Translations under genes and position numbers: made by a program | IMG/VR virus record: IMGVR_UViG_3300006028_000003 | Location: 12,032 to 76,031 of that record | Source: a virus | DNA: 64,000 nt | Reading direction: 5' to 3' (one strand) | Shown here: one piece after another, positions 1 to 64,000 of the stretch | Numbering within the stretch: position 1 is the stretch's first letter | Layout of the letters: each line of letters opens with the position of its first letter | The notes under the pieces: model-generated | The model's input: only the letters and a program-made list of their open reading frames with translations | Told to the model about the DNA's origin: nothing | Databases searched by the model: none

Positions 1-119
1 CACTTACGTGCACTGTTGATCCGCGTTTTCATGTGTATCGTCCAGGCTTTGTGATGGAATCATTGATCTTTTCAGCGCGTCTTTTTTGACACAGATGCCT
101 AACGATACGAAATCATTGA

Positions 120-303
120 GGTCCAACCGGCCCAACTCGAAAATCGATCTCAGAGGGTAATGAGCGCAAACTTTACTCCTCCTCATCTGCGCCCTCCCCC
201 CCTATAGCAGAACCCTCTTGGACCGGTTGGACCAGTTGGACCTTACGTATATTTACCGAAGAAACGGGGGTCTCGTGGTCCGAGTGCGGTCCATTCGGGC
301 CGA
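120..303. repeat. Iteron-like TTGGACC/GGTCCAA repeats at the 3' end of vapE (candidate origin)
   Basis: TTGGACC at 218, 227, 236 (9-bp period); inverted GGTCCAA at 120 and GGCCCAA at 129; degenerate GGTCC at 277 and 288; AT-rich spacer 243-264. Confidence 0.55.
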
Positions 304-1624
304 CCGCTTTTAGGGTTCCACGTGTCGGTCGGTATACTCTTCGGCGCCCCTCGCCATCGCGCGGGCGGCCAGACAACCCCCACCCGCATGCGCGGAGAAC
401 TGCCGCAGCTCGCATTTCATCCCCTCTCGTGAGGTGGGCGGCCTCCTTCGTAAGCCCCATCGTTAGGAGCTCGTAGGTGGTCACCCCGTCATCTCGGCGC
501 TTCTGGGGAAGGCGTAGGAGCCAACGGTGGGCCGGGTCCTCCCAGGGGTCTGCGTGCCGCCTCGATTCGGCTACCTTCGCGGCCGTCGCGCGAATGGTGG
601 GATCAGAGATGAAGGGGAGCTCCCCCTTCTTGTACCGGTGGACCGCTTCGGCCCAGAGCTGATCGCGTTCCTCGATCAATGCCTCGACGTCGATGCTCTT
701 AGTGACCTGCACTGGATAAAAACGAGTCGCCCCCGTGTCGTCCTTCAGGTAGGTCGAGTCGTTCGTGGACCCCGCGAAGCCACACTGGCGAAAGAAGTCG
801 ATGCTCCGGCGGCCGTAGGAGGGCCGGTAGGTTGAAACCCTCTCACTCACATACTGCTTGACGCGGCTCGTCTCGCTTCGGCTAAGGGAATCGAGCTCCG
901 CAAACTCGACGATCCACTTTCCCCGGAGCGTTTGGTATGAATCCTTCGAACCCATCTCGATCGTGGTCTCGAGGAACCATTCATCGTGGGTCGCCAAAAC
1001 CCGGAGGGCCGTTGACTTGCGAATGTCTTGGGGCCCCTCAAGGATCAACATCATCCGGAACATGCACCCCGGCTCAAACGCCCGGCTCACCAACCCGATC
1101 ATCCACTTCGCGGTCACGCTTCGGGTGTAGTGGTCATCTTTGGCCCCCGCGTGACGAATGAGCCAAGAGTTGACCCGCTCCTCTCCATCCCACTCGAGGC
1201 TCGACAACCAATCTCTGACCGGGTGGAACTTCTTTTGCTCCGCGAAGACTTGAAGAGCGCTCCCGACGATCCAGTCAGGGCATATGACTCCGTGCTTCCG
1301 CGCGAGCCAAGCCCCACATCTCGTTGTGTCCTGATCGGTCCAATAGCGAGGGCCGGGCCGGCCGCTGGGATCAGCCCCGGGGGCTAGGTCTCCGCGCCAA
1401 GGCGGGGGCTTGGTGGCCTCGATGTCGCCGATGAAGGTGTTGAACCCAAGGACGTCCTTCCACTCCGGGTCGTTGCTAAGGGCGAGGATGACGTTACCGG
1501 CGGTGGAAGCAATCTCCCCCTTCTTGGTGCGGACGAAGAGGTTGTACCAGTTAGGGATGCCTACGACCGGTTGGGGCTTGGCCTTCGGTTTGACCGCCGG
1601 CTTGCCGTTAGTTTTGGCCTTCAT
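173..1624 (-). CDS. VapE/VirE-family P-loop helicase
   Basis: Walker A variant LEGPQDIRKST, Walker B WIVEFAELD, YRPSYGR, GSTN..YLKDDTGATRF, RDQLWAEA; start set at ATG 1624 overlapping the upstream stop. Confidence 0.92.
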   Translation of the reverse strand: MKAKTNGKPAVKPKAKPQPVVGIPNWYNLFVRTKKGEIASTAGNVILALSNDPEWKDVLGFNTFIGDIEATKPPPWRGDLAPGADPSGRPGPRYWTDQDTTRCGAWLARKHGVICPDWIVGSALQVFAEQKKFHPVRDWLSSLEWDGEERVNSWLIRHAGAKDDHYTRSVTAKWMIGLVSRAFEPGCMFRMMLILEGPQDIRKSTALRVLATHDEWFLETTIEMGSKDSYQTLRGKWIVEFAELDSLSRSETSRVKQYVSERVSTYRPSYGRRSIDFFRQCGFAGSTNDSTYLKDDTGATRFYPVQVTKSIDVEALIEERDQLWAEAVHRYKKGELPFISDPTIRATAAKVAESRRHADPWEDPAHRWLLRLPQKRRDDGVTTYELLTMGLTKEAAHLTRGDEMRAAAVLRACGWGLSGRPRDGEGRRRVYRPTRGTLKAVGPNGPHSDHETPVSSVNIRKVQLVQPVQEGSAIGGEGADEEE

Positions 1625-2061
1625 TCGGCCTTCGAGGGGGGCTTCAAAGGGAGCTTTGACCGATCGCGCATCCAATCAGGGCGCTTGGCTTCTTTCTCAT
1701 CGTAGAACTTCCTACGCCACTTTTGATCCGCCTCTGGGTCGACGACCCAGCGGGTTCCGCCAAACATCGAATGGCCCATTCTTTGGGAAGAGGCCCGCCA
1801 AATTTCTAGCTTTTTGATTACGCGAGCTTGAGAAGGTGCGATGAAGCCAAAGGGGAGAGTGAGCCAATACTCTAAGATTTTGCGGGCCTCGGGGGTGATC
1901 CGCTTGTCTTCGATGAGCGCGGTGATGCGACTAATTAGCGCAGGGTCGTCCCCCTGTTGGGCAATTGACTTCGTGACGCGACCTCGGTCGAACCGCTCCC
2001 CCATTAGGCCGGTATAAAAGGCTTTTCTTTCCGTATTCGCCTTGAATCGATCCTTGGCCAT
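1621..2061 (-). CDS. Hypothetical protein ending in LPLKPP
   Basis: 146 aa ORF coupled to vapE. Confidence 0.7.
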   Translation of the reverse strand: MAKDRFKANTERKAFYTGLMGERFDRGRVTKSIAQQGDDPALISRITALIEDKRITPEARKILEYWLTLPFGFIAPSQARVIKKLEIWRASSQRMGHSMFGGTRWVVDPEADQKWRRKFYDEKEAKRPDWMRDRSKLPLKPPSKAE

Positions 2062-2241
2062 TTACTTGGCCCTCGGCTTGAGCCGAACGACGCGGGCCTG
2101 CGGATGGTAATCGGCGATAGCCTTCGCAAAGCCACGATCGTAGGAGCGCCACGCAAACTTCTGATGGAATGTCCAAACATCCGGGCCGAGACCCCCGCGG
2201 AAGTAGCTATCTTCCCCGCGCTTGATGATCCAAGTTTTCAT
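2062..2241 (-). CDS. Small hypothetical protein
   Basis: MKTWIIKRG... start overlaps the upstream stop (ATGA). Confidence 0.6.
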   Translation of the reverse strand: MKTWIIKRGEDSYFRGGLGPDVWTFHQKFAWRSYDRGFAKAIADYHPQARVVRLKPRAK

Positions 2242-2651
2242 CCCGCCACCTTTCTCAATCTGACCTCGGTGACTTCCCGTCGAATAAACCGTCGAAGCAA
2301 CTTCCCCCAACCTTTCCCGGATGTGTGAAGGATCCCGTCAAGGGCCACTATACAAACCGGGATGGTCAATTGATTTGCCCAACGTTTCACCCCCGCGTGG
2401 CTGTTCCCGGTCGTTGTCGCGAGCAGGATCAAGTCAGGGTTGGCCTCTGGAATATGGTTTGCCATGCGGTCAGCTTGGAGGATTCGGTAAGGAATGTTAT
2501 TGATGTCAACCCAACCGCTTGCTGCTAAGTCAACCCCGGATCTTCTTTGTGAGGCTCCATGGATCACCTCAGTGATGCCAAAAAGATCATGGAGCTTGGT
2601 TAGGGCTTGTGGGATTCGTTTGCCGGAGGCGCCACAAACGAAAACTCTCAT
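2238..2651 (-). CDS. YspA/SLOG-like (DUF2493-type) protein
   Basis: MRVFVCG...ITEVIHGA...GVDLAASGW...PDLILL pattern. Confidence 0.7.
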   Translation of the reverse strand: MRVFVCGASGKRIPQALTKLHDLFGITEVIHGASQRRSGVDLAASGWVDINNIPYRILQADRMANHIPEANPDLILLATTTGNSHAGVKRWANQLTIPVCIVALDGILHTSGKGWGKLLRRFIRREVTEVRLRKVAG

Positions 2652-2818
2652 TTGCCTTGGTTCACTTTCACTTCGACGATGCAGAGGGCCCCATTGACTT
2701 CCGCAAGGCACCGCCACGTACCATCGGGTTGCTTCTTGGCCTTCCCTATGAAGAAGACCTTTCTGTCCTTGTCGTAGATGCCGTCGAGGTTTATTTCCGT
2801 CAGCTCGACGGTGATCAC
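2648..2818 (-). CDS. Small hypothetical protein (56 aa, below the track cutoff)
   Basis: GTG start and TGA stop both overlap neighbours; ITVELTEINLDGIYDKDRKVFFIGK... Confidence 0.55.
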   Translation of the reverse strand: MITVELTEINLDGIYDKDRKVFFIGKAKKQPDGTWRCLAEVNGALCIVEVKVNQGK

Positions 2819-3012
2819 GATCGCATCCTTATCGGAATCGCGTACGGGTTTCCCCCAACCCCCTCGACCATGATGCGGCCCACAATCCGGACCAGATCTT
2901 TTTCATGCGGGGTCGAAGCGATTGACTTGAATAGCTCGATCCGGAGCCCGTCGGGCCCGGCGATGTAGATCATCTCCCCGTCGAACTCAAGGCGGCGGCC
3001 TTTGGGGGTCAT
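2815..3012 (-). CDS. Small hypothetical protein
   Basis: MTPKGRRLEFDG..., coupled to neighbours. Confidence 0.55.
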   Translation of the reverse strand: MTPKGRRLEFDGEMIYIAGPDGLRIELFKSIASTPHEKDLVRIVGRIMVEGVGGNPYAIPIRMRS

Positions 3013-3218
3013 CAAGGATGCCTCGGGCAAAGGGGATCGGAGTCAATGTGGACCTCACTGCAGCCGCGACATTTGAAGCGACGGCATGTGCAGGGGAGGG
3101 CCTTGCGAGCTTGGATGGCATCGAGCTCCTCAAGAATGTTCTTAGGAAGCCCCCCGACGCGCGCCCATCGCTCCAGCTTCCGTAAAGCCTCCAGCTCCTC
3201 TTTTTCAAGGTCGTCCAT
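3012..3218 (-). CDS. Small Cys/His-rich Zn-binding protein
   Basis: CTC..C..C..H....C..H; RBS-like AAAGGCGG upstream. Confidence 0.6.
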   Translation of the reverse strand: MDDLEKEELEALRKLERWARVGGLPKNILEELDAIQARKALPCTCRRFKCRGCSEVHIDSDPLCPRHP

Positions 3219-3254
3219 GTCGCCGCCTTTCTTCCGCTTCCCCCGGAAAGGATG

Positions 3255-3282
3255 ACGCTACTCCCCCCGGGGCCTAACGCAA
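3255..3282 (-). promoter_or_regulatory. Sigma70-like promoter for the leftward operon
   Basis: TTGCGT-N16-TAGCGT in the divergent intergenic gap. Confidence 0.45.
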
Positions 3283-3352
3283 GGGCTGTAGGCTAACTGA
3301 GACGCGTTGGAGACTTTGCGGGCGGAAAACCGGATGCTAGGTGTAGGATTCA

Positions 3353-3553
3353 ATGAACGACCGTCTCCCGATGGATCTCGTCAGCCGAGCGAAACGCGCC
3401 TACACTGACCACCGTACGTCTCGGCAAGAGCTCGAAGGTTACGTTTCGGACCTCTGCAACGCCTTGGAGGCGACCCAAAAGGCCCTCGCCAATTATCGGT
3501 GGATGCTAGGGGATGCTACCGACGAGATAATTCGGATGAAACAAGGAAGATAA
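3353..3553 (+). CDS. Hypothetical helical protein
   Basis: First gene of the rightward operon; TAATG overlap with the next ORF. Confidence 0.6.
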   Translation: MNDRLPMDLVSRAKRAYTDHRTSRQELEGYVSDLCNALEATQKALANYRWMLGDATDEIIRMKQGR

Positions 3554-3838
3554 TGGGAAACCCGAAGCCTGATCATCCCTGGCGACAGAAGCGCTACCCC
3601 CAACCGAAGCCCTATCCAAAACCCTGCCCTGGCGCGGCCTATGTTAGAGTTGAGGTGCCCACGGTGATGGATCCCAGATTGATGCCGGCTCCCGAAGAGC
3701 CTCAGCCTCAATGAAACGCATCCTAGCGCGGCTCCACTACCTTCTCGTGGCCTACACGCCCTTTTGGCGCGTCTCACGCTGGTGGGTGCTTAGGCAGATT
3801 CGGTTGGGGCATCGCCCAAGACCGCCGTTGGTTTCTCG

Positions 3839-4093
3839 ATGAGGCCCCCCTTCGCCGGCCCCCCCATGAAGCTCCCCGAGTCCGTCGTCATCTCCGCCCA
3901 CTTCAAGAACCCGCAAGAGGCGGAGTTGGTCAAGAAGGCAGCGAAGGCCATCGGGTTGACCCCTTCAGCTTTCATGCGGCAACTAGCCTTGGAAAAAGCA
4001 AGTGTGATTTCCGACGGGTGGGACATCCGACAGATGAAGAGGCGGGCCAAGGGCCAGTTGAAGTTGAGGGTGATTGAAGGAGGAAAGAAATGA
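3839..4093 (+). CDS. Ribbon-helix-helix DNA-binding protein (DUF1778-like)
   Basis: VISAHF..QEAELVKKAAKAIGLTPSAFMRQLALEKA pattern. Confidence 0.7.
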   Translation: MRPPFAGPPMKLPESVVISAHFKNPQEAELVKKAAKAIGLTPSAFMRQLALEKASVISDGWDIRQMKRRAKGQLKLRVIEGGKK

Positions 4094-4626
4094 AATGGGC
4101 AATCTGGGTCACAGCGGGTACATACTCTGAATGGTATGGTGGTAACGACTACCCGTTGCTATTCGATGAGGAGTCCGCGAAAAAGTCGGCTGCGCGGTAC
4201 ACCGCGGCCTCAAAAATGAAAAACATCTATGAGGCGCGAGAGTATCCCGAGGCTCCTCTTTGGGAAGCGGCCTCTGCCTTAGAAATCACACAACTAGTGG
4301 GCCCTCAAGGCTCAGCCCCTGGTGACCTTGTCTTCACTACCGCTAGCGGCGAGGCCCTTCGCCTCAAGTCCAACGGCGACATCATCCGAAACAGAAAGGT
4401 CCTCGGAACCGATCCGGAAATAGTCGAGGGCCTCAAGTCGTTCGTAAGCTTTACCCTCCCTGAGGCGATCATCGCTCGTCGGCTCCACGCGACTGACCCT
4501 AGGGTCATCGCCTTCGTTGCCGATCGAATCGTCGAGGGGGTGACCGTCGAAAAGGTTTGGGGTCGTGATGAAGGCGGGTGGGCTACTGAGGCTCAGGCTC
4601 GGGCGGCGGAAATGGTAAAGCTATGA
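4090..4626 (+). CDS. Hypothetical protein
   Basis: 178 aa, AGGA RBS, ATGA overlap. Confidence 0.65.
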   Translation: MKWAIWVTAGTYSEWYGGNDYPLLFDEESAKKSAARYTAASKMKNIYEAREYPEAPLWEAASALEITQLVGPQGSAPGDLVFTTASGEALRLKSNGDIIRNRKVLGTDPEIVEGLKSFVSFTLPEAIIARRLHATDPRVIAFVADRIVEGVTVEKVWGRDEGGWATEAQARAAEMVKL

Positions 4627-4720
4627 ATCCCGCAACCTGGCCTTGGTGGCTCCTCATTCTGATCGGGATCATCATCGCTTTGATTGTCTTCTTCCTTCTC
4701 TACTGGATCTTGGAAAAACT

Positions 4721-4942
4721 ATGACCGCAGTGGTTTCGAAGGAGCTATCGGAATATCAACTTGACATCCTCAAAGCGTTGGAAAGGGATGGCCCAACCCG
4801 AGCTTTTCTCTTCAACGACGAAGACCTTGATCCCCTTTTCAAGATGCGGCCCCGGCTAATCCAGCTCGTCAAAGGCCATGTTGAGGCAGTGGTCGACATT
4901 ACGGGGGATGGGATCAAGAAGTTGAGGACCTATGGTCGTTGA
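4721..4942 (+). CDS. Small winged-helix-like protein
   Basis: LSEYQLDILKAL...LIQL...ITGDGIKKL pattern. Confidence 0.5.
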   Translation: MTAVVSKELSEYQLDILKALERDGPTRAFLFNDEDLDPLFKMRPRLIQLVKGHVEAVVDITGDGIKKLRTYGR

Positions 4943-5147
4943 TGGTTGGAGGTTTCAGGTGCAACGAGCGTCAATAAGAGTGGGGCCCCTAGTCGTTGAG
5001 GCCTACCACTCCTCCGATGGGAAATGGCGATGGCACGTAGAGCCGTTCGAGGCTTCACCTGACGACACGTGGGAAGTTCTTGGGGTGAGCCCTACCCTCG
5101 AGAAGGCCCAGGAGGCCGCCAAGTCCATCGCCGAAAAGCTTCGATGA
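4932..5147 (+). CDS. Small hypothetical protein
   Basis: GAGGA RBS; ...TLEKAQEAA motif typical of small phage proteins. Confidence 0.55.
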   Translation: MVVDGWRFQVQRASIRVGPLVVEAYHSSDGKWRWHVEPFEASPDDTWEVLGVSPTLEKAQEAAKSIAEKLR

Positions 5148-5500
5148 TCGACCTTCACGATGGGGTAGCTTCCCTTTTCGCCGAAGCCAACGGGCCCCGC
5201 GACACACGCGATGAAGATGAAGTGAGGCATGACAACTGGGGGGCTCATTTCCTCTCCCTCCGCGGCGAGGATGACCTAAATCGCCGGTGGGAGAAGACCC
5301 TCCGAGTGAGCTACGAGATAACCCCCATCGCCCCGGTGAGGTTGATGCGATGCCCCCGGTGTAAGGGGCACGCTGAAGTGAGGCCAGGCTCCCCCCTTGC
5401 GATTTGCTTCACTCGCGCTTGCGGAACGATCGGGCTATCGACTAACCCCGCATCGGTGAGGGTTCGAGAGTGGAGAGCTAAACGTCGTGAAAAAACCTAG
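5144..5500 (+). CDS. Zn-finger protein
   Basis: CPRC...C...C, basic C-terminus; ATGA overlap. Confidence 0.6.
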   Translation: MIDLHDGVASLFAEANGPRDTRDEDEVRHDNWGAHFLSLRGEDDLNRRWEKTLRVSYEITPIAPVRLMRCPRCKGHAEVRPGSPLAICFTRACGTIGLSTNPASVRVREWRAKRREKT

Positions 5501-6800
5501 GGGCTTCAAGCATCGGTCAGGCGGCAATTGTTGGGAGGGCATCGTCTCACCCCAAGATGAGGATGTTTGCCTTCACCATGACGAACCGCGAGGGGATTGC
5601 AGTGAGTGCCCCCGCTGCCCCGCTTGCGATAACTTGAACCTAGCAACGAGTCTTTCCGCGGAGATTGTTGAGGCCACCCCGGAAACATATGTTCTCAATC
5701 CGAGCGCCAGTAAAGTTGACCTCCTGTTTGCCTGCACCTATCCGTTTGGGAAGACCCTGAAGCGAGAGGTGGTCGGCGAGCGAACCCGCTTCGGAAGCGC
5801 CTTCCATGAGGTGATGGAAGGGATCAAACCTGGATGCCTCCCGTCTAAGTCGACCACCAAGCGAATCGCCGAGAAGTGGGCCGTCGATCGAGAAGAGCTC
5901 GAGAGTCGGATCTACGAGGCCTCCCCCGTCATCGCGAAGTGGCTCTCCGGCGGTAACATGTGGGGCCTCGACTTTGTCGCCGCTGGAATCGAAACCGAGA
6001 TCTCCATCGCGGTTGACCCCAGAACCCATGAAGCCCGCTTCCTTCCGGATGGCCCGGGGGAGCACCACGATTACCCGGGGAGGCAACCGGGAGAGGTCCC
6101 GGGCACCGCCGACGTGGTCTCGACCATGGTGCATCCGGAAAGCGCCGGCCTCAAGACCCTCTTGGTGCTTGACCATAAATCCGGCTGGAACGTCGCCCAA
6201 GGCTGGCAACCCCAGACCCCCGCCGAGTCCGGCCAGCTTCGGACCCTTGCATTGGCCCTCGCGGAGCTTTACCAGGTCGACCAGGTCATAGTGGCCTTCT
6301 TCCATGTCCCCCTCGAAGGTCAACCGACGGTCTACGCGGATCTCCTTACACGTGAGGATTTGGAATCCCATCGGAAGGCCCTCAAGTCAGCGCTAGGCAA
6401 CGTCGGTTCCGATTGGCTTCGCCCTGGGCCTTGGTGCCCCCTCTGCCCGGCCTTTACCATCTGCCCAACCCAGACCACCGCCCTCGTTGAGTTGAAGCGG
6501 GGAAGCGGAAACTTGACTGCGGAGAGGGTCGGGGCGATCCACCAGGCGACGGCGCTTTATGACAACCTCCGGGAGAAGCTTCGGGAGGAAATGCGCGCCT
6601 GGGTAAGTAAAAATGGCCCCGGGGTCCGGCCCGACGGGCAACTAGTCGACTTGGTTCCTCGGCCCCGGACCAACCTGAGCCAAGCCTCGGTAGTGAGGGC
6701 CTATGGCCCCCTAAAGGGCGCCAAGGTCCTTGCGAAATTGAAAGCCGATGGGGCCATCGAGGAAAAGGAAAACCTCGAGCTCCGAGCGGTCCGTCGCTAA
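5487..6800 (+). CDS. PD-(D/E)XK (Cas4/RecB-like) nuclease
   Basis: GSAFHE, GTADVV, VLDHKSG, QLRTLAL, PGPWCPLCP..TICP Cys cluster. Confidence 0.85.
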   Translation: MKKPRGFKHRSGGNCWEGIVSPQDEDVCLHHDEPRGDCSECPRCPACDNLNLATSLSAEIVEATPETYVLNPSASKVDLLFACTYPFGKTLKREVVGERTRFGSAFHEVMEGIKPGCLPSKSTTKRIAEKWAVDREELESRIYEASPVIAKWLSGGNMWGLDFVAAGIETEISIAVDPRTHEARFLPDGPGEHHDYPGRQPGEVPGTADVVSTMVHPESAGLKTLLVLDHKSGWNVAQGWQPQTPAESGQLRTLALALAELYQVDQVIVAFFHVPLEGQPTVYADLLTREDLESHRKALKSALGNVGSDWLRPGPWCPLCPAFTICPTQTTALVELKRGSGNLTAERVGAIHQATALYDNLREKLREEMRAWVSKNGPGVRPDGQLVDLVPRPRTNLSQASVVRAYGPLKGAKVLAKLKADGAIEEKENLELRAVRR

Positions 6801-8311
6801 ACCCCTATGAGCGCTGCGTTGGTGGCCGGATTTATGGCCGCGAAGCCGAATCCCCCGGCCCCAATTGTCGCCGCGAAGTGGGCCCACGTCGTCGTTCTTG
6901 TGGCAGGCCCACCCGCTTCAGTGTAGGCCCCCGCCGCTTCGTTCCAGGCCCGCGCGACGGTTACTGCCGCCCCGCCGTTTTCGCCGATGAAGCCGAAGTC
7001 ACCGAGGGTTCCCGTAACGCTAGGGACAAACCCCAGAGCGGCGGTGAGGCCGCCGGTGGCCCCTGGCCCTACCGCAACCCCCAACCCCGCGTTGCCGTTG
7101 CCCCAAATGAGCGATGGGGCTTCCTCTCCTAGGAGCCCTAGGTTGTTACCGAGATTGGCCGTCAACAAGAATGAGAGGGCCCCCTGAGGGCCTTCTGGTA
7201 GGAATGTATTGTCTTGGAGCTGCAATGTTCCGGCGCCGGTAATGGTAGCTAAACCAACTGAAACGTTGACGAAGCCGGTCTGCTGATCGAGGGCTAGCCC
7301 TAGCCCAGTGAGGTAAACATCGTTGAATAGAACAAGATAACCGGCCCACCCATCGGCCCCTGTCGTTACGAAAAGCCCTGCCTGAAGCACAATAATAGCT
7401 GCGGGAGTAAAAGTAAGCATGACCGCCCCAGAAGCGCAGTAGCAATCGAGGAATGCTCCCCCCATGACAAGGGGGGCCTCGAAGGAGCAACGCTGGTACA
7501 GCCCGCCGCACAACGTGTTGCCCCCCGAGCTAGCGGTAAAGGCAAAGTCATTGAATACCGCCTGGCCCCCAGCACCACTAGTGTTTGTATTCGTGTAGCC
7601 CGTCGATGTGGCTAGCGTGAGAAGGGACCCTCGAACAATTTGGTAGCTATCCCCTATTGTGAAAACCGCCGCTGGCCCGACGAAGCTCTCCTCTGAATAA
7701 TTCGAGGGTGAGATAGGCCGCGTAGTGCTTGCCGTCGCGGTACCACTTACGATCCATGCGCCGGTACCGGCGTTTAGGCCCGATGTATCGACGATCTTGG
7801 TAGGGTGGGGGGCGGTGCCGCTTCCGAAGTTGAAGACGAACGGGGCGAACGTCGCGAGGTCGCTTACGTGGACCAGTTGCCGCTGGCCCCCGCCGGCCGC
7901 GAAGGGGTTGATTGCAACTGTTCCCGCGTTGAAGGCCCCTCCGGTATGTAGAACTTGGATGGTTCCCTGGAAGATCAAATTGAAGCCATTGAAGTCGATC
8001 GTTGAGAAGTCAAGCGATGCCCCAGCCGCATCGTCGGACATGTAGGTTATGATCCGATCCGCGGGGAGCCTCTTCATGAAGAGAAGGGAGTTCAGGTGAG
8101 CCGTAGTGAGGATGGGCCCCGATCCCGCTGGGATATTATTGTTGGTGGCCCCCGTATTGGAATCGGAGGCAACCCCACTGACGTTGGCTGGGTCGATGAA
8201 GGCAATAGGGCCTAGAGGTGTTCGCTGGAGGATAGATCCCCCGCTCTTGTTAGACTCTAGAAGCTCTAAGGCCTCTAGCCGTTTGACCCTTCCTCTGTCT
8301 GTTGGTTTCAA
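6797..8311 (-). CDS. Putative virion spike/receptor-binding protein, paralog 3
   Basis: Gly/Ala/Thr-rich beta protein; FIDP.N..G.ASDSN.G shared with two neighbours; TTG start. Confidence 0.65.
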   Translation of the reverse strand: MKPTDRGRVKRLEALELLESNKSGGSILQRTPLGPIAFIDPANVSGVASDSNTGATNNNIPAGSGPILTTAHLNSLLFMKRLPADRIITYMSDDAAGASLDFSTIDFNGFNLIFQGTIQVLHTGGAFNAGTVAINPFAAGGGQRQLVHVSDLATFAPFVFNFGSGTAPHPTKIVDTSGLNAGTGAWIVSGTATASTTRPISPSNYSEESFVGPAAVFTIGDSYQIVRGSLLTLATSTGYTNTNTSGAGGQAVFNDFAFTASSGGNTLCGGLYQRCSFEAPLVMGGAFLDCYCASGAVMLTFTPAAIIVLQAGLFVTTGADGWAGYLVLFNDVYLTGLGLALDQQTGFVNVSVGLATITGAGTLQLQDNTFLPEGPQGALSFLLTANLGNNLGLLGEEAPSLIWGNGNAGLGVAVGPGATGGLTAALGFVPSVTGTLGDFGFIGENGGAAVTVARAWNEAAGAYTEAGGPATRTTTWAHFAATIGAGGFGFAAINPATNAALIGV

Positions 8312-9562
8312 TTAGGCCCCTAGAATGTTACTGATGGCCCCGTGGCCCGGTAGGAATAGACCATACCCCACCGGGTCGTCGTTGGCGTCAATGTTCGTGG
8401 GGGTAATCGGAATATTCGTCGTCAAACCCCCGGTCGTTTGGTTGACGCTACAAGCCGTCGATCGCGAAGAGATAGTGGTCCCCCCGGTTTGGAGTAGAAC
8501 ATCGACGGCTTTCTCACCGCCGGGGAGGAACACCCTCCCTTCACTTATTTCGAACCGCCCTGGGCCCCACAAGCGAGCCTCCCCATACGCGAAGGGGGTG
8601 ATGGCGGTCAGATCCCCCACGAGCATCGGCCTAGATAAAAATACGGTTCCGAAAACACATCCGTTGCCTACCGGCGATGAGCCATTGAAGGCAGCTACGA
8701 TGAAGTTCCCATCGAAGACAGCTCCGGCGACACTAAATCCACCAAACCCTCCGTAGACCTTCGGCCCCGGCACCCCAACGATCATGGTGCCGATCCCGGT
8801 AGTGCATGGGGAGCCCCCCTGAAGGCCGAGGGAGTCGGTGAAGATGCAGTTGAGGAAAACCGTCGAATGAGCCGAAGCTGGTTTTGATAAGACCACCCGA
8901 CGATCGCATCGGCAGTCGAGCAAAGCAACGGAATCCCCCAGGTAACATACCCCTCCGCCTAAGAGGCCTAGGTTTTGGATGATTGCCCGGTTATTCCCCT
9001 CGGCCATCAACGGCTCGAATAGAGCTAAATCAATCTCTACCAACGATTGAATCTCAAAGGCATCGCCGTTAGCCCAGGTATCAACCATATTTGGTGCCGA
9101 CAGGGAAATTGTTGAGGCCTCCATCGGCTGGCTTAGACTAAAGGATGTCCCGGCCGTGGCGGTGAAGGCCCACGCTTTACTCGGCTTGGTGATGTTGACG
9201 ACCAGGGCGTTGGGGAAACCTAGGCCCCCTAGATCTGTCGTCGGAAGGTTACCGGCGATGTAATCCTTCGGGGTGAACCCAGCCAGGTTACCGGAGGCGA
9301 CTATTTCCGGGGCCCCCACAAAGGTGACCCGGGCCCCCCGGGCCATCGTCGGCCGGAAAACGATTGGGTCGCTTCCGTCGGTCGGGGATCCGTTGAGGAA
9401 TGTAAAGGTGGTGTCTTGGGGCAACGTCGGGGCTTGGGTTTGGTATCGCCTCTCGATCTCGGCCCAGGTTTTTACTGGTGTCGAGGAGAAGGCCCCATCG
9501 TTACCATCGCTCCCGTTGATCGGATCGATGACCCAATTCGGCTGTAGCCAGAAGCTGTTCAT
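8312..9562 (-). CDS. Putative virion spike/receptor-binding protein, paralog 2
   Basis: Aligns by eye with 9559..10944 (FWL..W.IDP, DPI.F.PT, VDTWANGD.F, N.PITP..IDA..DP.G.G). Confidence 0.68.
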   Translation of the reverse strand: MNSFWLQPNWVIDPINGSDGNDGAFSSTPVKTWAEIERRYQTQAPTLPQDTTFTFLNGSPTDGSDPIVFRPTMARGARVTFVGAPEIVASGNLAGFTPKDYIAGNLPTTDLGGLGFPNALVVNITKPSKAWAFTATAGTSFSLSQPMEASTISLSAPNMVDTWANGDAFEIQSLVEIDLALFEPLMAEGNNRAIIQNLGLLGGGVCYLGDSVALLDCRCDRRVVLSKPASAHSTVFLNCIFTDSLGLQGGSPCTTGIGTMIVGVPGPKVYGGFGGFSVAGAVFDGNFIVAAFNGSSPVGNGCVFGTVFLSRPMLVGDLTAITPFAYGEARLWGPGRFEISEGRVFLPGGEKAVDVLLQTGGTTISSRSTACSVNQTTGGLTTNIPITPTNIDANDDPVGYGLFLPGHGAISNILGA

Positions 9563-10944
9563 GCGGTGTTACTTATTCCCCCGACACCCGGAACATACAT
9601 CCCCACCCCCGCCGGATCGGCTTGGGCGTCAATGGTGGCCGGAGTGATAGGAACGTTGCCGTTGATGACGCTAGGATTGGCTCTTGTTGCGGTGAAAGCG
9701 AAGCCTCCGCTACCCCCAATAATAATCTTGGGTGACATAGTATTGAGAAAAATGGAGACGGCCGAAGCGGTCAAGAAGGTGTGGCCCTCTTCGATCTGGT
9801 ACTGGGTAGGGCCCCAGAAGCGGGGGCCATCGAAGAGGAATGCCCCAAAAGTGTTCGACCCTTGGGCGATGAGCCCCATTTGAGCATAGACCGTCGCCAG
9901 GAGGCAGCCGTTGATGGAGCTCCCTCCACCCCCCGCTGGCGTAAGGATGACATTGCCGTCGAGGATGGCGCCGTTGATAGTGGTTGCCGCAAACCCGCCT
10001 AGAACGCGTGTCGTCGGAACCGAATCGACCAGGAGGGCCACCGCGTTTTGGCTTGTTCCCCCGTTGATGCCGAAGATGTCGGTGAAGGCGCAGTTGATGC
10101 AGTAGGTGCTCCTTACCGGGGCCCCCTGGTACATTGCCGCACGTCGATCGATGCGGCACTCTTGGAGCGCCACCCCGTTACCCCAATAGAAGGGGCTACC
10201 AGCGGTGCTCGCCTCGAACCCCAACTGCTGGATGTAGGCCCTCGCGACGCTGTCGGCGAACGTCGGGGTAAACTGAGCCATCTCGATGGAATCCAACAGA
10301 TAGACATCAAAGGTATCACCGTTGGCCCAGGTATCCACGAAGGTGGGGATGCTAAGGGGGAGAGTTGTTCGAGTGAGGGCCTGGCTCAAGTTGAAGGTAG
10401 TCCCGGCGACGTTGGCGAAGGTAAAGGCGGCGCTTTCTTTACCCCCGGTCGTGTTGACCACCAATTGATTGGTTGTGACCGCTCCTGCGCTTCCGAGGTC
10501 AGCGGTGAGGAGCTGGCCCGTCGCGTAATTCTTCGCGATGACCCCGGCTAGGACCCCAGATCCAATTTTGTTGGCGGTAACGAGGGTTCCTTGGAAGACC
10601 AGTTGAGAGCCGTTAGTGGCGGTCGGGCTAAAGATGATGGGGTCGGTTTCAGCTAGTGCGGTGCCGCTCAGGAAGGCCCAAGTGGTGTTCTGGGCTAGGA
10701 TTGGTGAGTTGGTCCCGTACCTTTGGATGACCCCTTTATTCCAGGTCAAGACCGGGGTTGTTGATGTAGCCCCGTCGTTGCTATCAGAGGCTAGGCCGGT
10801 TCGGTTCTGCGGATCGATAAACCAAGCCGCGCGCAGCCAAAACGGATTGGGGGTCACCCCTCCACCGCCGCCGCCGCCGCCGGATGGAGTCAGGAGTTGA
10901 AGGGCCTCGAGTCGCTTTACCCTTCCTCGATCTTTCGGCTTCAT
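9559..10944 (-). CDS. Putative virion spike/receptor-binding protein, paralog 1
   Basis: N-terminal MKPKDRGRVKRLEALQLL, poly-Gly linker, beta-rich body. Confidence 0.68.
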   Translation of the reverse strand: MKPKDRGRVKRLEALQLLTPSGGGGGGGGVTPNPFWLRAAWFIDPQNRTGLASDSNDGATSTTPVLTWNKGVIQRYGTNSPILAQNTTWAFLSGTALAETDPIIFSPTATNGSQLVFQGTLVTANKIGSGVLAGVIAKNYATGQLLTADLGSAGAVTTNQLVVNTTGGKESAAFTFANVAGTTFNLSQALTRTTLPLSIPTFVDTWANGDTFDVYLLDSIEMAQFTPTFADSVARAYIQQLGFEASTAGSPFYWGNGVALQECRIDRRAAMYQGAPVRSTYCINCAFTDIFGINGGTSQNAVALLVDSVPTTRVLGGFAATTINGAILDGNVILTPAGGGGSSINGCLLATVYAQMGLIAQGSNTFGAFLFDGPRFWGPTQYQIEEGHTFLTASAVSIFLNTMSPKIIIGGSGGFAFTATRANPSVINGNVPITPATIDAQADPAGVGMYVPGVGGISNTA

Positions 10945-12428
10945 AGCCCCGCCGCGAGCATCTGTTGCATCAAGATCCCTGCAAAGCGGTACTGCCCGCT
11001 CTTCGCGGGGTGGAGCCCATCGCTCTCGAAGAAGTTGGTGTTCGTCGGGATGTTGCCGGCAGCGCTTCCAAGCATCGCATCGGCCCCCGCATCGACGAGG
11101 TTGACCCTCACGTTAGCGGTTCCCATCCCCGGCAAGGCTGCGCGGATCCCAGCGTTGATCGTCTGGCGGTCGGTCTCGTTCGCGGGGCTGAACCCGTGAG
11201 CGAAGGTGATGGTAGCGCAGTTGACTTGGTGGGGGTGGCTTCCAACCGGCACCGAATTTAGCGCGCTTACTCTCGCTGAGACAATGGCCAGATACTGAGA
11301 AAGGATATTGGCTGCGGTGTCGGTCCCGAGGCTGTTGATGCCCCCCTCGATGTTGACGATGTTGACAACCCCCGCAAGATAATAGGGGTCAATCATCGTT
11401 CCTTGGGTCGTGATGTCGGGGAGATTTCCCCCACCTACTAGGCGGCTTCCAGAGACTGAGATGTTGAAGGGGAGCCCAAACCGGCCCCCGAGCGCGATCC
11501 CAGCCGCCCCCGCGTAAGCCCAAGGGGTGTTGAGGTGGAACGCGACGTTCCCCTGAAGATTGGCGCCGCCCGCGATGCTGTCGCCAATCTGGAAGACCTG
11601 ATACTTTACCGTTTCATTTAGATTGGTCAGATTCCAATTCAAACGGAGGTAGGCATCGAGCTGGCCCCTTTGGGTTAGACTCAATGAATCCCAGATGCCG
11701 AAGAAGCCGATGCTTCCGGTGAGGGGGTTTGAGGCCGTATGGCCTACCCCCAGAGTTCCGCTAGTGGTGATCGCGCCAGCCCCCGGAGCAGTTCCGGAAT
11801 TGCTTACTGATTGAAGAACCCCGTTGACGGTAATCTTCGTCACCAACCCATCGTTTTCGACGATGACATACTGAGTCTGGTTATTGCCGGCCCAGAACGA
11901 GGGAGAGGCGGTATCGGCGTTTTCGGTATTGCCGGCCCTTCTAGTTCGGGCCCCCCAGCCGTTAGAGCTAGTCAATATAACCCCATCGGCCGCAGTGATG
12001 TTTGTGCTGACTTCCGCGATGGTCATGCTCTGACTATTCGAGGCCCCCCGCTGATTGGAGTCGGCTCTGAATAGGCAAACCATCACATAGGGAACCTGGA
12101 AAACCAACGCGGTAAAATTCAACCAAGTGGGGGTGCTGAAAAGGGGGATGCCTGGGCCTCCGGTTACAATCGCCGGCTTCCCCCCCAACCCGATGGTGTC
12201 GTAGAACGGTCGGTTGATCGCTGCCGCCTGAGTCGCATCGGCCCCGTTCCCGCTCTGATCTTGCCAGGCGTCAACTGCCGTCCCGTCGGCCGCGGGGCTT
12301 CCACCAAACCGGATGGAGCTTGCAACGGAGGCATCCAAAACAACGCGGCCCCCTGCAGGTCGAATCGGGCTAAAGACCGGGGGAGCCACCGGCGGCGGCA
12401 CGAAGAAGTTGGTGTTGACGGCAGGCAT
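10941..12428 (-). CDS. LamG/ConA-like domain fused to an SGNH/GDSL hydrolase
   Basis: N-half LDAS..V.AWQDQSGNG..ATQ; C-half GDSI, GGINS, DGLHP catalytic blocks. Confidence 0.8.
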   Translation of the reverse strand: MPAVNTNFFVPPPVAPPVFSPIRPAGGRVVLDASVASSIRFGGSPAADGTAVDAWQDQSGNGADATQAAAINRPFYDTIGLGGKPAIVTGGPGIPLFSTPTWLNFTALVFQVPYVMVCLFRADSNQRGASNSQSMTIAEVSTNITAADGVILTSSNGWGARTRRAGNTENADTASPSFWAGNNQTQYVIVENDGLVTKITVNGVLQSVSNSGTAPGAGAITTSGTLGVGHTASNPLTGSIGFFGIWDSLSLTQRGQLDAYLRLNWNLTNLNETVKYQVFQIGDSIAGGANLQGNVAFHLNTPWAYAGAAGIALGGRFGLPFNISVSGSRLVGGGNLPDITTQGTMIDPYYLAGVVNIVNIEGGINSLGTDTAANILSQYLAIVSARVSALNSVPVGSHPHQVNCATITFAHGFSPANETDRQTINAGIRAALPGMGTANVRVNLVDAGADAMLGSAAGNIPTNTNFFESDGLHPAKSGQYRFAGILMQQMLAAGL

Positions 12429-12634
12429 CAGGGGGATTCCTTAGGAGGCTCCGGGGGATCCGGCTTGATGAAGGAACCTGAGGTGGGATCAAACCTCCAA
12501 TCTCCTGGCTCAAGCCCCAGCGCTGCGGCGGTGGCCCCCAAGAAGTCGTTGAGCCGGGCCTGCGCGACGGCGAGGGTTTCCTGATGCCCCTTCATGAGGA
12601 TGAGGCTTTGATCGGAGAGCTTTACGACCGTCAT
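12428..12634 (-). CDS. Small hypothetical protein (possible fibre accessory)
   Basis: 68 aa, coupled, downstream of a collagen fibre. Confidence 0.55.
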   Translation of the reverse strand: MTVVKLSDQSLILMKGHQETLAVAQARLNDFLGATAAALGLEPGDWRFDPTSGSFIKPDPPEPPKESP

Positions 12635-12801
12635 TTGGTGATGACCCCTACGGAGACCAACCGGAGGTAGATCCGATGGGTGAGGCTTTGGCCATGCCGA
12701 TCGGATAGCTTTGTTTCCTCGGCGATGATGGGCTCCGATTTCACCGGGTCGGCCTTGGCGATGGCGGCCTTGAAATATTCGACTGCTTCCGGATGTTCCA
12801 T
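12631..12801 (-). CDS. Small hypothetical protein (56 aa)
   Basis: MEHPEAVEYFKAAIAK..., AGGA RBS, stop overlaps the next ATG. Confidence 0.55.
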   Translation of the reverse strand: MEHPEAVEYFKAAIAKADPVKSEPIIAEETKLSDRHGQSLTHRIYLRLVSVGVITK

Positions 12802-12823
12802 GGTCTTCTTCCTTGAGGGGAAT

Positions 12824-14089
12824 TTAGGCTAGTGCGACGAGGCGAGCAATCCCGCTCGTACCCCAAAACATGAGGTTGCCGGTGGTAGGGTCAACATAGA
12901 GCCCCCCGTACCCCGCTGGCATCGCAACGGTCGGGATCGCGTTTGCTTGACGGAACGAAAGGACCCCGTTGCCGCTTCCGAATTGCGCGGTGATAGAGAA
13001 GAGCTGGGTTCCGGCGGGCATCACTGCGACAGGGCAATGGGCGTCAGAGATGTCGTCGTTGTTGCCGATCCACACCCCCGAGTTTTGGGCGCAGTTGACA
13101 AATAGTTGACCCCCCGGATTGATCTCGAGGGTGAAGTTGCCGGCGCTTTCGGTGAAGCCGAAGCCGCTCTGGAAGAGCCAAAGCGCTCCGAAAGAAGCCG
13201 ACGATGCCGGGGCCCCGAAAGAAGCCACTGCATCCCCCGCCATCAAGAAACGATAGAAGCGGGTGGGCCCCCCTGCTGGTGGAGCTGGGAGGTTGAAGTT
13301 GATGTTTCCGTTAGTGCCCGCGGCTGCGGTAGTGGCCTGCGCGGTGATGTTGAGGTTCTCCGCGGTTGGGTTAGCGGTGGTCGCCTGGGAAATAGTCGGC
13401 GCCGCTTGCGTCGCCCCAAATTGGAGGTTGTTGTAAAGAATCGGAAGGGTGCCGCCGGCCCCGCCGACGCCAAGCGATTGCACCGTCGCGGTGACCTGGT
13501 AGCCGCTCGTGACGGTGAAGGCCAAATCTAATCCAGACAACAGTTGGGTAGCCGGCCCGTCGTAGGTAACCCCGGACCCAGAGGGGATAACCGTCGTCGG
13601 AGCTGCGTTAGTGACCCCTCCACTTGAGCCAAGGTTGGTCAAAGTGATGGTTCCGACGCCGACCGCGAAGAGCGAATAGGCCCCACCGCCACCAGCGACT
13701 AGCACCGCGGCCCCCACTACCGCCCCGACGGTGTTACTCACCGAGACGACGACGTTGGAGCCGACGGCCGGTTGAGTGAAGTTGGCCGTCGTCGTTGCAT
13801 TGAAGGCCGGTCCCGTAGGCCCGGTTACCCCCGCAGCGCCAGTGGCTCCGGTCGCGCCCGCTCCTGTTGCGCCCGTCGGCCCCAGGGGGCCGGTTGCGCC
13901 AGTCGCACCGTTCGGCCCGGTCGGCCCGGTCGGGCCTAGTGGACCAGTCGCCCCCGTGACACCTGCCCCAGTGGGCCCCGTCGGCCCGACTGGGCCTGTC
14001 GGGCCGGTAGCGCCTCCACCCCCACCACCTCCGGTGAGCGAGTCGATAGCGACTCTAGAAAACGTCGAAATGGTTACGGGCTTGGTCAT
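12824..14089 (-). CDS. Collagen-like (Gly-X-Thr) fibre protein
   Basis: Poly-Gly, then about 20 GPT/GAT triplets, then beta-rich domains. Confidence 0.8.
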
Positions 14090-14787
14090 GATCTTTTCCG
14101 TCTGTTGCGTTTCGGCGGTTGGTCGATAGTGAGGCCGTAGGCGACGGCGGCACTGGAGAGGAAGATGGCCCCAGCGATGAACCAGGGGCGGTGCTTGTCG
14201 TAGAATCCGTAGTCTAGACCGTAAACAGGATCGGTTTCAGGTCCGTACGGATTCGTTGAGCCGGTATCTACTGAGGCATACGCTTGCGCGATTGCATCCT
14301 TCGCCGTTTGAGTGGCCGCGGCCCGCGCTACGAAGTTCGCTAGATCTTGGAGGCTTATGTAGCCTTTACCTTTTGCATCGAGCCCTTTATTCGCGTTGTA
14401 GTAGGCGCTCGGTGCAGCGGTGACCGTATCGGTAAGATGCTTTACAGCCGGTAGAGTCGCCGGAAGGAAATTCGCGAGGTAGACTCTGACCCCGCTCCGC
14501 AGCGGCCCGTACGACGCGACTAGGCCCTTCATAAAACCTAGAACGACTGTTTGAAGTTGCCGCGAGGCCGGCCAAGTCAGGTAGGTTTGGGGATCGGTTC
14601 CAGCGAATTGCTGAATCAAGCTAGCGCTAGCCTGATTGATTCCGTAGAACGGCTGCCCTGCTTGATTTGGGATTGCTGGGTTGAGCCCGCTCTCGGCGTA
14701 TAGGACAGGGATAAGCCATTCCGGACGGATTCCAGTCTCGTTGTAGATCTGCCAAAAAATCGGAAATGAGGCGCTATCGAGACTCAC
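14086..14787 (-). CDS. Lytic transglycosylase (SLT-like) with C-terminal membrane anchor
   Basis: [16 protein letters not shown]...YGINQ; Y.AN.GLD; [19 protein letters not shown] plus basic tail. Confidence 0.8.
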
Positions 14788-14819
14788 GCGACGGCCTCGT
14801 GTGGGTTACGGGAAGTAGT

Positions 14820-15308
14820 ATGGCCCTTCCCTTGAAGCACGGCTTTCACGGCACCCCGACGTACCGCTCTTGGTGCGCGATGAAAAGCCGCTGTTTGAAT
14901 CCGAACGCCCACAAATACGAGTGTTATGGTGGGGCTGGGGTCAAGATCCACCCACCGTGGTTGAAGTTCGAGAACTTCCTTCGCGACATGGGGGTTAGGC
15001 CCTCCCTCCACCACTCGCTTGATCGCTTCCCTAATCCGCGTGGGAGCTATGTTCCTGGGAACGTTCGGTGGGCGACGCGGGAGCAGCAAAACTCCAATCG
15101 GATTACGACTAAATGGATCACGGCGAACGGCGAGAGACTTCACGTATCGGACTGGGCTAGGCGTTTGAATTGCCCCGAGGCTACGATTGTCCGTCGAATA
15201 AAACTCGGCGGCATGACTCCGGAAGAGGCAGTCACGAAACCGATCCGCCCATGCAAGCGCGGTGCTGATCGAGCCCCTTACCCTCATCGAGGCTCTTCTA
15301 AGGGCTGA
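14820..15308 (+). CDS. HNH homing-type endonuclease 1
   Basis: YRSW.AMK.RC, YGG.GV, F.NFL.DMG.RPS..HSLDR...G.Y.PGNVRWAT..Q..NR. Confidence 0.88.
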   Translation: MALPLKHGFHGTPTYRSWCAMKSRCLNPNAHKYECYGGAGVKIHPPWLKFENFLRDMGVRPSLHHSLDRFPNPRGSYVPGNVRWATREQQNSNRITTKWITANGERLHVSDWARRLNCPEATIVRRIKLGGMTPEEAVTKPIRPCKRGADRAPYPHRGSSKG

Positions 15309-15377
15309 GCTAGTCATCCGGGCCGGGACCTTGACAAGATGCTAGCTCGGCGTCTCAACTACGTCTAGACTCAGATC

Positions 15378-15887
15378 GTGCCCCTCATTCGCGGGACAAC
15401 CGATGCAACCCGAAGTGAGAACATCCGCCGCCTCCGTCGCGAGGGCTACGACTTCCATCAAGCCGCTGCAATTGCATACCGGATCCAACGAGAAGAGCTG
15501 AAAAAGCGCCACCATAAGGCTGGAGAACCCATGAGCCGATCCCTCGTCCGTAGACGTCGTTCCCGCCGCGGTATCGCCCGGCTCAACCCCATCGGCAAAG
15601 GGCCGGTTACAACCGCACTGAAATGGCTCGGCGCTGGAGTTCTCGTCGGCGGAGTCGCCGGGGGCGTTGGCTCAGCGAGCGGGATGACATCGGCTAATTT
15701 GCCGACGGGCATCATCGGGGGAGCCTCAGCCGTTGTCGGATTGGAGGTCCTCGGTGGGTTGGTGGTGGGTCTGGCTAGCCCCACTTACCGGAACCCGGCG
15801 TTGGCTACGGCTGGGATCGGTCTCGCGGCTCTGCTCATCACTCAGCTCGTGACGACGACGGCGTTTGCGGCTCCGAAGACGGCTTAG
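15378..15887 (+). CDS. Basic N-terminal domain + Arg tract + LNP + multi-pass membrane region
   Basis: MPLIRG...SENIRRL...QAAAIAY small-phage-protein pattern; RRRRSRRG..LNP; about 3 Gly-rich TM segments; possible second start at 15531 (GGAG RBS). Confidence 0.7.
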   Translation: MPLIRGTTDATRSENIRRLRREGYDFHQAAAIAYRIQREELKKRHHKAGEPMSRSLVRRRRSRRGIARLNPIGKGPVTTALKWLGAGVLVGGVAGGVGSASGMTSANLPTGIIGGASAVVGLEVLGGLVVGLASPTYRNPALATAGIGLAALLITQLVTTTAFAAPKTA

Positions 15888-15926
15888 AGACTTGCCGCCG
15901 TGGGGGCCGAGCGGGAAGATCTGGGG

Positions 15927-16097
15927 ATGACCTACCCCGCCTCGGCTGACACCTTCCCGGACCTCGTCAAAGTCGCCCGCCGCGTCATCGATCGCCAAAG
16001 CGGAAGCATGGCCGAAGACGCGATCGTGCTAGCGCGCTGGATCTTGGCGGCCGACGAGGCTCGCGAAGACCCGCGGTTGGCCTGGGTAAAGAAATGA
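15927..16097 (+). CDS. Small hypothetical protein
   Basis: Coupled to the next gene by ATGA. Confidence 0.5.
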   Translation: MTYPASADTFPDLVKVARRVIDRQSGSMAEDAIVLARWILAADEAREDPRLAWVKK

Positions 16098-16318
16098 CCT
16101 CCCGAGATGACCTCTCCGCCAACGAGCGGGATCTGCGGGCCTTCATCAATGAGCTCCCACTCGGCCCTCATCTCAAGACGGTGCTCATCGCGAAGCTTGA
16201 GGTGACCCTCAACGAGGTCGGGTATGATTTCGGCAACTTCCTCAAGGAAATCTGTTGCGATGAATGCCTCGAGAGGGTCAAGGCTTGCCTCGAAGCCCCG
16301 GTGGAGGAGCCATCATGA
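16094..16318 (+). CDS. Small hypothetical protein
   Basis: CCDEC motif; coupled to the lysozyme gene. Confidence 0.55.
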   Translation: MTSRDDLSANERDLRAFINELPLGPHLKTVLIAKLEVTLNEVGYDFGNFLKEICCDECLERVKACLEAPVEEPS

Positions 16319-16860
16319 AAACCTCACCTGAGGGATTGAAATTCATCGCAGGCCAAGAGGGATTCGTTCCGCGGGTCTACCATGACATCGCGGGGGTGCC
16401 GACGATCGGGTTTGGGCATGTGCTGAAGATGGGCGACCCCATTACGGTCACCGAAGATCAAGCGATGGATCTTCTTCGCCATGACATCGCGACGGCGGAG
16501 TCGGCCATCAATTCGATGGTCAAGGTGGAGCTGAACCAAAATCAAGTCGATGCATTGACTTCGTTTGTTTTCAACCTCGGCTCCGGCGCGTTGGCTACCT
16601 CGGCGTTGCTCCACTTCATCAACCTAGGCTGCTTCGCGACGGCCGCCGACGAGTTCCCCAAGTGGTGCCACGCGCGGGTCAACGGAGAGATGGTAGTAGT
16701 GGCGGGTCTCCTCAAGCGACGTCAGCTGGAGAGGGCTCTGTTTTTGTCGACGGCGGTCGAAATCCCTCCGCCCGGCCCCCTGCCAATCACCATCAACGAC
16801 GCCCCGCCGGTGTTGCCCGACGAAGGCCAGCCGACGCCTCCCGAGGATCTCGATACCTGA
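16315..16860 (+). CDS. GH24 phage lysozyme (endolysin)
   Basis: EG....YHDIAGVPTIGFGH (E-D-T triad), LNQNQ.DAL.SF.FNLG, GL..RR..E..LF; GGAGGAG RBS. Confidence 0.95.
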   Translation: MKTSPEGLKFIAGQEGFVPRVYHDIAGVPTIGFGHVLKMGDPITVTEDQAMDLLRHDIATAESAINSMVKVELNQNQVDALTSFVFNLGSGALATSALLHFINLGCFATAADEFPKWCHARVNGEMVVVAGLLKRRQLERALFLSTAVEIPPPGPLPITINDAPPVLPDEGQPTPPEDLDT

Positions 16861-16909
16861 GACGGGGTTGAGACGAGAGGTTGGCTTCGATTGGAGCTAG
16901 CCTCGCGGG

Positions 16910-17500
16910 ATGAATCATGCCGATCATTCCGACGACTTTGAGATGAGCTTCTGGGCCGATTGTACCCGGAGCTTCGGGGAGGAATCAAAACAGATCCTCT
17001 ACATGGAGTTGATGGAGATCCCGCGGGTCGAGACTTGGCGGAGCCCCCTAAACTATGACTTCGGCGGCCGAAGCGTGATCGACATCGGCGGAGGCCCCTG
17101 TAGTGTCTTGTTGAAAGGTGAAAACCTGAAGCCCCGAAGCGTCGTCGTCGACCCCGGGAATTATCCCGATTGGGTTTTGATGCGGTATGGCCTATCTGGG
17201 ATAATTTGGCATAAGGCCCGCGGTGAAGACATCGACACAAACGGCGGGGGCGGCCGATTCGATTTGGCTTTGATTTACAACTGCCTCCAGCACTGCTCGG
17301 ATCCTGAGAAGATCATTGCCAACGCCCGAGCCGTTTCGGGGCATCTCAAGATCTTCGAGTGGATCGACATCCCGCCTCATGAAGGGCACCCACATGAGTT
17401 GAAGGCCTCGGATCTCGAGAGATGGACCAGGCAGAAGGGGGAGGTTATTGAGCTCCATGGGGAATACGGATGCTCTGGCCGCGCATGGGTATTGCGATGA
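16910..17500 (+). CDS. Class I SAM-dependent methyltransferase
   Basis: VIDIGGGP motif I, VVVDP, FDL...NCLQH..DP. Confidence 0.85.
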   Translation: MNHADHSDDFEMSFWADCTRSFGEESKQILYMELMEIPRVETWRSPLNYDFGGRSVIDIGGGPCSVLLKGENLKPRSVVVDPGNYPDWVLMRYGLSGIIWHKARGEDIDTNGGGGRFDLALIYNCLQHCSDPEKIIANARAVSGHLKIFEWIDIPPHEGHPHELKASDLERWTRQKGEVIELHGEYGCSGRAWVLR

Positions 17501-19245
17501 ACCGCAAGTTCCGCTTCCACATGGTGACGATGCCCCACGTACAAGTCAACAAACATTGGAACGCCTGCGCCTATACTCAGAAGGATGTCAAGTACGTGGC
17601 CGCCATGGCCCCGCGAGGCCACGAGATCATTCTCTATGGCAACGAAGGCTCGAACGTCGGCCATGGCGTCGAGATTGTCCAGCTCCTAACCGAAGAGGAA
17701 AGGTCTTCATGGTTCGGAGGCCACAACAAGCAAAAGCTATACGATCTTCGTTGGGACAGTAACGAACCCTATTGGCGCCTGCAAGCGGAACGCGCGATCC
17801 CGGCTCTGAAAGCCCGGGTTAGAAAGGGTGACTTTATCCTTTCTCTTTCGGGGTGCTGCCATCAACCGATCGCGGATCACTTCCCCGGAAGCTACTCAGG
17901 TAATCCAACCGGCCCTATGTGGGTCGAGTATGGGTGTGGGTACTATGGAATTTTCTCGAAGCGAGTCGTTTACGAGAGCGAGACTCATCGGTCTTGGCTC
18001 CATGGTCGACGCGACAGTCGCGTAGGCGATTTCCACGATGCGGTGGTGCCGAACTATTGGGACCTTTCCGAGTTTGCCCTCGCGCGAGAAGAGGTTGAGC
18101 CTTACTTTTTGTTTGTAGGGAGGATCATTGAAGACAAGGGCTGGCGCGTCGCCGTTGAGGTGACGAAAGCGATCGGAGCCAAGTTGGTTCTCGCCGGTCA
18201 AGGCGATCCCGGAGCTTTGCCGGATCACGTTACCTTTATTGGCCATGTCGACATCCCGACGCGAAACCTACTGATGACCAACGCCATCGCAACCTTCTGC
18301 CCTACAACGTTCAGGGAGCCATTTGGGGGCACCGCCGCTGAAACGCAGCTTTGCGGGACTCCCGCGATCACCACCGACTATGGAGCGTTTGTAGAGACGA
18401 CCCTCCCTGAATGGAGGTGCGCGACTCATCGTGAGTTCGTCGAGGCGGCTATGAGAGCCCAGACGTTGACCGTAGGGGATAGGGCCGCGATCAAGGCTAG
18501 GGCGTCGTCGCTCTACTCTCTCGAGGCCGCGGCGGTTCTGTACGAGCGTTACTTCTCCCGGATCCTTTCAGTTTGGTGGGGAGGCTACTACGAGATGAGA
18601 GACCTCGACACCTTGGGGCTCCCTTCCTCAGAGTCGGTCGAATTGCCGCCTCTGGTGGATCAACCCCTACCTCCCCCGAGCGCGGTTTGCGACTTCACGA
18701 AGATCACCGACGAAGAAACCCCCCAAGCGATTCGGCTAGCTTCTTGGTTCCGCCAGAAGCATCCGGATAAGCGAATCCTCGATGTGGGGTGCGGGCCTGG
18801 GATCTACGTCGAAGAGATGCGGAAGGTTGGGATCGAGGCCTATGGGGTGGATAACGATGAGCGGTTAGTGGAAGGCCCATACCTTACTCGGTTCGACATC
18901 ACTGAGCTGTGGGAAGAGTTTATCGATGGCGTGGGAGCTTACCCCGATGTCATCTTGAGCCTTGAGGTTGGCGAGCACATTCCCGAAGAGAAGGCCGATG
19001 CCTATATCGAGTTTCTTATGATGTGCGAGCCGGATCTAATCTACTTCAGCGCGGCTCGACCCGGCCAAGGCGGCAACGGCCACATCAACCTCCAACCTAA
19101 ATCTTACTGGATCAAGAAATTTTACGCTGCCGGATTCTGGCTCGATGTCGATGCGGCCGAGGAGGCCCTAGCCTTCATCCGGTCTGGGTACCACCTTGGG
19201 TGGCTTACCCAAAACCTTTGCGTCTTTCGCCGAGCCAGCGACTAG
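17497..19245 (+). CDS. GT4 (GT-B) glycosyltransferase fused to a C-terminal SAM methyltransferase
   Basis: LFVGRIIEDKG, EPFG...AE.QLCGTPAITTDYGAF.E; then ILDVGCGPG, SLEVGEHI, PGQGG.GHIN. Confidence 0.9.
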   Translation: MNRKFRFHMVTMPHVQVNKHWNACAYTQKDVKYVAAMAPRGHEIILYGNEGSNVGHGVEIVQLLTEEERSSWFGGHNKQKLYDLRWDSNEPYWRLQAERAIPALKARVRKGDFILSLSGCCHQPIADHFPGSYSGNPTGPMWVEYGCGYYGIFSKRVVYESETHRSWLHGRRDSRVGDFHDAVVPNYWDLSEFALAREEVEPYFLFVGRIIEDKGWRVAVEVTKAIGAKLVLAGQGDPGALPDHVTFIGHVDIPTRNLLMTNAIATFCPTTFREPFGGTAAETQLCGTPAITTDYGAFVETTLPEWRCATHREFVEAAMRAQTLTVGDRAAIKARASSLYSLEAAAVLYERYFSRILSVWWGGYYEMRDLDTLGLPSSESVELPPLVDQPLPPPSAVCDFTKITDEETPQAIRLASWFRQKHPDKRILDVGCGPGIYVEEMRKVGIEAYGVDNDERLVEGPYLTRFDITELWEEFIDGVGAYPDVILSLEVGEHIPEEKADAYIEFLMMCEPDLIYFSAARPGQGGNGHINLQPKSYWIKKFYAAGFWLDVDAAEEALAFIRSGYHLGWLTQNLCVFRRASD

Positions 19246-19520
19246 CGTTGTCTCTCCATCCACTTCGACAGCGCGGCCCGATCCACAAAGCGCTTGCCCC
19301 AACAAATCTCGCAGGTCTGTCGGCTCGCCTTGTGGAGGTGGCCCTCGAACCATGTCTCGGTGACGATTTCCCCAGTCGGCTCTCCGTTAGGCCCTGGGCA
19401 GGCCGGGCACTTGGCGACGAAGCGATCGGGTTTGGTGTCCTCCTCGTCTGAGAAAGAGATCGGCCGGTTGGCCTTCGGGAACTTCGAGGGGTCGCGGGGC
19501 ATCTGAGCCAAGACTAACAT
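19242..19520 (-). CDS. Small Zn-finger protein
   Basis: CPAC...CEICWG. Confidence 0.6.
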   Translation of the reverse strand: MLVLAQMPRDPSKFPKANRPISFSDEEDTKPDRFVAKCPACPGPNGEPTGEIVTETWFEGHLHKASRQTCEICWGKRFVDRAALSKWMERQR

Positions 19521-19562
19521 AGACCTAGCGCTCGAACAAGTTTATAGCTATCATCTGCGTCA

Positions 19563-20366
19563 ATGAGGGCCATCGATCTGTCCGGACGCGTTTTTGGAAG
19601 ACTCACGGTAGAGGAACGCGCTGAGAACACACCGTTAGGGCAGGCGAAATGGCGTTGCCGATGCTCGTGCGGCGGAACGGCGAATTCGACCAGCTACAAC
19701 CTAAGGAATGGCAAGTCGACCTCGTGTGGATGTAGAAGGTCAGAGGCTGCGCCGGATGTCACTATCGACCTAACTGGAAAGACGTTCGGTAATCTAAAGG
19801 TCATACGGCGCGTTGGCACTAAACGCCAGCAGGCGTTGTGGCGCTGCCGGTGCTCATGTGGACGTACGGCAGATGTTGTTGGGTACAACCTTCGTAGCGG
19901 AACTACGCGAACGTGCGGATGCGGTAAGGCGCAAAACGGACGAAAGCATGGGGGGTATAAGACATCAGAATACAGTGTTTGGCGTAGCATGCTCAACCGC
20001 TGCTATAACACTAAGGCCGACTGTTACTCCTATTATGGAGGCCGCGGCATAACGGTATGCGATCGGTGGCGGAAGTCGTTCATATTATTTCGAGAGGACA
20101 TGGGCCGGCGCCCATCGCTGCGGCACTCAATCGAGCGTCGAAAAAACGATCGCGGCTACAGCCCCGATAACTGTTATTGGGCAACCACTATTCAGCAGAA
20201 CAGGAATAAAAGAACGGTAAAGCGCTACGCTTACGCCGGTAGAGAGATGACATTACCCGAATGGCTCCAAGAGCTTCGCCCTACTTGGGCATACTCGAAA
20301 GCATGGCAGCGATTACGACGGGGTCTTTCATTTACCCAAGCACTGGAGCTCGACGTCAATGGCTGA
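19563..20366 (+). CDS. HNH homing-type endonuclease 2 with two N-terminal Cys repeats
   Basis: 2x IDL.G..FG.L...W.C.CSCG...L..G...CGC, then YGGRGI, DMG.RPS..HSIER, NC.WAT. Confidence 0.88.
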   Translation: MRAIDLSGRVFGRLTVEERAENTPLGQAKWRCRCSCGGTANSTSYNLRNGKSTSCGCRRSEAAPDVTIDLTGKTFGNLKVIRRVGTKRQQALWRCRCSCGRTADVVGYNLRSGTTRTCGCGKAQNGRKHGGYKTSEYSVWRSMLNRCYNTKADCYSYYGGRGITVCDRWRKSFILFREDMGRRPSLRHSIERRKNDRGYSPDNCYWATTIQQNRNKRTVKRYAYAGREMTLPEWLQELRPTWAYSKAWQRLRRGLSFTQALELDVNG

Positions 20367-20775
20367 ACGCGTTTCATCGAACGATTTACTATTCGAGCTT
20401 TTACAAGAAATAGTCAGGGAGCGTCAGCGCGACATGGGCGAGGGCATCACCCTCCGAGCCCTCAACAAGCGCTTCGACGAACACCTCGCCGAGGATGAGC
20501 GCCGCCACGAGAAGAGTGATGACCGGATCCGGAAGCTCGAAGAGCATATGGCCCGCTCCGAGGCCCACGTCGAGACGACGGCTCGCTTCATCATCCCCCC
20601 GACCCCCCCGGTGGCCCAGGTCACCATCAACGGAAACCACTCGAAGCGACCGACGATCACCAAGGGGCTAAAGGAAGCGATGAGCAACCCCATCATCAAG
20701 TGGGTCGGAATTGCTCTCGCTTTAGCGGCTTCCCACCTAGCGGCCCGTTGCGGGATCCCCCCGCTCCCCCACTAG
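20359..20775 (+). CDS. Coiled-coil protein with C-terminal TM helix
   Basis: Charged helical N-half; [10 protein letters not shown]. Confidence 0.65.
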
Positions 20776-21623
20776 GGGCCGAAGCGCCGGATCATCAACC
20801 GGCCTTCGCTCGCCGGCACCTGGCAGTTCCCGGAGCCCCCCGTTGCAGTGCAAACTAGCGTGCACGTGTGGGCGCCGACGGAGAACCCTTGGTCACCGAT
20901 GAACGTAGAGCATTCGCAGAAGGTCTGGCCGGAGAGGAGCTCGTCTTGCTGAGCGGTCCCGATGACGGTCCCCCCATCGACGAAAATGTCAACGGTGACT
21001 TGGCTCCCGGTAGCGAGGCCCTCGCTTATGTTTTGGAAGGTGACCGCGGCGTGAAGGTCAACGGTTTGGCCGGGGGCGGTGATGGTGAAGCCTCCGATCA
21101 GCGTCGCGACCGTCGTGTTCGTCGCCCCCACCGGGACAGCGGATACGTTTCGGATGACGTTGGCGGCAGAGGCCGCGCCGGCTAGGCCGGTTGGCCCCGT
21201 AGCTCCGGAGGCCCCCGCGGGTCCCGTCGCGCCGGTTGGCCCTGTCGCCCCTACGCCGGTCGGTCCGGTCGGTCCGGAAGGCCCCGTTGGTCCGAGAGCG
21301 CCGGTTGCTCCGGTGACTCCTGCGCCGGTTGCGCCGGCTGGCCCCGTCGCCCCTGTCGGCCCGCTCGGTCCGGTAGCGCCAGCACCTGGTCCGGTAGCGC
21401 CCTGAGCGCCTGTCGCGCCTGTTGCGCCTGCTCCAGTGGGTCCCGTCGGTCCGCTGGGTCCGGTCGAGCCGGAAGGCCCCGTCGCTCCGGTTACTCCAGC
21501 GCCGGTTGCTCCCGTGGGGCCTAGGGGTCCAGTGGGGCCGGAAGGGCCAGTGGCGCCCCCCGGAGCATCGGATCCGTAGACCCCACCGTGACGAATCCGA
21601 CCGCCGCGCTCGAGTCTGCTCAT
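20772..21623 (-). CDS. Collagen-like (Gly-X-Thr) fibre with C-terminal beta head
   Basis: About 40 GPT/GAT/GPS triplets with GAG interruptions; ~130 aa head. Confidence 0.85.
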
Positions 21624-21626
21624 GGC

Positions 21627-22430
21627 TCAACCGTCCACGATGGCTACAACGGTTCTCGCTACGTTGACCGTGACAACCCCTGGCGCTACCTCGCCGGCCG
21701 CTATCCCGAAGGTTCGCGCGAGACCGTTGCCGGGCGCCTCGAGGGTCCAACTGACGGTCGAAAGCCCAGGGAGGTCATCGACCGCAGAGTTACCGACGGT
21801 CTGAGAGAACCCATCGATCTGCGTCGTCGCAACCCCGTCGAAGATTTGCATCGCGACGTTGTCTTGGGTCCCAGCAGCCGCACTCATCGTGAGGCTACAG
21901 CTGATGATTGCCTTCTGGAGCGCAGTGAAGGGGGCCGTCGTGACGCTTGCTCCGGCGATAGCAACGAAGCTTCCGGTGAGCGCCTGCGGAGTGGTTCCCT
22001 TCGCAGTGTAGGTCGGGGGTGGGGTGAAGATGCCCCCCGCGGTCGGCGCCGTGATGGCGAACCAGGCCCCTACGGAGACGTCGTAGAAGCAAATCGCGAA
22101 GGCCCCTGCGGAGGCCGGAAGCACCAGCGACGATGCCCCGTTGATGAGCTTCCCGTCCGGAGCGGTGATGGTGATCACCTGAGCCCCATCTACGTCCAAA
22201 ATTCCGACACTATGTGCCTCTTTCAAACCAGCCCCCGGCGGGATTGCGGCGGTGGTTGCGTTTGGAAGAAGGATCGAGACGGGTGCGGATGCCCCCTGAA
22301 TTGCCGTCAGGGCGCCGTATGGTATTGAGCCGACAGAGCTACCTGCGATAACACGTACTCTCTCGAAAAAAGAAGTGTACGCAAGTCGTGCCCATAGGGC
22401 TAACGCCGATTGAGTTCTTCCCTTGGCCAT
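21627..22430 (-). CDS. Putative fibre/spike-associated protein
   Basis: Beta-rich; ITITAPDG.LING...LVL; C-terminal head resembles those of the collagen fibres. Confidence 0.6.
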   Translation of the reverse strand: MAKGRTQSALALWARLAYTSFFERVRVIAGSSVGSIPYGALTAIQGASAPVSILLPNATTAAIPPGAGLKEAHSVGILDVDGAQVITITAPDGKLINGASSLVLPASAGAFAICFYDVSVGAWFAITAPTAGGIFTPPPTYTAKGTTPQALTGSFVAIAGASVTTAPFTALQKAIISCSLTMSAAAGTQDNVAMQIFDGVATTQIDGFSQTVGNSAVDDLPGLSTVSWTLEAPGNGLARTFGIAAGEVAPGVVTVNVARTVVAIVDG

Positions 22431-22437
22431 AACGCCC

Positions 22438-23289
22438 TCAGTAGTGAATAGCTCGCGCTAGATCATCGGAAGTACCGGTGTGGTTAGCGCTACGGTGTTT
22501 TGGGGTGGTCAACGCTTTCTCGGCGGACCATCCAAGGCTAGTTATTCTCGTCCACACTAAGTAAAGGTCTGCGCCATAATTATCGCAGGCTTCTTTGAGG
22601 CTCATGCGCTCGCCGTAGACTACGATCCAGCGTGTAGATCGGCGGTTACGCGTTTGCTCGACCCGCGTCGCCCAACGGCAATTAGCAGGCGCGTATGGCC
22701 CGTCGCCATCAATGCGATCCACCGAATGGCTCTTGGATGGCCTAGGGCCCATATCGGCTAGAAACCGCATGAAGCCTCCCGGCCCTAGCCAAATGGGATC
22801 AACAGTGATCCCACGTCCGCCGTATCGGATATACGACTTAGTTTTGGTGTTTTGGCATCTGCGAATAATGCCGCACCAGATACTGTACTCGTTTGTCTTC
22901 GATCTCCCGTGGGGCCTATTTATGCATCCGCAAGATTTTGTCTTGCCGGACTTGAGTCGCGTGACAAAGGAGTGCATCTCGCGCCCGCAATCGCAGCGGC
23001 ACACCCAACCCCATTTACCATCACGGTCTCTACGCTCAGGTCGTAGGGCAACTAGCCGCCCAAATCGTTCACCGGTGATGTCGATCCAGGGCGCAGCCGA
23101 TGCTTTACGTCCAACCGACTCACACCCACACGATCGCACACCGCCGTTGCGTAGGTGCCCGCTGCGGACGAGCTTATCATTACCGCAGTCGCACCGGCAG
23201 AGCCAGACGGCTCCATTGTGACGTTCGGCTACAGCAACAGCGACCAGTCGTCCGAACTTCTGGCCTCTGAGATCGATCGACGTGGTCAT
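22438..23289 (-). CDS. HNH homing-type endonuclease 3 with two N-terminal Cys repeats
   Basis: Start MTTSIDLRGQKFGRL; 2x W.CRCDCG..SCGC; YGGRGI, DMGPRPS.SHSVDRID, NCRWAT. Confidence 0.88.
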   Translation of the reverse strand: MTTSIDLRGQKFGRLVAVAVAERHNGAVWLCRCDCGNDKLVRSGHLRNGGVRSCGCESVGRKASAAPWIDITGERFGRLVALRPERRDRDGKWGWVCRCDCGREMHSFVTRLKSGKTKSCGCINRPHGRSKTNEYSIWCGIIRRCQNTKTKSYIRYGGRGITVDPIWLGPGGFMRFLADMGPRPSKSHSVDRIDGDGPYAPANCRWATRVEQTRNRRSTRWIVVYGERMSLKEACDNYGADLYLVWTRITSLGWSAEKALTTPKHRSANHTGTSDDLARAIHY

Positions 23290-23311
23290 CCCGAGGAGGA
23301 TAATACCAGCT

Positions 23312-23596
23312 CTAGTGAGCCATCGCAACGCCACCGAGGAGGCCCAAAATGCCGAGCGCCACCGCGGCCCCCGCGACCGCCCCCGCAATAGCCCCAGGGA
23401 GCCAGCTAGTGAGCACCTTGGCCGCCGCAAGCTTCAACGCGGTGTTGGCGAGGCTCTTCGTCATCACCTCGCATCGGGTCACTCGATCGTCGAGGCCGTC
23501 GACCATCGGGATCCGCGTCTCGATGCGATGGATGAGGGTGTCGACCTTCGAGGTGAGGATTTCCAGTTGGCCCCGGATTCCGTCGAGGTCGTTCAT
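23312..23596 (-). CDS. Coiled-coil + TM protein (holin-like?)
   Basis: MNDLDGIRGQLE... then a long hydrophobic Gly/Ala C-terminus. Confidence 0.55.
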   Translation of the reverse strand: MNDLDGIRGQLEILTSKVDTLIHRIETRIPMVDGLDDRVTRCEVMTKSLANTALKLAAAKVLTSWLPGAIAGAVAGAAVALGILGLLGGVAMAH

Positions 23597-23628
23597 CCCT
23601 AAAGTCTTCGCGCAAGTGGCCGTAGACG

Positions 23629-23778
23629 TCAAGGCAGGGTTTTGCCGGACCCCTTGCAGTCGGAGCATTGCTGGTAGAGCATGTGGGGGCTATCGGAGGG
23701 AATGTAACCGTAGCCATCACAACGTTTGCAGAACTCCCGCCTCGCCTTGCGGAAGAGGAAGAGGAGCCACGGGATCAA
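23629..23778 (-). CDS. Micro-protein with DnaJ-type CxxCxGxG Zn finger
   Basis: CKRCDGYG...CSDCKGSG; TTG start overlaps the upstream stop. Confidence 0.55.
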   Translation of the reverse strand: MIPWLLFLFRKARREFCKRCDGYGYIPSDSPHMLYQQCSDCKGSGKTLP

Positions 23779-24050
23779 TCGGTCATCCTCTCCTTGAGGA
23801 TCTTCTGCAGCTGAGCAAAGAGGCCATCAGCTACGGTGAGGCCGTAGAAGACCCTCGCGATTATTTCCTCGGGGAGGGGCTTCAAGAGTGCGAGGGTGAA
23901 GGTCCGGCCTCGGGTGTTGACGAGCTCTTGGATGGTGAAGCGCTCTTGGGTACCGCGGGTTTCCATCAGAGATCCTTTTCATGGAAGGCTCGACAAGCCA
24001 TCCAGCCGGAGGCAATCCAAAAGGCGATGAGAAGAAGCATCTGGGGGCCG

Positions 24051-24269
24051 CTAATATCGATCATTAGCCACTAGGCTCGATAGGGTAATCATTGAACATT
24101 GCTGATCGCAGCCGTGAACGTTCCCTTTGCAGGTACAGTGCCAGGCGGGCCCGAATATACCGTCATGCCATTTGGGGGTGCAGCCGGCCATGATAGCGTT
24201 GGTTTGTATCTCAGCGCCGCACATGCATAGAGGGCCCCCCTCACACCACCATTGATGAGTCATTGGCAA
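24051..24269 (-). CDS. Small Cys-rich protein
   Basis: WHCTC..N.HGCDQQCS. Confidence 0.55.
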   Translation of the reverse strand: MPMTHQWWCEGGPLCMCGAEIQTNAIMAGCTPKWHDGIFGPAWHCTCKGNVHGCDQQCSMITLSSLVANDRY

Positions 24270-24832
24270 ACCACCACACTCCCCGGCTTCATTCCCGGGG
24301 CCCCATTATCGATGCATCTCGCTACCGTCTGGCCGTAGACCGCGCAAGGGTTGGGGTCAGCGGCGAGGATACATCGGCAATTGTAGTCACATCGACAGGG
24401 GTTTGGGGTAGGGATTGAATGCCCCGGCGCAGTTGTAGCGGCGGCTTCGTCGACGCAAAAGTCGCCCGGAGCCAAAACCGCGATTCGATCGGTGCCGCAA
24501 GTGAAGGCGCTTGGCGGAATAGGAGTGCAGGCGTCAGAGGCATCAGCATCGGGGGAAGCTTCAATGGAAGCCTCGGTGGCTTCGGCTTCATGGGAAGCGT
24601 CAGGGGCCCCGGCGTCGGGCTTGGGAGCTTTGAAGGCATCCGGAAGCCTCGCATCTGGGGGTGTCTCCTCAGGGGGGCTCGCTTCAGAGGGGCTTGCTTC
24701 GGGGGGGCCCGCTTCGCCGGTTGGATCCGGTCCAAGCAAAGTGAAGGCGGCGCCGCCGCATCCGAAAGCCCCAAAAATGAGGGCTAGCTCGAGAAGAGCG
24801 ATGATAGCGATGAAGAGGTAGGCTATTTTCAT
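24260..24832 (-). CDS. Myxobacterial-style lipoprotein with EAS/DAS linker and Cys-rich domain
   Basis: Signal + AFGC lipobox-like motif, repeated EAG/EAS/DAG/DAS, ~9 Cys in the C-domain. Confidence 0.7.
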   Translation of the reverse strand: MKIAYLFIAIIALLELALIFGAFGCGGAAFTLLGPDPTGEAGPPEASPSEASPPEETPPDARLPDAFKAPKPDAGAPDASHEAEATEASIEASPDADASDACTPIPPSAFTCGTDRIAVLAPGDFCVDEAAATTAPGHSIPTPNPCRCDYNCRCILAADPNPCAVYGQTVARCIDNGAPGMKPGSVVVCQ

Positions 24833-24982
24833 GTGTCAGCTGTTTTGGCTAGGAATTTGTTGTCATCTTGAAGATCTTGAATTTGTTCTTCTAGGGCCTC
24901 CTCTCCGCCCGCTTCCGTTTACACGGCAAGCTCAAAAGAACGACGATGGTCGTGATCGTCGCCAGGATTGCCAACATCTCCA

Positions 24983-25246
24983 TCACTCCCTCTCCGCCCG
25001 CGTCCCGTGTAGCGGGCAATCGCTTAGTATCCGTTGCACGCGGACCGTCGTTGGGCACGTGCACTTCGCCTCCGCCTGCTTCGCCCGCGCGCGGATGGCG
25101 TCGAGGCGACGGACTACGGCAGCCGCGTCTTTCTTTGTCTGCACCACGAGCGCTTCATCCTCTGGGTTGGAGATCGCAACGCGAACAACACGCAGCAACT
25201 CCCTCAGCGCCTCGAGCTCCTCCGCGTCGATGGGGGCGGTGGTCAT
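24983..25246 (-). CDS. Hypothetical protein with CTC..CPLHG motif
   Basis: 87 aa, in the minus-strand array. Confidence 0.55.
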   Translation of the reverse strand: MTTAPIDAEELEALRELLRVVRVAISNPEDEALVVQTKKDAAAVVRRLDAIRARAKQAEAKCTCPTTVRVQRILSDCPLHGTRAERE

Positions 25247-25355
25247 TTTTGCGACCTAAGCGCTGACTCGAGTTCGGCGATGCGTGCGGTGGACATCTCA
25301 AGCAGCCGATCACGCGCAGCGGACAGCTTTCCTCCGAGTTCGCAGCTAGTGCCTG

Positions 25356-26510
25356 TCATGGGTGCGCCGAAATGATAGGCGAGATCTCCATCGCCGTTGT
25401 CACGTCGCCGCTCCCAGTCAAGATCGTAGTCGTATCCGACGGAGATGCCGTCGCGATTGCGCCCCCGAAGCGCATTTGTTTGTTGCTAAAGTAACATCCT
25501 TGGAAAACCCCGGTGGAATTGGACCCAAACGGGAATGAGAAGAACCATTTCTGCCCGCCCAGTGGGGTAAATTGGCTAGGTCCACAAGCGTTACACTGCG
25601 TCCCGTACTGCCAGGTGAGTAGACCGCTCATAGATGCCGGCTCGCTCAGGAACACGCCGGCACTTGCGGCAAAAGTGCTCGTGTATCGGCTGGCGTACGC
25701 GATCCCATCGGAATCGCCTACGGGCCCCTTGTAGTAATAGGAGACAAACTCCTGATCCTGCCCTGGCCGCTGCACCGCCGGCCACCAATCGGCATAGGCC
25801 CCGTTCTCGCTGCCGTACGAGAGCGTGCCGCCCAAGGCCCCGTGGCTCGTATCCGTGAGGTAACCAGTACCGATGAAGTAGGACCAGGTATCGGTGGCGA
25901 TCGTGTCGAAAGCGCTCCAGAATCCGAACCCAATCCACCGCTGAGATAGTGCTTGAGACCAGGCTTCCAGCGTTACGTTTTGACCGGCCGACGACGCCGT
26001 GATCGAATGGTCGTACACCCAGTTATAGAGCGTCGCATTCGGGGCCAGGATGAAGTCCTGACTGATCCAAGACCCCCGCGCCGGCTCCATTTGGCAGGCG
26101 GTAACGAAAGTGTTGTAACCATCCGTGTCGAGGCACCATCCGGGAGCCTGCCGTAGCGTGATCCCGTAGTGAGAGCAGTAGCTAACGGTCGGATCGCAGC
26201 CTGAATAAATCGAGGTCAGCGTCCAGTCTTGCTGACGACCGCCGCTTACGGGATTGGCCCTAACAGCCATATGGTCGGCCGGGGGCCAGCCGGAGAGCTC
26301 GAGAGCCAACCCGGCTCCCCCGCCCGCCCCTAGGCCACCATTAGTGATCCCGCCGTACGCGGCAAAGCCTGATGTAGGCTGGCTGATCGATGCGCTAACG
26401 ACGTTATTCGTCATCCCATCGAAGATGATATCGCCGAGCTCGGGGGGTCTCGGGGATTCGCTGCTGCACGCGCAGCAAATAGGTACGGCCAGAATCGCTA
26501 ATTTTTTCAT
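25356..26510 (-). CDS. Lipoprotein with ricin-B-like (QxW) lectin segment
   Basis: MKKLAILAVPICCACSS lipobox; QDW, WCLDT..C..QDF, QRW, QKW. Confidence 0.65.
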   Translation of the reverse strand: MKKLAILAVPICCACSSESPRPPELGDIIFDGMTNNVVSASISQPTSGFAAYGGITNGGLGAGGGAGLALELSGWPPADHMAVRANPVSGGRQQDWTLTSIYSGCDPTVSYCSHYGITLRQAPGWCLDTDGYNTFVTACQMEPARGSWISQDFILAPNATLYNWVYDHSITASSAGQNVTLEAWSQALSQRWIGFGFWSAFDTIATDTWSYFIGTGYLTDTSHGALGGTLSYGSENGAYADWWPAVQRPGQDQEFVSYYYKGPVGDSDGIAYASRYTSTFAASAGVFLSEPASMSGLLTWQYGTQCNACGPSQFTPLGGQKWFFSFPFGSNSTGVFQGCYFSNKQMRFGGAIATASPSDTTTILTGSGDVTTAMEISPIISAHP

Positions 26511-26682
26511 GGTCAATTCCATTTCTCATTGGGGCTGGGCTGCTTCCAGCGGCCGGTTTTCTCTTCCGGATCGACGAGTGTATTTTTTGAGGTCTCCCAG
26601 ACGTCGCCGAAGGCGAGGAGTTTGGCGGAGAGGTTGAAGAGGAGGCCCCCGAGACGGAGGGCTAGATATTTGAGGGTGTTTC

Positions 26683-28308
26683 TCATTTGTCTTGTTCCTT
26701 CAATCGCTGGTAGAGCTTCTGCATCCGTTCCGCCGCCGATGACCCCTCGAGCCCTCGAAAGTCCTCCTGCAATCTATCATCAGTCCTCCCTACAGCCGAG
26801 GTGAACGCATCGAGCTTTTGGATGAGGGCGCGCTTTATGAGCGACTCGATTGAGTTTTTGGCGATGCAGTACTGGATCAGAACATTTCTTCCGGGCTCCC
26901 GCCCGAATCTGCCCTCCCATTGGGTAAGGACCGACGGCACCCAGACGAGTTCCGCCACAACCCCGACGCTAGCGAACGAAAGGTTGATAGCCCCCGCCGT
27001 AGAGTCGAGCGTCGCACAAAGGAGGTCAGGTTGGCTTTTTAGAATTTCTTCCCGCTTCTTCATTGGGGTCTCGCCGGTGAGCGTTTCAATCCGCCAAGGG
27101 CCTTTCTGCGCTACCCCCTCTGCGATCGTCGCTACGATAGCCCGACGGTGGGCCCCGACGACAACCTTTAGACCCGCTTCAAGGTGACCGACGACAAGAT
27201 CGATCACCTGAGGGAACTTACCGTCAGCCGCGGAGTTCAACGCTTGCCGAAGGAGCTTATCGGATTTGACCGCGCTGCCGATCGGGGTAACAAAATTCCG
27301 AGCTACGTCGAGGGTTACAATTTGTCTGGTTCTCGCGGGGAGCTCCAAGGCAACCTCGCTCTTCAACCGACGGAGCATGAATCCCCACGGAGTCGCGGGA
27401 GAATAATTCATCCGAGCATTGAGCTCATCAAGTTTGCTTGAGCCATCGAACTTCCAGATGTTGCGGGTTGTCTTTACTCCTTCAACTCGGATCTCAATCT
27501 GCTCTTGTTTCCCAGCGCAGTAGCAGAGCCCGTAGGCGAAGAACTTCCCGAAGCGACCTTTGCTAATAGCTTCGACTGGCGCGTGAAGGTCACGGGGCCG
27601 GCTCGTCATGGGGGTCCCGGTGAGTCCCATACGGAACCTGCAGGCCTCGGCCAGTTTCGCTACCGCGTTAGTCCTTCGGCTACTCCCCCCCATGCAGTAG
27701 TGTAGCTCATCGACGATGAGTGTTTCAGCCCCCCAGGCGATGAGGATGTCAACCCAGGCGTAGAGGATGTCGAAGTGGATGACGACAATATCGAGGTCGA
27801 CGACGGCTAGGTTATGCTCCGGTTTGACGCCCTTCAACCCGATGGCCTTCGCATCCTTCCACCACTTGCGGAGCTCTCCATCCTTCGGGTCGAGCCATAC
27901 GGACCGCCCGAAGGACGGGCACACGATGACAGTCTTGCGTTTCAATGCGCGGGCTGCGGTTGCCGCCTGAGCGCTCTTCCCCATTGCAACCTCGTCGGCA
28001 AGGATGCAGCCCTCTTCAGCCTTCGCGATGAGGAACTCGACACCTTTGATCTGGTAGCCTCGTAGGCCCTTCTCGGCCACTGGCATCGTCGGAATCCCTA
28101 CGGCGCCGTCGACTCCCCCAATTATTTGAAGGCCCCTTTTTCGGAGCCGGGCCGCGGTTACCGCGACTGCATCGGCGTAGCCTACCCAAGCTTTGTTGGG
28201 GTCATCCCAGCGCATCCCGGGGGTCGCCTTGCACTCGAACCTGACGACATTGCTGAAGCCGCTTTTGATGCCCCAGGTCTGGCGGTCGATGCGGATAACT
28301 TGGATCAT
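26683..28308 (-). CDS. SNF2/SMARCAL1-like SF2 helicase
   Basis: LRGYQ.KGV, ILADEVAMGKS, IVDELH, LTGTP, MLRRLKSEV..ELP, QWEGR.GR. Confidence 0.92.
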   Translation of the reverse strand: MIQVIRIDRQTWGIKSGFSNVVRFECKATPGMRWDDPNKAWVGYADAVAVTAARLRKRGLQIIGGVDGAVGIPTMPVAEKGLRGYQIKGVEFLIAKAEEGCILADEVAMGKSAQAATAARALKRKTVIVCPSFGRSVWLDPKDGELRKWWKDAKAIGLKGVKPEHNLAVVDLDIVVIHFDILYAWVDILIAWGAETLIVDELHYCMGGSSRRTNAVAKLAEACRFRMGLTGTPMTSRPRDLHAPVEAISKGRFGKFFAYGLCYCAGKQEQIEIRVEGVKTTRNIWKFDGSSKLDELNARMNYSPATPWGFMLRRLKSEVALELPARTRQIVTLDVARNFVTPIGSAVKSDKLLRQALNSAADGKFPQVIDLVVGHLEAGLKVVVGAHRRAIVATIAEGVAQKGPWRIETLTGETPMKKREEILKSQPDLLCATLDSTAGAINLSFASVGVVAELVWVPSVLTQWEGRFGREPGRNVLIQYCIAKNSIESLIKRALIQKLDAFTSAVGRTDDRLQEDFRGLEGSSAAERMQKLYQRLKEQDK

Positions 28309-31300
28309 TGACTGTCCAACGCCGCTTTGATCTCTGCGCGTACGGCTGCCCACCGCCTTACGTTATCGGCCTCGCTCCGTTCCGCTTCGCCCGCCTGCTC
28401 TTCAAGGCGCTCCGCGGTCCAGGAAAGGATGCGAACGCACTCGTAGAGAGCCTCTTCGAGCGTACGCCCGACTCCGGTTTCAACGCTTTGCGATGTGGCC
28501 GGTCGAAACTCTACCGAGATGAGGCGCTCGCCCGCCTTGAATCGTTCCGGCAAGCCCTCGCCGGAGTAGGTGAAGCGCTCGACGATGAAACGAGGCTGGC
28601 GGTTCATGTCGACGTACGCCAGGTCAAGAACCAAGTTTATCAATTTGTCGGTTTTGGTCATGCCCTTATGCCCTCACCTTGATCGCCTCGAAGATCCGTT
28701 TCGCTTCCAACCCAAGAGAAGTAATTCTCGCATGGCAAACGTTTTCCGGATCACACGCGCAGTCGTAGATCTCGACGAGGCCTCGCTCTTGAAGCCCGGT
28801 CAGGATCTGGGTCACCGCGAAGGGAAAATGGAAAGCCGCCTCACAAGCGGAGGAGCAAACGTCACCGACGGCGGTCGAGAGGGCCCAGTATTCGGAGGAG
28901 GTGAGGCCTTTCATTCTTCCTCTTTGAGCTCGGCGGCTAATTGGAGTAGCTCTTGATCAAGTCGATGCCGCTCCTTGAGCCAACTTTGGGCCGACTCCTT
29001 GCTTGTAGCCCTACCGATCCTTCGGTCTGCATCCTCCCGAGCGCGCTCAAGTAAAGCCTTCTGCTCCTCGTAGCTGCTAGGCCCTGGCTTCATCAACCGA
29101 TCCGCAAACCAGAGGCCCCCGAGTGTTACCGCGGTGACGCTCGCGAAGAGCCCAATGATGATGGTCTCGAAGATCATGGCCTCAGGCCTTCCATCATCTT
29201 GTAGATCGCCATCGCCGCGATGACGACGAGGGCAAACGTAGCGACGACGGCGAAGATGGGATCTTCCTTCATTTGGTCTCGGCTGGGAGCTCAGGTAGCC
29301 CCTTTGCTCGGCGTAGTAAGTTCAATTGGTTATTGTCCAGGGAGATCACCGGCCAACCATCGCCTTCGCCGTAGTACTCCTGCCCGCAGCCTGGGCAGGT
29401 CTCAGTGTTGCCGTACCCAGGCTCTCCGATCGGTGCCCTACATAAATCGCAGGTGCTCATTCGGGTTCGATCTCTTCGAGCCACCAAGACACCCGTTGCC
29501 AGATGCGGCGAAGGGCTCGGCGCAAAAGGTTCGGCTTCTTGTAGACGTGCGGGGGCGCCAGTACGGTCATGCAACCGGTCTCGGGATTGTACCACTTGAG
29601 CGATCCATCTTCGGCGACGTAAAGACTTCCGCGTTTTTCAACGTGAGGGTTCATAGCTCTTCCCAGTCTGCGATCGTGTAACTTGGCTTGTAGTCGGTCA
29701 AGTCTCTCTCGCGTCTCGGTTGTTTCTTGCGGCCTCGGCGGCACCATTCGCCATCGCAGTTGCCGCACCTTTCCACGAGCGGCCCTAGGACCACGATGGC
29801 CCCCGCGTGATCCTTTAGCGATATGCCGCAGAGCGTCGTCGGCGAGCGGTGAGGAACCGCGTGGGCCTTGTCGCCTTGATGGGTGCGGATCCATCTCATG
29901 GCTTCTCGCTTGGTAATTCCCATCTCTGATCCGCAATCTTGATGGCCCCGCAACACGCGCACCACACAATCCTCCGGGTCGCGGAAACCAAGACCGGTGA
30001 GTGTTGATGCTGCGCCGCATCGTTGGCGGCCTTCAGCTTTTGGGTTGACTCCCAGGGGGTCATCGTTGTTTCTCGCTGACGTAAAAGAGCTTCTCGGCCG
30101 TGATCGGCGGAACGTGCTCGCCTTCGTAGGCCAGGAACGTTCCTGCCTTCCCAGCCCACCCGGTATCCCGGGCTGCGAACGGCAAATTGAAGAACCTCCG
30201 TGCGGCTAGGTAAGCGGCCCCGACGAAGGAAGTTGATTCAACGGTCCCCAGCAACCGGCCGATCGAGGTCTTCTTGCGGATCTCGTAGATCACCTGGGCT
30301 CCTTTAGCATCCGCTCTGCTTCAGCGGCAGCTTTGAAGTACGTCTCATCGGAGACGAAGCTGAGGTCGGCGTAGGCACTAACGGAATAGCCTAGGAGCTG
30401 CCAAAACTGTTCTAGGTCATCGACGTCGAATTGGTAGACCATAATATCGTTGAGGTTGATTCGCTTCGTCTCGAAGAGCCATTCTACAACGGCGTTGGCC
30501 TGAAACCTTACGACTCCCTCGGCGTCGAACACAAGCGGCTGCATCGGTTGCTTTACCGCGGGTTTGAGGGGTTTCATTCCGTCGCCCCCTTGACCGACCG
30601 AAGCCTCCGCTCTGCCTGCACCCGCGCTTCAGCGAGCGCCGCGTTGAGCTCGAAGGCCGCGAGATGGTAGGGCCTCGGATCCTTCCCTTCGGAGCGAGCG
30701 AACTTGACGGCTTCAATTACAAGCCGCTCCTTAGCTTTTTCGATTCGTTTGGTCACGGCGATACCTCCTCGACGGTTCCCCCGACAAGTTTTGCAAGAAG
30801 CTCGAACCGGGGCCGATCGTTGGGTTGGCACACCAAGCAAACATGCTCGTCACTTCCCCAGTCAGCCCTTTGCCCGAGGAGGCGATCCCACCAAAAGCCT
30901 TTGAGAAAAAGGCCGACGTTGTTTTTGATCACAATCATGACGGTAAAACTCCTCCTCGTAGCCAGGCGACGACAATCGCGCCCCTCAACATTTCGACGTG
31001 GCCCCCGCCGCGGCATTCAAAGAGAAAGCTCTTCCAAGCCTCTTCCTCGGTGAGGCCGGAGCCAACGAAGCTCCCTCGGCGTCGGATTGAGAAGTCGCCG
31101 GAGGAGAGGGGCTTGGGGGCTTTGATGGGGTTGGGGTTCATAGGTACGGGCCTTGGAGGGGATCATTTAGGGCGGCAAGGGCTGATTCGCATTCGTCTTG
31201 TTGTAAGGCCTCGCCGAGGGCCCCGACGATCTCTTTGCGCGGGTGCTTCCAAGGCCACCGCGGCTCTCGGACCTTTGCGACGGCCGGCGCCCTGAAGGTC

Positions 31301-32116
31301 TTCCACGTCGCCTCGCGGGCCTTCTTACGAGCCCGCTGAAACCTTCTCCGTCTCCACTTCATTGCTTCTTCTCCTTCTTGTCGAGCGCCTCATTGTAGAG
31401 GCCGATAATCTGGGCCCAGACCAGCGCGTCAACGGCTAGGCCCATTTCTACGTATTTGGTGATTACTCTCTGGGCCCATTCGCGAAAGTTTGTTTCGTTG
31501 AGATCCGCCATCATTTTCTCCTCGGTTTGACCGTCTCAGTATCGCTAGCTCTTCGTTCCGCCGGAGGCGCTTCCCAACTTTTCCCGGTGGAACAACTTTC
31601 ATCGGCGGCGATAATGAGGGCGCTCGGCTCAGGGGTTGGCAAAAACCGGCGCCGTCGGAGCTTGGGGCCGTCGGGGGCCGGCGGTAGGATGGTGGCCCGA
31701 CGTTTCATAGCTTGAGCCTCTTCGCCCTGATGACCTCGCCCAACGTCGCGAGGGTCTTCTGGTCAACCTTTCGACGTCGGGCTGACAGCTTCGCGGCTTG
31801 TTCGCGTCGACACACGCCGCAGACGAGGAAACCCTCGAACGTTGAGAAGCCGCCGATGGGATCGTCAGCGTCGCAGCATTCGCAGGTCGCGGGGCCGGCG
31901 GGGGAGGGCTTGCGCTTCATCGAGGCCCCGTACGCCCAACAGTGCCGTATTTGCTTGCCTCTAGTGCCGGCCTGTCAAGATGCTCCTCGATAATCTTAGC
32001 GAGCTCCTCAAGAGCATCGGCGAGGAGCCCGATTGTATGGTCAAACCGAAGGATTCGAGGCTCCGGGTCGAGCTGCTTCTTGACTTCGGCAATCTTCACC
32101 CTGACTTCCGCGAGGC

Positions 32117-32482
32117 TCATCGCTTCCCCCTAAGCTTCCGGGGCGAACACCCCTTGCACTTTGCCATCGCTCGTTTCACTTGTCGGATCTCCTTATCGAG
32201 TTGCTTGATGATCTCTCGAGGGTCGCGCCAGTCGTTGATCCATTCTTCGTCGGCTTTGATTCGTTCGAGTGCGTCGAGCGCCGGGTGAAGCGGCGGCCCC
32301 CCGAGGATATCGGTCCCATGCGAGAGCAGCAAAACTTGAATCGCTGCCCTCGCGTTAGCGTAATGGTAGCTTGCGGCTCGGTTTGCCTTGCGTTTGATGG
32401 CCGTCTCGATATGGCGGCTCAACACCGCGACCATATCGCTCGCCGAGTCGTTGGAGAATGGCCCCACACCCCAGGCGCCCAT
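32117..32482 (-). CDS. DUF4259-like protein
   Basis: MGAWGVGPFSNDSASD N-terminus; late W...W. Confidence 0.75.
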   Translation of the reverse strand: MGAWGVGPFSNDSASDMVAVLSRHIETAIKRKANRAASYHYANARAAIQVLLLSHGTDILGGPPLHPALDALERIKADEEWINDWRDPREIIKQLDKEIRQVKRAMAKCKGCSPRKLRGKR

Positions 32483-32807
32483 CAGAGTCCAATCCCCCTA
32501 AGCGTATCCCTCCGCGGCATCTCTTCCTCTTCCTCTTCCCGATCCGAAGCCGCCAAGAACTTCTGGTCCCCGAGCAATGCCGCTAGGGCCTTCTCCGCAC
32601 GGGCGGCCAATTCCGGCCCGCCTCGTTGGACCAATCGGCCGAGGGCCCCAACGGCGACGCTCCAATCGTTGGGAGGGCATTCCTCCACCTGTTTGAGATC
32701 TAGGATCTCATACTTCGTTCGGAGGTCGGAAACTTGGGCCTCGGTCCGAGGGAGCTGTAGATTGACCAGGCCGATGCCGGGGGCGTTGATGGTAACGTGG
32801 AACTTTT

Positions 32808-33143
32808 TCATAGAGAAACCTTGGGGCGTTGGATGTTCTGGGCCTGCCAATAGGACTTTGGGAAGACGACGGGGGCCCCCAGCACGACACTGGTGACGAT
32901 CCAGTCATGATCGTTTTCTTGGATGAGATTAGCGACGTGAACCGGCCAATCTTGGCCCTTCGGTGTGAGCGCAATCGTCGCCGGGCCTTGCTTAGGCTCT
33001 CGCCCCACCCGCGCAACCCATGCCTTGATCGTTGAGGCGGTAACCCCAAACCGTTGCGCAATGTCGGAAAGCTCCTTCTTCTGATCGACTCGAAGCGAGT
33101 AGGCCTCGCGCATACGGTGGGTGGCCTTGCCGATGGGTTTCAT
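32808..33143 (-). CDS. Helix-turn-helix DNA-binding protein
   Basis: LSDIAQRFGVTASTIKAWV. Confidence 0.75.
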   Translation of the reverse strand: MKPIGKATHRMREAYSLRVDQKKELSDIAQRFGVTASTIKAWVARVGREPKQGPATIALTPKGQDWPVHVANLIQENDHDWIVTSVVLGAPVVFPKSYWQAQNIQRPKVSL

Positions 33144-33610
33144 GGCCCCTCGCTTGTGCTTTGCGGCAACAATCGGTTGCCGGGTGTAGCCATCATCTCC
33201 GAGACAGTCTGGCCATTAGATAGCACCAGATCGGCCATAAACTCCCGTTGAGCGCTACTCAACCCAAGCCGGACAATCTCGAGCTTGCTCTTGACGACGA
33301 GGATCAAGGCCCGCCAGCGTTGGCGAGAGGCCTGCTCCCATTGCCTGTAGCGCCATTGGGCTCGTTTCGTTTCGGCCCAGCCGTGCCAGCCCCGGGGGGC
33401 ATCTCCGCTCTTGGGAAAGTCACTCGGCTTCGGCAAAGGCACACTCAACCGATACTTGCCACCCCCAAGCGCGAAGGCGACGATGGCCTGCCCTTGCTGA
33501 TCATCCGAGACGATGCCCCGGCTATTGGCCCCCGCCTTCCCGAGCAGGGTGTCGAGCTCGGCTTTGCTCCGCTCGACGGAGACGGAAGTGTTTTCGGCGA
33601 AGGCTTTCAT
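33140..33610 (-). CDS. Phage-type hypothetical protein
   Basis: AENTSVSVERSKAEL..LL...GA; WEQA.RQRWRAL.LVVK.KLE; EFM...VL.NGQTV.E. Confidence 0.7.
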   Translation of the reverse strand: MKAFAENTSVSVERSKAELDTLLGKAGANSRGIVSDDQQGQAIVAFALGGGKYRLSVPLPKPSDFPKSGDAPRGWHGWAETKRAQWRYRQWEQASRQRWRALILVVKSKLEIVRLGLSSAQREFMADLVLSNGQTVSEMMATPGNRLLPQSTSEGP

Positions 33611-33958
33611 GGGGTCTCGTTGACTTTGGCAAAGAAGGCGATGCAATCAAACTCAATCGTCGGCCGCTCATCTTCCGGGGCAAAATAGGCCTCGATATCA
33701 GCTTCGGTGAGCTCGACAGGTTGGGTGTCGCGGGGACGGGGCGGAGCCTTGGGGAAGTTCATGATCGCACCTTGGCCCCGGCGTGGAGCGTTTCGCCCGT
33801 CGTTACCCATTCTTGACCGGTCCACCGTTCGATCGGCGCCATCGGTCGGTTCAAGCGGGCCAATTCGGCCGCCGCTTGTTTGGTCTGACGCGGACTATTG
33901 ACGCGAAACAGGCGCCCTGCGATGAGAACGTATAGGCCCCGCACTTTAGGTTGGAAGA

Positions 33959-34369
33959 TCATGATCGTTTCTCCGCGCGCCAGCTCAGGATCACCCGTTC
34001 GCACTGCTCCCACGCGTCGACGTCTCGCCCGACAAGGCGCAACGCCCGATCGCAGATCTCGACCTGCGCTAAGTCGCCAGCCTGACCGGCGGCCGTGCGG
34101 AGCGACTCCACATCAGCGTCGGTCACAGCGATCGGATCGTCGCTATCCGGGTAGCTACGCCCAGCCGGTAGCGCCGTTCCGTAGGCTGCGCGCAGGGGGT
34201 GAGCGTAACCGCGCTCTCCGTTGCGCGTGCTGTCCAGATTGGCGGGCGTCGTATCCCAATCGACCTCCCAGCCGTCAGGGCACGCCGCGTCGACTTCGCC
34301 CGCGTCGACGTCGCCCCACACCTTGACGCGCGGTCCGACAGCGCCGTCGATCTCAAATTCGATGGACAT
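33959..34369 (-). CDS. Hypothetical acidic protein
   Basis: AAGGAGGA RBS; C-terminal TDADVESLRTAAGQAGDLAQVEICDRAL. Confidence 0.7.
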   Translation of the reverse strand: MSIEFEIDGAVGPRVKVWGDVDAGEVDAACPDGWEVDWDTTPANLDSTRNGERGYAHPLRAAYGTALPAGRSYPDSDDPIAVTDADVESLRTAAGQAGDLAQVEICDRALRLVGRDVDAWEQCERVILSWRAEKRS

Positions 34370-34444
34370 CGTCTCATCCTCCTTCGTGCCCATATCCAAG
34401 AGTACGTCACTTCCGCGCGAAGCTTTAGTCGCGAAGATTCTTTT

Positions 34445-34663
34445 TTAGTCTGTAGAGTACTGCTCCGACACCATAGCAATCTGCCGCCTGCCAGCCGACG
34501 TAAGACCGATTCTCACCCAGCCGTTGCCGATCGGCGTCCGATAGAGCCAGCCAGCGGTAAGGCAAGACTCGATGTCGTCGTCCAAGCGCTGCCCCTCAAG
34601 CCGCTCGATCGGCCATTCATACGAGAGCGTGAGCGTATCCCAGCGCGGATCGAATTCTGCCAT
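34445..34663 (-). CDS. Small winged-helix-like protein
   Basis: AAGGGAG RBS; L.AGWL...IGLTSAGR; preceded by motif copy 1. Confidence 0.6.
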   Translation of the reverse strand: MAEFDPRWDTLTLSYEWPIERLEGQRLDDDIESCLTAGWLYRTPIGNGWVRIGLTSAGRRQIAMVSEQYSTD

Positions 34664-34701
34664 CGTCGTCTCCCTTGTTTGGCTTCCGCCTTCGATGCCT
34701 C

Positions 34702-34732
34702 GTTTGACGGAGGCATCGACGGCGATATTCAA
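34702..34732 (-). promoter_or_regulatory. Repeated ECF-like promoter motif, copy 1
   Basis: TTGAATATCG-N13-CGTCAAAC; CGTCAAAC is the loop of a 10-bp stem (34692-34719). Confidence 0.7.
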
Positions 34733-35328
34733 ACAACGGGGGGCATACCCGAAAGTTTTCGCATGAGGTTTTTCGCCGTATCGAAGGGACCACTGTTCAG
34801 GGCCGCGTCGAGGTCCCCTCGTCCGTACTCGGCAGCCGTCGAGCCAAGCCTATTGACTGGTCGGGCGAGACGTTCCGCGAGTAGGGCCGCGTCCTTCATG
34901 CAGGTTTCGGCGTAGCGCCGCGCATCGGCTCGAACGCGTGAGGGGTAGTTATCGCCGCCGAACGAATTGAGCGGCTCGACGGCTCCGTAAGAGACGCAAG
35001 CCTCGACGATGGCGAGCATGTGGCCCTCGGAGTCTTTCGCGGCAATGAGGTCGCCCGAGTCACTCACGATGCCTTCAACCGTCATCCGCGACCCGACGCA
35101 CGCGAGGGCTGACTTGATCCGATCGATCGGCAAGGTCGAGAGATTGACCCGCTTGACCTCACACACATATTGGGCTTGCCTGTCCGCCTTGCAGTCCTCT
35201 TCGCCGCAAGCATCCCACATGTTCGTGAAGTCAAGCACGTACCAAGAGCCGTCCTTGGCGCGCCGTGCCCACTTGCCCCCGTAGTCGCCCCAATTGACGT
35301 CTGAGCCGATGTCCGTCCAACCGCGCAT
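34729..35328 (-). CDS. Hypothetical protein (199 aa)
   Basis: AAAGGCGG RBS; its TGA lies inside motif copy 1. Confidence 0.75.
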   Translation of the reverse strand: MRGWTDIGSDVNWGDYGGKWARRAKDGSWYVLDFTNMWDACGEEDCKADRQAQYVCEVKRVNLSTLPIDRIKSALACVGSRMTVEGIVSDSGDLIAAKDSEGHMLAIVEACVSYGAVEPLNSFGGDNYPSRVRADARRYAETCMKDAALLAERLARPVNRLGSTAAEYGRGDLDAALNSGPFDTAKNLMRKLSGMPPVV

Positions 35329-35356
35329 GATGATCCGCCTTTCTTGCTTGAAGTCT

Positions 35357-35389
35357 CTGTTTGACGAGCCGCCTCGCCCGATTATTCAA
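35357..35389 (-). promoter_or_regulatory. Repeated ECF-like promoter motif, copy 2
   Basis: TTGAATAATCG-N12-CGTCAAACAG. Confidence 0.75.
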
Positions 35390-35463
35390 CGTCGCCCGAT
35401 CGCCAGCGTCGCCGGAACGATGGCAAGCGCGAAGGCGAGGAGCGGGACCCACATGAGAATCAT
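35386..35463 (-). CDS. 25-aa single-TM peptide
   Basis: MILMWVPLLAFALAIVPATLAIGRR; ATG overlaps the upstream TGA; stop lies in motif copy 2. Confidence 0.5.
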   Translation of the reverse strand: MILMWVPLLAFALAIVPATLAIGRR

Positions 35464-35699
35464 GCGTCTACCGCTTGCGCTACTAGCGCCCGAGCCGCGT
35501 CATGGTCGAAGCCGAAGGCACGTGCCTCGCGTTCCGCGACGTTCACCCACCCACTCATCGCCTCGACGGCCGCGTACATGCCGCGCCCGTAGGCGCTAGC
35601 GTCGTAGTGTTCGTGGTGGGAGATTGCCTCCCAGGTCATGCCGAACCGCCAAAGTTGAATGGCGAAGGCGAATCCCGCCTCAAAGTTGTCGGGGGTCAT
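35460..35699 (-). CDS. Small hypothetical protein
   Basis: MTPDNFEAGF..., ATGA-coupled. Confidence 0.55.
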   Translation of the reverse strand: MTPDNFEAGFAFAIQLWRFGMTWEAISHHEHYDASAYGRGMYAAVEAMSGWVNVAEREARAFGFDHDAARALVAQAVDA

Positions 35700-35926
35700 G
35701 CGCCCCCCGCGGCAAGAAACGCGGCAACGGCCGCTGAGGCCTGCGCCAACGTCGCGTAACTGCCGTTGGCCGTCGGGTGCTCGATGCGGCTCGTGGCGCC
35801 CCCCGCGACAAGAGGGCGCCCGATTGAGAGGCCTCCCCCACGAACCCACATGATGTTGAGGCTAGTTCCAGGGACCGCGAAAACGACCGCGGCAGGGTTT
35901 CGGTAGACTATCTTGGGCTTGGCCAT
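35696..35926 (-). CDS. Small hypothetical protein
   Basis: GAGG RBS, MAKPKIVY...; preceded by motif copy 3. Confidence 0.6.
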   Translation of the reverse strand: MAKPKIVYRNPAAVVFAVPGTSLNIMWVRGGGLSIGRPLVAGGATSRIEHPTANGSYATLAQASAAVAAFLAAGGA

Positions 35927-35947
35927 CGTCCGCCTCTCTTTCTTGCC

Positions 35948-35980
35948 CTGTTTGACGCCTCCCCCACCCGATTCATTCAA
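35948..35980 (-). promoter_or_regulatory. Repeated ECF-like promoter motif, copy 3
   Basis: TTGAATGAATCG-N11-CGTCAAACAG. Confidence 0.78.
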
Positions 35981-36032
35981 CCCCCCCGATTCTTTTTTCT
36001 GGCCCCTACATGGGGGCCGGGAGAAAAAAGTG

Positions 36033-36064
36033 TTGAATGAATCGACGGCCCCCACGTCAAACAG
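36033..36064 (+). promoter_or_regulatory. Repeated ECF-like promoter motif, copy 4
   Basis: TTGAATGAATCG-N10-CGTCAAACAG; A6 tract just upstream. Confidence 0.78.
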
Positions 36065-36081
36065 GCACAAGGGAGACGATC

Positions 36082-36426
36082 ATGACGACTTTTTCGAGCT
36101 CGACTCAAGTTCAGGCCGATGGCGCGCGCGTCGAAACGGGCGTTGTCCACCATGAAGGGAAGGCCTTCGCCGCCCTCGGTTCCGTCGTCGACGTCGCGTC
36201 GGGCCTCGTCAACGCCTACGTCTCTGAGAATGGGGGCGTCTACACCCTGACGACGTGGGAGGGTACCCCGATCGCCCCTCTCATCTTGACGGGCAAGTGG
36301 CAACAGTGGGGTCTCGGAGGCGTCCGAAACACGATCTGGGCTTGGCGCGCGACCGTCGACGGGGTCAGGTTCAGCGGTCGGAACTCCGGCCCGGGCATGT
36401 TCATCCGGATGCGCGCCAAGGTTTGA
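36082..36426 (+). CDS. Hypothetical beta-rich protein
   Basis: AAGGGAG RBS; its TGA lies inside motif copy 5. Confidence 0.72.
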   Translation: MTTFSSSTQVQADGARVETGVVHHEGKAFAALGSVVDVASGLVNAYVSENGGVYTLTTWEGTPIAPLILTGKWQQWGLGGVRNTIWAWRATVDGVRFSGRNSGPGMFIRMRAKV

Positions 36427-36454
36427 ATGAATCGCGCCCCCGCGCGTCAAACAG
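36423..36454 (+). promoter_or_regulatory. Repeated ECF-like promoter motif, copy 5
   Basis: TTGAATGAATCG-N10-CGTCAAACAG. Confidence 0.78.
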
Positions 36455-36474
36455 AGGGAAGGGAGAGAACGACG

Positions 36475-36843
36475 ATGGCATCGAAACGAGGCTTGCAGGT
36501 GCGGCCCCCCGTGGGGTCGAAGGTGCGACTGACCGGCTACTTTCTCAAGTCGACGGGTCAGATCAAAGGGGAGGAAGGGGCCAAGCGCTGGACTGTCGTT
36601 GACTGCGGATACGACTGCCTTTGCGGTCTCGGAGGCCACGTCGGAGTGAACGAGCCGACCGACACGTCAACGGGGTACGATGACATCGCCCCCGAAGTGC
36701 GCGCGAAGATGGTGCGCCACATCGCGCTCGGTAACTTGGAACTCGTCGGTGCGCCGCCTAAGGCAGCCGATCAGGGTGACGCCATGGGCCCAATCAAGTT
36801 GCCGCTCGGACATCCGGACGATCCGCCGAGGGCCCGTCGATGA
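36475..36843 (+). CDS. Hypothetical SH3-like protein
   Basis: GGGAG RBS; VGSKVRL...WTVV...RHIA..NLE. Confidence 0.65.
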   Translation: MASKRGLQVRPPVGSKVRLTGYFLKSTGQIKGEEGAKRWTVVDCGYDCLCGLGGHVGVNEPTDTSTGYDDIAPEVRAKMVRHIALGNLELVGAPPKAADQGDAMGPIKLPLGHPDDPPRARR

Positions 36844-36998
36844 TCCTCGATGAGCTCTGTCCCGAATGTCACGGCCGTCCGTCACTCGCTCTAGTGCGAC
36901 GGACCCACAACACCCGCAAGTGACTCGAATGCGGCCACTGTTGGAACGAAGAGAGGCAAGAGCCGATGTTGGATCGAAAAGGATGGGTGAGACGATGA
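36840..36998 (+). pseudogene. Zn-ribbon micro-gene with in-frame TGA at a Cys position (nonsense or recoded)
   Basis: MILDELCPECHGRPSLALVRRTHNTRK-TGA(36921)-LECGHCWNEERQEPMLDRKGWVRR; ATGA overlaps at both ends. Confidence 0.6.
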
Positions 36999-37222
36999 GC
37001 CAAGACGACGTCACGGAAGCCCTCCGAGATTGGGATGCCCGTTTCTGGGAAGCGACCGAGACGCGTTGCTATGACCGCATGTCGCCTTTGCAGGCGCGGG
37101 AGCTACGAGAACAGCGAATCACCTACGGCACTGGCCCCACTGGGCTAACCGGCGCGACCTGTAGCACCTGCGGAGCTTTGCTAGGGCCGACCCCCAAGAG
37201 CCCTCCAAAACCGCCCCGCTAA
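36995..37222 (+). CDS. Small hypothetical protein with CSTC
   Basis: MSQDDVTEAL..., ATGA-coupled. Confidence 0.55.
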   Translation: MSQDDVTEALRDWDARFWEATETRCYDRMSPLQARELREQRITYGTGPTGLTGATCSTCGALLGPTPKSPPKPPR

Positions 37223-37270
37223 CCCCCCTTCTCCCCACCGCGCAACGCCGCAAAGCCCTTGCAATGAGCT

Positions 37271-37385
37271 AAGGCCTCCCGAGGGGCCTACCCCTTCTAA
37301 AGCGAGGCCTGGCCTGAGGGCCTAGACCCCAGACCCGAGGCCTTTGACGGCCCCCGACCGAGGCCTTAGGTTTCGGGCCTAGGCC
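37271..37385. repeat. GGCCT-rich cluster upstream of the integrase
   Basis: GGCCT at 37273, 37285, 37306, 37311, 37319, 37339, 37362, 37376; CCGAGGCCTT at 37335 and 37358; palindrome GGCCTAGGCC 37376-37385. Confidence 0.6.
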
Positions 37386-37403
37386 GAACTATGGGCGGTG
37401 CAC

Positions 37404-38621
37404 ATGGTTGATAGCAACGAAAAACCCAATGATATCAAAGACTTAGCCTATGATCCGCCCGCTGCTGCGGTAGAGTCCGCCTCTGAGCTAGCCAAGGTAC
37501 GAGCGCTGATGCGGATAGCGTCACCTAAGCTAGGCGAGAGCTTCGCGGCCTGGCGTGGGGCGAAGGCCGATGGCCTTGCGACGGTCGATAAGTCGTCTCC
37601 CGCGGCCCTTGGCGGAGCGCTCTCGTTACCGCGCGCTGCACTAGTAGACGCTTTGGCCCCGGAGCTAGACCCCGTACGCAAGTTCCTTGCTCTCAGCGAG
37701 AGCCCGCGGACCGCGCAGACCATGGCTGAGGGGCTCGCGCGCATCGGCGCCCTCTACGGCATCGCGCCGCAAGACGTCGCTTGGCACCAGCTTCGGCGCC
37801 TGCACACGACGGACATGCGACTTCGATTGCAGCGCGCCTATAGCCCCCGGACGGTCAACGTAACCCTTTGCGCGCTTCGGGGGGTGCTCCGGTGCGCCTG
37901 GGAGGACGAGCTCATGACCGGGGAGGAGTACACGCGCGCCATCGGGGTCAAGAACATGAAGGTGCGCCGGCTACCGAAGGGGCGATGGCTCGGGGAGGAC
38001 ACCAAGCGTGTGCTCAACCACTGCCGGGCCCTAGGGCCAACCGCGAAGGATTGGCCGGGGAGCGCCTTCGGTTCGTTCTTGCTCGTCTCGTGCGCGCTCA
38101 TGTTCGCAGCCGGGCTCAGGGCCTCCGAGGTCGCGTGCTTGACGGTCAACTCGTACGATCGCCGTACGAAGGAGCTTCGTTTTATCGGCAAGGGCGGTGA
38201 CGAAGCAATCGTACCCCTCGGCGACGAGGTGATCGGCGCGTTGGAGGAATGGCTTAGTGTCCGCGCGGAGCTCGACCTAGGGGAGGGCATGCCCCTCATC
38301 GTTCGCGTCCGCAAAGACGGGAGCGTCAACCCCCGGACGGCGCTCTTGAACCGGCGGAAGCTAGAGCACCTCTGTAAGCAGATAGCACGCAAGGCCCTCG
38401 GCGAGAAATTCTCCCCCCACGATCTACGCCGGACCTTTTGCACTGACATCCTCGATCGCGGAACGGATCTCGCGACAGCGCAGCGGCTTATGCGGCACAA
38501 GAGCCCGGCGACAACCGCGCTCTATGATCGGAGACCAATCGAAGCCGATGCGGCGGTCCGGCGCAAGATGAATCTTTTCGAGCGCAAGCCGTCTGATGGA
38601 GAGGAGAAGGATAAAGCATGA
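37404..38621 (+). CDS. int: Tyrosine recombinase/integrase (XerC/D-like)
   Basis: GLRASE (R), GKG (K), HDLRRT (HxxR), MRHK (H), TTALY (Y); start uncertain. Confidence 0.93.
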   Translation: MVDSNEKPNDIKDLAYDPPAAAVESASELAKVRALMRIASPKLGESFAAWRGAKADGLATVDKSSPAALGGALSLPRAALVDALAPELDPVRKFLALSESPRTAQTMAEGLARIGALYGIAPQDVAWHQLRRLHTTDMRLRLQRAYSPRTVNVTLCALRGVLRCAWEDELMTGEEYTRAIGVKNMKVRRLPKGRWLGEDTKRVLNHCRALGPTAKDWPGSAFGSFLLVSCALMFAAGLRASEVACLTVNSYDRRTKELRFIGKGGDEAIVPLGDEVIGALEEWLSVRAELDLGEGMPLIVRVRKDGSVNPRTALLNRRKLEHLCKQIARKALGEKFSPHDLRRTFCTDILDRGTDLATAQRLMRHKSPATTALYDRRPIEADAAVRRKMNLFERKPSDGEEKDKA

Positions 38622-38893
38622 AGCCGTTCGACCCCGAACATACTTTTCATCTCAATACGATGGCGGCCTTCGAACAGTACAAGGTCAACAGCAAGGACGC
38701 CCCTGAACCCGCTTTCGCGCATCGAGAGCGGATGCTTGTAGCGGCGCTCACTCGAATCGCTGATGAGCGCCTATCAGCTACTGAGATGCGGCGTACCGCC
38801 GTCGAGGGCTTAGCGCTCTGGGTACACCGCATGTCGCCGGAGATGCGAGAGCGCCTCGGGTTCCCGCGCGCCGATGATTCGGACGGAACATGA
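38618..38893 (+). CDS. Hypothetical protein coupled to the integrase
   Basis: ATGA overlap, AAGGA RBS. Confidence 0.6.
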   Translation: MKPFDPEHTFHLNTMAAFEQYKVNSKDAPEPAFAHRERMLVAALTRIADERLSATEMRRTAVEGLALWVHRMSPEMRERLGFPRADDSDGT

Positions 38894-39063
38894 AGCCCAT
38901 CGTCCAAGACGCCACCATGGCATTCAACGGCAGCAAAAAGACCGGCGCTATAGTGACCTGGATCCTTGACCGGCAACTCTGCTACCGGTGGTTCGACACC
39001 CGCGCCGAAGCCGAGGCCTTCGCTGCTCTCAAAGCAGATGAAGCCAAGAAATCTGAAGGGTAA
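38890..39063 (+). CDS. Small protein with WFDTRAEAEAF motif
   Basis: 57 aa, ATGA overlap; F.T..EA motif resembles arm-DNA-binding/AP2-like domains. Confidence 0.45.
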   Translation: MKPIVQDATMAFNGSKKTGAIVTWILDRQLCYRWFDTRAEAEAFAALKADEAKKSEG

Positions 39064-39210
39064 TCCCGCTCGCCACTTCGTATGGGCTAAGGTAGATGCT
39101 CTCGCGAACGCCCACGTGGAGCTCCGCCGAGGTGTAGAGCCTTCCCGCCGGAGTCGGGGGCGGAAGCAAAGGCGGAGGTGCCCCCTGTAAAGCGAGGGCG
39201 AGGAGCGCGA

Positions 39211-39561
39211 TCACGACGCTCTAGCGGCTTCGTCGAGCTCCAACGCGCGCCGCCCCGCAGCCGTGACGTGCCAGTAGCCATCATCGCCCCAGTAGCCCCA
39301 GCCCTCGGCGATGCAGCCCTCGAACGTAGCTTCTGAGACCGGGCCCTCACCAGGAAGCCCTATCTCTCGCAACGCCATTCGCTCTTGATCAGTTAGCTTC
39401 GCCATCCCTTGCGTCACGAACATCGCCGGCCGTTTCCCGCACCGCTTGCATTGCGTCGGGCCTCGGTAGACGCCAAGTCGGATCTCATCGAGGGCAACGC
39501 AGCCCCCACAAGTGAGGCTCCGAGGCGCGGGCCCGATCGCAGATGCGTAAAACTTGCTCAT
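39211..39561 (-). CDS. Zn-finger + winged-helix-like protein
   Basis: CGGC..CKRC; LTDQERMAL...VTAAGRRAL. Confidence 0.55.
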   Translation of the reverse strand: MSKFYASAIGPAPRSLTCGGCVALDEIRLGVYRGPTQCKRCGKRPAMFVTQGMAKLTDQERMALREIGLPGEGPVSEATFEGCIAEGWGYWGDDGYWHVTAAGRRALELDEAARAS

Positions 39562-40897
39562 GCTTCCTCATCGTTTGCCGCGGCTAGCTCTCGCCAGCGC
39601 ACCCAAGTTCCAACGGAGATCGAGACGACGAAGATTACCGAGAGCGCGGGATGCAATCTCCAGAGATCGACCGAGACTGCCATCGCAGCGAGAAACATGG
39701 CGCAAAGCCAGGGGGTCATCGCCTCGCCTGGCAATTGGGCATCCGCTCGCCGCAGATCCAGCAGCGCCTATGTTGTTGGATGATTCCTCGGGCCCACGCG
39801 GAGAAGCGGGCAACCCAAGGCGCAGGTGGGGCCTTCCGCCGAGGCGGCAAGGGCATCCGATAAACCGTCACCGCATCGCCTTTGCGCGTTGCTCCGCCTC
39901 ACCACGAAGGCCACGGACGTCATTGTCGAATAGCCGCTGGAGCAATTCTTCGGAAGGCTCTCGGCCCTCGGATGCTTCGACGGTCAACGCCGCAACGCGA
40001 TCGTCGGTATCCCAAAGCTTCCGGGTCAGCTCCGCGTCTTGAAGCTCAGAGGGCGGGTTGGAGTGAATACACCATCGGCCGTTCGCCTTCGGCGGGGAGA
40101 TGCGACAGGCGCAGCACCGCTCAAACATCCGGTGGAAGTAGTGCCCTTGGCTGTAGTAGACCGCGATTGCGGAATGATGACTGCTACGAGCTTCCTCCTG
40201 AGCATGATCAGCGTCGGGGGTCACGAGATCAAACCCGGCAACATCCTGAAGCCAACGGCCGCCGTCGCCTTGGAAGGGCAGCCAGACTCCATAAAGCGCC
40301 GGCTTCATCGGCTCTGCTCCCGCTTCCATTTGGCGGCCTTCTGTACCGCCTGGTCTTTGACGCGCGCGCAGCTTTCCCCAAGGCCATCGGCGCGGTCGAC
40401 CTTCGCTTTTTCGACGCCGCACTGTTTGCACTTGGTGGCGGGGGGCCGGGGGGAGAGGCGTCGCTTGAAGGAATCGCTACCCATTGTCGTTCTCCTGGTC
40501 TGGCTCTTCTTCGAAGGGGCTTTGGTAAGGCTCCCCCTTGCTCATCTTCTCGGCTGCATCGGCGGATTTGGTGAGAGCATCGGTGAGGTGATGCCCAAGC
40601 TCTGCGCCGCTCTTCAACACCGTCGAGATGGCGGCGGAGGCGGCCCGGCGGCCAATGCGGCCAAGCGCTGCCAAAAACTCTTGCGCGGGATCAGTCATGA
40701 TGGGGCCTCAGGGCTTTTCGCATTCGGCTATAGGCTTCGGTCGCAGCACCACAAATCGCCATCGCCAAGGCGACCGCAAAGACGAAGGGCCAAAACCAAG
40801 GCCAATGCCGCGTCAGCCACCCAATCGTCGGGATCGAATTGCATCGCGAAGGTAACGATCGCGACGAGAAGCCAGACCCCGAAGAGGATGCTGAGGA

Positions 40898-41266
40898 TCA
40901 TGGGGGAGAGAGCTTACAATCGGCCCCGCAAGCCGCAACGTCAGCCGGCACCAACACTTTGACCAAACAAGCTAGGTCATAGTGGTGGAAGCGAGGATCC
41001 GCGTTGACCTTGCAAATCGTCGCCGCACAATCGGAGAGCACAATGCAGCCAACGCGGTTCATCGCATCGCAGGCGCTTTGGCAATCGGCTACCGAAGCAT
41101 CGGGGGGAACTGGTTTCGGCGCGGAGTCCTTTACCGCAGGTGGGGCCCCGACGTCGGCGGCATCAGAGCTTGGCGAGACCGGGCCGGGGTTCGGAGGGCA
41201 AGCGCTAATGAAAACCCCGATGGCCGCGAAAGCAACGAGGGGAATGGCTATCTCTCGGAGGATCAT
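40898..41266 (-). CDS. Cys-rich lipoprotein
   Basis: Signal + ISAC, DA-rich linker, CQSAC..C..C..C..C..C. Confidence 0.68.
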   Translation of the reverse strand: MILREIAIPLVAFAAIGVFISACPPNPGPVSPSSDAADVGAPPAVKDSAPKPVPPDASVADCQSACDAMNRVGCIVLSDCAATICKVNADPRFHHYDLACLVKVLVPADVAACGADCKLSPP

Positions 41267-42192
41267 AGTTGCCTCACTGGGAAGAGGAGACAATCGCTCA
41301 TCACCTTCGCCAAACAAGCGGCGGTGAGCTCGTAGCAACCCGGGGTCCAGAAGGGCGACGAGGGAGGCGGGTCTCCACTTGGCCAATCAGCTCCCCAAGA
41401 GTTAGGCCCCCCGAAAACGACCCCGCTCGGAGTGGTGTAGTAGTAGTCCAACGCAAGCCAATGGCCCCCGCCTTGCGGATCGTTGAGGTCGATGCTGTTG
41501 ATCGGGCCTTGGGCCGGGGCCCAATTCATGAAGCCGCTATCGACGAAGATGCCGATCCCAGCCGTCGCCTTCGATGCGATAGAAGCTTGGATCTGCGCTG
41601 CAAAGTTGGGGTTCCTCTCGTCGATGCGATACTCCCCGGTGAGGAGCTTCAACCCGGAGGTTTCCAGATCCAACAACGAGGGCTCATTGTTGACGTTGGG
41701 AACGATGGTAACTGGCGGGTAGAGGTTGAGGGCCGCAACGTCGTCGGGGCCCATGATGTCGGAGTAGCGGCCGTCGGGGGCCGGGGCCTGGATCGGGCTC
41801 ACTCCGAATTGCCGGAGCACCGTCAAAAGGTCGGAAGGCATGGCCCCCGAGTCGGTAAGCGGCTGCGACGCATCTTGCCGCTCGAGGATTCTAACGAGCG
41901 CGTAGCCGACACGTGGTGAGGGGACAAACGGGAGTGGGTTACCAGAAGCCGCCGCGGAGGTATAAACGGCTTGGGGGGTCCCGTGAAAAGTGCAGCTTCC
42001 GGTCGCGCCTTGGTTGAATAGCGGGGCCCGGAATGAAGCGAGGCTATCTTGCTGCGGGACCGTCGGAGAGGCCCCAAACCTCAGCGTCGAATCCTTCTGG
42101 CGCCTCTTGTGGTCCGCGTCGGGGATGTAGCCGAAGAACTTCCCGTTGAAGGCCTTCGCGATAGCTTCGTGCGCTGCGGTTCGGAAGGTCAT
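41263..42192 (-). CDS. Papain-like C1 cysteine peptidase
   Basis: NQG.TGSC (Q/C), GGH (H), PNSWG (N). Confidence 0.88.
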   Translation of the reverse strand: MTFRTAAHEAIAKAFNGKFFGYIPDADHKRRQKDSTLRFGASPTVPQQDSLASFRAPLFNQGATGSCTFHGTPQAVYTSAAASGNPLPFVPSPRVGYALVRILERQDASQPLTDSGAMPSDLLTVLRQFGVSPIQAPAPDGRYSDIMGPDDVAALNLYPPVTIVPNVNNEPSLLDLETSGLKLLTGEYRIDERNPNFAAQIQASIASKATAGIGIFVDSGFMNWAPAQGPINSIDLNDPQGGGHWLALDYYYTTPSGVVFGGPNSWGADWPSGDPPPSSPFWTPGCYELTAACLAKVMSDCLLFPVRQL

Positions 42193-42519
42193 CGCTTAGC
42201 CTTGGCCTTTCGCTTTGTCTTTGGCTTCAGCTTCTTCGGTGGCGCATAGGCCTCAACGGCCTTTACCATCTCACGAAGGCGGCGAAGGGCCTCTTGCTTC
42301 GAGGTTGAGGACCACGTAACCTCCGCGATGGTTTCCCCCATAGCGGTCCGCACGGTGATCGTGACGCAATCCTTTTTCATCGCTTAGGGGCCTTCTTCGG
42401 GGTTACGGGGGCTAAGGCGTCGATCGCCATCTTCGCGGCGAACGTCATCAAGGCGACGTCTTCCTTCGCGTGCTCAACGCAACGGACGGCGACGGCTTGA
42501 AGGTTTTGCGCGATCCGTT

Positions 42520-43131
42520 TCATTTTCGATGCGCTTCCGCCAACGGCCTCTCCTCCGCGAGCATCATCCGAGCCTGCGGAAGCACGTTCGCCGGAACATA
42601 CCCCGCGTCGATGAGGAAGGTCAGAACGTCTTCCAACACGATCGCCACATCGGCCCCAGGCTGACCCGCGAGAGCGTTGCCGACGTCAACCTCGATCTGA
42701 GCGCGCGTCTTACCGGCGGCGAGGTCATCGAGCACCACCTGCTCGACCTTGGAAAACATCGCTTGTTGAGCGGGGGTACATCCGACGTCGCCGGCTATAG
42801 CGGCTCCGCCGAAGACCAAACCGAAGGCGATGACCAAACCCCCGAGGCCAAAACCAACGTTCCGCATCGCAGCGGGGGGCGGAGGCTTCGGAGTCGAGGT
42901 TCCTCCAGAAGCATTGGGTCCAACTGGGGGCGGCGGCGGGGTGATGTCCCCCCAGAGCTGCACCAAGTCCTCGATGGCGTTCGCGATGTGGCCCGACGGG
43001 ATCGAGATGATCGCCGAGATGAACCGCGCCACGTTGGGGGCGAAGGGGCCGAGGAGGAATTTGTTGACGATGGAGACCACCGCAATGAGGGCGGTCCAAC
43101 CGGTGATGATTTGCGTCGGATCGAGCTTCAT
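42520..43131 (-). CDS. Multi-TM membrane protein (holin-like N-terminus, lipoprotein-like C-terminus)
   Basis: AGGAG RBS; hydrophobic N-terminal helices, Pro linker, TM + VGC, helical tail. Confidence 0.6.
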   Translation of the reverse strand: MKLDPTQIITGWTALIAVVSIVNKFLLGPFAPNVARFISAIISIPSGHIANAIEDLVQLWGDITPPPPPVGPNASGGTSTPKPPPPAAMRNVGFGLGGLVIAFGLVFGGAAIAGDVGCTPAQQAMFSKVEQVVLDDLAAGKTRAQIEVDVGNALAGQPGADVAIVLEDVLTFLIDAGYVPANVLPQARMMLAEERPLAEAHRK

Positions 43132-43172
43132 TGTTCGTCTCCTAGAAAAAGGCTCATGGCCCTTCGCTTGTT

Positions 43173-43445
43173 TTACTTCCCACTCCGCGCCGCGCCGCGC
43201 GGTTCTTCCCATCCGAAAGCTTCGGCCCACGTTTCAATCGCCCACGGAAGACTCCAGGGGGCGGCATTCAAAACCCGTCGCTCGTTACCGTGAAGGAACT
43301 CGGCAGCAGCCTTCACTAGATCGCGGGTCGCCTCATCAATGCCCGAGTTGATCAAAACGCTGAGGCGTCGGAATTGCTCCGCGCGGATGGCTTCGATTCC
43401 GCGAAGGCCTCCGTAGCGTCGCAGCCGCCGGCTCGAGAGGTTCAT
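43173..43445 (-). CDS. Hypothetical protein
   Basis: ATGA-coupled to groES. Confidence 0.5.
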   Translation of the reverse strand: MNLSSRRLRRYGGLRGIEAIRAEQFRRLSVLINSGIDEATRDLVKAAAEFLHGNERRVLNAAPWSLPWAIETWAEAFGWEEPRGAARSGK

Positions 43446-43732
43446 TCCTCGACCACCCCTAGAATGCTATCGTCGTGCATCGACAAGAGCTCAACCCCGT
43501 CGATCTTCACCTTCGGGAAAGGATCCTGCGCGCTGAAGACCACCCGATCTCCAGGTTGCACGGCCGGCATCGGGTAGCGGGTTCCATCTTTCAAGAGCAA
43601 CCCAGGCCCCATGAAAACGACCACCCCGGTTCCGGCCGGCTTCTTTGCGCGCTCGGGGATGATAAGGCCTCCTTTGGTCACTCCTTCAGGCTCATCGGGG
43701 CGGATGAAGATGCGATCACCGAGCGGCTTCAT
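43442..43732 (-). CDS. groES: Co-chaperonin GroES (Cpn10)
   Basis: MKPLGDRI...TKGGLIIP..AK..G.VV..GPG...V.PGDRVVF...IDG.E...DSILGV. Confidence 0.95.
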   Translation of the reverse strand: MKPLGDRIFIRPDEPEGVTKGGLIIPERAKKPAGTGVVVFMGPGLLLKDGTRYPMPAVQPGDRVVFSAQDPFPKVKIDGVELLSMHDDSILGVVEE

Positions 43733-43928
43733 TGGGCCTCCCTTCAAGGTAAATATCGATCACCGGATCGCCCGGAACCTCCGTAGCGCTCCCATAAAGG
43801 CCGGGGGGCCTCATGGCCTTGAGCGTTGCTTCGAGGGCCCCCACCCGTCGCGCGAGAGCGTTGGAATACTTCATCTCGAGCTCGAGGCATTTCGCCATCG
43901 TGTCGAGGCGTTCTTCAACCGTTGCCAT
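43716..43928 (-). CDS. Small coiled-coil protein
   Basis: MATVEERLD..., GGGG RBS. Confidence 0.5.
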   Translation of the reverse strand: MATVEERLDTMAKCLELEMKYSNALARRVGALEATLKAMRPPGLYGSATEVPGDPVIDIYLEGRPNEAAR

Positions 43929-44133
43929 TTTTCCCCTTTCGTAGGCCGCCGCGACGGCCGATTTCGACCATGTGCTCTCGCGAGTGTGTCTTGCCGCCCT
44001 TCTTGCCGGCGACCTTGGCCTCTTCGCTCGTGAAGCGTCGGCCCCGACCGCTCGCCTGGGCCGCTTTACCGCCCTGACTCGCGATTTCCCGTTGGCGCTC
44101 GGGATCCATGCCCGCAAAGCCTCGCTTGCTCAT
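43915..44133 (-). CDS. KGG-repeat general stress protein (Con-10/YciG/GsiB-like)
   Basis: RGFAGMDPERQREIASQGG, EEAKVAGKKGG, REHMVEIGRRGG. Confidence 0.92.
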   Translation of the reverse strand: MSKRGFAGMDPERQREIASQGGKAAQASGRGRRFTSEEAKVAGKKGGKTHSREHMVEIGRRGGLRKGKNGNG

Positions 44134-44141
44134 TGGAGAGC

Positions 44142-44169
44142 AAGCTAACGCATCAGGGAGCGAAGTCAA
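44142..44169 (-). promoter_or_regulatory. Sigma70-like promoter, probably (near-)leaderless
   Basis: TTGACT-N16-TAGCTT, 8 nt before ATG 44133, no RBS. Confidence 0.55.
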
Positions 44170-44190
44170 TAGCCGTAATCAGCCCCGGCC

Positions 44191-44784
44191 TTAGACAACG
44201 ACGACTTGGCGCATGAGCTTACCGCCCCCGGCCCCGACCGTCAGAGTCCCGTCGCCCGTAGCGGCTGCTTTGACCGTCAGTACGCGAGATCCGGCTGCGG
44301 GCCCCACTTCAACAGCCCATGCAGCTGAGACTGCGGTAGCGCCGCCTGCATAACCCTGCTCTATCGGGCCGCCGATCACCGAAACACCATCGATCTGAAT
44401 GTCGAGCTCCAACGCACCACCGGCTGAGCTTCCGGCGACGCCAGCAGCGACGTAGCCGGTGATGATGATGCTCTGCCCGGCCACGATCGTTACCGTCGCG
44501 GTGGCAACAGTTGCAAGCGATCCCGTCAGAACAACGGGGGCGCCGTTACTGGACGATCCAGTCGAGACCAGGTTTGCGGGGCCGGTGGGACCAGTAGCGC
44601 CGGTTCCCCCAGGGCCAGTCGCTCCCGTTGCTCCGGTAGGCCCCGTCGCGCCGGAACCAGCGGGGCCCGTTGGACCAGTCGCACCAGAAGGACCCCCTGG
44701 CCCAGTCGCTCCGGCGCCACCCGGAGGGGTTCCGACGGATGTTGCGATTGTGCCGACGTAGGTGCTGTAGGGGATAGGGGGCAT
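44191..44784 (-). CDS. Short collagen-like fibre with beta head
   Basis: About 15 GAT/GPT triplets; head with DIQIDG. Confidence 0.8.
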   Translation of the reverse strand: MPPIPYSTYVGTIATSVGTPPGGAGATGPGGPSGATGPTGPAGSGATGPTGATGATGPGGTGATGPTGPANLVSTGSSSNGAPVVLTGSLATVATATVTIVAGQSIIITGYVAAGVAGSSAGGALELDIQIDGVSVIGGPIEQGYAGGATAVSAAWAVEVGPAAGSRVLTVKAAATGDGTLTVGAGGGKLMRQVVVV

Positions 44785-44806
44785 GGTTTTTCCGTCGGTC
44801 CGGGTT

Positions 44807-45274
44807 TTACAGATCCGCGACTACAATCGTCGCGTCGCCGGTGAGAATTTGCGCGGTGTGACCACCGCCAATTGACGCCCTGACCCCGTAGGTATGGGAG
44901 GCGCCGGGGGCCGGAGTGTCGATGAAGGTGGCGGCCCCGAATGCTTTGACGCTCCCGGTTGCGGTTCCTGCGCTCACCTCGGAGGTGCCGCCGACTGGGG
45001 TGGTTCCATCGCGGAAGATCTGAACGGTTACCGCGTCACCGTCGGCTAGGGTTCCGGGGGCGACGCTGATCGTTCCAACGACCAACACCTTGCCGGTTCC
45101 GGAAATAAACGCACTCGAGTCCCACTCCACCGTTGCGCCGGGCCCGATGGGAGCGGCGTTGGTCTGGCTCAGGTTGTTACCGGAGGGGCTTCCCGACGCG
45201 CCGCGCCCGAGGGCACCGAGGATCGAGGTGTAGGCCTTGTTAGCCAGAGCGGTAACGGATTTCATGGGGATCAT
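44807..45274 (-). CDS. Fibre-head-like virion protein
   Basis: Beta-rich, QIFRDG...F.DTP..G.SHTY. Confidence 0.6.
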   Translation of the reverse strand: MIPMKSVTALANKAYTSILGALGRGASGSPSGNNLSQTNAAPIGPGATVEWDSSAFISGTGKVLVVGTISVAPGTLADGDAVTVQIFRDGTTPVGGTSEVSAGTATGSVKAFGAATFIDTPAPGASHTYGVRASIGGGHTAQILTGDATIVVADL

Positions 45275-45768
45275 CCTCGGCGGCGGTTTTTCTTCCAGTA
45301 AAGGTAGCCGAAAACACCGGCGGTCGCGACTCCAGCTCCGATGAGAGCAAACGGAATCATGTTCGACGGTGGGGGGTTCGTAGGAACAGTCGGAGTTGGG
45401 GTCGGCGGTGTCGGGGTTGGTGCCGGAGGCACAACGGGGGGGACAACGGGGGGAGCCGGGGGAATGACCGGAACAACTGGCGGAGCGACACTAGGGGTGA
45501 AGCAATCCGGGGGCGCGGTCCCCTGCCCGAGGGTGCTCATCACGAATTGCAGCGCCCCGCGGGTTAGCGGCCCATACTTCCCGTCTTCAACGAGCGGGTT
45601 GTTTGGGTTAGCCAGGTTCCATTGCACCTGGAAGTCATGGCATTCCGGAAAGGGTTGCTGGGTGCAAGGATTGCCCGAAAGCCAGCCGATCAGATCAGCG
45701 GCGGTCTGCGCGAGGGGCGTTGGCGGAAGATCCGGTTGCCCAAAAGCCAGTCGAGGCATCCAACTCAT
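45271..45768 (-). CDS. Peptidoglycan-binding domain + Pro stalk + C-terminal TM/basic tail
   Basis: FQ..WN...LVEDGKYGPLTRGAL; TM then YWKKNRRRG. Confidence 0.78.
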   Translation of the reverse strand: MSWMPRLAFGQPDLPPTPLAQTAADLIGWLSGNPCTQQPFPECHDFQVQWNLANPNNPLVEDGKYGPLTRGALQFVMSTLGQGTAPPDCFTPSVAPPVVPVIPPAPPVVPPVVPPAPTPTPPTPTPTVPTNPPPSNMIPFALIGAGVATAGVFGYLYWKKNRRRG

Positions 45769-46310
45769 CGATGATGCTTCTTCCGCTTCCAGGCCCAGTA
45801 AATCAAGCCGGCTCCGAGAACCGCGGCACCGCCGATGATGACGGGGGTTGGAATCCCAGTGGCTCCGGCGGGGGTAATGGCCGTCGGAGTCGTTGGAGCC
45901 GGCGCGGGGGGCTCGTCAGGTTGCGGCGTCGTAGGCACCACGTCGCTGAAAACATTCTGGGGCGCCAACTGCGAAGGCCCGATGACGTTGTTCAACGCAA
46001 CCTGAGTGTTGGGCCCATATTGGCCGTCAACAGTAAGGCTCCCAGGCAACCCGGAGCTATTGTAGGCGCTCTGGAAAGCAGAGACTTGCGGAACCGAATC
46101 TCGCGAAGGGGCATTGGTGGCAAAGAAGGCCATCAGATCCGCCGCCGCCGATTGCGCCGCGGGGAGGTCACCAAAGCCGGATCCACCCGCAAGGCCTTGG
46201 CTATAGGTGATCCCGTTAGCAGCAACCCACCAAGTTTTTTCGACTAGCATCGGAGTTGCTCCGAGGCCGAAGGGGCCACTTCCGAGGGGAGCTTTGATCC
46301 AAGTTTTCAT
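45765..46310 (-). CDS. Peptidoglycan-binding domain + Pro/Thr stalk + C-terminal TM/basic tail
   Basis: AFQSAYN...LTVDGQYGPNTQVAL; TM then WAWKRKKHHR. Confidence 0.78.
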   Translation of the reverse strand: MKTWIKAPLGSGPFGLGATPMLVEKTWWVAANGITYSQGLAGGSGFGDLPAAQSAAADLMAFFATNAPSRDSVPQVSAFQSAYNSSGLPGSLTVDGQYGPNTQVALNNVIGPSQLAPQNVFSDVVPTTPQPDEPPAPAPTTPTAITPAGATGIPTPVIIGGAAVLGAGLIYWAWKRKKHHR

Positions 46311-47117
46311 TTACATCTCCACCACGAGGGAAACACCGACCCGCCAATATCGAGGGCGCCCGCCTTCGTCGCTGCCGAAGTTGCCGATGAAGTTCTCCTC
46401 GAGAGGAAGGCCAAGCGCTGGAGTCAACGCGGGGTAGGCTCCGGAGCTTTGCTTCACGCTGATGAAGAACGCGATGGTGTCGGGGCCTTCAACGGTGATG
46501 TCGAGGCTACGCCAGGCGCCGTGCGTTCGCTGTTGGGTCCGGAGGTCGAAGAAGGTGGAGTGGTTCCCTTGGCTAAGGGGGGTTCCCCAGGGGCGGCCCA
46601 ACATCGGCGGTTGGTAGGAAGTGAGCTGGGTGTAGATCCGGTTCCCTGCGGCGATAGTGTATTTGTTGTAGAGGAGGCAAGGGCCATCAGCCCAAAGCCG
46701 CTTGAAGCTATTCAAGTCAAGCGGGGTCGGATCGGTCAGGGGATACCCGGAGTTATTCGGGGGCCCGAGTCGATGCATGTGCCAAGAAATGTTGCCGTCG
46801 GGCAACCGGAAGTTGGGGGAGATGATCTCCTGCTCGACGAATCGAGTCGGAGAAGTTGCAACCCCAAGGGAGGCAAATTGCCGGTAGCCAACGATGCGAG
46901 CAACCCCGCCTTCGCCAAGGCTGAAGGAGGCCCCCAAGAAAAGATACCGGGAGGCCTTATCCGAGGTCGCAAGGGTTGGGACCCTCAAGCCGAAGGAGGA
47001 GGCCCCGCCGAAGGGGTCTCCGCCTTGAGCTTGCAAGAACTCATCGAGGCCGGTGGTCTCAAACTCCGAGACGCGCCGGCTCCCTCTGAGTAGTTCGGGG
47101 TTGAGGGGCTGCACCAT
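46311..47117 (-). CDS. Putative minor capsid/vertex protein (jelly-roll-like)
   Basis: Soluble, beta-rich, directly downstream of two capsid candidates; ends V.GPDTIAFFISV.Q...WRVGVSLVVE. Confidence 0.45.
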   Translation of the reverse strand: MVQPLNPELLRGSRRVSEFETTGLDEFLQAQGGDPFGGASSFGLRVPTLATSDKASRYLFLGASFSLGEGGVARIVGYRQFASLGVATSPTRFVEQEIISPNFRLPDGNISWHMHRLGPPNNSGYPLTDPTPLDLNSFKRLWADGPCLLYNKYTIAAGNRIYTQLTSYQPPMLGRPWGTPLSQGNHSTFFDLRTQQRTHGAWRSLDITVEGPDTIAFFISVKQSSGAYPALTPALGLPLEENFIGNFGSDEGGRPRYWRVGVSLVVEM

Positions 47118-47124
47118 CGCGGTC

Positions 47125-47877
47125 CTACAATGAGAGGACCATCTTGATGTAGGAGTCGCTCATCTCGATCCCGAAGTCATTCTGCAACGAGTCGATGGCC
47201 TCGCGGGTCGTCATTGTAACAAAAGATTGGGTTACTGGCACCCAGCCGCGGTAGGTGCAGACGACTTCGATCGGCGCGTAGGGGAGAAGGATCTTCGCGT
47301 TGAAGTCCATCCACAACTGCTGCTGATAGGTGAGCACCCAACCGCCAGGCCAATGGGAGCTCCCGGTGACCATATCGGCCAACGTACTCAACGGGGTGTA
47401 TTTGTTGGCGACGTCGTAGCGAGGCGCGCCTTGGATGCTCAGCTTTGCTTCGATCCCCGACTGGAAGCCGAAGAAGAAGTCGCTGAACGCTTGGAATTGG
47501 TTTTGGTTCGCGGTCGAAGATTCGTTCTGAACCCTCACCACCAACGCATCGATGAGGGTGTCCTGAACGATCTTGACGTCGGAGCCGACCCCGGTAATGA
47601 CCGAAGTTGCGGTATCGGGGAAGATTGCCCGGACGTTGATGATGTAAGGCGCGAGGGGAACTCCCTTCGCCTTGGCGAGAGCGAGCCTCGGAGAACCCGC
47701 CGCCAGCATCGCGTAGACGCCGGCAGCGAGGGGTCCGAGGACATTGTCGGTGCAGTCGCAGCTCCCCATACCGAAGGCTTTCACCTTCGGCTTTGGGGGG
47801 GCTCCGAGACCCGCTGTTTTCGAGAGCAGCTTTTCGAGTTGCTCGTTGGAGATCCAGGCTCCTGCTTGCTGAGTCAT
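47125..47877 (-). CDS. Putative single jelly-roll capsid protein (small MCP-like)
   Basis: AGGAGG RBS; alternating strands YIINVRAIF..KIVQDTLIDAL..AKLSIQG..TPL..WVL..QLWMDF..EVVCTYRG. Confidence 0.5.
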   Translation of the reverse strand: MTQQAGAWISNEQLEKLLSKTAGLGAPPKPKVKAFGMGSCDCTDNVLGPLAAGVYAMLAAGSPRLALAKAKGVPLAPYIINVRAIFPDTATSVITGVGSDVKIVQDTLIDALVVRVQNESSTANQNQFQAFSDFFFGFQSGIEAKLSIQGAPRYDVANKYTPLSTLADMVTGSSHWPGGWVLTYQQQLWMDFNAKILLPYAPIEVVCTYRGWVPVTQSFVTMTTREAIDSLQNDFGIEMSDSYIKMVLSL

Positions 47878-47910
47878 CGAGGGTTACCTCCTTTCAGGGG
47901 GTAGCCCCGA

Positions 47911-49266
47911 TCACTGCGCTGCGAACCGCATCCCGACGCACTCGAACACGGCCGCGCGGATGTCGGCGCTCGCACTGAGCTGGTTGTACCAATCCTGGGA
48001 GACTTCGAAGCCGCGGATCGGGAGGGTCAACTTGAGGTCGCCAGACTGGTAGACAACGCGCTCGGCGTCGACTTGCTGCGCGACGTCGGTTCCGTCGAGG
48101 GTGCGCTCCAACATGACGGGAGAAGCGCCGCCTGCGGTCGGCTCCGCGATCCAGTTGCTGTCCGACGTGAAGATCGGGGGGATGCTCCCGCCGAAGCCCT
48201 GCGTGATGCTGAGGAACTGGCGCATCTGGTCGCCTTCCACGGAGTCACACTCCTGAAGGAAGATCCCGATCGGAACGCCGCGGGGGATCACGTAGGGGAC
48301 GCAGAGCTTGCGCATCTCCTTGTTGCCGTTGAGCATCGACCGGAGATCCATGCCGCCGTAGGTGGCGCCGACGATCTCGAAGTCACGCGTCGGGGTGAAC
48401 CGCCCGACGTTGACACCGCCGGTGGCCGCAGAGCCGAGCCGAAGGAAGTCGACGCGGCTGAAGTTGAGGGCCGTGCCGAGCTCATCGTAGCGCTGGTTCA
48501 GGTTGCGCTCGAAGGTGACGGTATCGACCTCAGAGCTGGAAGCAGAGCCTTCCTGCGCCGACGGAGGCATGTACGCCGTGTGACGGAGCTGATCGTCGCA
48601 GATGTTGGTGTGCTGACCGATCTTCCACCGGTAGTTATAGGCGCGGCTCATGTGCCAGCAGACGTAGTTCGCCCACCACCCGTGACGCCACACCGCGGGG
48701 AGAGCGACGCCCGTGGGGCTTGCGCCTGCGAAAGCGGCGCCGAGAGCTCCGTTGAAGCGGTCGTTCTGGGTGAAGACGTCAGGAGAAGGCGGCTTCGCAA
48801 CAGCGGCCGTCGGATGCGTAAACGCATTGCCCCGGGCGGTGAAGCAGAGGGGTTCCGGCTCCATGATGAAGCCGACATAGCAGGCGACGAAGTTCGTCTG
48901 GGTCTGCCCGGTCTGCGCCATCGTGGTTTCCACGAAGTCGATTCCGAAGGGCGACTTGCCGGCGCCGAAGAGGTCGATCTCCGCGCCGAAGTTACTCCGG
49001 ACGCTTTCGTCGACCTGAGGGCCGGTCATCGTCCATCGGACTTCCTCGATCACGTCCATGTTCCAGTAGGGGGTGTTGCTTGACTCCTGCATCAGGTCGA
49101 TGATGCTTCCGAACCCAGACTTGAGGGTCGCGGCGTCCTTGACCTTACTGAGGTCGAGCGCTCGGCCCTGACCAACCTGGTATCGATCGCTGGGCCGCTC
49201 CCTCTTGCGGATTTCCGCCGCCCGAGGGGCGACATTGCGAGACTGAACGAGACCTCTGTAATCCAT
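47911..49266 (-). CDS. Putative major capsid protein (vertical jelly-roll-like)
   Basis: GGAG RBS, strongly biased codons; IDLFG...ETTMAQTGQ...FVA..VGF resembles the LF..TNM..GQ..F.V pattern of jelly-roll MCPs; PYVIP.G.PI.I.L; terminal L.L.IRGFE. Confidence 0.58.
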   Translation of the reverse strand: MDYRGLVQSRNVAPRAAEIRKRERPSDRYQVGQGRALDLSKVKDAATLKSGFGSIIDLMQESSNTPYWNMDVIEEVRWTMTGPQVDESVRSNFGAEIDLFGAGKSPFGIDFVETTMAQTGQTQTNFVACYVGFIMEPEPLCFTARGNAFTHPTAAVAKPPSPDVFTQNDRFNGALGAAFAGASPTGVALPAVWRHGWWANYVCWHMSRAYNYRWKIGQHTNICDDQLRHTAYMPPSAQEGSASSSEVDTVTFERNLNQRYDELGTALNFSRVDFLRLGSAATGGVNVGRFTPTRDFEIVGATYGGMDLRSMLNGNKEMRKLCVPYVIPRGVPIGIFLQECDSVEGDQMRQFLSITQGFGGSIPPIFTSDSNWIAEPTAGGASPVMLERTLDGTDVAQQVDAERVVYQSGDLKLTLPIRGFEVSQDWYNQLSASADIRAAVFECVGMRFAAQ

Positions 49267-49365
49267 GATGCGATTCTCCGTGGTTAGGTGGCCCTCTTAG
49301 GCGCCCACCAGTTTTGAACCGCACTCAGCTTTCGTTTCCCCGGAAGCTGGAATCTTGCTCAAGAT

Positions 49366-50928
49366 CTATTCGTCGTTGAAGCCCCAGTTGAAGCGGTTTC
49401 GGCCGCCATTCTTGGGGACTCCGGTAAGGTTCTGCATGTTGAGGCTCGGCGGAGGAGCCGCGGGGGGTGGCGGGGGAGGAGGCGGCGGGGCCGTCATCTG
49501 GGGGGTCGGCGCCTGGGTTTGGGCGTTTTGGGAGGTTTCCCGGGGCATGCTCGGGTAACCCAGGTTTTTTTGCTCGCAGGGAGCGCAATCACCAAGGGGT
49601 TTCCCAAGCTGGGGCCTTCCGAGGCCTGCTGAGGGGAGGGAAGCCAAATCGGCGGCTTGCTGGTTTCCGTTGTTCGCCTTGAGAACCGCGGCCCTCATCT
49701 CACCGTCGTAGAGGCGCTGGCCGGTTCCCATGCCCTTGGTGAGCGTCGCGATTGCGTCGATGGCGCCCTTACCAACGACTCGAACTCCCCAGCCGAACGC
49801 TGCGAATTGCATCGAAGCGCGGACCATCGGGGCCTTGACGAAACTCGCGGTGACGAACATCACCGCGGGAACGCCGATGCCGGCGGCCCATCGGCCAAGA
49901 TCCATCGGAGCGCAAATCGCGGTCGGATTGAAGAGCCCGGAATAACTCCCGGAAGTCGGAGGGTTGTCGGCGTAGAGCTCGTTTCCGTTCGCATCCTTGG
50001 TGCCCTTATCGGTCAGGGCGTGGGTCGCGATGAAGCGGTCGAGAGCATCGCCGCCGAGGAAGCCGAGGGTGCCGAAGATCGAGGCGACGAAGAGCTCACC
50101 GCCAGTCAAGCCGTATTGGCTTGGGTTGCGCCTCGATCGGCCACGGCGTCGACCACGGCGGCGCTCGGCCGCGTAGTCTTCACGTCGACTCGACCGGCTT
50201 CGGAAGCCCTGCGAAGCCATACGGCCTCGACGGGCCGCGTGGGCCTTTTTGATGTTGCGGCGGGCGGCGGCGATTTGCTTTCGGCTCGCCTTGCGCTTTC
50301 CACCACCGCTCTTGCGGCGACCGCGCGACTTCCGCTTCGGGGCTTTGCCCGCCCGGCGTCGACGTGCCCAACCCTTTTTGGCTGCCTTCGCGTGCCGACG
50401 AGGGGCTCCACGCCATTCGCTTGCGGAGCTCTTTCGGCTCTTCCGACGCCGTTTCGCGGCCTTGCGCTTCGCCTTGCTGCGCTTGCGCTTCGGGGTCGGG
50501 TTGTGCTTTGCGCGCCGCTTACCCTTCGACCGGCGCTTTTTGCGCGGGGTCTCGGAGGCCCGATGTTTCGATCGACGCGCGGCCTTTGCGGCGCGGATCA
50601 TCTTCCGCGTAGCGCGCTGTTGCGCAGCGGTGCGAGCCTTCTTGCGACCCTTTTTCTTGGCCATCGGTGCTTTCCTCGAAGATTTTGCGCCTGACCTGCC
50701 TTTCCCCGTTGAAGTTGTGCTCTCTCGAAGTGAAGCGCGGCGGCGATGGTATGTCAAGCCCCTCCCCTTCTTGTGCGCCTTCTTCTTAGTCTTACGGCGG
50801 TAGCCAAAATCTAGCCGCCGGCCTTTTTTGCTCTCCTTGCTACCGGTGATCCGGCCCTTGGCTGTCGCGGCAAATTCGGGCCCGGATTCACGGTTGGAGT
50901 CCAGGCGAGCGAGGTAATCTATCGGCAT
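49366..50928 (-). CDS. Protamine/histone-like Arg/Lys-rich protein with C-terminal membrane domain
   Basis: About 240 aa of K/R tracts ending RRNP, then hydrophobic helices and a Pro-rich tail; RBS at 50928 and at internal ATG 50664. Confidence 0.8.
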   Translation of the reverse strand: MPIDYLARLDSNRESGPEFAATAKGRITGSKESKKGRRLDFGYRRKTKKKAHKKGRGLTYHRRRASLRESTTSTGKGRSGAKSSRKAPMAKKKGRKKARTAAQQRATRKMIRAAKAARRSKHRASETPRKKRRSKGKRRAKHNPTPKRKRSKAKRKAAKRRRKSRKSSASEWRGAPRRHAKAAKKGWARRRRAGKAPKRKSRGRRKSGGGKRKASRKQIAAARRNIKKAHAARRGRMASQGFRSRSSRREDYAAERRRGRRRGRSRRNPSQYGLTGGELFVASIFGTLGFLGGDALDRFIATHALTDKGTKDANGNELYADNPPTSGSYSGLFNPTAICAPMDLGRWAAGIGVPAVMFVTASFVKAPMVRASMQFAAFGWGVRVVGKGAIDAIATLTKGMGTGQRLYDGEMRAAVLKANNGNQQAADLASLPSAGLGRPQLGKPLGDCAPCEQKNLGYPSMPRETSQNAQTQAPTPQMTAPPPPPPPPPAAPPPSLNMQNLTGVPKNGGRNRFNWGFNDE

Positions 50929-50937
50929 CGAAGCCTC

Positions 50938-51996
50938 CTAGGGGCGCACAAAACCACGGTCGTCCAGTTGAGCACCGCGGGGGAGCTCCAACCGACAAAA
51001 CTTTCCGCGTTTGTAGAGGCGGACCTTCTTGTGGCCCCCCAAGAGTGACATCAAGCCCTTGTTGAATTCATGGCGAAAATAGCCCGCGCGTCGGCCACTT
51101 CGGGTGTAGAAGATGTCCGCCACCTCCCCCAAGTAAGACCAATCCCTCAACGCCTTCGGCGGGGTGTTGACCCTTCCGAGGTGACCGTCGCTCCGACCAA
51201 AGTAAGCCTTCGCATCGCCTTCGATATCAACCCGGCTTTCTCGAAGCTTAGCCGGCCCAATCAAAACACTCTTTGAAGGCCACCATCGGCCGCTCGGGTC
51301 ATGCATCATCGCTCCGGAGCAATGAATCTCGCGGCCGTCGGCAAGTTCGAAGGTGACCCCGCGCCCCTTGGCGATAAGGGCCTTGCTTCCTAGTTTTCTT
51401 CCGCCGCCGCCGGTGGGATTTTCCTTGGGCCCCTTGAAGATCATCCAACCCATCACCCCGAGGCCCACCGCGACGAGGCCCCACAAAGCGGCCGCCGCAA
51501 CGCTAGTCGGTGTCGACGTAGAAGTAGCTTTGACGGGGGTAGCGGGGGTGATCTGCGGCGCTGACGCAACCGGGCCTCTTAGATCTGCTTGAATGAGCTT
51601 CGCGAGGTCTTGGGCGGTATGAGCGGTCTGGGGTGAAGCGAGGTGCCAGTCGAGCGCTTGCAGTTGGGTGAGGACCCCATCGATTTCGGGGGGCCAAGAA
51701 GTGACCTGCGCCTTGATCGTCGCAACTTGCGGGATGATGGCTTGGTAGGCCTGGACCGCATTTTCCCACTTCTTGGCGACCATGAAGGCGTCGCCGGAGT
51801 CGATCGTGACCCCGAGGTTCTGCAAGTCGACCGCGGCGGAGCCGAAGCCTTGCGGTATTCCCCCTAGAGTCGGACACGCTCGTATGTGCATGAGGCCGTC
51901 CGACCCGAGAACGTCATGTCCTACGCCACGTGCACAACGGCCGCAGTATCGAGAGCCATCCTGCCGAAGGACTATCGCCGAGCTTTCCGAGCCCAT
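50938..51996 (-). CDS. Membrane-spanning virion protein (helical domain, TM, KENP, basic C-domain)
   Basis: TM AAAALWGLVAVGLGVMGWMIF; C-domain LGEV..I.Y.R...YFRHEF; start uncertain. Confidence 0.65.
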   Translation of the reverse strand: MGSESSAIVLRQDGSRYCGRCARGVGHDVLGSDGLMHIRACPTLGGIPQGFGSAAVDLQNLGVTIDSGDAFMVAKKWENAVQAYQAIIPQVATIKAQVTSWPPEIDGVLTQLQALDWHLASPQTAHTAQDLAKLIQADLRGPVASAPQITPATPVKATSTSTPTSVAAAALWGLVAVGLGVMGWMIFKGPKENPTGGGGRKLGSKALIAKGRGVTFELADGREIHCSGAMMHDPSGRWWPSKSVLIGPAKLRESRVDIEGDAKAYFGRSDGHLGRVNTPPKALRDWSYLGEVADIFYTRSGRRAGYFRHEFNKGLMSLLGGHKKVRLYKRGKFCRLELPRGAQLDDRGFVRP

Positions 51997-52376
51997 AGCC
52001 ACCATCCTACCCCAGTCACCGCAACAAGGCCGGCCGCGACATAAACGGGGGTTAGCGGAACCGGCTTCGATGGGATCTCCCCGCCCGGGGGCGTCGGGGT
52101 TCCGCCATCGGCATCGACCCAAGCGGAAACCGCATGAGAGTCATCAATCCAGCTCAACACCCCAGGGACCCCCCAGGGGATGCTTCCGTCGGCCGTTGCG
52201 GTCGCGGCGATCAAACTTCCACCGGGAACCACCGCGAAGGAATAAACGCTAAGGCCGTGCTTCGTCGCAAAGCTTTTGATGTCAGCCTCGGAATGCGACG
52301 TCGCTACTAGGGCCGCGTAAGCAGAGCCTTTCTTGGTGGCGATGTCTTTCCCGGTTGGGAGAGCTACCCAAGTCAT
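51972..52376 (-). CDS. Small membrane protein with C-terminal TM/basic tail
   Basis: TM then WWLWARKARR. Confidence 0.7.
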   Translation of the reverse strand: MTWVALPTGKDIATKKGSAYAALVATSHSEADIKSFATKHGLSVYSFAVVPGGSLIAATATADGSIPWGVPGVLSWIDDSHAVSAWVDADGGTPTPPGGEIPSKPVPLTPVYVAAGLVAVTGVGWWLWARKARR

Positions 52377-53671
52377 CGCCGGGGCAAGAGCCGATCTAGC
52401 GTGTAGAGCCCCGCGATCGTGCCGACGATCCCGAGGATCAACCCAACCCCCCCGATTTCGATCGTGCTTGGATTGGTCAACTTCTGACCGAGCGTTTGGT
52501 AGGCCTCGAGAGCGCCGCCCGCACCCTTCGTGAAGAGCTGAAGGACCCCATGCGCCAAAATTCCAAGGCCCTCAACCTGGCCAACGACTTGCTGCTGAAG
52601 GCCAAGCCCAGGGGGATCTGGCAACGCTAACGTCGGGCAGTCTCGCTTCACCTGGGGTTGGTAAAAGTTGCCGACATCCGTCACCACCTTCTGGAAGTCG
52701 ACTAGGATGTCCCCAGCCGAAGCGACGATCTCCCAGTCTTGGAGGCCCGCGTGTTGGTTCCAAGACGACGTGATCGAGTCAGAAATATTTTGGTTTGCGT
52801 TGGCCCAGAGCTGCAACGTCTTCTGATCTGGAGGGGCGGCGAACTCGCTTGCATTTGGGGTTGGGCCGGTGCCATCCGCGGCGGCTTTCCAAGCGGCGGA
52901 ACAGCTTGCGGCGGCCCTAGCGGTGCCCATCACAAAGTCATCCCAAAGACTACGGTACGCGAGAACATCCCCGGGGGTAACGGCTCCGTGGGTCGCTTGG
53001 CCTAGCCCCCAATGCGGCGTTGTCGATCCGCGATGAATGCGGCGAACCGCGGGGGCCTTCCCCAAGGTGACCATCTCCGGTTGCGCCTCTCCGAGCGGAC
53101 CGACTGGCCCCATCGGGTCGACCCACACCTCGTCAACCGCGGGCGCCGCACTTCCGAACGGCATCTTCGTGGAGGGGTCGGCGTAGCGCCAGTCAGAGCC
53201 ATCATAAACCGCGATCAGAACATGCTCTTGGGCGGTGCCTCCGAAGTTTTGCTTCACGATTTGTGTGGGCAACCCGATCGACAAGTAAAGGCTCCCCAAA
53301 GCCACGCTGAGGTCATCGCAATCCCCGCCTTGGATGCAGAGGTTCGGCCGCAAGCAAAGGGTGGCGCCCGCGCTCTGAATCGATTCGGTTCCGTAGGGGT
53401 CGCTCGTGTAAACCGTTGCGGACCGAAGGCAATCTAGGATCGCGGCGGCTTGCTTTGCTGCGGTCGTCGACCCATCGCGGCCGTCGAGGCCCTTCGCGCG
53501 AAGACAATCAAGGGCCCACTGTTTGACTCCCGCGTCGATCTTGCCCTCCCTCATCTTCTGCGCCATCGTCTCAAGGGACATGCGAATCCCAGCCTGGCCG
53601 TTGGGATAGTTCCCGACGGTCACCGGAATACCGGCGGCGCGCATACTTTGGAGGCCAGGATCGAAGGCCAT
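52373..53671 (-). CDS. Transglutaminase-fold (Cys-His-Asp) enzyme fused to a helical domain with C-terminal TM
   Basis: GGDCDDL (Cys), QEHV (His), WRYADPS (Asp); linker with TLG and WGLG; TM then LLPRR. Confidence 0.82.
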   Translation of the reverse strand: MAFDPGLQSMRAAGIPVTVGNYPNGQAGIRMSLETMAQKMREGKIDAGVKQWALDCLRAKGLDGRDGSTTAAKQAAAILDCLRSATVYTSDPYGTESIQSAGATLCLRPNLCIQGGDCDDLSVALGSLYLSIGLPTQIVKQNFGGTAQEHVLIAVYDGSDWRYADPSTKMPFGSAAPAVDEVWVDPMGPVGPLGEAQPEMVTLGKAPAVRRIHRGSTTPHWGLGQATHGAVTPGDVLAYRSLWDDFVMGTARAAASCSAAWKAAADGTGPTPNASEFAAPPDQKTLQLWANANQNISDSITSSWNQHAGLQDWEIVASAGDILVDFQKVVTDVGNFYQPQVKRDCPTLALPDPPGLGLQQQVVGQVEGLGILAHGVLQLFTKGAGGALEAYQTLGQKLTNPSTIEIGGVGLILGIVGTIAGLYTLDRLLPRR

Positions 53672-53680
53672 CTAGGCCCC

Positions 53681-53959
53681 TTACTTACTCGACGAGGTGG
53701 ACCCCGGAGCGAGTGAAGCGCTTGTGGGTCCGGCCGGAGGCGTTGGGCCTGTAAGAGCCGTCGAAGCGGGGGGAGTCGGCGCCATCAAACTCCCGGCGAC
53801 GAAAGCCGCCACCAAAGCCCCGACCGCTCCGAAGGCCGCGGTCACATTCCCGGGTCGCTTCGCGTTGGCGAGCTCTCCGATCACCAATCCCGCGACGGCT
53901 CCGGCGGCGCCCCCGAGGACCGTTACGAACCCTACCGTTGTGCCAGCTTTCACATCCAT
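53681..53959 (-). CDS. Small two-TM Gly-zipper protein
   Basis: AGGAG RBS; two GxxxG-rich helices. Confidence 0.7.
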   Translation of the reverse strand: MDVKAGTTVGFVTVLGGAAGAVAGLVIGELANAKRPGNVTAAFGAVGALVAAFVAGSLMAPTPPASTALTGPTPPAGPTSASLAPGSTSSSK

Positions 53960-53969
53960 GAGGCTTCTC

Positions 53970-54470
53970 CTAGCTGACTACAATCGTAACATCGAAGCCA
54001 GGGGCCCCACTCATCGTGAAGTCAGGACCGGTTCCGTGGTCTTCCATGACGCCGGGGGTCAGGTGGATGACCGCGGTTCCGGGCGCAATCGCCTTGTAGG
54101 TGCCGGAGGCGAGATGCATCCCGGTCGGCGTCGGGTTGACCTCCGCGAGAGAGGGGTTGATCGTGAGGGGCCCGCCTGAAGAGGTGGGCTTCAGGGAGAC
54201 GGCCCAAACGAGAGTGGGATCACTCACCACCGGCGTGATCTGGATCGTCTCACCGACATGCATCCCGGCTTCCACCGGGCCGGTCGGCTGAAGCAAATAA
54301 GTGGCCCTCGGAGCCGTCGGAGGAGCGAAAACCGGAGCGTTAGAAGGAGGCGCTGGAGTTGGAGCCGAAGCCGCGACGGCCGAAGGCGGGGGCCGGAAGA
54401 TGAGGTAAAGCGCCACCCCGGCTAGAGTTGCTCCGCCGACAGCAAGGGCTATTTTGGTCTCCTTCTTCAC
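53970..54470 (-). CDS. N-anchored membrane protein with Ig-like domain
   Basis: KKETK + TM + Pro stalk; YKAIAPGTAVIHL. Confidence 0.68.
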   Translation of the reverse strand: MKKETKIALAVGGATLAGVALYLIFRPPPSAVAASAPTPAPPSNAPVFAPPTAPRATYLLQPTGPVEAGMHVGETIQITPVVSDPTLVWAVSLKPTSSGGPLTINPSLAEVNPTPTGMHLASGTYKAIAPGTAVIHLTPGVMEDHGTGPDFTMSGAPGFDVTIVVS

Positions 54471-54477
54471 CGGGGGA

Positions 54478-54894
54478 TCAACCGGTTGCGAGGAAGGCCG
54501 CGTTCGTCGGGTTCACGCCGTCTTGCAGCGCAACGACCCCGTTCGGAACCGGCCCCGATTGGCCGTTGTACTTGGCGATGGCGACGTAGCTTGAGCCACT
54601 GCCTTGCAATCCCCCGGGGGTTACGCCGTTGCCGTTGAAGAAGAGGATCCCCACCGAAGTCCAGCCGGCCTGCTTCAAGGCCGTGACGAGGGAGTTGACA
54701 TCGGAAACCCCAGAGGGCACCGAGGCCGCGAAGGTGTATGTCTGCCCGTTGGTAAACTGGGTCACCGGGGTTCCGGCGGTAAGTTGACCGGCCGGAACTG
54801 AGGGGGCCTTGTACTTTTCGTAGTACCAGACGCCTCCTGCAATCGCCGCGAGAACGCCACCGCCGATGAGCCAGTTTCGCGTGGAACGCTTCAT
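54478..54894 (-). CDS. N-anchored membrane protein
   Basis: MKRSTRNWLIGGGVLAAIAGGVWYY; promoter directly upstream. Confidence 0.7.
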   Translation of the reverse strand: MKRSTRNWLIGGGVLAAIAGGVWYYEKYKAPSVPAGQLTAGTPVTQFTNGQTYTFAASVPSGVSDVNSLVTALKQAGWTSVGILFFNGNGVTPGGLQGSGSSYVAIAKYNGQSGPVPNGVVALQDGVNPTNAAFLATG

Positions 54895-54901
54895 GCGGCT
54901 T

Positions 54902-54953
54902 ATGCTACCGCCGGTGGCACGGAAGTGCAATTGTCAAGGGGATGCGGTAGTCT
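54902..54953. promoter_or_regulatory. Divergent overlapping sigma70-like promoters of the structural module
   Basis: Minus: TTGCAC-N17-TAGCAT, 7 nt to ATG. Plus: GTGCAA-N17-TAGTCT, 8 nt to ATG. Both -10s preceded by GCGG. Confidence 0.6.
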
Positions 54954-54961
54954 GAGACTCG

Positions 54962-56239
54962 ATGGTGACCCCGCCGCATTGGCCTCAGGGTAGGACCGGG
55001 GTTGGGGCCAGCCTTTCGGATTTCACTGAGCTAGCCACCTCAGACCCCCACTTCGACCAAGCATGGGGCGAAATCAACGGCCAGCTCGACATCGAGGGCG
55101 CCGGCACCACCGAGATCAACTCCGCCAAGATTGCATTGACCAACGCCTTCGAGCAGCTTTCGACCCAGAGCTTCGGCCTCAGCGGCCAGGATGCGATCAA
55201 CGCCGCGAAGCAATACGTCTTGGTGGGGCAAACGGTCCTAGGGGCGGTTCAGACAGTGGGGGGCCTCGTCGGCCAGCTCGAGAATGGGGCACCTCCTCTT
55301 GAGGTCATGCAGGCCTTTACCGGAACCCTCATCGGGTTGGCGGCGGGCGCGGGCCTCATCTCCGCGGGCGTCGGAGCGGCCATCGTCGCCGGAGTGGGGG
55401 CCATACTCGACATCCTTGGCTCCGTTGGGTTGTTTGGAAGCCCGCCACCAGGGGTTGGGGTTCCGGGCTGCAATTACTCGGTGCCTTCTCAACCGGATTT
55501 TCAATTCGGCTGCATCGTCGCGTGGGGCCCCAAGGTTGAACCGACGTCAACCCAGTGGCGGAAATTCCCCCAACCGGGAAACCCACCCGATGAGCCTTGG
55601 TTTCAACCGATCCCCAACACTTCGACGGTCTACGGCGACTGGCCTCAGATTCCAAACGGGCCTCCCCCCATTCGTCTCGGGGGCCCGGCTCCGGCTGGAA
55701 GGCCGATCGATACCGGCTTCCCGGCTTACCAGCGGGCGCTCAACGATTCGAGCAACGGAGGCTTCTTCCTCGCCTTCTTTCAAGCCTGGCAGAGCAACGC
55801 GGAATACGCGCTGAATGGGTTGAGGCCCCAGCCTGACGAGCAGGTCTTGATCCACACGTTGAGGTTGTGGAATCGAGCGCACGATGGGCCGATGGTGCCG
55901 CTTCGCGGGGGCTTCTACGCCGAATCGCTTGTGCCGCTCGCGATGAACACGTTGAGCGGGAACGACCCCCTTATGTTTGCGGGGGGCCTCGGGATCAATG
56001 TGGGGCCCATCAAGAGCCCTCCCCGGAAGGTCATCGCGCTTCACCTTCCGTCAGGAAGCATCAAGGCCTCGCCAACTTTACCGGGGGCCACTTCAACCGG
56101 CGCCAAGGTCGCCGCAGGAACCGCCGTCGTCGGCGGAGCCGCTATTCTAGGAACCGTTGTTTTTAGCTTGGTCAAGGGCCAAGCGGTTGACGCGGTGTTG
56201 GGGCACGCCTGGAAACATGTGAAGGGATGGTTTCGATGA
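54962..56239 (+). CDS. Membrane-associated virion protein (possible DNA-delivery protein)
   Basis: Leader ending GVG, helical domain, central Gly-rich TM, Pro/Trp domain, C-terminal TM. Confidence 0.62.
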   Translation: MVTPPHWPQGRTGVGASLSDFTELATSDPHFDQAWGEINGQLDIEGAGTTEINSAKIALTNAFEQLSTQSFGLSGQDAINAAKQYVLVGQTVLGAVQTVGGLVGQLENGAPPLEVMQAFTGTLIGLAAGAGLISAGVGAAIVAGVGAILDILGSVGLFGSPPPGVGVPGCNYSVPSQPDFQFGCIVAWGPKVEPTSTQWRKFPQPGNPPDEPWFQPIPNTSTVYGDWPQIPNGPPPIRLGGPAPAGRPIDTGFPAYQRALNDSSNGGFFLAFFQAWQSNAEYALNGLRPQPDEQVLIHTLRLWNRAHDGPMVPLRGGFYAESLVPLAMNTLSGNDPLMFAGGLGINVGPIKSPPRKVIALHLPSGSIKASPTLPGATSTGAKVAAGTAVVGGAAILGTVVFSLVKGQAVDAVLGHAWKHVKGWFR

Positions 56240-56607
56240 GACGTCGCAAGGCCAAGAAGAATCCCTCCGGCTCTACCTGGCTCCTTCTCGGAGTCGGCGC
56301 CGCCGCCCTCGGAGTGGGGGCCTACTTCCTCCTGAGGCCTTCGACGCCAAGCCAAACCGTAACTTCTGCGGCCCCAACTCCTGCGGCCCTTCCTCCCGGT
56401 GCAGATGTCAACGCCGCTACTTCCGCAACGCGGTTGATGCTCCTCGGAAATCAAGCCGAGGTGGCTCCCGCGGCGATGTGGCTGAAGCAATTCCAAGCCA
56501 GCGTCGGCCTTCCCGCAACGGGAGTTTTGGATCCGACAACGAGGGCCCAGTTGAACAAGGCAACGGACCTTGCGAGGCAGTTGCCGGCGACGACGATCCT
56601 CGGTTAG
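56236..56607 (+). CDS. Basic+NP leader, TM and peptidoglycan-binding domain
   Basis: MRRRKAKKNP, TM, LKQFQASVGLPATGVLDPTTRAQL. Confidence 0.8.
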   Translation: MRRRKAKKNPSGSTWLLLGVGAAALGVGAYFLLRPSTPSQTVTSAAPTPAALPPGADVNAATSATRLMLLGNQAEVAPAAMWLKQFQASVGLPATGVLDPTTRAQLNKATDLARQLPATTILG

Positions 56608-56688
56608 CCTTCGAACGCCGTTAGAGCTGCCTCTAGCGTATCGAGGGCTCCGCCTTCTCGACAGCTTTTTGGAACGCGGCTTCTGCTT

Positions 56689-58155
56689 TCACGGAGCTTC
56701 CCATCCACCTTGGCTAGGCGGGGCCCCATTGGGCATTGGCGGAACCGATCCGACTCCGCCGTCGATCGCGCCTGCCGGAATCTCCTTCACGACTCGAGCC
56801 GGCACCGCCGCGGGCCCTTGGGTGAACTTCACGATCGCATCCTTCATCGCGTTCCCCAGCCCGTTGGCGAGGTCCATCGCGCGCTCCGCGATGACGGGGT
56901 TAGACATGAAAACCCCTAGAGGACTTATTTCCTCAGACTCCTTGTCTTTTGCGTAGATGATGGGCCGACCATCGGACCATTTGGCGCCGGGAACCTCTGC
57001 GACGGTCCAAGGGATGTCGTCCTCAGGGTTGCGCGGCGCCGGCTTCTCCTCCGGAGCTTCGGGCTCCTCTTCTTCAGGAGCCTTTGGGGGAGCGCCCATA
57101 CCCGTAGCTTGGCTGATGCTTCGCTCCATCGTCTTGCCAGCGTTGTTGATGATGTTTTCCATCAAGCGGCCGACCATTCCTTCGAGCGACTTGGCGAGGC
57201 CGCCGGTGGAGACCGGCGGGGGCGGAGGCGCCGCAACCGTCGGAGGAGGCGCCGGTGGGGCTGCAACCGCCGGCTTGAAAACGCCCGCCGTTTGGAGCGC
57301 CATCAAAACCTGAGCGGTCACCTTCTGAGCGAGGGCCTCTTCATTTACAACCGGGGCCGCGACTCCGGGGGGCGCCGGGATGTTAGGTTGCCTTCCTTCC
57401 CTTGCTGCGCTGAGGGCTTCACCGAGGGCCCCACGAAGGTAGGAGAGCTCACTCATCAATCCAGCATCGGGCGGAGCCGGGGCCTGCGGGGGCATTGGAT
57501 TCCCATAGGGGTTACCGTAGCCAGGCGGGGGGGCCCACTGCTGTTGCGGTTGAAACGAAAAAGGCGCCTGGGCTGGCGGCCCCATCGGCATCGGAATCCT
57601 CGGCGCTGCAACTCCCGGCTGCCCCGCATCCGCCTGGTCTTGCGCGTTGATGATGTTCCGACAGGTCTGCACGTCGGGCATCGCTACAGATGAAGTTGTA
57701 ATGGATTGGCCGTCGGCCTTGCGCCCGAAGTAGACGTTGTAAGCCGCGGGGCCCGCTGCGCCGGTGCCGATGTGAGCGAACCGCATCGCGTAGTCGACGA
57801 GGGCTTGGCCTGGGGTCAGCTCACCGCCGCCCGCGATTGCCTCACCACCGACCCGGCCAACGAAAACCGGCCCGTTGGGCGAAGGAGGATGGGTTCTATG
57901 GAAGGAAATTGAAACGTCTCGGGGGCTAAGGTTTTGAGTCGGTAGCCATGCAACGAGGTCGTTCCAGGTTTGCTCCGCCTCGCCGGTCCCGACCCCGCCA
58001 GAGGCCCGATAGAACTTCTTCGGGTCGATGGCGCCAGCCCCGCGCTTGTTGGGCTTGGGCTTGCGTTGATGACCGGGGGGTCGCTGGGGGGCCTCGTCGG
58101 TTTCCTCTTCCTCAGAGCCGTCGTCGATATCTTCACGATCTTCGGGGGCGGTCAT
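56689..58155 (-). CDS. Pro-rich protein of unknown function
   Basis: 488 aa; acidic N-terminus, globular domain, PGVAAP repeats. Confidence 0.7.
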   Translation of the reverse strand: MTAPEDREDIDDGSEEEETDEAPQRPPGHQRKPKPNKRGAGAIDPKKFYRASGGVGTGEAEQTWNDLVAWLPTQNLSPRDVSISFHRTHPPSPNGPVFVGRVGGEAIAGGGELTPGQALVDYAMRFAHIGTGAAGPAAYNVYFGRKADGQSITTSSVAMPDVQTCRNIINAQDQADAGQPGVAAPRIPMPMGPPAQAPFSFQPQQQWAPPPGYGNPYGNPMPPQAPAPPDAGLMSELSYLRGALGEALSAAREGRQPNIPAPPGVAAPVVNEEALAQKVTAQVLMALQTAGVFKPAVAAPPAPPPTVAAPPPPPVSTGGLAKSLEGMVGRLMENIINNAGKTMERSISQATGMGAPPKAPEEEEPEAPEEKPAPRNPEDDIPWTVAEVPGAKWSDGRPIIYAKDKESEEISPLGVFMSNPVIAERAMDLANGLGNAMKDAIVKFTQGPAAVPARVVKEIPAGAIDGGVGSVPPMPNGAPPSQGGWEAP

Positions 58156-59051
58156 GCAATCACCGGGGGGCTAGCGGAAACGGGGCCGAGAGTAGCCTGC
58201 TCAAGCGCGACGTTCATCAAATTCTTGAAGGGGGCCGCCTGGTCACTTCCAGGGGGAAAGATTGCCTGGAAGTAAGGCGTCAACACCACCGTAGGGGGCT
58301 CGGTGAAGCCAGCCCCGGGGTTAGTCAGCAGGATCAGATCCAACCCCATGCTGACGGTCACCACCGCACCGCTCCCAGGAACCGCCGCTGGATCGATGAC
58401 GGCAATCGACGGGACCGAGGTATAACCGCTTCCGGGATCCGTCACGGTGACGGCGGTGACGACCCCGAGGGTAATCGTCGGGGTGAGAACCGCCTCTCGG
58501 CCCCCCTTCGTAAGGCCGCCTTGAACCAAGATGAAGGTCCCGGGGTTATAGCCTCCACCCCCGGCGGTTACCGCAGCTGAAACTACCTTCAACCTTGCTT
58601 CGGCGTGAGCCGGGGCGTTGAGGCTTCCATCGGCCAAGTTGACCGGATCTGGATCGCCTGGGGAAGTGTTGAAGTATTGCCGATCCATCTGGTCGGATCG
58701 GAAAGACAACACCTGGGGGGTTTCCTTGCTTCGGCCACCGGAGAAGGAGACGACCGGCGGAAGGATATAACCGGATCCCGGTGAGGTGACAGTGATGGCG
58801 TTCAGCGGAGAGCCAGAACCATCGCCGGGGATGAGCGAAACGGTAGCCGTTGCAGCACTCACCGGGTTCAAACCGAGGACAAGAGTCCTGACTACCGGGG
58901 AGGCGACGGGAGTTGAATCCGAGATGACTCTGACCCCGAGAAATGAAAGGGCATCTTTCGGAACAGGAACCGCCGCCATCAACGCCGCGACTTGCGCAGC
59001 AGAGGCTCCGCCGAGGAAGGCTTTGTAGGTTAGTGTTGCGGTGGAGGACAT
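58152..59051 (-). CDS. Virion-type protein with (I/V)TVT.PG.GY...P beta repeats
   Basis: 4 repeats: ITVTSPGSGY, AVTAGGGGY, VTVTDPGSGY, LTNPGAGF. Confidence 0.68.
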   Translation of the reverse strand: MSSTATLTYKAFLGGASAAQVAALMAAVPVPKDALSFLGVRVISDSTPVASPVVRTLVLGLNPVSAATATVSLIPGDGSGSPLNAITVTSPGSGYILPPVVSFSGGRSKETPQVLSFRSDQMDRQYFNTSPGDPDPVNLADGSLNAPAHAEARLKVVSAAVTAGGGGYNPGTFILVQGGLTKGGREAVLTPTITLGVVTAVTVTDPGSGYTSVPSIAVIDPAAVPGSGAVVTVSMGLDLILLTNPGAGFTEPPTVVLTPYFQAIFPPGSDQAAPFKNLMNVALEQATLGPVSASPPVIA

Positions 59052-59224
59052 CAGACTAACCTCGGTCGGTCGTAGCGCGGAAGCTGCTTACGGAAGTCGG
59101 CGTCATCGGCTTTGAAGTTGAGGGCGCGGAGGGCTTCCGTAGAAATGCCGATCGGCTTTCCATCAGGAAAACTCGGATAGACCAGCTCTTGGCGGGCCCA
59201 GTCGTAGAGGAATATCGAACTCAT
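59051..59224 (-). CDS. Small hypothetical protein (57 aa)
   Basis: MSSIFLYDWARQELVYP..., overlaps both neighbours. Confidence 0.5.
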   Translation of the reverse strand: MSSIFLYDWARQELVYPSFPDGKPIGISTEALRALNFKADDADFRKQLPRYDRPRLV

Positions 59225-59823
59225 TGTGGTGTTGCCTCCTGCGCCGGGGCGTCAGTCGGAACCGCGGGGGCCGCTGAGGCATCCGGTTCTGTTCCGGTTT
59301 CAGTTGAATCCGAGTCGTCTTCGATCCCTCGATGCTCTTCATTGCGAAGGCCTTCGAGAATCATGTTGCTGTTGACCAAAGCCCCGTCGAGTGTCCGAGC
59401 CTCGATCCATTCGATGACAGCTTCCAGCTCGAAGTCTGCGGCGTTGAGCTCTCCCGCCACCTCGTTCCACTCCTCGATGAGCATGTCGGCCATCGCGTCG
59501 AGGCTCATGGTCTCGGCGAAGTAGGTCGGAGCTTGCTTACTCAAGGTGTAGCGGGTCGGGCTCCGCATCTTCCAATCGGCCGGCGCCGGATTGGGGGGAG
59601 CCGCCGGCATAGCGTAGACCCGCGCCACACCGTCATCTTGGAAGAGCGCGATGATCCGGCTGTAGCTATCAAAGGGGACCGGCTCCCCATGCTTGAACAT
59701 CGTCGGGCCGCCGGTCGTCGTCGGGAACCAGGCGAAGGCTGAGCCTTTCGGGAGGTCGTTGAAGTCGGCGCGGACGCCTTCGATGAGGGCGTCGGAAAAT
59801 TCCTTGATCGTCGTGATGGGCAT
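59221..59823 (-). CDS. Acidic hypothetical protein
   Basis: 200 aa, D/E-rich C-half. Confidence 0.68.
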   Translation of the reverse strand: MPITTIKEFSDALIEGVRADFNDLPKGSAFAWFPTTTGGPTMFKHGEPVPFDSYSRIIALFQDDGVARVYAMPAAPPNPAPADWKMRSPTRYTLSKQAPTYFAETMSLDAMADMLIEEWNEVAGELNAADFELEAVIEWIEARTLDGALVNSNMILEGLRNEEHRGIEDDSDSTETGTEPDASAAPAVPTDAPAQEATPQ

Positions 59824-59876
59824 GTGGGTTCCCCGGTTGAAATGGTGAAGCTAAGGTGGGTCGAGGGGACGGGAAG

Positions 59877-60050
59877 TCAAGTCATACCGGCGCAGAACAG
59901 GCAGCGGGCCATGCCGCAACGTTGAATGCGAAGGAGATGCCTAGGTACCTCATGGCCGCACTCTAACGTTAGCCAGTACTTATACTGACGCTCTGAAGAG
60001 CGGACACTTACAATCTTACGGCGGGGGCCGGCGCGAGAGACCTGGCTCAT
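59877..60050 (-). CDS. Zn-finger micro-protein
   Basis: LTLECGH...RCLFC; ATGA overlap. Confidence 0.5.
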   Translation of the reverse strand: MSQVSRAGPRRKIVSVRSSERQYKYWLTLECGHEVPRHLLRIQRCGMARCLFCAGMT

Positions 60051-61441
60051 TTGATCGGGTATGCCTTCCCCTCTTCAATAGAGTATATCTGACGTCGTCC
60101 GACAACAAAATGATCTAAGTATTTCACCTCGCGGCCGAAAGGGAGCGTAGCCCTCTTGATTTGATCTGTTAGATCACGATCTGCCTTTGATGGGGTACAT
60201 TTTCCCGTAGGATGAGAATGGCAAACGTAGTAGCCCTCACATCCAGAATCTAAAACTGCGCGTAAGACGTCGTTGACGCCGACAGCGACGTGGGAGCGTT
60301 GGCCGCGGGCGATCTCAATTGGAGGGCTCTTTAGCTCACCTCGGAGGTTGAGGGGCAAAACCAAGAACACCTCTTGATCTTCCTTCTCGAAGTCAGCACC
60401 GACTACCTCATAAACTTTAGCGGGGCTCCCAATGGGACCGTGCTTCTTTGCGAGCTCCATCGCAGCTTCGTGGACCTTCGGGTTTCGCTCGACCTTCACC
60501 CAAGGGATACGGCCCTCGGAGACTACTCGAGGCTCACCGACTGCTTTTGACCAAGCCTCACCTTGCATCGTCCGATCCTCTTCCGGTGCATGTTCAACTT
60601 GTTTGAAGTCTTGGCGGGCTCTCGCAAGCAATGTAGCCGCGCGTCCCTGTCGACGGAACTCAGGGAGAACATAGACGTTGGCGACCCAGGCATTTCGTCC
60701 GTCGAGCGATACGACTTGAAGAACGGCGACGGGTCGACCGCTAACGTATTCTACGTAACGGTAACTCCCCTCTTCGCTCACGTACCGCGAGACACCGTCC
60801 TTCTTCTTGTTCCCTCTCTCCGGACCGATTGTCTGAACAGCTCCGCGAGGGGCCAGAAGATGGCGGAAAGAGACGTCGAGTTTATCACCATCGATCTTCT
60901 CCGCCTCCGAGATGACCGGGGCGACCTCCATCGCGCTCGGATCCCCCTCGGCTTCCGCCGCCTCCGGAACCTTATGCGGCCCATACGTGACGATGTAGCC
61001 CGCCTTGGTCAACGTCTGCGCAAACGACCGCGCGGCCTCGTCGTCGTAGAAGTCACCGAAGATGACGAGGTTGCCTTCGACCGCGGTAGCTTTGCGGCCC
61101 GCGGCGTTGAGTAGCTTCTCCATCGGCCCTTGCCGACGGGCGATCACTTCCCATTCTTCCCTCGTCGGAGCTTCACTTGCTTCCTTCAAGGTGGAGGTTC
61201 CAGCGTGGCGATGTCTTGCCGTCGAGTAGATGACGCTCGCGGTCACCTCCGGGGCGATCCCTAGCGCCATGCAGTGGCGCCAAAAGTCATTCGTCGCTGC
61301 GGTATCGGCGTCGGGGTCGTTGGCCCCAAGCTTGAGCAGGGCCGCGCGAACGGTGCCCTCGTAGGCGTGCTCGCTTTGAGCGGCGACGTGGGTGCCGGAA
61401 GAGGCTGGGGCGTTGTCGACGGTGGGGGCGTTGGAGGGCAT
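60047..61441 (-). CDS. Polyvalent-type protein: GNAT + JAB/RadC domains
   Basis: VANVYVLPEFRRQGRA (GNAT motif A); QEVF.VL.L, HSHPTG...PSKAD, YLDHFVVG (RadC/JAB); start 61441 or 61456. Confidence 0.85.
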   Translation of the reverse strand: MPSNAPTVDNAPASSGTHVAAQSEHAYEGTVRAALLKLGANDPDADTAATNDFWRHCMALGIAPEVTASVIYSTARHRHAGTSTLKEASEAPTREEWEVIARRQGPMEKLLNAAGRKATAVEGNLVIFGDFYDDEAARSFAQTLTKAGYIVTYGPHKVPEAAEAEGDPSAMEVAPVISEAEKIDGDKLDVSFRHLLAPRGAVQTIGPERGNKKKDGVSRYVSEEGSYRYVEYVSGRPVAVLQVVSLDGRNAWVANVYVLPEFRRQGRAATLLARARQDFKQVEHAPEEDRTMQGEAWSKAVGEPRVVSEGRIPWVKVERNPKVHEAAMELAKKHGPIGSPAKVYEVVGADFEKEDQEVFLVLPLNLRGELKSPPIEIARGQRSHVAVGVNDVLRAVLDSGCEGYYVCHSHPTGKCTPSKADRDLTDQIKRATLPFGREVKYLDHFVVGRRQIYSIEEGKAYPIK

Positions 61442-61449
61442 AGGGTACT

Positions 61450-61854
61450 TTACCATGCCGTCGGGATGAGGTGGTGGATGCCGTCGGGCATGATCCGCTG
61501 GTAGAAATCTCGGAAGGGCGAGGCCTGTAGTAGCTCGGGGAAGGTGAGCCACTTCAGGCCCCGACCTTCGGTGTCCCTCGGTGACCCCGAGACGTGGGCG
61601 ACGTGGTAGACGCAAACGAGCCGGTCACCATCGACACCAGAGGGGCCTTCGCCGACGAGGGCCAAATGCGCGGGAACCGTCCTTAGATCTGTTTCTTCCA
61701 GTAGCTCTCGAACGCATGCGAGCTTCGAGCTTTCGCCCGATTCGACTTTGCCGCCCGGAAGGGTGTAGCCGCCGAACTTTGAGCCAACCGTAAGGATGAC
61801 GTAGCGCCCAAGAGAAGGCTCGATAACGAGCGCGCAAGCGGCATCTTGTTTCAT
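61450..61854 (-). CDS. NUDIX hydrolase
   Basis: PGGKVESGES...CVRELLEET Nudix box. Confidence 0.92.
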   Translation of the reverse strand: MKQDAACALVIEPSLGRYVILTVGSKFGGYTLPGGKVESGESSKLACVRELLEETDLRTVPAHLALVGEGPSGVDGDRLVCVYHVAHVSGSPRDTEGRGLKWLTFPELLQASPFRDFYQRIMPDGIHHLIPTAW

Positions 61855-62162
61855 TGGGGCCTCGGAGGCTTCTTGGGCAAGTTCCGCAAAATAGCCGGAG
61901 TTTCCACCTCGCGAAGGCCCCGCGGAACCTTCCCGGAGCTCCAGTCGTTGGAGTAGGTCGGCTCATCGAAAACCTTCTCGGTGACGCCGCGAACCCAGGC
62001 CCGTTGCTTCTCGGTGAGCAGGGGCCACTTCCCGTTTTCCAGATCGACTAGCATGCCTATGAAAGCCTCGACCCAAGTCGATGAGGCCTCCTCATGGTCC
62101 TCCACCTCGGCCCAAACGATGAGCCGTTGAAGCGCCGCGATGTCGTCGTCGCGTTGACTCAT
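61851..62162 (-). CDS. Hypothetical protein ending in LPKKPP
   Basis: GAGGAG RBS; LTEKQ..WV. Confidence 0.65.
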   Translation of the reverse strand: MSQRDDDIAALQRLIVWAEVEDHEEASSTWVEAFIGMLVDLENGKWPLLTEKQRAWVRGVTEKVFDEPTYSNDWSSGKVPRGLREVETPAILRNLPKKPPRPQ

Positions 62163-62359
62163 AGCGGCTCCTCGCATGCGCTGATGGCCCAGTTTAGCAT
62201 CCCAACGTTCATGGAAACTTGTGAGGCCTGCTCAGGCGGAAGATCTCTAGCCTGCTCGGCAAGAACCTTTAGACCAGCGGCGACAGCCGCGAGCTCCGCC
62301 GCAGTGAAGGTTTTGGAGTGAAGAAGATGCCACTCGAAGATGAGATGATATTTCCTCAT
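62159..62359 (-). CDS. Small hypothetical protein
   Basis: ATGA-coupled to thyX. Confidence 0.5.
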   Translation of the reverse strand: MRKYHLIFEWHLLHSKTFTAAELAAVAAGLKVLAEQARDLPPEQASQVSMNVGMLNWAISACEEPL

Positions 62360-63111
62360 TGTGATCGACCCTCTTCGAACAACGCCCACGTCCTCGGGAA
62401 CTTCTCCGCGATGATGCCTCCGAGGGCCCCCGCAAAAACGCGAATTTCATACTGGGCCGCGGGCGCCATCCGGAGCGTCAAGAAGCCTAGCCAATTTCTC
62501 AAATTCGCCGAGGCCCTCATCCGAGAGTAGCGCCCGACCGGAAGATGGATCCTCGCTAGCTCCTTCGGTACTCCGGCGGAGAGGGCGTTTTGGTAAAGCT
62601 CCTCATCTTCAGCGTACATCTTTGCGAGCTGCTTCCGGAAGCGCTCGGCGTTGACCTCGGTCAGTTCGACTCCGGTAGATGAGGCTTGTTTGTTGGCCCC
62701 GGATTTCGTCATGAGTCTTTCGACCGTAGGAATGTAATTGAGGTCCGGCAACGGGGTATAGCGTGCGCTCATCTCGTTGTAACTTTGGGTCCGGTGTCTA
62801 TGCCATTCCCGGAAGACGAAGATGGGGGCCTGGATCTCGATGATGAGGCCAGCCATCTCGAAGGGGGTGTGATGTTTGTTCTCGTAGAGATAACGGAGGA
62901 GCTTCTCATCACCTGGCCCTTCGTGACAAGCGGCACATTGATCTGAATCGCTTAGGTCTTTCCCGCCGCGGGCGCAGGAATGATCCGATTCTCGGGGGCC
63001 CCATCCCTTGAAACCCTTCCCAGTTGACATCCTAGCGGCCTCAATGATCCGCTCATCGGAGCCCCAGGCCTCTACGAGATTGAGGTAGCCGTGATCGAGG
63101 AGGTCAACCAT
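62356..63111 (-). CDS. thyX: Flavin-dependent thymidylate synthase
   Basis: HHTPFE, IFVFREWHRHRT.SYNEMSARY, ELAR..LP, NLRNW..FL.LR...AQYEIR. Confidence 0.96.
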   Translation of the reverse strand: MVDLLDHGYLNLVEAWGSDERIIEAARMSTGKGFKGWGPRESDHSCARGGKDLSDSDQCAACHEGPGDEKLLRYLYENKHHTPFEMAGLIIEIQAPIFVFREWHRHRTQSYNEMSARYTPLPDLNYIPTVERLMTKSGANKQASSTGVELTEVNAERFRKQLAKMYAEDEELYQNALSAGVPKELARIHLPVGRYSRMRASANLRNWLGFLTLRMAPAAQYEIRVFAGALGGIIAEKFPRTWALFEEGRSQ

Positions 63112-63589
63112 TCTTCGTCTCCAGCCGCGAGATCTCCCTGTCGAGGTACCATCGCGCTTTCTTCAGATCTTCCAAGCCGTTCTTCAGCCCCGCGCGCCAG
63201 AGATACTTCAAGGCGTTGCCGAGGTTGAAGTTGAAGTGCTCCGCGATGGTGATGCACTCAACCCCGCTTGGATGGCTCGTATAATGGCTCGGATGATTCA
63301 CCGGATCATGCGGCTTCGGTTGCGGCTCCAACAAGTAGCGGAGGGCTTCCTGTTCTTGAGCCGTGAATTGAACCCCCTTCGGCGCATTGACGGCATCCTT
63401 AGGATCCAAAACCTTCCGCTGTTGCCCTGGCACCTTCACGGCGTCGATAAAAAGAATGGGATGGATAGCCAAACCATGGACACCGCAGACCGGCCGATGG
63501 TAACCGCCCCCATCGAAAAACCCCACCGCTAGCTTCCCACAAGTCCCGTCTAGGCTATCCCCCGGCATGTCGCATAGATATTCCCCCAT
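63104..63589 (-). CDS. DUF3310 protein with Cys-rich N-terminus
   Basis: DPVNHPSHY...ECI...F.LGNALKYLWRAG.K...EDLKKARWYL. Confidence 0.9.
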   Translation of the reverse strand: MGEYLCDMPGDSLDGTCGKLAVGFFDGGGYHRPVCGVHGLAIHPILFIDAVKVPGQQRKVLDPKDAVNAPKGVQFTAQEQEALRYLLEPQPKPHDPVNHPSHYTSHPSGVECITIAEHFNFNLGNALKYLWRAGLKNGLEDLKKARWYLDREISRLETKNG

Positions 63590-63927
63590 CAGTAATGCTC
63601 CCTTTCCGGGTAGCCATGCTCCCGATTGATGACCTCCATCTTCTCCGGAAGCCACTTGACCGAAGCCCAACGGCGGATCGCCAGCATCGAAACGATGTAA
63701 GACACGAACATCACCGCGACACTCCAGAAGGGCCCCCAGATGCCGAGGATGAAGAAGGCCACCGCGTAGCCGATCGCGGCCCACATGGTGAACCGGTCGA
63801 GCATATTTCTCTCTTCCAACCCCAACTCCACCATCTTCTTCATCTTGGCTTCGACCCTTTCCGAGCGACCTAGCCTCATGACCAATACCTCTCTCGCGGG
63901 AATAAGCTCCATGAGGGAAAACTCCAT
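63589..63927 (-). CDS. Two-TM membrane protein
   Basis: Two hydrophobic helices; coupled to the DUF3310 gene. Confidence 0.6.
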   Translation of the reverse strand: MEFSLMELIPAREVLVMRLGRSERVEAKMKKMVELGLEERNMLDRFTMWAAIGYAVAFFILGIWGPFWSVAVMFVSYIVSMLAIRRWASVKWLPEKMEVINREHGYPEREHY

Positions 63928-64000
63928 CAGGTTGGTGGTGCCGCCGCCGGGGCCTCCGGCTTTGTAGCGGCGGGCGCATGCATCGCAAACGAGCCGGGTG

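Follow-up and report, generated by a model that had tools for sequence, protein, structure and literature searches.

Candidate core virion module of a 75.9-kb temperate, probably non-tailed virus with two predicted jelly-roll proteins and a protamine-like protein

The block at positions 44191–59823 of the window, the 64,000-nucleotide stretch of viral DNA analyzed here, is probably the core virion module of a temperate, non-tailed jelly-roll virus whose DNA may be condensed by a basic protein. The IMG/VR record from which the window is taken is a complete viral genome of 75.9 kb whose ends overlap by 110 bp (CheckV 100%). Two adjacent proteins of the block are jelly rolls in structural models. 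An earlier note had described a tailless, membrane-containing jelly-roll virus related to the P23-77, SH1, and PRD1 lineages; the two jelly rolls and the lack of tail and head genes agree with the first part, but the kinship is unproven, because neither an ATPase nor sequence homology was found.

Genome, clade, and host

The virus had been described as encoding an integrase and exceeding 64 kb, which is borne out by the complete genome and by a tyrosine integrase (37398..38621, plus strand; PF00589, E 2.5e-25) that is conserved in all three relatives (G001, G002, and G003; 69–78 kb) with which the genome (G000) was compared, each of the four being at least 92% complete. Judged by its sequence, this gene marks the 76-kb virus as temperate. 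An upper limit of about 590 aa, noted previously for its open reading frames, applies within the window but not to the 12 kb of the genome outside it, which encode an 876-aa UDG-PolA. Helicases, VapE, and a Sak4-like protein account for all the P-loop proteins; the genome contains no tRNA gene, and a promoter and terminator scan gave signals not above chance.

The clade comprises 186 coat-protein clusters at 50% identity, with genomes mostly of 60–82 kb, and contigs of 95–148 kb that carry family members might be integrated copies. No description of such a lineage was found in the literature, and a tblastn search of 50,697 GenBank phage records with the 451-aa protein and the basic 520-aa protein returned no match. 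The proposed build, which combines a jelly-roll shell, membrane proteins, and a protamine-like protein without a recognizable motor, is undescribed for bacterial viruses of this size. The full stretch was found in a single sequencing sample, a rhizosphere metagenome that is possibly its source, and small shares of it in three soil metagenomes; among the sequencing runs, no RNA dataset containing it is listed.

The host is most likely a soil or rhizosphere bacterium, since the peptidoglycan-binding and lysozyme domains encoded by the virus point to bacteria. In a scan of genome contigs, the only relatives found were on short contigs belonging to two MAGs, one from Polyangiaceae and one from Chloroflexota. 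Two different members of the family occur in the Polyangiaceae MAG, whose 17-kb contig is entirely viral. No family member was found in 300 other genomes of that phylum.

Jelly-roll proteins

Three adjacent genes on the minus strand had been singled out as beta-rich; their coordinates stand, and AlphaFold2 models present the products of 451 and 250 aa as beta-rich jelly rolls, but the 268-aa product is beta-rich by sequence only. The candidate large coat protein (451 aa, 47911..49266; pLDDT 78.5) is modeled as one jelly-roll barrel, with the first strand at residues 72–80 and the last at 411–422, into which a large beta domain is inserted, and its residues 51–53 form a conserved G-[LF]-G motif. 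The candidate small coat protein (250 aa, 47125..47877; pLDDT 77.8) is modeled with N-terminal helices followed by a clean eight-strand single jelly roll (residues 75–214). The two genes are adjacent and co-conserved, and their products are the best conserved proteins of the clade. The Gly/Pro-rich 268-aa protein (46311..47117) contains no long helix-like stretch, is always third in the triple, and has 96 homologs, those in the three relatives sharing 41–61% identity at the same position; it may be the vertex (penton) protein.

Sequence comparisons placed none of the three among known families. The 268-aa protein had no Pfam, PHROG, NCBIfam, or PDB sequence match, hhalign detected no homology among the three families, and profiles of the 451-aa (main and divergent sets), 250-aa, and 268-aa families retrieved nothing meaningful from the PDB sequence library. 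Similarly, 25 divergent members of the 451-aa family matched no PHROG family, and in the ESM Atlas the 250-aa protein, like the 488-aa protein described below, matched unnamed viral clusters only. Foldseek searches of PDB and BFVD yielded weak matches only, mostly to jelly-roll capsid proteins and, for the 451-aa model, none below E 1e-3. A predicted complex of the 451-aa and 250-aa proteins, run without controls, gave an ipSAE of 0.00, which counts neither way.

Basic and membrane proteins

The very basic protein pointed out earlier was confirmed at 49366..50928 (minus strand) with a net charge of +101. This protamine-like 520-aa protein consists of about 290 K/R-rich residues, a conserved hydrophobic domain, and a Cys- and Pro-rich tail, and the same architecture is found directly upstream of the 451-aa homolog in G001 (500 aa, +93), G002 (516 aa, +113), and G003 (519 aa, +69). 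It is a candidate membrane-tethered, DNA-condensing core protein.

About ten small proteins with a transmembrane (TM) helix and a basic tail had also been reported for the block. Hydropathy predicts TM segments in ten proteins (165, 181, 520, 394, 432, 92, 166, 150, 425, and 126 aa), but several of them are not small, and a basic tail (such as KKNRRRG, KRKKHHR, or LLPRR) terminates only three or four. The 165-aa and 181-aa proteins (45271..46310, minus strand) each carry a peptidoglycan-binding-like DGxYGPxT motif and a Pro-rich linker, and their C-terminal TM segment is followed by a basic tail; in the relatives, their place is taken by tail-anchored proteins with basic C-termini. The 394-aa open reading frame (50938..52122, minus strand) has a TM segment in its middle (residues 211–229), and conservation is confined to its basic C-terminal stretch of about 155 aa, the relatives encoding homologs of 154–217 aa that cover that part alone. 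Three small membrane proteins are encoded on the same strand at 53681..54930, one of 92 aa with two TM segments and two of 166 and 150 aa, each with an N-terminal TM segment, all represented in the relatives by homologs or positional equivalents with TM segments. On the plus strand, 54962..56607 encodes a 425-aa multi-TM protein and a 126-aa protein with a TM segment and a peptidoglycan-binding domain (PF01471, E 3.8e-5); this segment is inverted compared with the relatives, whose homologs share the strand of the rest of the block, and no inverted repeats flank it.

In each of the four genomes, 10–11 of the 21–24 open reading frames of the module have TM segments, a share that is the sole indication that the virion probably contains a membrane. 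The many membrane proteins, the nucleoprotein-type basic protein, and the absence of a packaging motor would also suit, for example, a pleomorphic or enveloped vesicle-type virion without an icosahedral shell, with the jelly rolls as surface or matrix proteins and a nucleoid built from the basic protein. We regard such a virion as very improbable, given that both strongly conserved jelly rolls lack TM segments, that the best structural matches of both models are icosahedral capsid proteins, and that the pleomorphic prokaryotic viruses known to us are much smaller.

Hallmarks of tailed phages and packaging motors

All open reading frames of at least 60 aa were scanned for hallmark genes. As the earlier note had stated, no HK97 capsid protein, portal, terminase, or tape measure was recognized: no open reading frame had a Pfam or PHROG match to an HK97 capsid, six-frame searches with PF05065 were negative in all four genomes, and so were searches for portal and large terminase (PF04860, PF03237, and PF03354), the controls being positive. 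In the complete genome, no unassigned open reading frame has the size or composition of a terminase or portal. A highly divergent member of Caudoviricetes, with hallmarks missed by profiles and with jelly rolls serving as decoration, cement, or receptor-binding proteins, is an improbable reading: besides the lack of a hallmark match in four genomes and of any candidate terminase- or portal-like frame, a frame of tape-measure length is absent, the jelly rolls rather than a terminase are most conserved, and membrane proteins make up half of the module.

The rest of the contig, where an FtsK/HerA-type ATPase had been set against a terminase and portal as the genes to look for, gave no match to either kind, nor did the three relatives. 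Searches for FtsK/HerA/A32 ATPases (PF01580 and PF04665) were negative in the four genomes, in which the P23-77 ORF13 ATPase as a query also found nothing at E < 0.2, and no conserved unassigned open reading frame of at least 200 aa with a P-loop is left. To our knowledge, all bacterial dsDNA viruses with jelly-roll capsids encode an FtsK/HerA-type ATPase, and in P23-77 the ORF13 ATPase adjoins the coat genes; this speaks for a classical Varidnaviria-type membrane virus whose motor is either an ATPase diverged beyond recognition or a P-loop protein recruited to the task, for example the Sak4-like AAA_24 protein (L001:8084-9253), a RecA-like ATPase that is core to all four genomes and has a canonical Walker A motif in the relatives. 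However, the matches of the AAA_24 protein are to annealing proteins of the Sak4 type (PHROG 124) and its gene sits in the replication module, and together with the negative ATPase searches this makes a motor of either kind unlikely, although less so than a tailed phage.

Other candidate virion proteins

The fibers mentioned previously were confirmed at one end of the block. A 197-aa collagen-like fiber protein (44191–44784), with G-X-T repeats and a C-terminal beta domain, matches PHROG tail-fiber families through its collagen region (E 3e-5), and together with a 155-aa beta-rich protein (44191..45274 for the pair, minus strand) it is a candidate for vertex fibers partly conserved in the relatives. 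The gene described as having a transglutaminase fold (52373..53671, minus strand) encodes a 432-aa transglutaminase-like protein with a papain-fold Cys/His/Asp arrangement, anchored by a C-terminal TM segment and ending in an LLPRR tail. Its Pfam match is weak (PF01841, E 4.7e-4, 20.8 bits, below the cut-off of 23), but the Cys/His/Asp region aligns with the structural protein gp34 of SSIP-1 (BLASTP E 2e-6, 23% identity over 182 aa that span the DCD, HV, and DP motifs), and the protein and its C-terminal TM segment are conserved in all three relatives. It is a candidate virion-associated cell-wall or maturation enzyme.

At the other end of the block, an acidic, Pro/Gln-rich 488-aa core protein (56689..58155, minus strand) is largely of low complexity; aligned with the three relatives, it shows short conserved globular parts between Pro-rich linkers. 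It had no family match, is not portal- or terminase-like, and is a candidate scaffold or size-determining protein. A 299-aa protein with PGSGY...PP.V repeats, a 57-aa open reading frame, and a 200-aa acidic protein (58152..59823, minus strand) form the upstream end of the block and are conserved in all three relatives; the conserved block extends past 59051, to at least 59823. The repeat domains of the 299-aa protein match the PHROG families "virion structural protein" and "head closure" (E 3.5e-11). PHROG matches and sequences define a second, partially conserved virion cluster at 6797..14787 (minus strand), with three Gly-rich spike paralogs (504, 416, and 461 aa) and a 421-aa collagen-like fiber. 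The cluster also encodes a 495-aa protein that carries a GDS(L)-type motif and a lysozyme/transglycosylase-like protein of 233 aa that has a TM segment.

Comparison with known viruses and a proposed virion

Sulfolobus polyhedral virus 1 (SPV1, Portogloboviridae; PDB 6OJ0) has single jelly-roll shell proteins, a feature that the models reproduce here. SPV1 is also marked by a nucleoprotein core built with a basic protein and by the lack of a packaging ATPase; in the genomes compared here, a conserved protein of net charge +69 to +113 that is encoded next to the 451-aa gene may bind the genome inside virions, and no ATPase was found. In contrast, SPV1 infects a hyperthermophilic archaeal host and has a 20-kb genome without a polymerase, whereas the virus described here has 76 kb, PolA, helicases, an integrase, peptidoglycan-directed domains, and a much larger basic protein that is joined to a hydrophobic domain. 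Helvetiavirae, with vertical single jelly rolls (the Thermus phages P23-77 and IN93; haloarchaeal SH1, HHIV-2, and HCIV-1), resemble it in having two adjacent single jelly-roll coat proteins, which here come from models, but their genomes are of 16–31 kb and carry, upstream of their coat genes, a conserved packaging ATPase of a kind not found here. In the virus described here, the large coat candidate precedes the small one, opposite to the order in those viruses, and no sequence homology to P23-77 VP16 or VP17 was detected. Against the double jelly-roll viruses with an internal membrane (Tectiviridae PRD1/PR772, Corticoviridae PM2, and Turriviridae STIV), the 451-aa model aligns with a single barrel rather than two, and the genome analyzed here, in which no FtsK/HerA ATPase was found, is 5–7 times larger.

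SSIP-1 is a bacterial, tailless, membrane-containing virus of 43.8 kb for which two coat protein types have been reported (PMC6356626). It shares an unusually large genome for its type and, in gp34, a homolog of the 432-aa protein (E 2e-6), but differs in its 2319-aa structural protein and its halophilic Bacteroidota host, and profiles of the 451-, 250-, and 268-aa families found nothing in SSIP-1. The link is weak because the shared transglutaminase-like domain is widespread.

In the non-tailed jelly-roll virion that we propose, the 451-aa protein, a barrel with an inserted "tower", and the 250-aa protein, a plain barrel, would build an icosahedral shell by analogy with the coat pairs of P23-77, SH1, and SSIP-1 and with SPV1 VP4, and the 268-aa protein would possibly form the vertices. 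Collagen-like fibers and spikes may mediate attachment to the host, a lipid membrane beneath the shell would hold about ten TM proteins encoded by the virus, and peptidoglycan-binding and cell-wall-enzyme proteins, including the 432-aa transglutaminase-like protein and the transglycosylase, might have a role in entry. Within virions, the genome would be bound and condensed by the N-terminal, hyper-basic half of the 520-aa protein, with the hydrophobic half anchoring the nucleoprotein at the membrane, so that the particle would assemble around DNA, as in SPV1, rather than be filled by a motor. Lysogeny would proceed through the integrase and release through a phage lysozyme. A further possibility, which we consider less likely than not, is that these 70–80-kb genomes represent a widespread, undescribed, high-rank bacterial lineage that is the counterpart of the archaeal portoglobovirus build, with membrane-tethered, protamine-like condensation making a motor unneeded.

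Significance

The genomes of cultured bacterial viruses that are tailless and contain a membrane span 10–44 kb, and all such viruses known to us pump in their DNA by an FtsK/HerA-type ATPase. If the proposed reading is true, the genome would be about twice that of SSIP-1 (43.8 kb), the largest cultured tailless phage, and a common soil clade would unite jelly rolls, a polymerase, an integrase, and a giant protamine-like protein without a motor. The size limit of tailless viruses would rise, and bacterial viruses would gain a new mode of DNA packaging. Virome pipelines that use terminase, portal, or HK97 markers, or that call every virus a tailed phage, would then misclassify a sizeable group. 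The finding would also inform the question of whether single jelly-roll capsids that enclose nucleoprotein cores, so far known only in archaeal SPV1, are ancient and common to both prokaryotic domains.

Structural block and its conservation among relatives

The window covers positions 12032-76031 of one 76,031-bp contig. The contig opens and closes with the same 110 bases, and the genome is therefore a closed unit of some 75.9 kb; IMG/VR lists it as viral, with direct terminal repeats, and its CheckV completeness is 100%. Together with its tyrosine integrase (37398-38621, plus strand; E 2.5e-25), this agrees with the earlier note, which had inferred an integrase-encoding virus of more than 64 kb. 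Three whole relatives from IMG/VR were compared with it: G001 (73.4 kb), G002 (78.4 kb, with terminal repeats), and G003 (69.3 kb). All four genomes share a helicase, PolA, a Sak4-like protein, a PD-(D/E)XK nuclease, an SNF2 helicase, the integrase, and two methyltransferase/glycosyltransferase genes. The order of the structural block (about 44191-59823, mostly minus strand) is also fixed in all four: genes for a 200-aa acidic, a 299-aa repeat, a 488-aa Pro-rich, and a 425-aa transmembrane (TM) protein and for small TM proteins are followed by those for the transglutaminase-like, small basic, large basic, 451-aa, 250-aa, and 268-aa proteins, and finally by those for tail-anchored proteins and fibers. 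Across the clade, conservation is highest for the 451-aa (47911-49266, minus strand; 59-75% identity) and 250-aa (47125-47877, minus strand; 54-65%) proteins.

The 451-aa protein has 232 homologues (90% clusters), all annotated as hypothetical, and the long contigs are mostly 60-82 kb. An exhaustive HMMER search gave 186 clusters at 50% identity, nearly all of 400-490 aa, and no member, the most divergent included, matched a PHROG family. For the 250-aa protein 188 homologues were found, and for the 268-aa protein (46311-47117, minus strand) 96. Searches for a published description of such a lineage, for a Pfam or PHROG family, and for a relative among GenBank phages found none.

The genes for the 425-aa TM protein and a 126-aa TM/peptidoglycan-binding protein (54962-56607, plus strand) run opposite to the rest of the block, while in G001-G003 their homologues share the strand of the other structural genes. 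The inversion is also present in a 97%-identical relative (L004), and no inverted repeats flanking it were found. Only the C-terminal ~155 aa of a 394-aa ORF (50938-52122, minus strand, TTG start) are kept in relatives, whose proteins have 154-217 aa; either its start has been called too far upstream, or its TM-bearing N-terminal half may be a lineage-specific addition.

Predicted folds of the coat protein candidates

The proposal that the 451-aa and 250-aa proteins are jelly-roll-like is borne out by predicted models (pLDDT 78.5 and 77.8, the latter with a 48-row alignment). The 250-aa model comprises N-terminal helices followed by eight strands (residues 75-214). In an all-against-all structural search, capsid barrels ranked top, with scores that, for both models, lie in the range where fold class alone is safe: EhV-201 (8.1; 121 residues), PBCV-1 (7.9-8.0; 117-120), Faustovirus (7.3; 127), ASFV p72 (7.0; 120), and SPV1 VP4 (6.9-7.0; 120 of 178). 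D13, adenovirus hexon, the second barrel of PRD1 P3 (6.1), STIV, phiCjT23, FLiP, SH1, HHIV-2, and HCIV-1 matched more weakly. Since non-viral jelly rolls (nucleoplasmin, PHM) and cement proteins of tailed phages (Pam1, KHP40) also score 6-7, the jelly-roll fold of the modeled protein is secure, whereas homology to any single family is not.

Matches of the 451-aa model were weaker than those of the 250-aa model and nearly all to viral capsid jelly rolls, namely HHIV-2 (5.9), PR772 and PRD1 P3 (5.2-5.6; 161-172 residues of one barrel), SPV1 VP4 (5.4; 143 of 178 residues), STIV (4.7), papillomavirus L1 (4.4-4.7), and P23-77 VP17 (4.3). Because every alignment runs from strand 72-80 through strand 411-422, we interpret the model as one barrel into which a large beta domain is inserted rather than as a double jelly roll. 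Judged from its sequence, the 268-aa protein is Gly/Pro-rich, lacks a long helix, and has a strand-like segment at its end. No sequence homology links the three families with one another, with solved structures, with P23-77 VP16/VP17, or with any SSIP-1 protein.

A 309-aa protein (41263-42192, minus strand), kept in G001 and G003, carries papain-family motifs (QGATGSC..., GGHW, NSWG); it has no Pfam match and weakly matches a papain-like cysteine protease in the PDB (3ois, E 0.0014). Conserved G-[LFM]-G motifs precede the folded parts of the 451-aa (G51, G53) and 250-aa (G23, G25, G36, G38) proteins and, with the papain-like protein, could form a maturation-cleavage system.

Membrane proteins and the basic protein

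Every ORF named in the earlier note is present where it had been placed. Regarding the contents of the block, its ten TM-predicted proteins, very basic protein (520 aa, 49366-50928, minus strand; net charge +101), and collagen-like fiber were recovered, and the transglutaminase-like protein (432 aa, 52373-53671, minus strand) gave a weak match, below the cut-off (PF01841, E 4.7e-4). Each of the three relatives has 10-11 TM-bearing ORFs among the 21-24 of the block; recurrent types are small proteins anchored at the N-terminus, a two-TM protein of ~90 aa, and tail-anchored proteins with basic ends, and the transglutaminase-like protein of relatives is anchored at its C-terminus and has an LPxRR tail. 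A membrane virion of non-icosahedral form seems very improbable.

In every genome, the gene immediately upstream of the 451-aa gene encodes a basic protein of 500-520 aa. This protein begins with 230-290 residues of nearly pure K/R tracts (net charge +69 to +113) and continues with a hydrophobic domain, which is conserved, and a tail rich in Cys and Pro.

Search for head, tail, and packaging proteins

All ORFs of at least 60 aa were scanned against Pfam, large unknown ORFs also against PHROGs, and ten key proteins against NCBIfam. These scans found no terminase, portal, HK97 capsid, tail tube, sheath, or tape measure, and no FtsK/HerA/A32 ATPase. Six-frame searches reading through stop codons, whose positive controls gave matches in known genomes, found no Terminase_6N, TerL_ATPase, Phage_portal, Phage_capsid, or FtsK_SpoIIIE in this genome and its three relatives, and no Pox_A32 in this genome. 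The absence of HK97, portal, terminase, and tape measure proteins noted earlier is thus upheld, and the 12 kb outside the window contain neither an FtsK/HerA-type ATPase nor a terminase or portal, nor anything else resembling a head, tail, or packaging enzyme.

On inspection, all ORFs of at least 380 aa were accounted for, none being terminase- or portal-like: they encode enzymes (helicases, polymerase, VapE, nuclease, an esterase-like protein, a GT-MT fusion, integrase, and a RadC fusion) and spikes, fibers, a lectin-like lipoprotein, the jelly-roll protein, the basic protein, TM proteins, and a Pro-rich protein. Against this record, a tailed phage diverged past recognition is improbable. The only P-loop proteins in this genome and its relatives are helicases, VapE, the Sak4-like protein, and one kinase-like ORF, and it is rather unlikely that this is a classical jelly-roll virus whose ATPase is unrecognized or recruited.

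Other genes and host

The 12 kb beyond the window carry replication genes only (SF1 helicase, UDG-PolA, Sak4-like AAA_24 ATPase, beta-helix protein); UDG-PolA (876 aa; L001:2589-5219 on the full contig, outside the window) joins a uracil-DNA-glycosylase-superfamily domain to a family A DNA polymerase and is kept in all relatives. Elsewhere are encoded VapE, the PD-(D/E)XK nuclease, the SNF2 helicase, ThyX, a RadC-GNAT fusion, a GT4-methyltransferase, and a phage lysozyme. The RadC-like JAB domain and GNAT acetyltransferase are fused at 60047-61615 (minus strand); relatives keep only the RadC part (~155 aa), which there borders the structural block on its upstream side. Two HNH endonuclease ORFs absent from G001-G003 (22438-23430, minus strand, PHROG 374, E 5.5e-76; 19563-20366, plus strand, assigned by shared Cys motifs only) look like free-standing homing endonucleases inserted beside conserved small genes.

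A cluster of Gly-rich spikes and collagen fibers lies outside the structural block. Two Gly-rich spike paralogues (6797-8311 and 9559-10944, both minus strand) share the N-terminus MKPxDRGRVKRLEAL(E/Q)LL, which looks like a common virion-anchoring domain, and diverge beyond it, where receptor-binding parts may be exchangeable. The FQIGDS motif in their 495-aa neighbor (10941-12428) is of the SGNH/GDSL esterase type. The genes for a methyltransferase and for a GT4-methyltransferase fusion (16910-19245, plus strand) are kept in all four genomes and lie amid Thr-rich collagen-like fiber genes, which suggests glycosylated fibers. The SPV1 genome encodes one glycosyltransferase and one methyltransferase.

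Peptidoglycan-binding motifs in two tail-anchored proteins and the 126-aa protein speak for a bacterial host and for a function of these proteins at the cell wall. The genome may come from a rhizosphere metagenome. The only hints of host identity are relatives binned in a Polyangiaceae and a Chloroflexota MAG; the contigs that carry them are 2-17 kb long and lack host genes. One Polyangiaceae MAG holds two different family members (loci L029 and L031, the latter being G006:C825, 17 kb); in the Polyangiaceae MAG, a 2.3-kb contig encodes a close homologue of the 451-aa protein, and a 17-kb all-viral contig (67.7% GC) a distant 451/250-type pair (E 4.5e-71 and 2.2e-23).

Relationship to known viruses and proposed assembly

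The evidence fits a non-tailed virus with a single jelly-roll shell, probably over an internal membrane, and we favor, with some reserve, the reading of the structural block as the virion module of a tailless jelly-roll virus. Only one sequence match connects the genome with a tailless membrane phage in culture, that of the transglutaminase-like protein to the SSIP-1 structural protein gp34 (182 residues aligned, Cys/His/Asp positions included; E 2e-6), and this link is weak because the domain is widespread. SSIP-1, at 43.8 kb, marks the top size among cultured tailless phages, compared with about 75.9 kb here. A packaging ATPase is part of the definition of both the P23-77 and the PRD1/PM2 groups and is missing here. 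Neither an ATPase nor sequence homology to P23-77 VP16/VP17 was found that would support the suggested kinship with PRD1/PM2 and P23-77/SH1. The two coat protein candidates, a small one that is a plain barrel and a larger one bearing an extra domain, nevertheless recall the P23-77 coat protein pair, VP16 and VP17 (PMC4958249).

[quoted passage not shown] Because of this analogy, genome condensation by the 520-aa protein is proposed. A motor-less, SPV1-like mechanism is possible, if doubtful: the basic half of the protein would condense the genome, its hydrophobic half would tie the condensed genome to the membrane, and the shell would assemble around the membrane-tied DNA core.

Follow-up and report, generated by a model that had tools for sequence, protein, structure and literature searches.

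A short motif of glycine, a hydrophobic residue (phi) and glycine marks the boundary between a leader or linker and a conserved core in at least six virion-module proteins: a putative capsid protein, a 250-aa partner, a basic core protein and several membrane or linker proteins. G-phi-G is a genuine family-wide short linear motif. At least seven sites in six protein families are conserved, a shared consensus of the kind that characterises the maturation-protease class. From the sequences, the reading we tentatively place first is that of a shared proteolytic maturation signal, with a transglutaminase-fold enzyme of the same operon as the leading candidate protease.

The window, the whole stretch of 64,000 nt that was analysed, is most of a circular 76-kb virus contig. 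It belongs to a family of uncharacterised soil viruses of about 70-80 kb (around 75 kb); its members from metagenomes number in the hundreds, and none of its relatives is cultured or annotated. The host is presumably bacterial; two tiny MAG contigs (labelled Polyangiaceae and Chloroflexota) were not trusted as host evidence. When the enzyme domain and the capsid candidate were each compared with GenBank phages by tblastn, there were 0 matches at E values up to 1, and family profiles of the capsid, 250-aa, 268-aa and enzyme proteins returned no meaningful sequence relatives from the PDB. A Walker-A scan for a packaging ATPase gave no candidate except a UvrD/PIF1-like helicase, and no prohead protease, portal or terminase was detected among the proteins scanned. 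The operon also encodes a GroES homologue, and a lysozyme- or transglycosylase-like candidate is located at 14086-14787. The segment 54962-56607 is inverted, and a search for flanking inverted repeats found nothing notable.

A conserved motif at leader and linker boundaries

47911..49266, minus strand: putative major capsid protein (MCP), 451 aa, of which about 50 form the leader; none of the more than 230 homologues is named
49165..49173, minus strand: MCP site 1, G32-Q-G34, family pattern V-G-x-G-[A/L]-P-[P/I]-D
49108..49116, minus strand: MCP site 2, G51-F-G53, immediately ahead of the first helix (S-I-I-D-L); G51 and G53 at least 90% conserved
47125..47877, minus strand: conserved 250-aa virion-module protein with a bipartite leader; orthologues in 29 loci
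47803..47811, minus strand: 250-aa protein site 1, GLG at residue 23 followed by APP; G-phi-G in the same column in 17/21 orthologues
47764..47772, minus strand: 250-aa protein site 2, GMG at residue 36 followed by S or C; G36 and G38 invariant (22/22)
49366..50928, minus strand: basic (Lys/Arg-rich) membrane protein, putative DNA-condensing core protein; orthologues in 27 loci
49618..49626, minus strand: C-terminal tail site of the basic protein, L-P-S-A-GLG-R at residue 435 (AGLGR); GLG in the same column in 17/19 orthologues
54998..55006, plus strand: R-T-GVG-A at residue 13 of a 425-aa membrane protein (54962-56239); 3/3 covered orthologues
57094..57102, minus strand: TGMGA of a 488-aa protein (56689-58155), GMG followed by APPK; G-[LIM]-G in 4/4 orthologues
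46170..46178, minus strand: leader GFG (SGFGD) of a tail-anchored 181-aa protein (45765-46310); G-phi-G within 12 columns in 5/5 orthologues

The initial annotation had listed a series of such peptides in virion proteins and made their significance depend on enrichment over a composition-matched background. All of the peptides were found at the genes it named. The 15 proteins of 44807-58155 contain 27 instances of G-[LFVM]-G against 10.8 +/- 3.2 expected from whole-protein shuffles, and the remaining 101 ORFs of the genome contain 39 against 35.7. Hydrophobic membrane segments contain or adjoin about 6 to 7 of the 27. With these segments masked and residues permuted only inside blocks of 10-40 residues, the virion block still holds 21 against about 10 +/- 3, roughly twice the expectation, while the rest of the genome stays at it (35 against about 36). 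The same test applied to the virion module of three complete relatives gave 17, 19 and 21 observed against 7.6, 9.0 and 9.1 expected, compared with only 1.2-1.35 times the expectation outside the module. The permuted controls GG-phi and phi-GG were not enriched. Since the motif was picked after the data had been seen, the real tests are conservation and replication in relatives, and a defined subset of sites passes both.

Two of the conserved sites are found in the putative capsid protein. Its identity as the MCP is something that we infer. The AF2 model (pLDDT 78) has about 18 strands, and comparison gave weak matches (Z at most 4.9) to single jelly-roll and DJR-lineage capsid proteins amid unrelated sandwiches; Foldseek gave no match below E 1e-3 and the ESM Atlas no usable one. 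The homologues are located on contigs of 60-82 kb, and the gene has the highest GC3 of the genome (0.84). Residues 1-50 of the model are of low confidence and the first helix begins at residue 53. None of the 110 anchored homologues lacks a G-phi-G in the leader, and the last such motif stands 17-18 residues ahead of the NMDVIE core in 106, followed by S in 77 and by A in 18. Two or more copies are present in 96/110, and some leaders, those with up to five being from distant homologues, hold four or five. The upstream site, absent from the initial list, is likewise conserved: among 40 sequences, G32 never varies and G34 is conserved to at least 90%, with G-x-G in 23/24 locus orthologues.

The 250-aa protein, for which no relatives were found in Pfam, PHROG or the PDB, has G23 of its first site at least 90% conserved. 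Its second site persists in leaders as short as 5-8 residues (L026, L032). In the tail of the basic protein a second x-phi-G follows the GLG site after 5-8 residues. Paired sites 8-20 residues apart are present in three unrelated proteins. Orthologues of the 425-aa protein have [R/K]-x-G-[LIV]-G in the same place, and GMG-APPK of the 488-aa protein is followed by an acidic, Pro-rich linker. In the 181-aa protein the sites of orthologues are out of register, with 1-3 of them in the equivalent leaders of relatives. Phi is Leu in most cases, followed by Phe, Val, Ile, Ala and Met; position -3 is often a basic residue or Pro, and a small residue and then Pro-Pro often come after the motif. Individual sites have conserved flanks of their own, such as LPSA-GLG and G-phi-G-S-I-x-D-L.

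As initially described, the motif is situated in leaders or linkers immediately before conserved cores; these leaders and linkers are variable and modelled with low confidence. It is common to proteins without detectable mutual similarity: hhalign among the 250-aa, 268-aa and capsid families revealed no homology beyond the short motif, and the sole match between the 250-aa and MCP families was the G-x-G site itself. Three other identities of such sites were considered and rejected. A lipobox reading of G-phi-G-C in the 250-aa protein lacks a hydrophobic signal peptide, a sortase-like reading of LPSAG lacks a sortase-type enzyme, and a prepilin-type site lacks a hydrophobic helix after the motif.

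Conservation extends to about half of the instances initially listed, in orthologues of 45-75% identity; the rest are not conserved and several of them are lineage-specific. FGLGA at residue 15 of 45765-46310 is present in 0/5 orthologues, only one of which covers the site. QGFGS and GVG of 50938-52122 lie in an N-terminal part that orthologues do not have, GGVGS of 56689-58155 is not conserved, and LAFGQ contains no G-phi-G. Residue 357 of the MCP, residue 96 of the 250-aa protein and the GMG at residue 399 of the basic protein also lack conservation.

The transglutaminase-fold enzyme

52373..53671, minus strand: tail-anchored transglutaminase-fold Cys-His-Asp enzyme (Pfam, model, VIA)
53057-53671, minus strand: catalytic domain, part of 52373..53671
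52388-52462, minus strand: C-terminal membrane helix, the tail anchor
53318-53320 (C118), 53222-53224 (H150) and 53177-53179 (D165), minus strand: codons of the catalytic triad
56227-56607: neighbouring tail-anchored protein with a PG_binding_1 match (Pfam)

The product of 52373-53671 belongs to the transglutaminase-like superfamily, by sequence threshold as well as by triad order and fold. The domain alone matches Transglut_core (PF01841) with 23.4 bits against a gathering threshold of 23 (E 7.6e-5), the whole protein scores 20.8 bits, under the cut-off, and several homologues carry a precomputed PF01841 annotation. The model has a pLDDT of 94, and VIA gave Z scores of 13.5 to 3kd4, 11.0 to factor XIII, 10.7 to 3isr, 9.9 to LapG (139 residues aligned), 9.4 to PeiW and 9.0 to PeiP. 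The intact triad claimed for this in-operon enzyme sits in a confident fold, and C118, H150 and D165 are invariant in 45 sequences, as are D117 and D119 on either side of the catalytic Cys. The enzyme was found in 18/18 loci with enough upstream DNA, and 60/72 homologues end in a membrane helix followed by RR. A further claim, that the motif splits the enzyme from a second domain, was not supported: WGLGQ is not conserved, and neither are the two other GLG of the protein.

In several orthologues the catalytic Cys is the exact insertion point of an intein that contains a LAGLIDADG endonuclease. Inteins are typically located in essential active sites. Furthermore, divergent orthologues have an N-terminal extension ending in V-GLG-D-F-x-P-G, and most orthologues start at that same point with M-[A/S/T]-(D)-F-x-P-G; one starts M-L-G-D-F.

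A protease, a cell-wall peptidase and a cross-linker cannot be told apart by the modelled fold; it also fits viral cell-wall endoisopeptidases (PeiW, PeiP), true transglutaminases, PNGase and N-acetyltransferases, and this counts against the cleavage reading. A tail-anchored cell-wall peptidase like PeiW and PeiP is an alternative that the initial annotation had missed.

Some transglutaminase-fold proteins are, as initially noted, proteases, and site-specific ones exist among them. LapG, with the same type of fold and a Cys-His-Asp triad as in the enzyme described here, cuts at a small-residue motif, di-alanine (PMC3032545, PMC10990149). It is soluble, periplasmic and calcium-dependent and releases a single adhesin, whereas the present enzyme is tail-anchored and encoded in a virion module. 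The likeness to the LapG-type BTLCP family is one of fold, as no Pfam or NCBIfam match to that family was found. PeiW and PeiP, pseudomurein endoisopeptidases of archaeal viruses, are virus-encoded and share the fold and triad, and the enzyme has a BFVD match to PeiP of psiM2. They cut isopeptide bonds of the cell wall for lysis and have wall-binding repeats instead of a membrane anchor; if the enzyme works in this way, it is unrelated to the motif.

Possible cleavage, docking or other proteases

We infer that the sites are cut, and where and by which enzyme. G-phi-G would be a common signal for recognition and cleavage by a virus-encoded cysteine peptidase during particle maturation, with the cut within the motif or just after it. 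The tail-anchored Cys118-His150-Asp165 enzyme would be the leading candidate, its catalytic domain facing the capsid from the internal membrane, close to the leaders. The cleavage reading draws on the order-dependent, module-specific excess in the window and three complete relatives, on Gly residues that are invariant or nearly so within otherwise variable leaders, and on the location of the sites in parts of low pLDDT, with a constant spacing to the folded core. It is also consistent with the paired sites in three unrelated proteins and with the motif being the only thing that unrelated proteins have in common. On the side of the enzyme, the fold, the invariant triad, the presence in every informative locus and the intein at the catalytic Cys point the same way, as does what may be called a natural boundary experiment, in which short enzyme forms start where the motif of the long forms ends. 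LapG (PMC3032545) and the sites of the adenovirus protease (PMC4246237) are precedents. The lack of conservation of the enzyme's own internal GLG sites counts against cleavage. In its full form, in which a membrane-anchored transglutaminase-fold protease of large, presumably tailless, membrane-containing bacterial viruses cuts capsid, second-shell, core and membrane proteins and its own propeptide at G-phi-G, the proposal is doubtful.

It is possible, and nearly as likely as a shared cleavage signal, that G-phi-G is an uncleaved docking or assembly motif by which the flexible leaders bind a common partner, and that the enzyme is unconnected with it. Such a partner could for instance be a scaffold-like protein, a chaperone or the internal membrane. 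Such a role fits equally well with the motif being kept in the shortest leaders of the 250-aa protein and with up to five copies in distant capsid homologues. The variable spacing of these copies, the conserved flanks peculiar to each site and the GroES homologue of the operon are in line with it, but no partner is identifiable. The small residues around the motif and its exact placement at domain boundaries are typical of cleavage sites, and the short enzyme forms, whose N-termini fall where the motif of the long forms stops, also speak against docking.

Two further peptidase-like genes, both missed by the initial annotation, count against the cleavage reading as formulated.

41263..42192, minus strand: papain-family (C1-like) cysteine peptidase, rival candidate protease, last gene of the leftward late operon
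41992-41994 (C67), 41461-41463 (H244) and 41401-41403 (N264), minus strand: its catalytic codons
60047..61615, minus strand: GNAT and RadC-like JAB domain protein (Pfam RadC, E 4.3e-21), third peptidase-like candidate

By its catalytic residues and its full-length similarity to a solved member, the predicted product of 41263-42192 falls within papain family C1. A profile of five sequences matches xylellain (3OIS) over residues 9-284 with E 1.4e-12, and Q61, C67, H244 and N264 are invariant; the papain-family Pfam model gave no match. The JAB protein, encoded directly upstream of the module, has an intact HxHx7Sx2D motif and is conserved in G001, G002 and G003. We consider it unlikely that the sites are cleaved by either of these proteins or by a host enzyme, with the transglutaminase-fold enzyme serving as a cell-wall peptidase in entry or lysis or as a cross-linker. 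Papain-type enzymes prefer a hydrophobic P2 residue, which would fit a cut of G-phi-G after the second Gly. Viral cell-wall enzymes of transglutaminase-like fold exist in PeiW and PeiP, and a role in entry is hinted at by the tail-anchor architecture that the enzyme shares with its neighbours, among them the protein with the PG_binding_1 match. However, the C1-like gene, present in G001, G003 and L014, is absent from the complete relative G002 even by full HMM search, and G002 keeps the motifs. Its position at the end of the operon, next to a membrane-protein gene, is an arrangement typical of lysis genes, JAB enzymes normally require a ubiquitin-like fold ending in Gly-Gly, and the genome has another lysozyme- or transglycosylase-like candidate.

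That the motif is a functionless by-product of Gly-/Ala-rich composition and membrane helices is most improbable: the instances in membrane segments and the non-conserved half of the list fit this explanation, which holds for non-conserved instances only and is refuted for the conserved subset by the excess that persists after masking and local shuffling, the lack of enrichment of permuted tripeptides and core sites that are invariant or nearly so across 20-110 homologues.

Known maturation systems and significance

Adenain, pS273R of ASFV and I7 of poxviruses are candidate parallels, in which a single cysteine protease has numerous virion precursors as substrates, a DNA-condensing core protein among them, and the consensus that it cuts is short, contains Gly and is located in leaders and linkers, often in paired sites; the motif layout is alike here. 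Sites of the adenovirus protease include IVGL|G and QRGF|G with a G-phi-G core (PMC4246237). In contrast to adenovirus, no hydrophobic residue stands at the P4-equivalent position here, the host is presumably bacterial and processing is predicted. The three proteases belong to clan CE with His before Cys, whereas the present enzyme has the order Cys, His, Asp on a transglutaminase-like fold; it is not adenain-like, and its fold matches are transglutaminase-like proteins, with no clan CE entry among the matches listed. A maturation protease is shared among the eukaryotic members of the assemblage but is not among the genes shared with tectiviruses (PMC4405056).

Prohead proteases of tailed phages (T4 gp21 and HK97 gp4 type) similarly strip several head proteins of their leaders as particles mature, and they do so at a short consensus. 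They are serine proteases with the herpesvirus-assemblin fold; in T4 the last residue of the consensus is Glu. C39 papain-like Cys peptidase domains take off leaders that end in Gly residues, the double-glycine leader peptides; this system is an export-coupled domain of ABC transporters, with a Gly-Gly consensus and bacteriocin substrates, and no C39-type domain was found here.

Tailed phages, adenoviruses and giant viruses are well known to process their virion precursors at a short consensus; to our knowledge, non-tailed prokaryotic viruses are not known to do so. If true, the cleavage reading in its full form would describe the first such maturation system in the latter, which would parallel that of adenovirus and giant viruses in function while using a different protease fold. 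A simple and sharply conserved signal in the main structural proteins, with a conserved candidate enzyme next to it, makes this a concrete and testable hypothesis. Leaders ending in G-phi-G also provide a sequence signature for spotting virion proteins in an otherwise unannotatable group. If the motif is a docking signal, it would nonetheless define the way in which shell, core and membrane proteins come together.

Genome and virion module

The window covers bases 12032-76031 of one 76,031-bp contig. Because the final ~110 bases of the contig are a copy of its first bases, the assembly is circular, and the 76-kb contig (G000:C1) is a complete genome, circular or terminally redundant. The genomes of relatives are 69–82 kb, and one of them has direct terminal repeats. 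Among the genes of the contig are those for a family-A DNA polymerase fused to a UDG domain, helicases, a VapE-like primase-helicase, a PD-(D/E)XK nuclease, an SNF2 helicase, a tyrosine integrase, ThyX and a GNAT-RadC/JAB fusion. Among the proteins covered by Pfam or PHROG scans, none came out as a terminase, portal or HK97-type capsid protein.

The region 44191-59051 is a single long leftward operon. Its products are orphans, many of which have membrane helices, and it includes collagen-like fibre genes. The only family matches in it are a weak Transglut_core and one PG_binding_1. A 1.7-kb segment with the genes of the 425-aa and 126-aa proteins (54962-56607, +) runs opposite to its counterpart in related genomes and to the rest of the module; orthologues of these genes share the direction of the capsid gene in all three complete relatives (G001, G002 and G003), and no inverted repeats were found flanking the segment. 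The genes discussed here are:

41263-42192 (-), papain-family C1-like (xylellain-like) cysteine peptidase, last gene of the late operon
43442-43747 (-), GroES/Cpn10 co-chaperonin homologue inside the late operon, kept in 12 related loci
45765-46310, tail-anchored 181-aa protein
46311-47117 (-), conserved 268-aa protein
47125-47877, 250-aa protein
47911-49266 (-), capsid candidate, 451 aa
49366-50928 (-), basic protein
52373-53671 (-), transglutaminase-fold enzyme
54962-56239 (+), 425-aa protein
56689-58155, 488-aa protein
60047-61615 (-), GNAT acetyltransferase fused to a RadC-like JAB domain with intact HxHx7Sx2D, just upstream of the virion module

Gene order, homologue abundance (more than 230, on contigs of 60–82 kb), the highest GC3 in the genome and weak jelly-roll-type fold matches (Z up to 4.9) point to 47911-49266 as the putative capsid protein. 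Outside the module, 14086-14787 (-) adjoins a collagen-like fibre gene. It matches baseplate-hub and transglycosylase families in PHROGs and is a second candidate cell-wall enzyme. Two large Gly/Thr-rich proteins, 6797-8311 and 9559-10944 (-), have identical N-terminal 18 residues (M-K-P-x-D-R-G-R-V-K-R-L-E-A-L), which may form a shared attachment module for alternative fibres.

Enrichment and conservation of the G-phi-G motif

The initial annotation had singled out a G-[LFVM]-G motif in the leaders and linkers of virion proteins. Shuffling whole proteins gave 10.8 ± 3.2 expected Gly-hydrophobic-Gly (G-phi-G) tripeptides in the virion block (44807-58155) against 27 observed, and 35.7 against 39 in the rest of the genome. 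Membrane helices contain or adjoin about 6 to 7 of the 27; such helices were therefore masked and the proteins shuffled in blocks of 10–40 residues. The excess persisted in the virion block (21 observed, about 10 ± 3 expected) and the rest of the genome remained at background (35 observed, about 36 expected). The motif was defined post hoc, so these shuffle statistics are descriptive, and weight is placed on conservation and on replication in relatives. With the local shuffle, the modules of G001, G002 and G003 (capsid identity 74, 62 and 59%) contained 17, 19 and 21 motifs against 7.6, 9.0 and 9.1 expected, enrichments that are not independent events given the shared ancestry; the remainder of these genomes had a slight excess only. 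The permuted tripeptides GG-phi and phi-GG were not enriched in the modules. Taken together, these controls show a module-specific excess that hinges on the order of residues.

The decisive test of the motif is conservation. The leader of the capsid candidate is variable, but a 40-sequence alignment shows an invariant G32 and at least 90% conservation of G34, G51 and G53. The leaders of all 110 anchorable homologues contain G-[LFVMIA]-G, in two or more copies in 96 of them. The last copy lies 17–18 residues ahead of the NMDVIE core in 106/110 and is directly followed by Ser or Ala in 95/110. In the AF2 model residues 1–50 are of low confidence, and the first helix starts at residue 53. The leader of the 250-aa protein follows the same plan: G-phi-G-A-P-P comes after a helix and is separated by a short basic spacer from G-phi-G-[C/S], with G36 and G38 invariant in 22/22 sequences and G23 at least 90% conserved. 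The tail of the basic protein contains L-P-S-A-GLG in 17 of 19 orthologues, with another x-phi-G 5–8 residues further on. Also kept are an [R/K]-x-G-phi-G at about residue 13 of the 425-aa protein, a G-phi-G ahead of the acidic, Pro-rich linker of the 488-aa protein, and one to three copies in the leaders of the 181-aa protein and its counterparts in relatives. Pooling 110 conserved instances gave P/R/K at -3, a small or aliphatic residue at -1 and G, then a middle residue (L 55%, F 12%, V 9%, I 6%, A 6%, M 4%), the second G, A/S/C/R, and P, P, D. A related element, L-Q-G-[IV]-G-G-D-P-F, occurs at residues ~28–35 in about half the orthologues of the 268-aa protein; the remainder, the window copy included, have x-phi-G-G-D-P. 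In this protein the N-terminus ahead of the element is conserved rather than variable.

About half of the sites first listed are thus kept in orthologues, and about half are background. Not conserved are the enzyme's own GLG sites (WGLGQ included), GGVGS, the FGLGA of 45765-46310 (residue 15), one internal site in each of the capsid, basic and 250-aa proteins, and both sites in 50938-52122, whose N-terminal part holding them is absent from orthologues. The gene 50938-52122 (-) is conserved in relatives, where it encodes 154–217 aa, only over the C-terminal ~155 residues, and its long N-terminal part with QGFGS occurs only in the window and in a twin of 97% identity. Either its annotated start is doubtful or the gene is a fusion.

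The transglutaminase-fold enzyme and other candidate peptidases

The claim of an intact Cys-His-Asp triad in a transglutaminase-fold protein of the operon is upheld: C118, H150 and D165 do not vary across 45 sequences, nor do C106, C112, D117, D119 and G204, and pLDDT is 94 over the first ~205 residues. The domain alone is barely above the Pfam threshold. Its structural matches are transglutaminase-like proteins: 3kd4, a putative protease (VIA Z 13.5), Factor XIII (11.0), 3isr, a putative cysteine protease (10.7), PNGase (10.4), LapG (9.9), PeiW (9.4) and PeiP (9.0). N-acetyltransferases come next, at about 8. By itself the modelled fold would fit a protease, a cell-wall peptidase or a cross-linker alike.

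The enzyme is present in all 18 loci with enough upstream DNA, and in 60/72 homologues the C-terminus consists of a membrane helix and then Arg-Arg. Several orthologues (L003:4984-7287, in a related locus; P0134, P0155, P0162, P0176 and P0180) carry an intein with a LAGLIDADG homing endonuclease directly before the catalytic Cys; the window copy has none. Inteins prefer such sites in essential active sites. A C-terminal membrane helix with a short Lys/Arg tail is also found in 45271-45768, 45765-46310, 51972-52376 and 56227-56607. The last matches PG_binding_1, and two other tail-anchored proteins show by eye a DG-x-YGP-x-T resembling PG-binding domains, with no Pfam match.

Most orthologues of the enzyme begin M-[A/S/T]-(D)-F-x-P-G, and one begins M-L-G-D-F. 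A few divergent ones have 3–35 extra residues ending in V-GLG, followed at once by D-F-x-P-G. This optional extension stops exactly at G-phi-G, as expected of a propeptide removed there, which is suggestive.

Two further candidate peptidases had been missed. A five-sequence profile of 41263-42192, which Pfam failed to detect, matches xylellain (3OIS) over near full length (E 1.4e-12), with Q61, C67, H244 and N264 all invariant. Homologs were found in G001, G003 and the related locus L014. An unfiltered HMM search found none in the complete genome G002, which retains the motifs. The position of 41263-42192 beside a membrane protein suggests a role in lysis. The GNAT-JAB fusion, 60047-61615, is conserved in all three complete relatives.

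Proposed role of the motif

A role as a proteolytic maturation signal is tentatively favoured, at slightly below an even chance, because the sites lie at boundaries between disorder and folded core, have small-residue flanks and are often paired; because the motif recurs in virion proteins that are unrelated to one another, one of them a protamine-like core protein; and because a universally conserved Cys-His-Asp enzyme is encoded among them. LapG and the adenovirus protease are precedents. IVGL|G and QRGF|G, which are among the sites cut by the adenovirus protease, have a G-phi-G core, as in the motif of this virus family (PMC4246237), and LapG is a transglutaminase-like protease, like the enzyme here, that cuts at a di-alanine motif (PMC3032545).

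The main rival is that G-phi-G is a docking motif that is never cleaved, which would agree with its occurrence in multi-copy arrays and its retention in leaders of 5–8 residues; we regard this as somewhat less likely than a maturation signal. The enzyme, for its part, could equally be a cell-wall peptidase of the virion membrane like PeiW or PeiP, as its neighbours are tail-anchored and one matches PG_binding_1, and any cutting would then fall to a different enzyme. For the conserved subset of motifs, an origin by pure chance is ruled out.

Under the favoured reading, proteolytic maturation, virion proteins of this family would be cleaved at G-phi-G sites, and the transglutaminase-fold Cys-His-Asp enzyme would be the leading candidate for the cutter, a pairing that we put forward slightly more tentatively than the signal itself.
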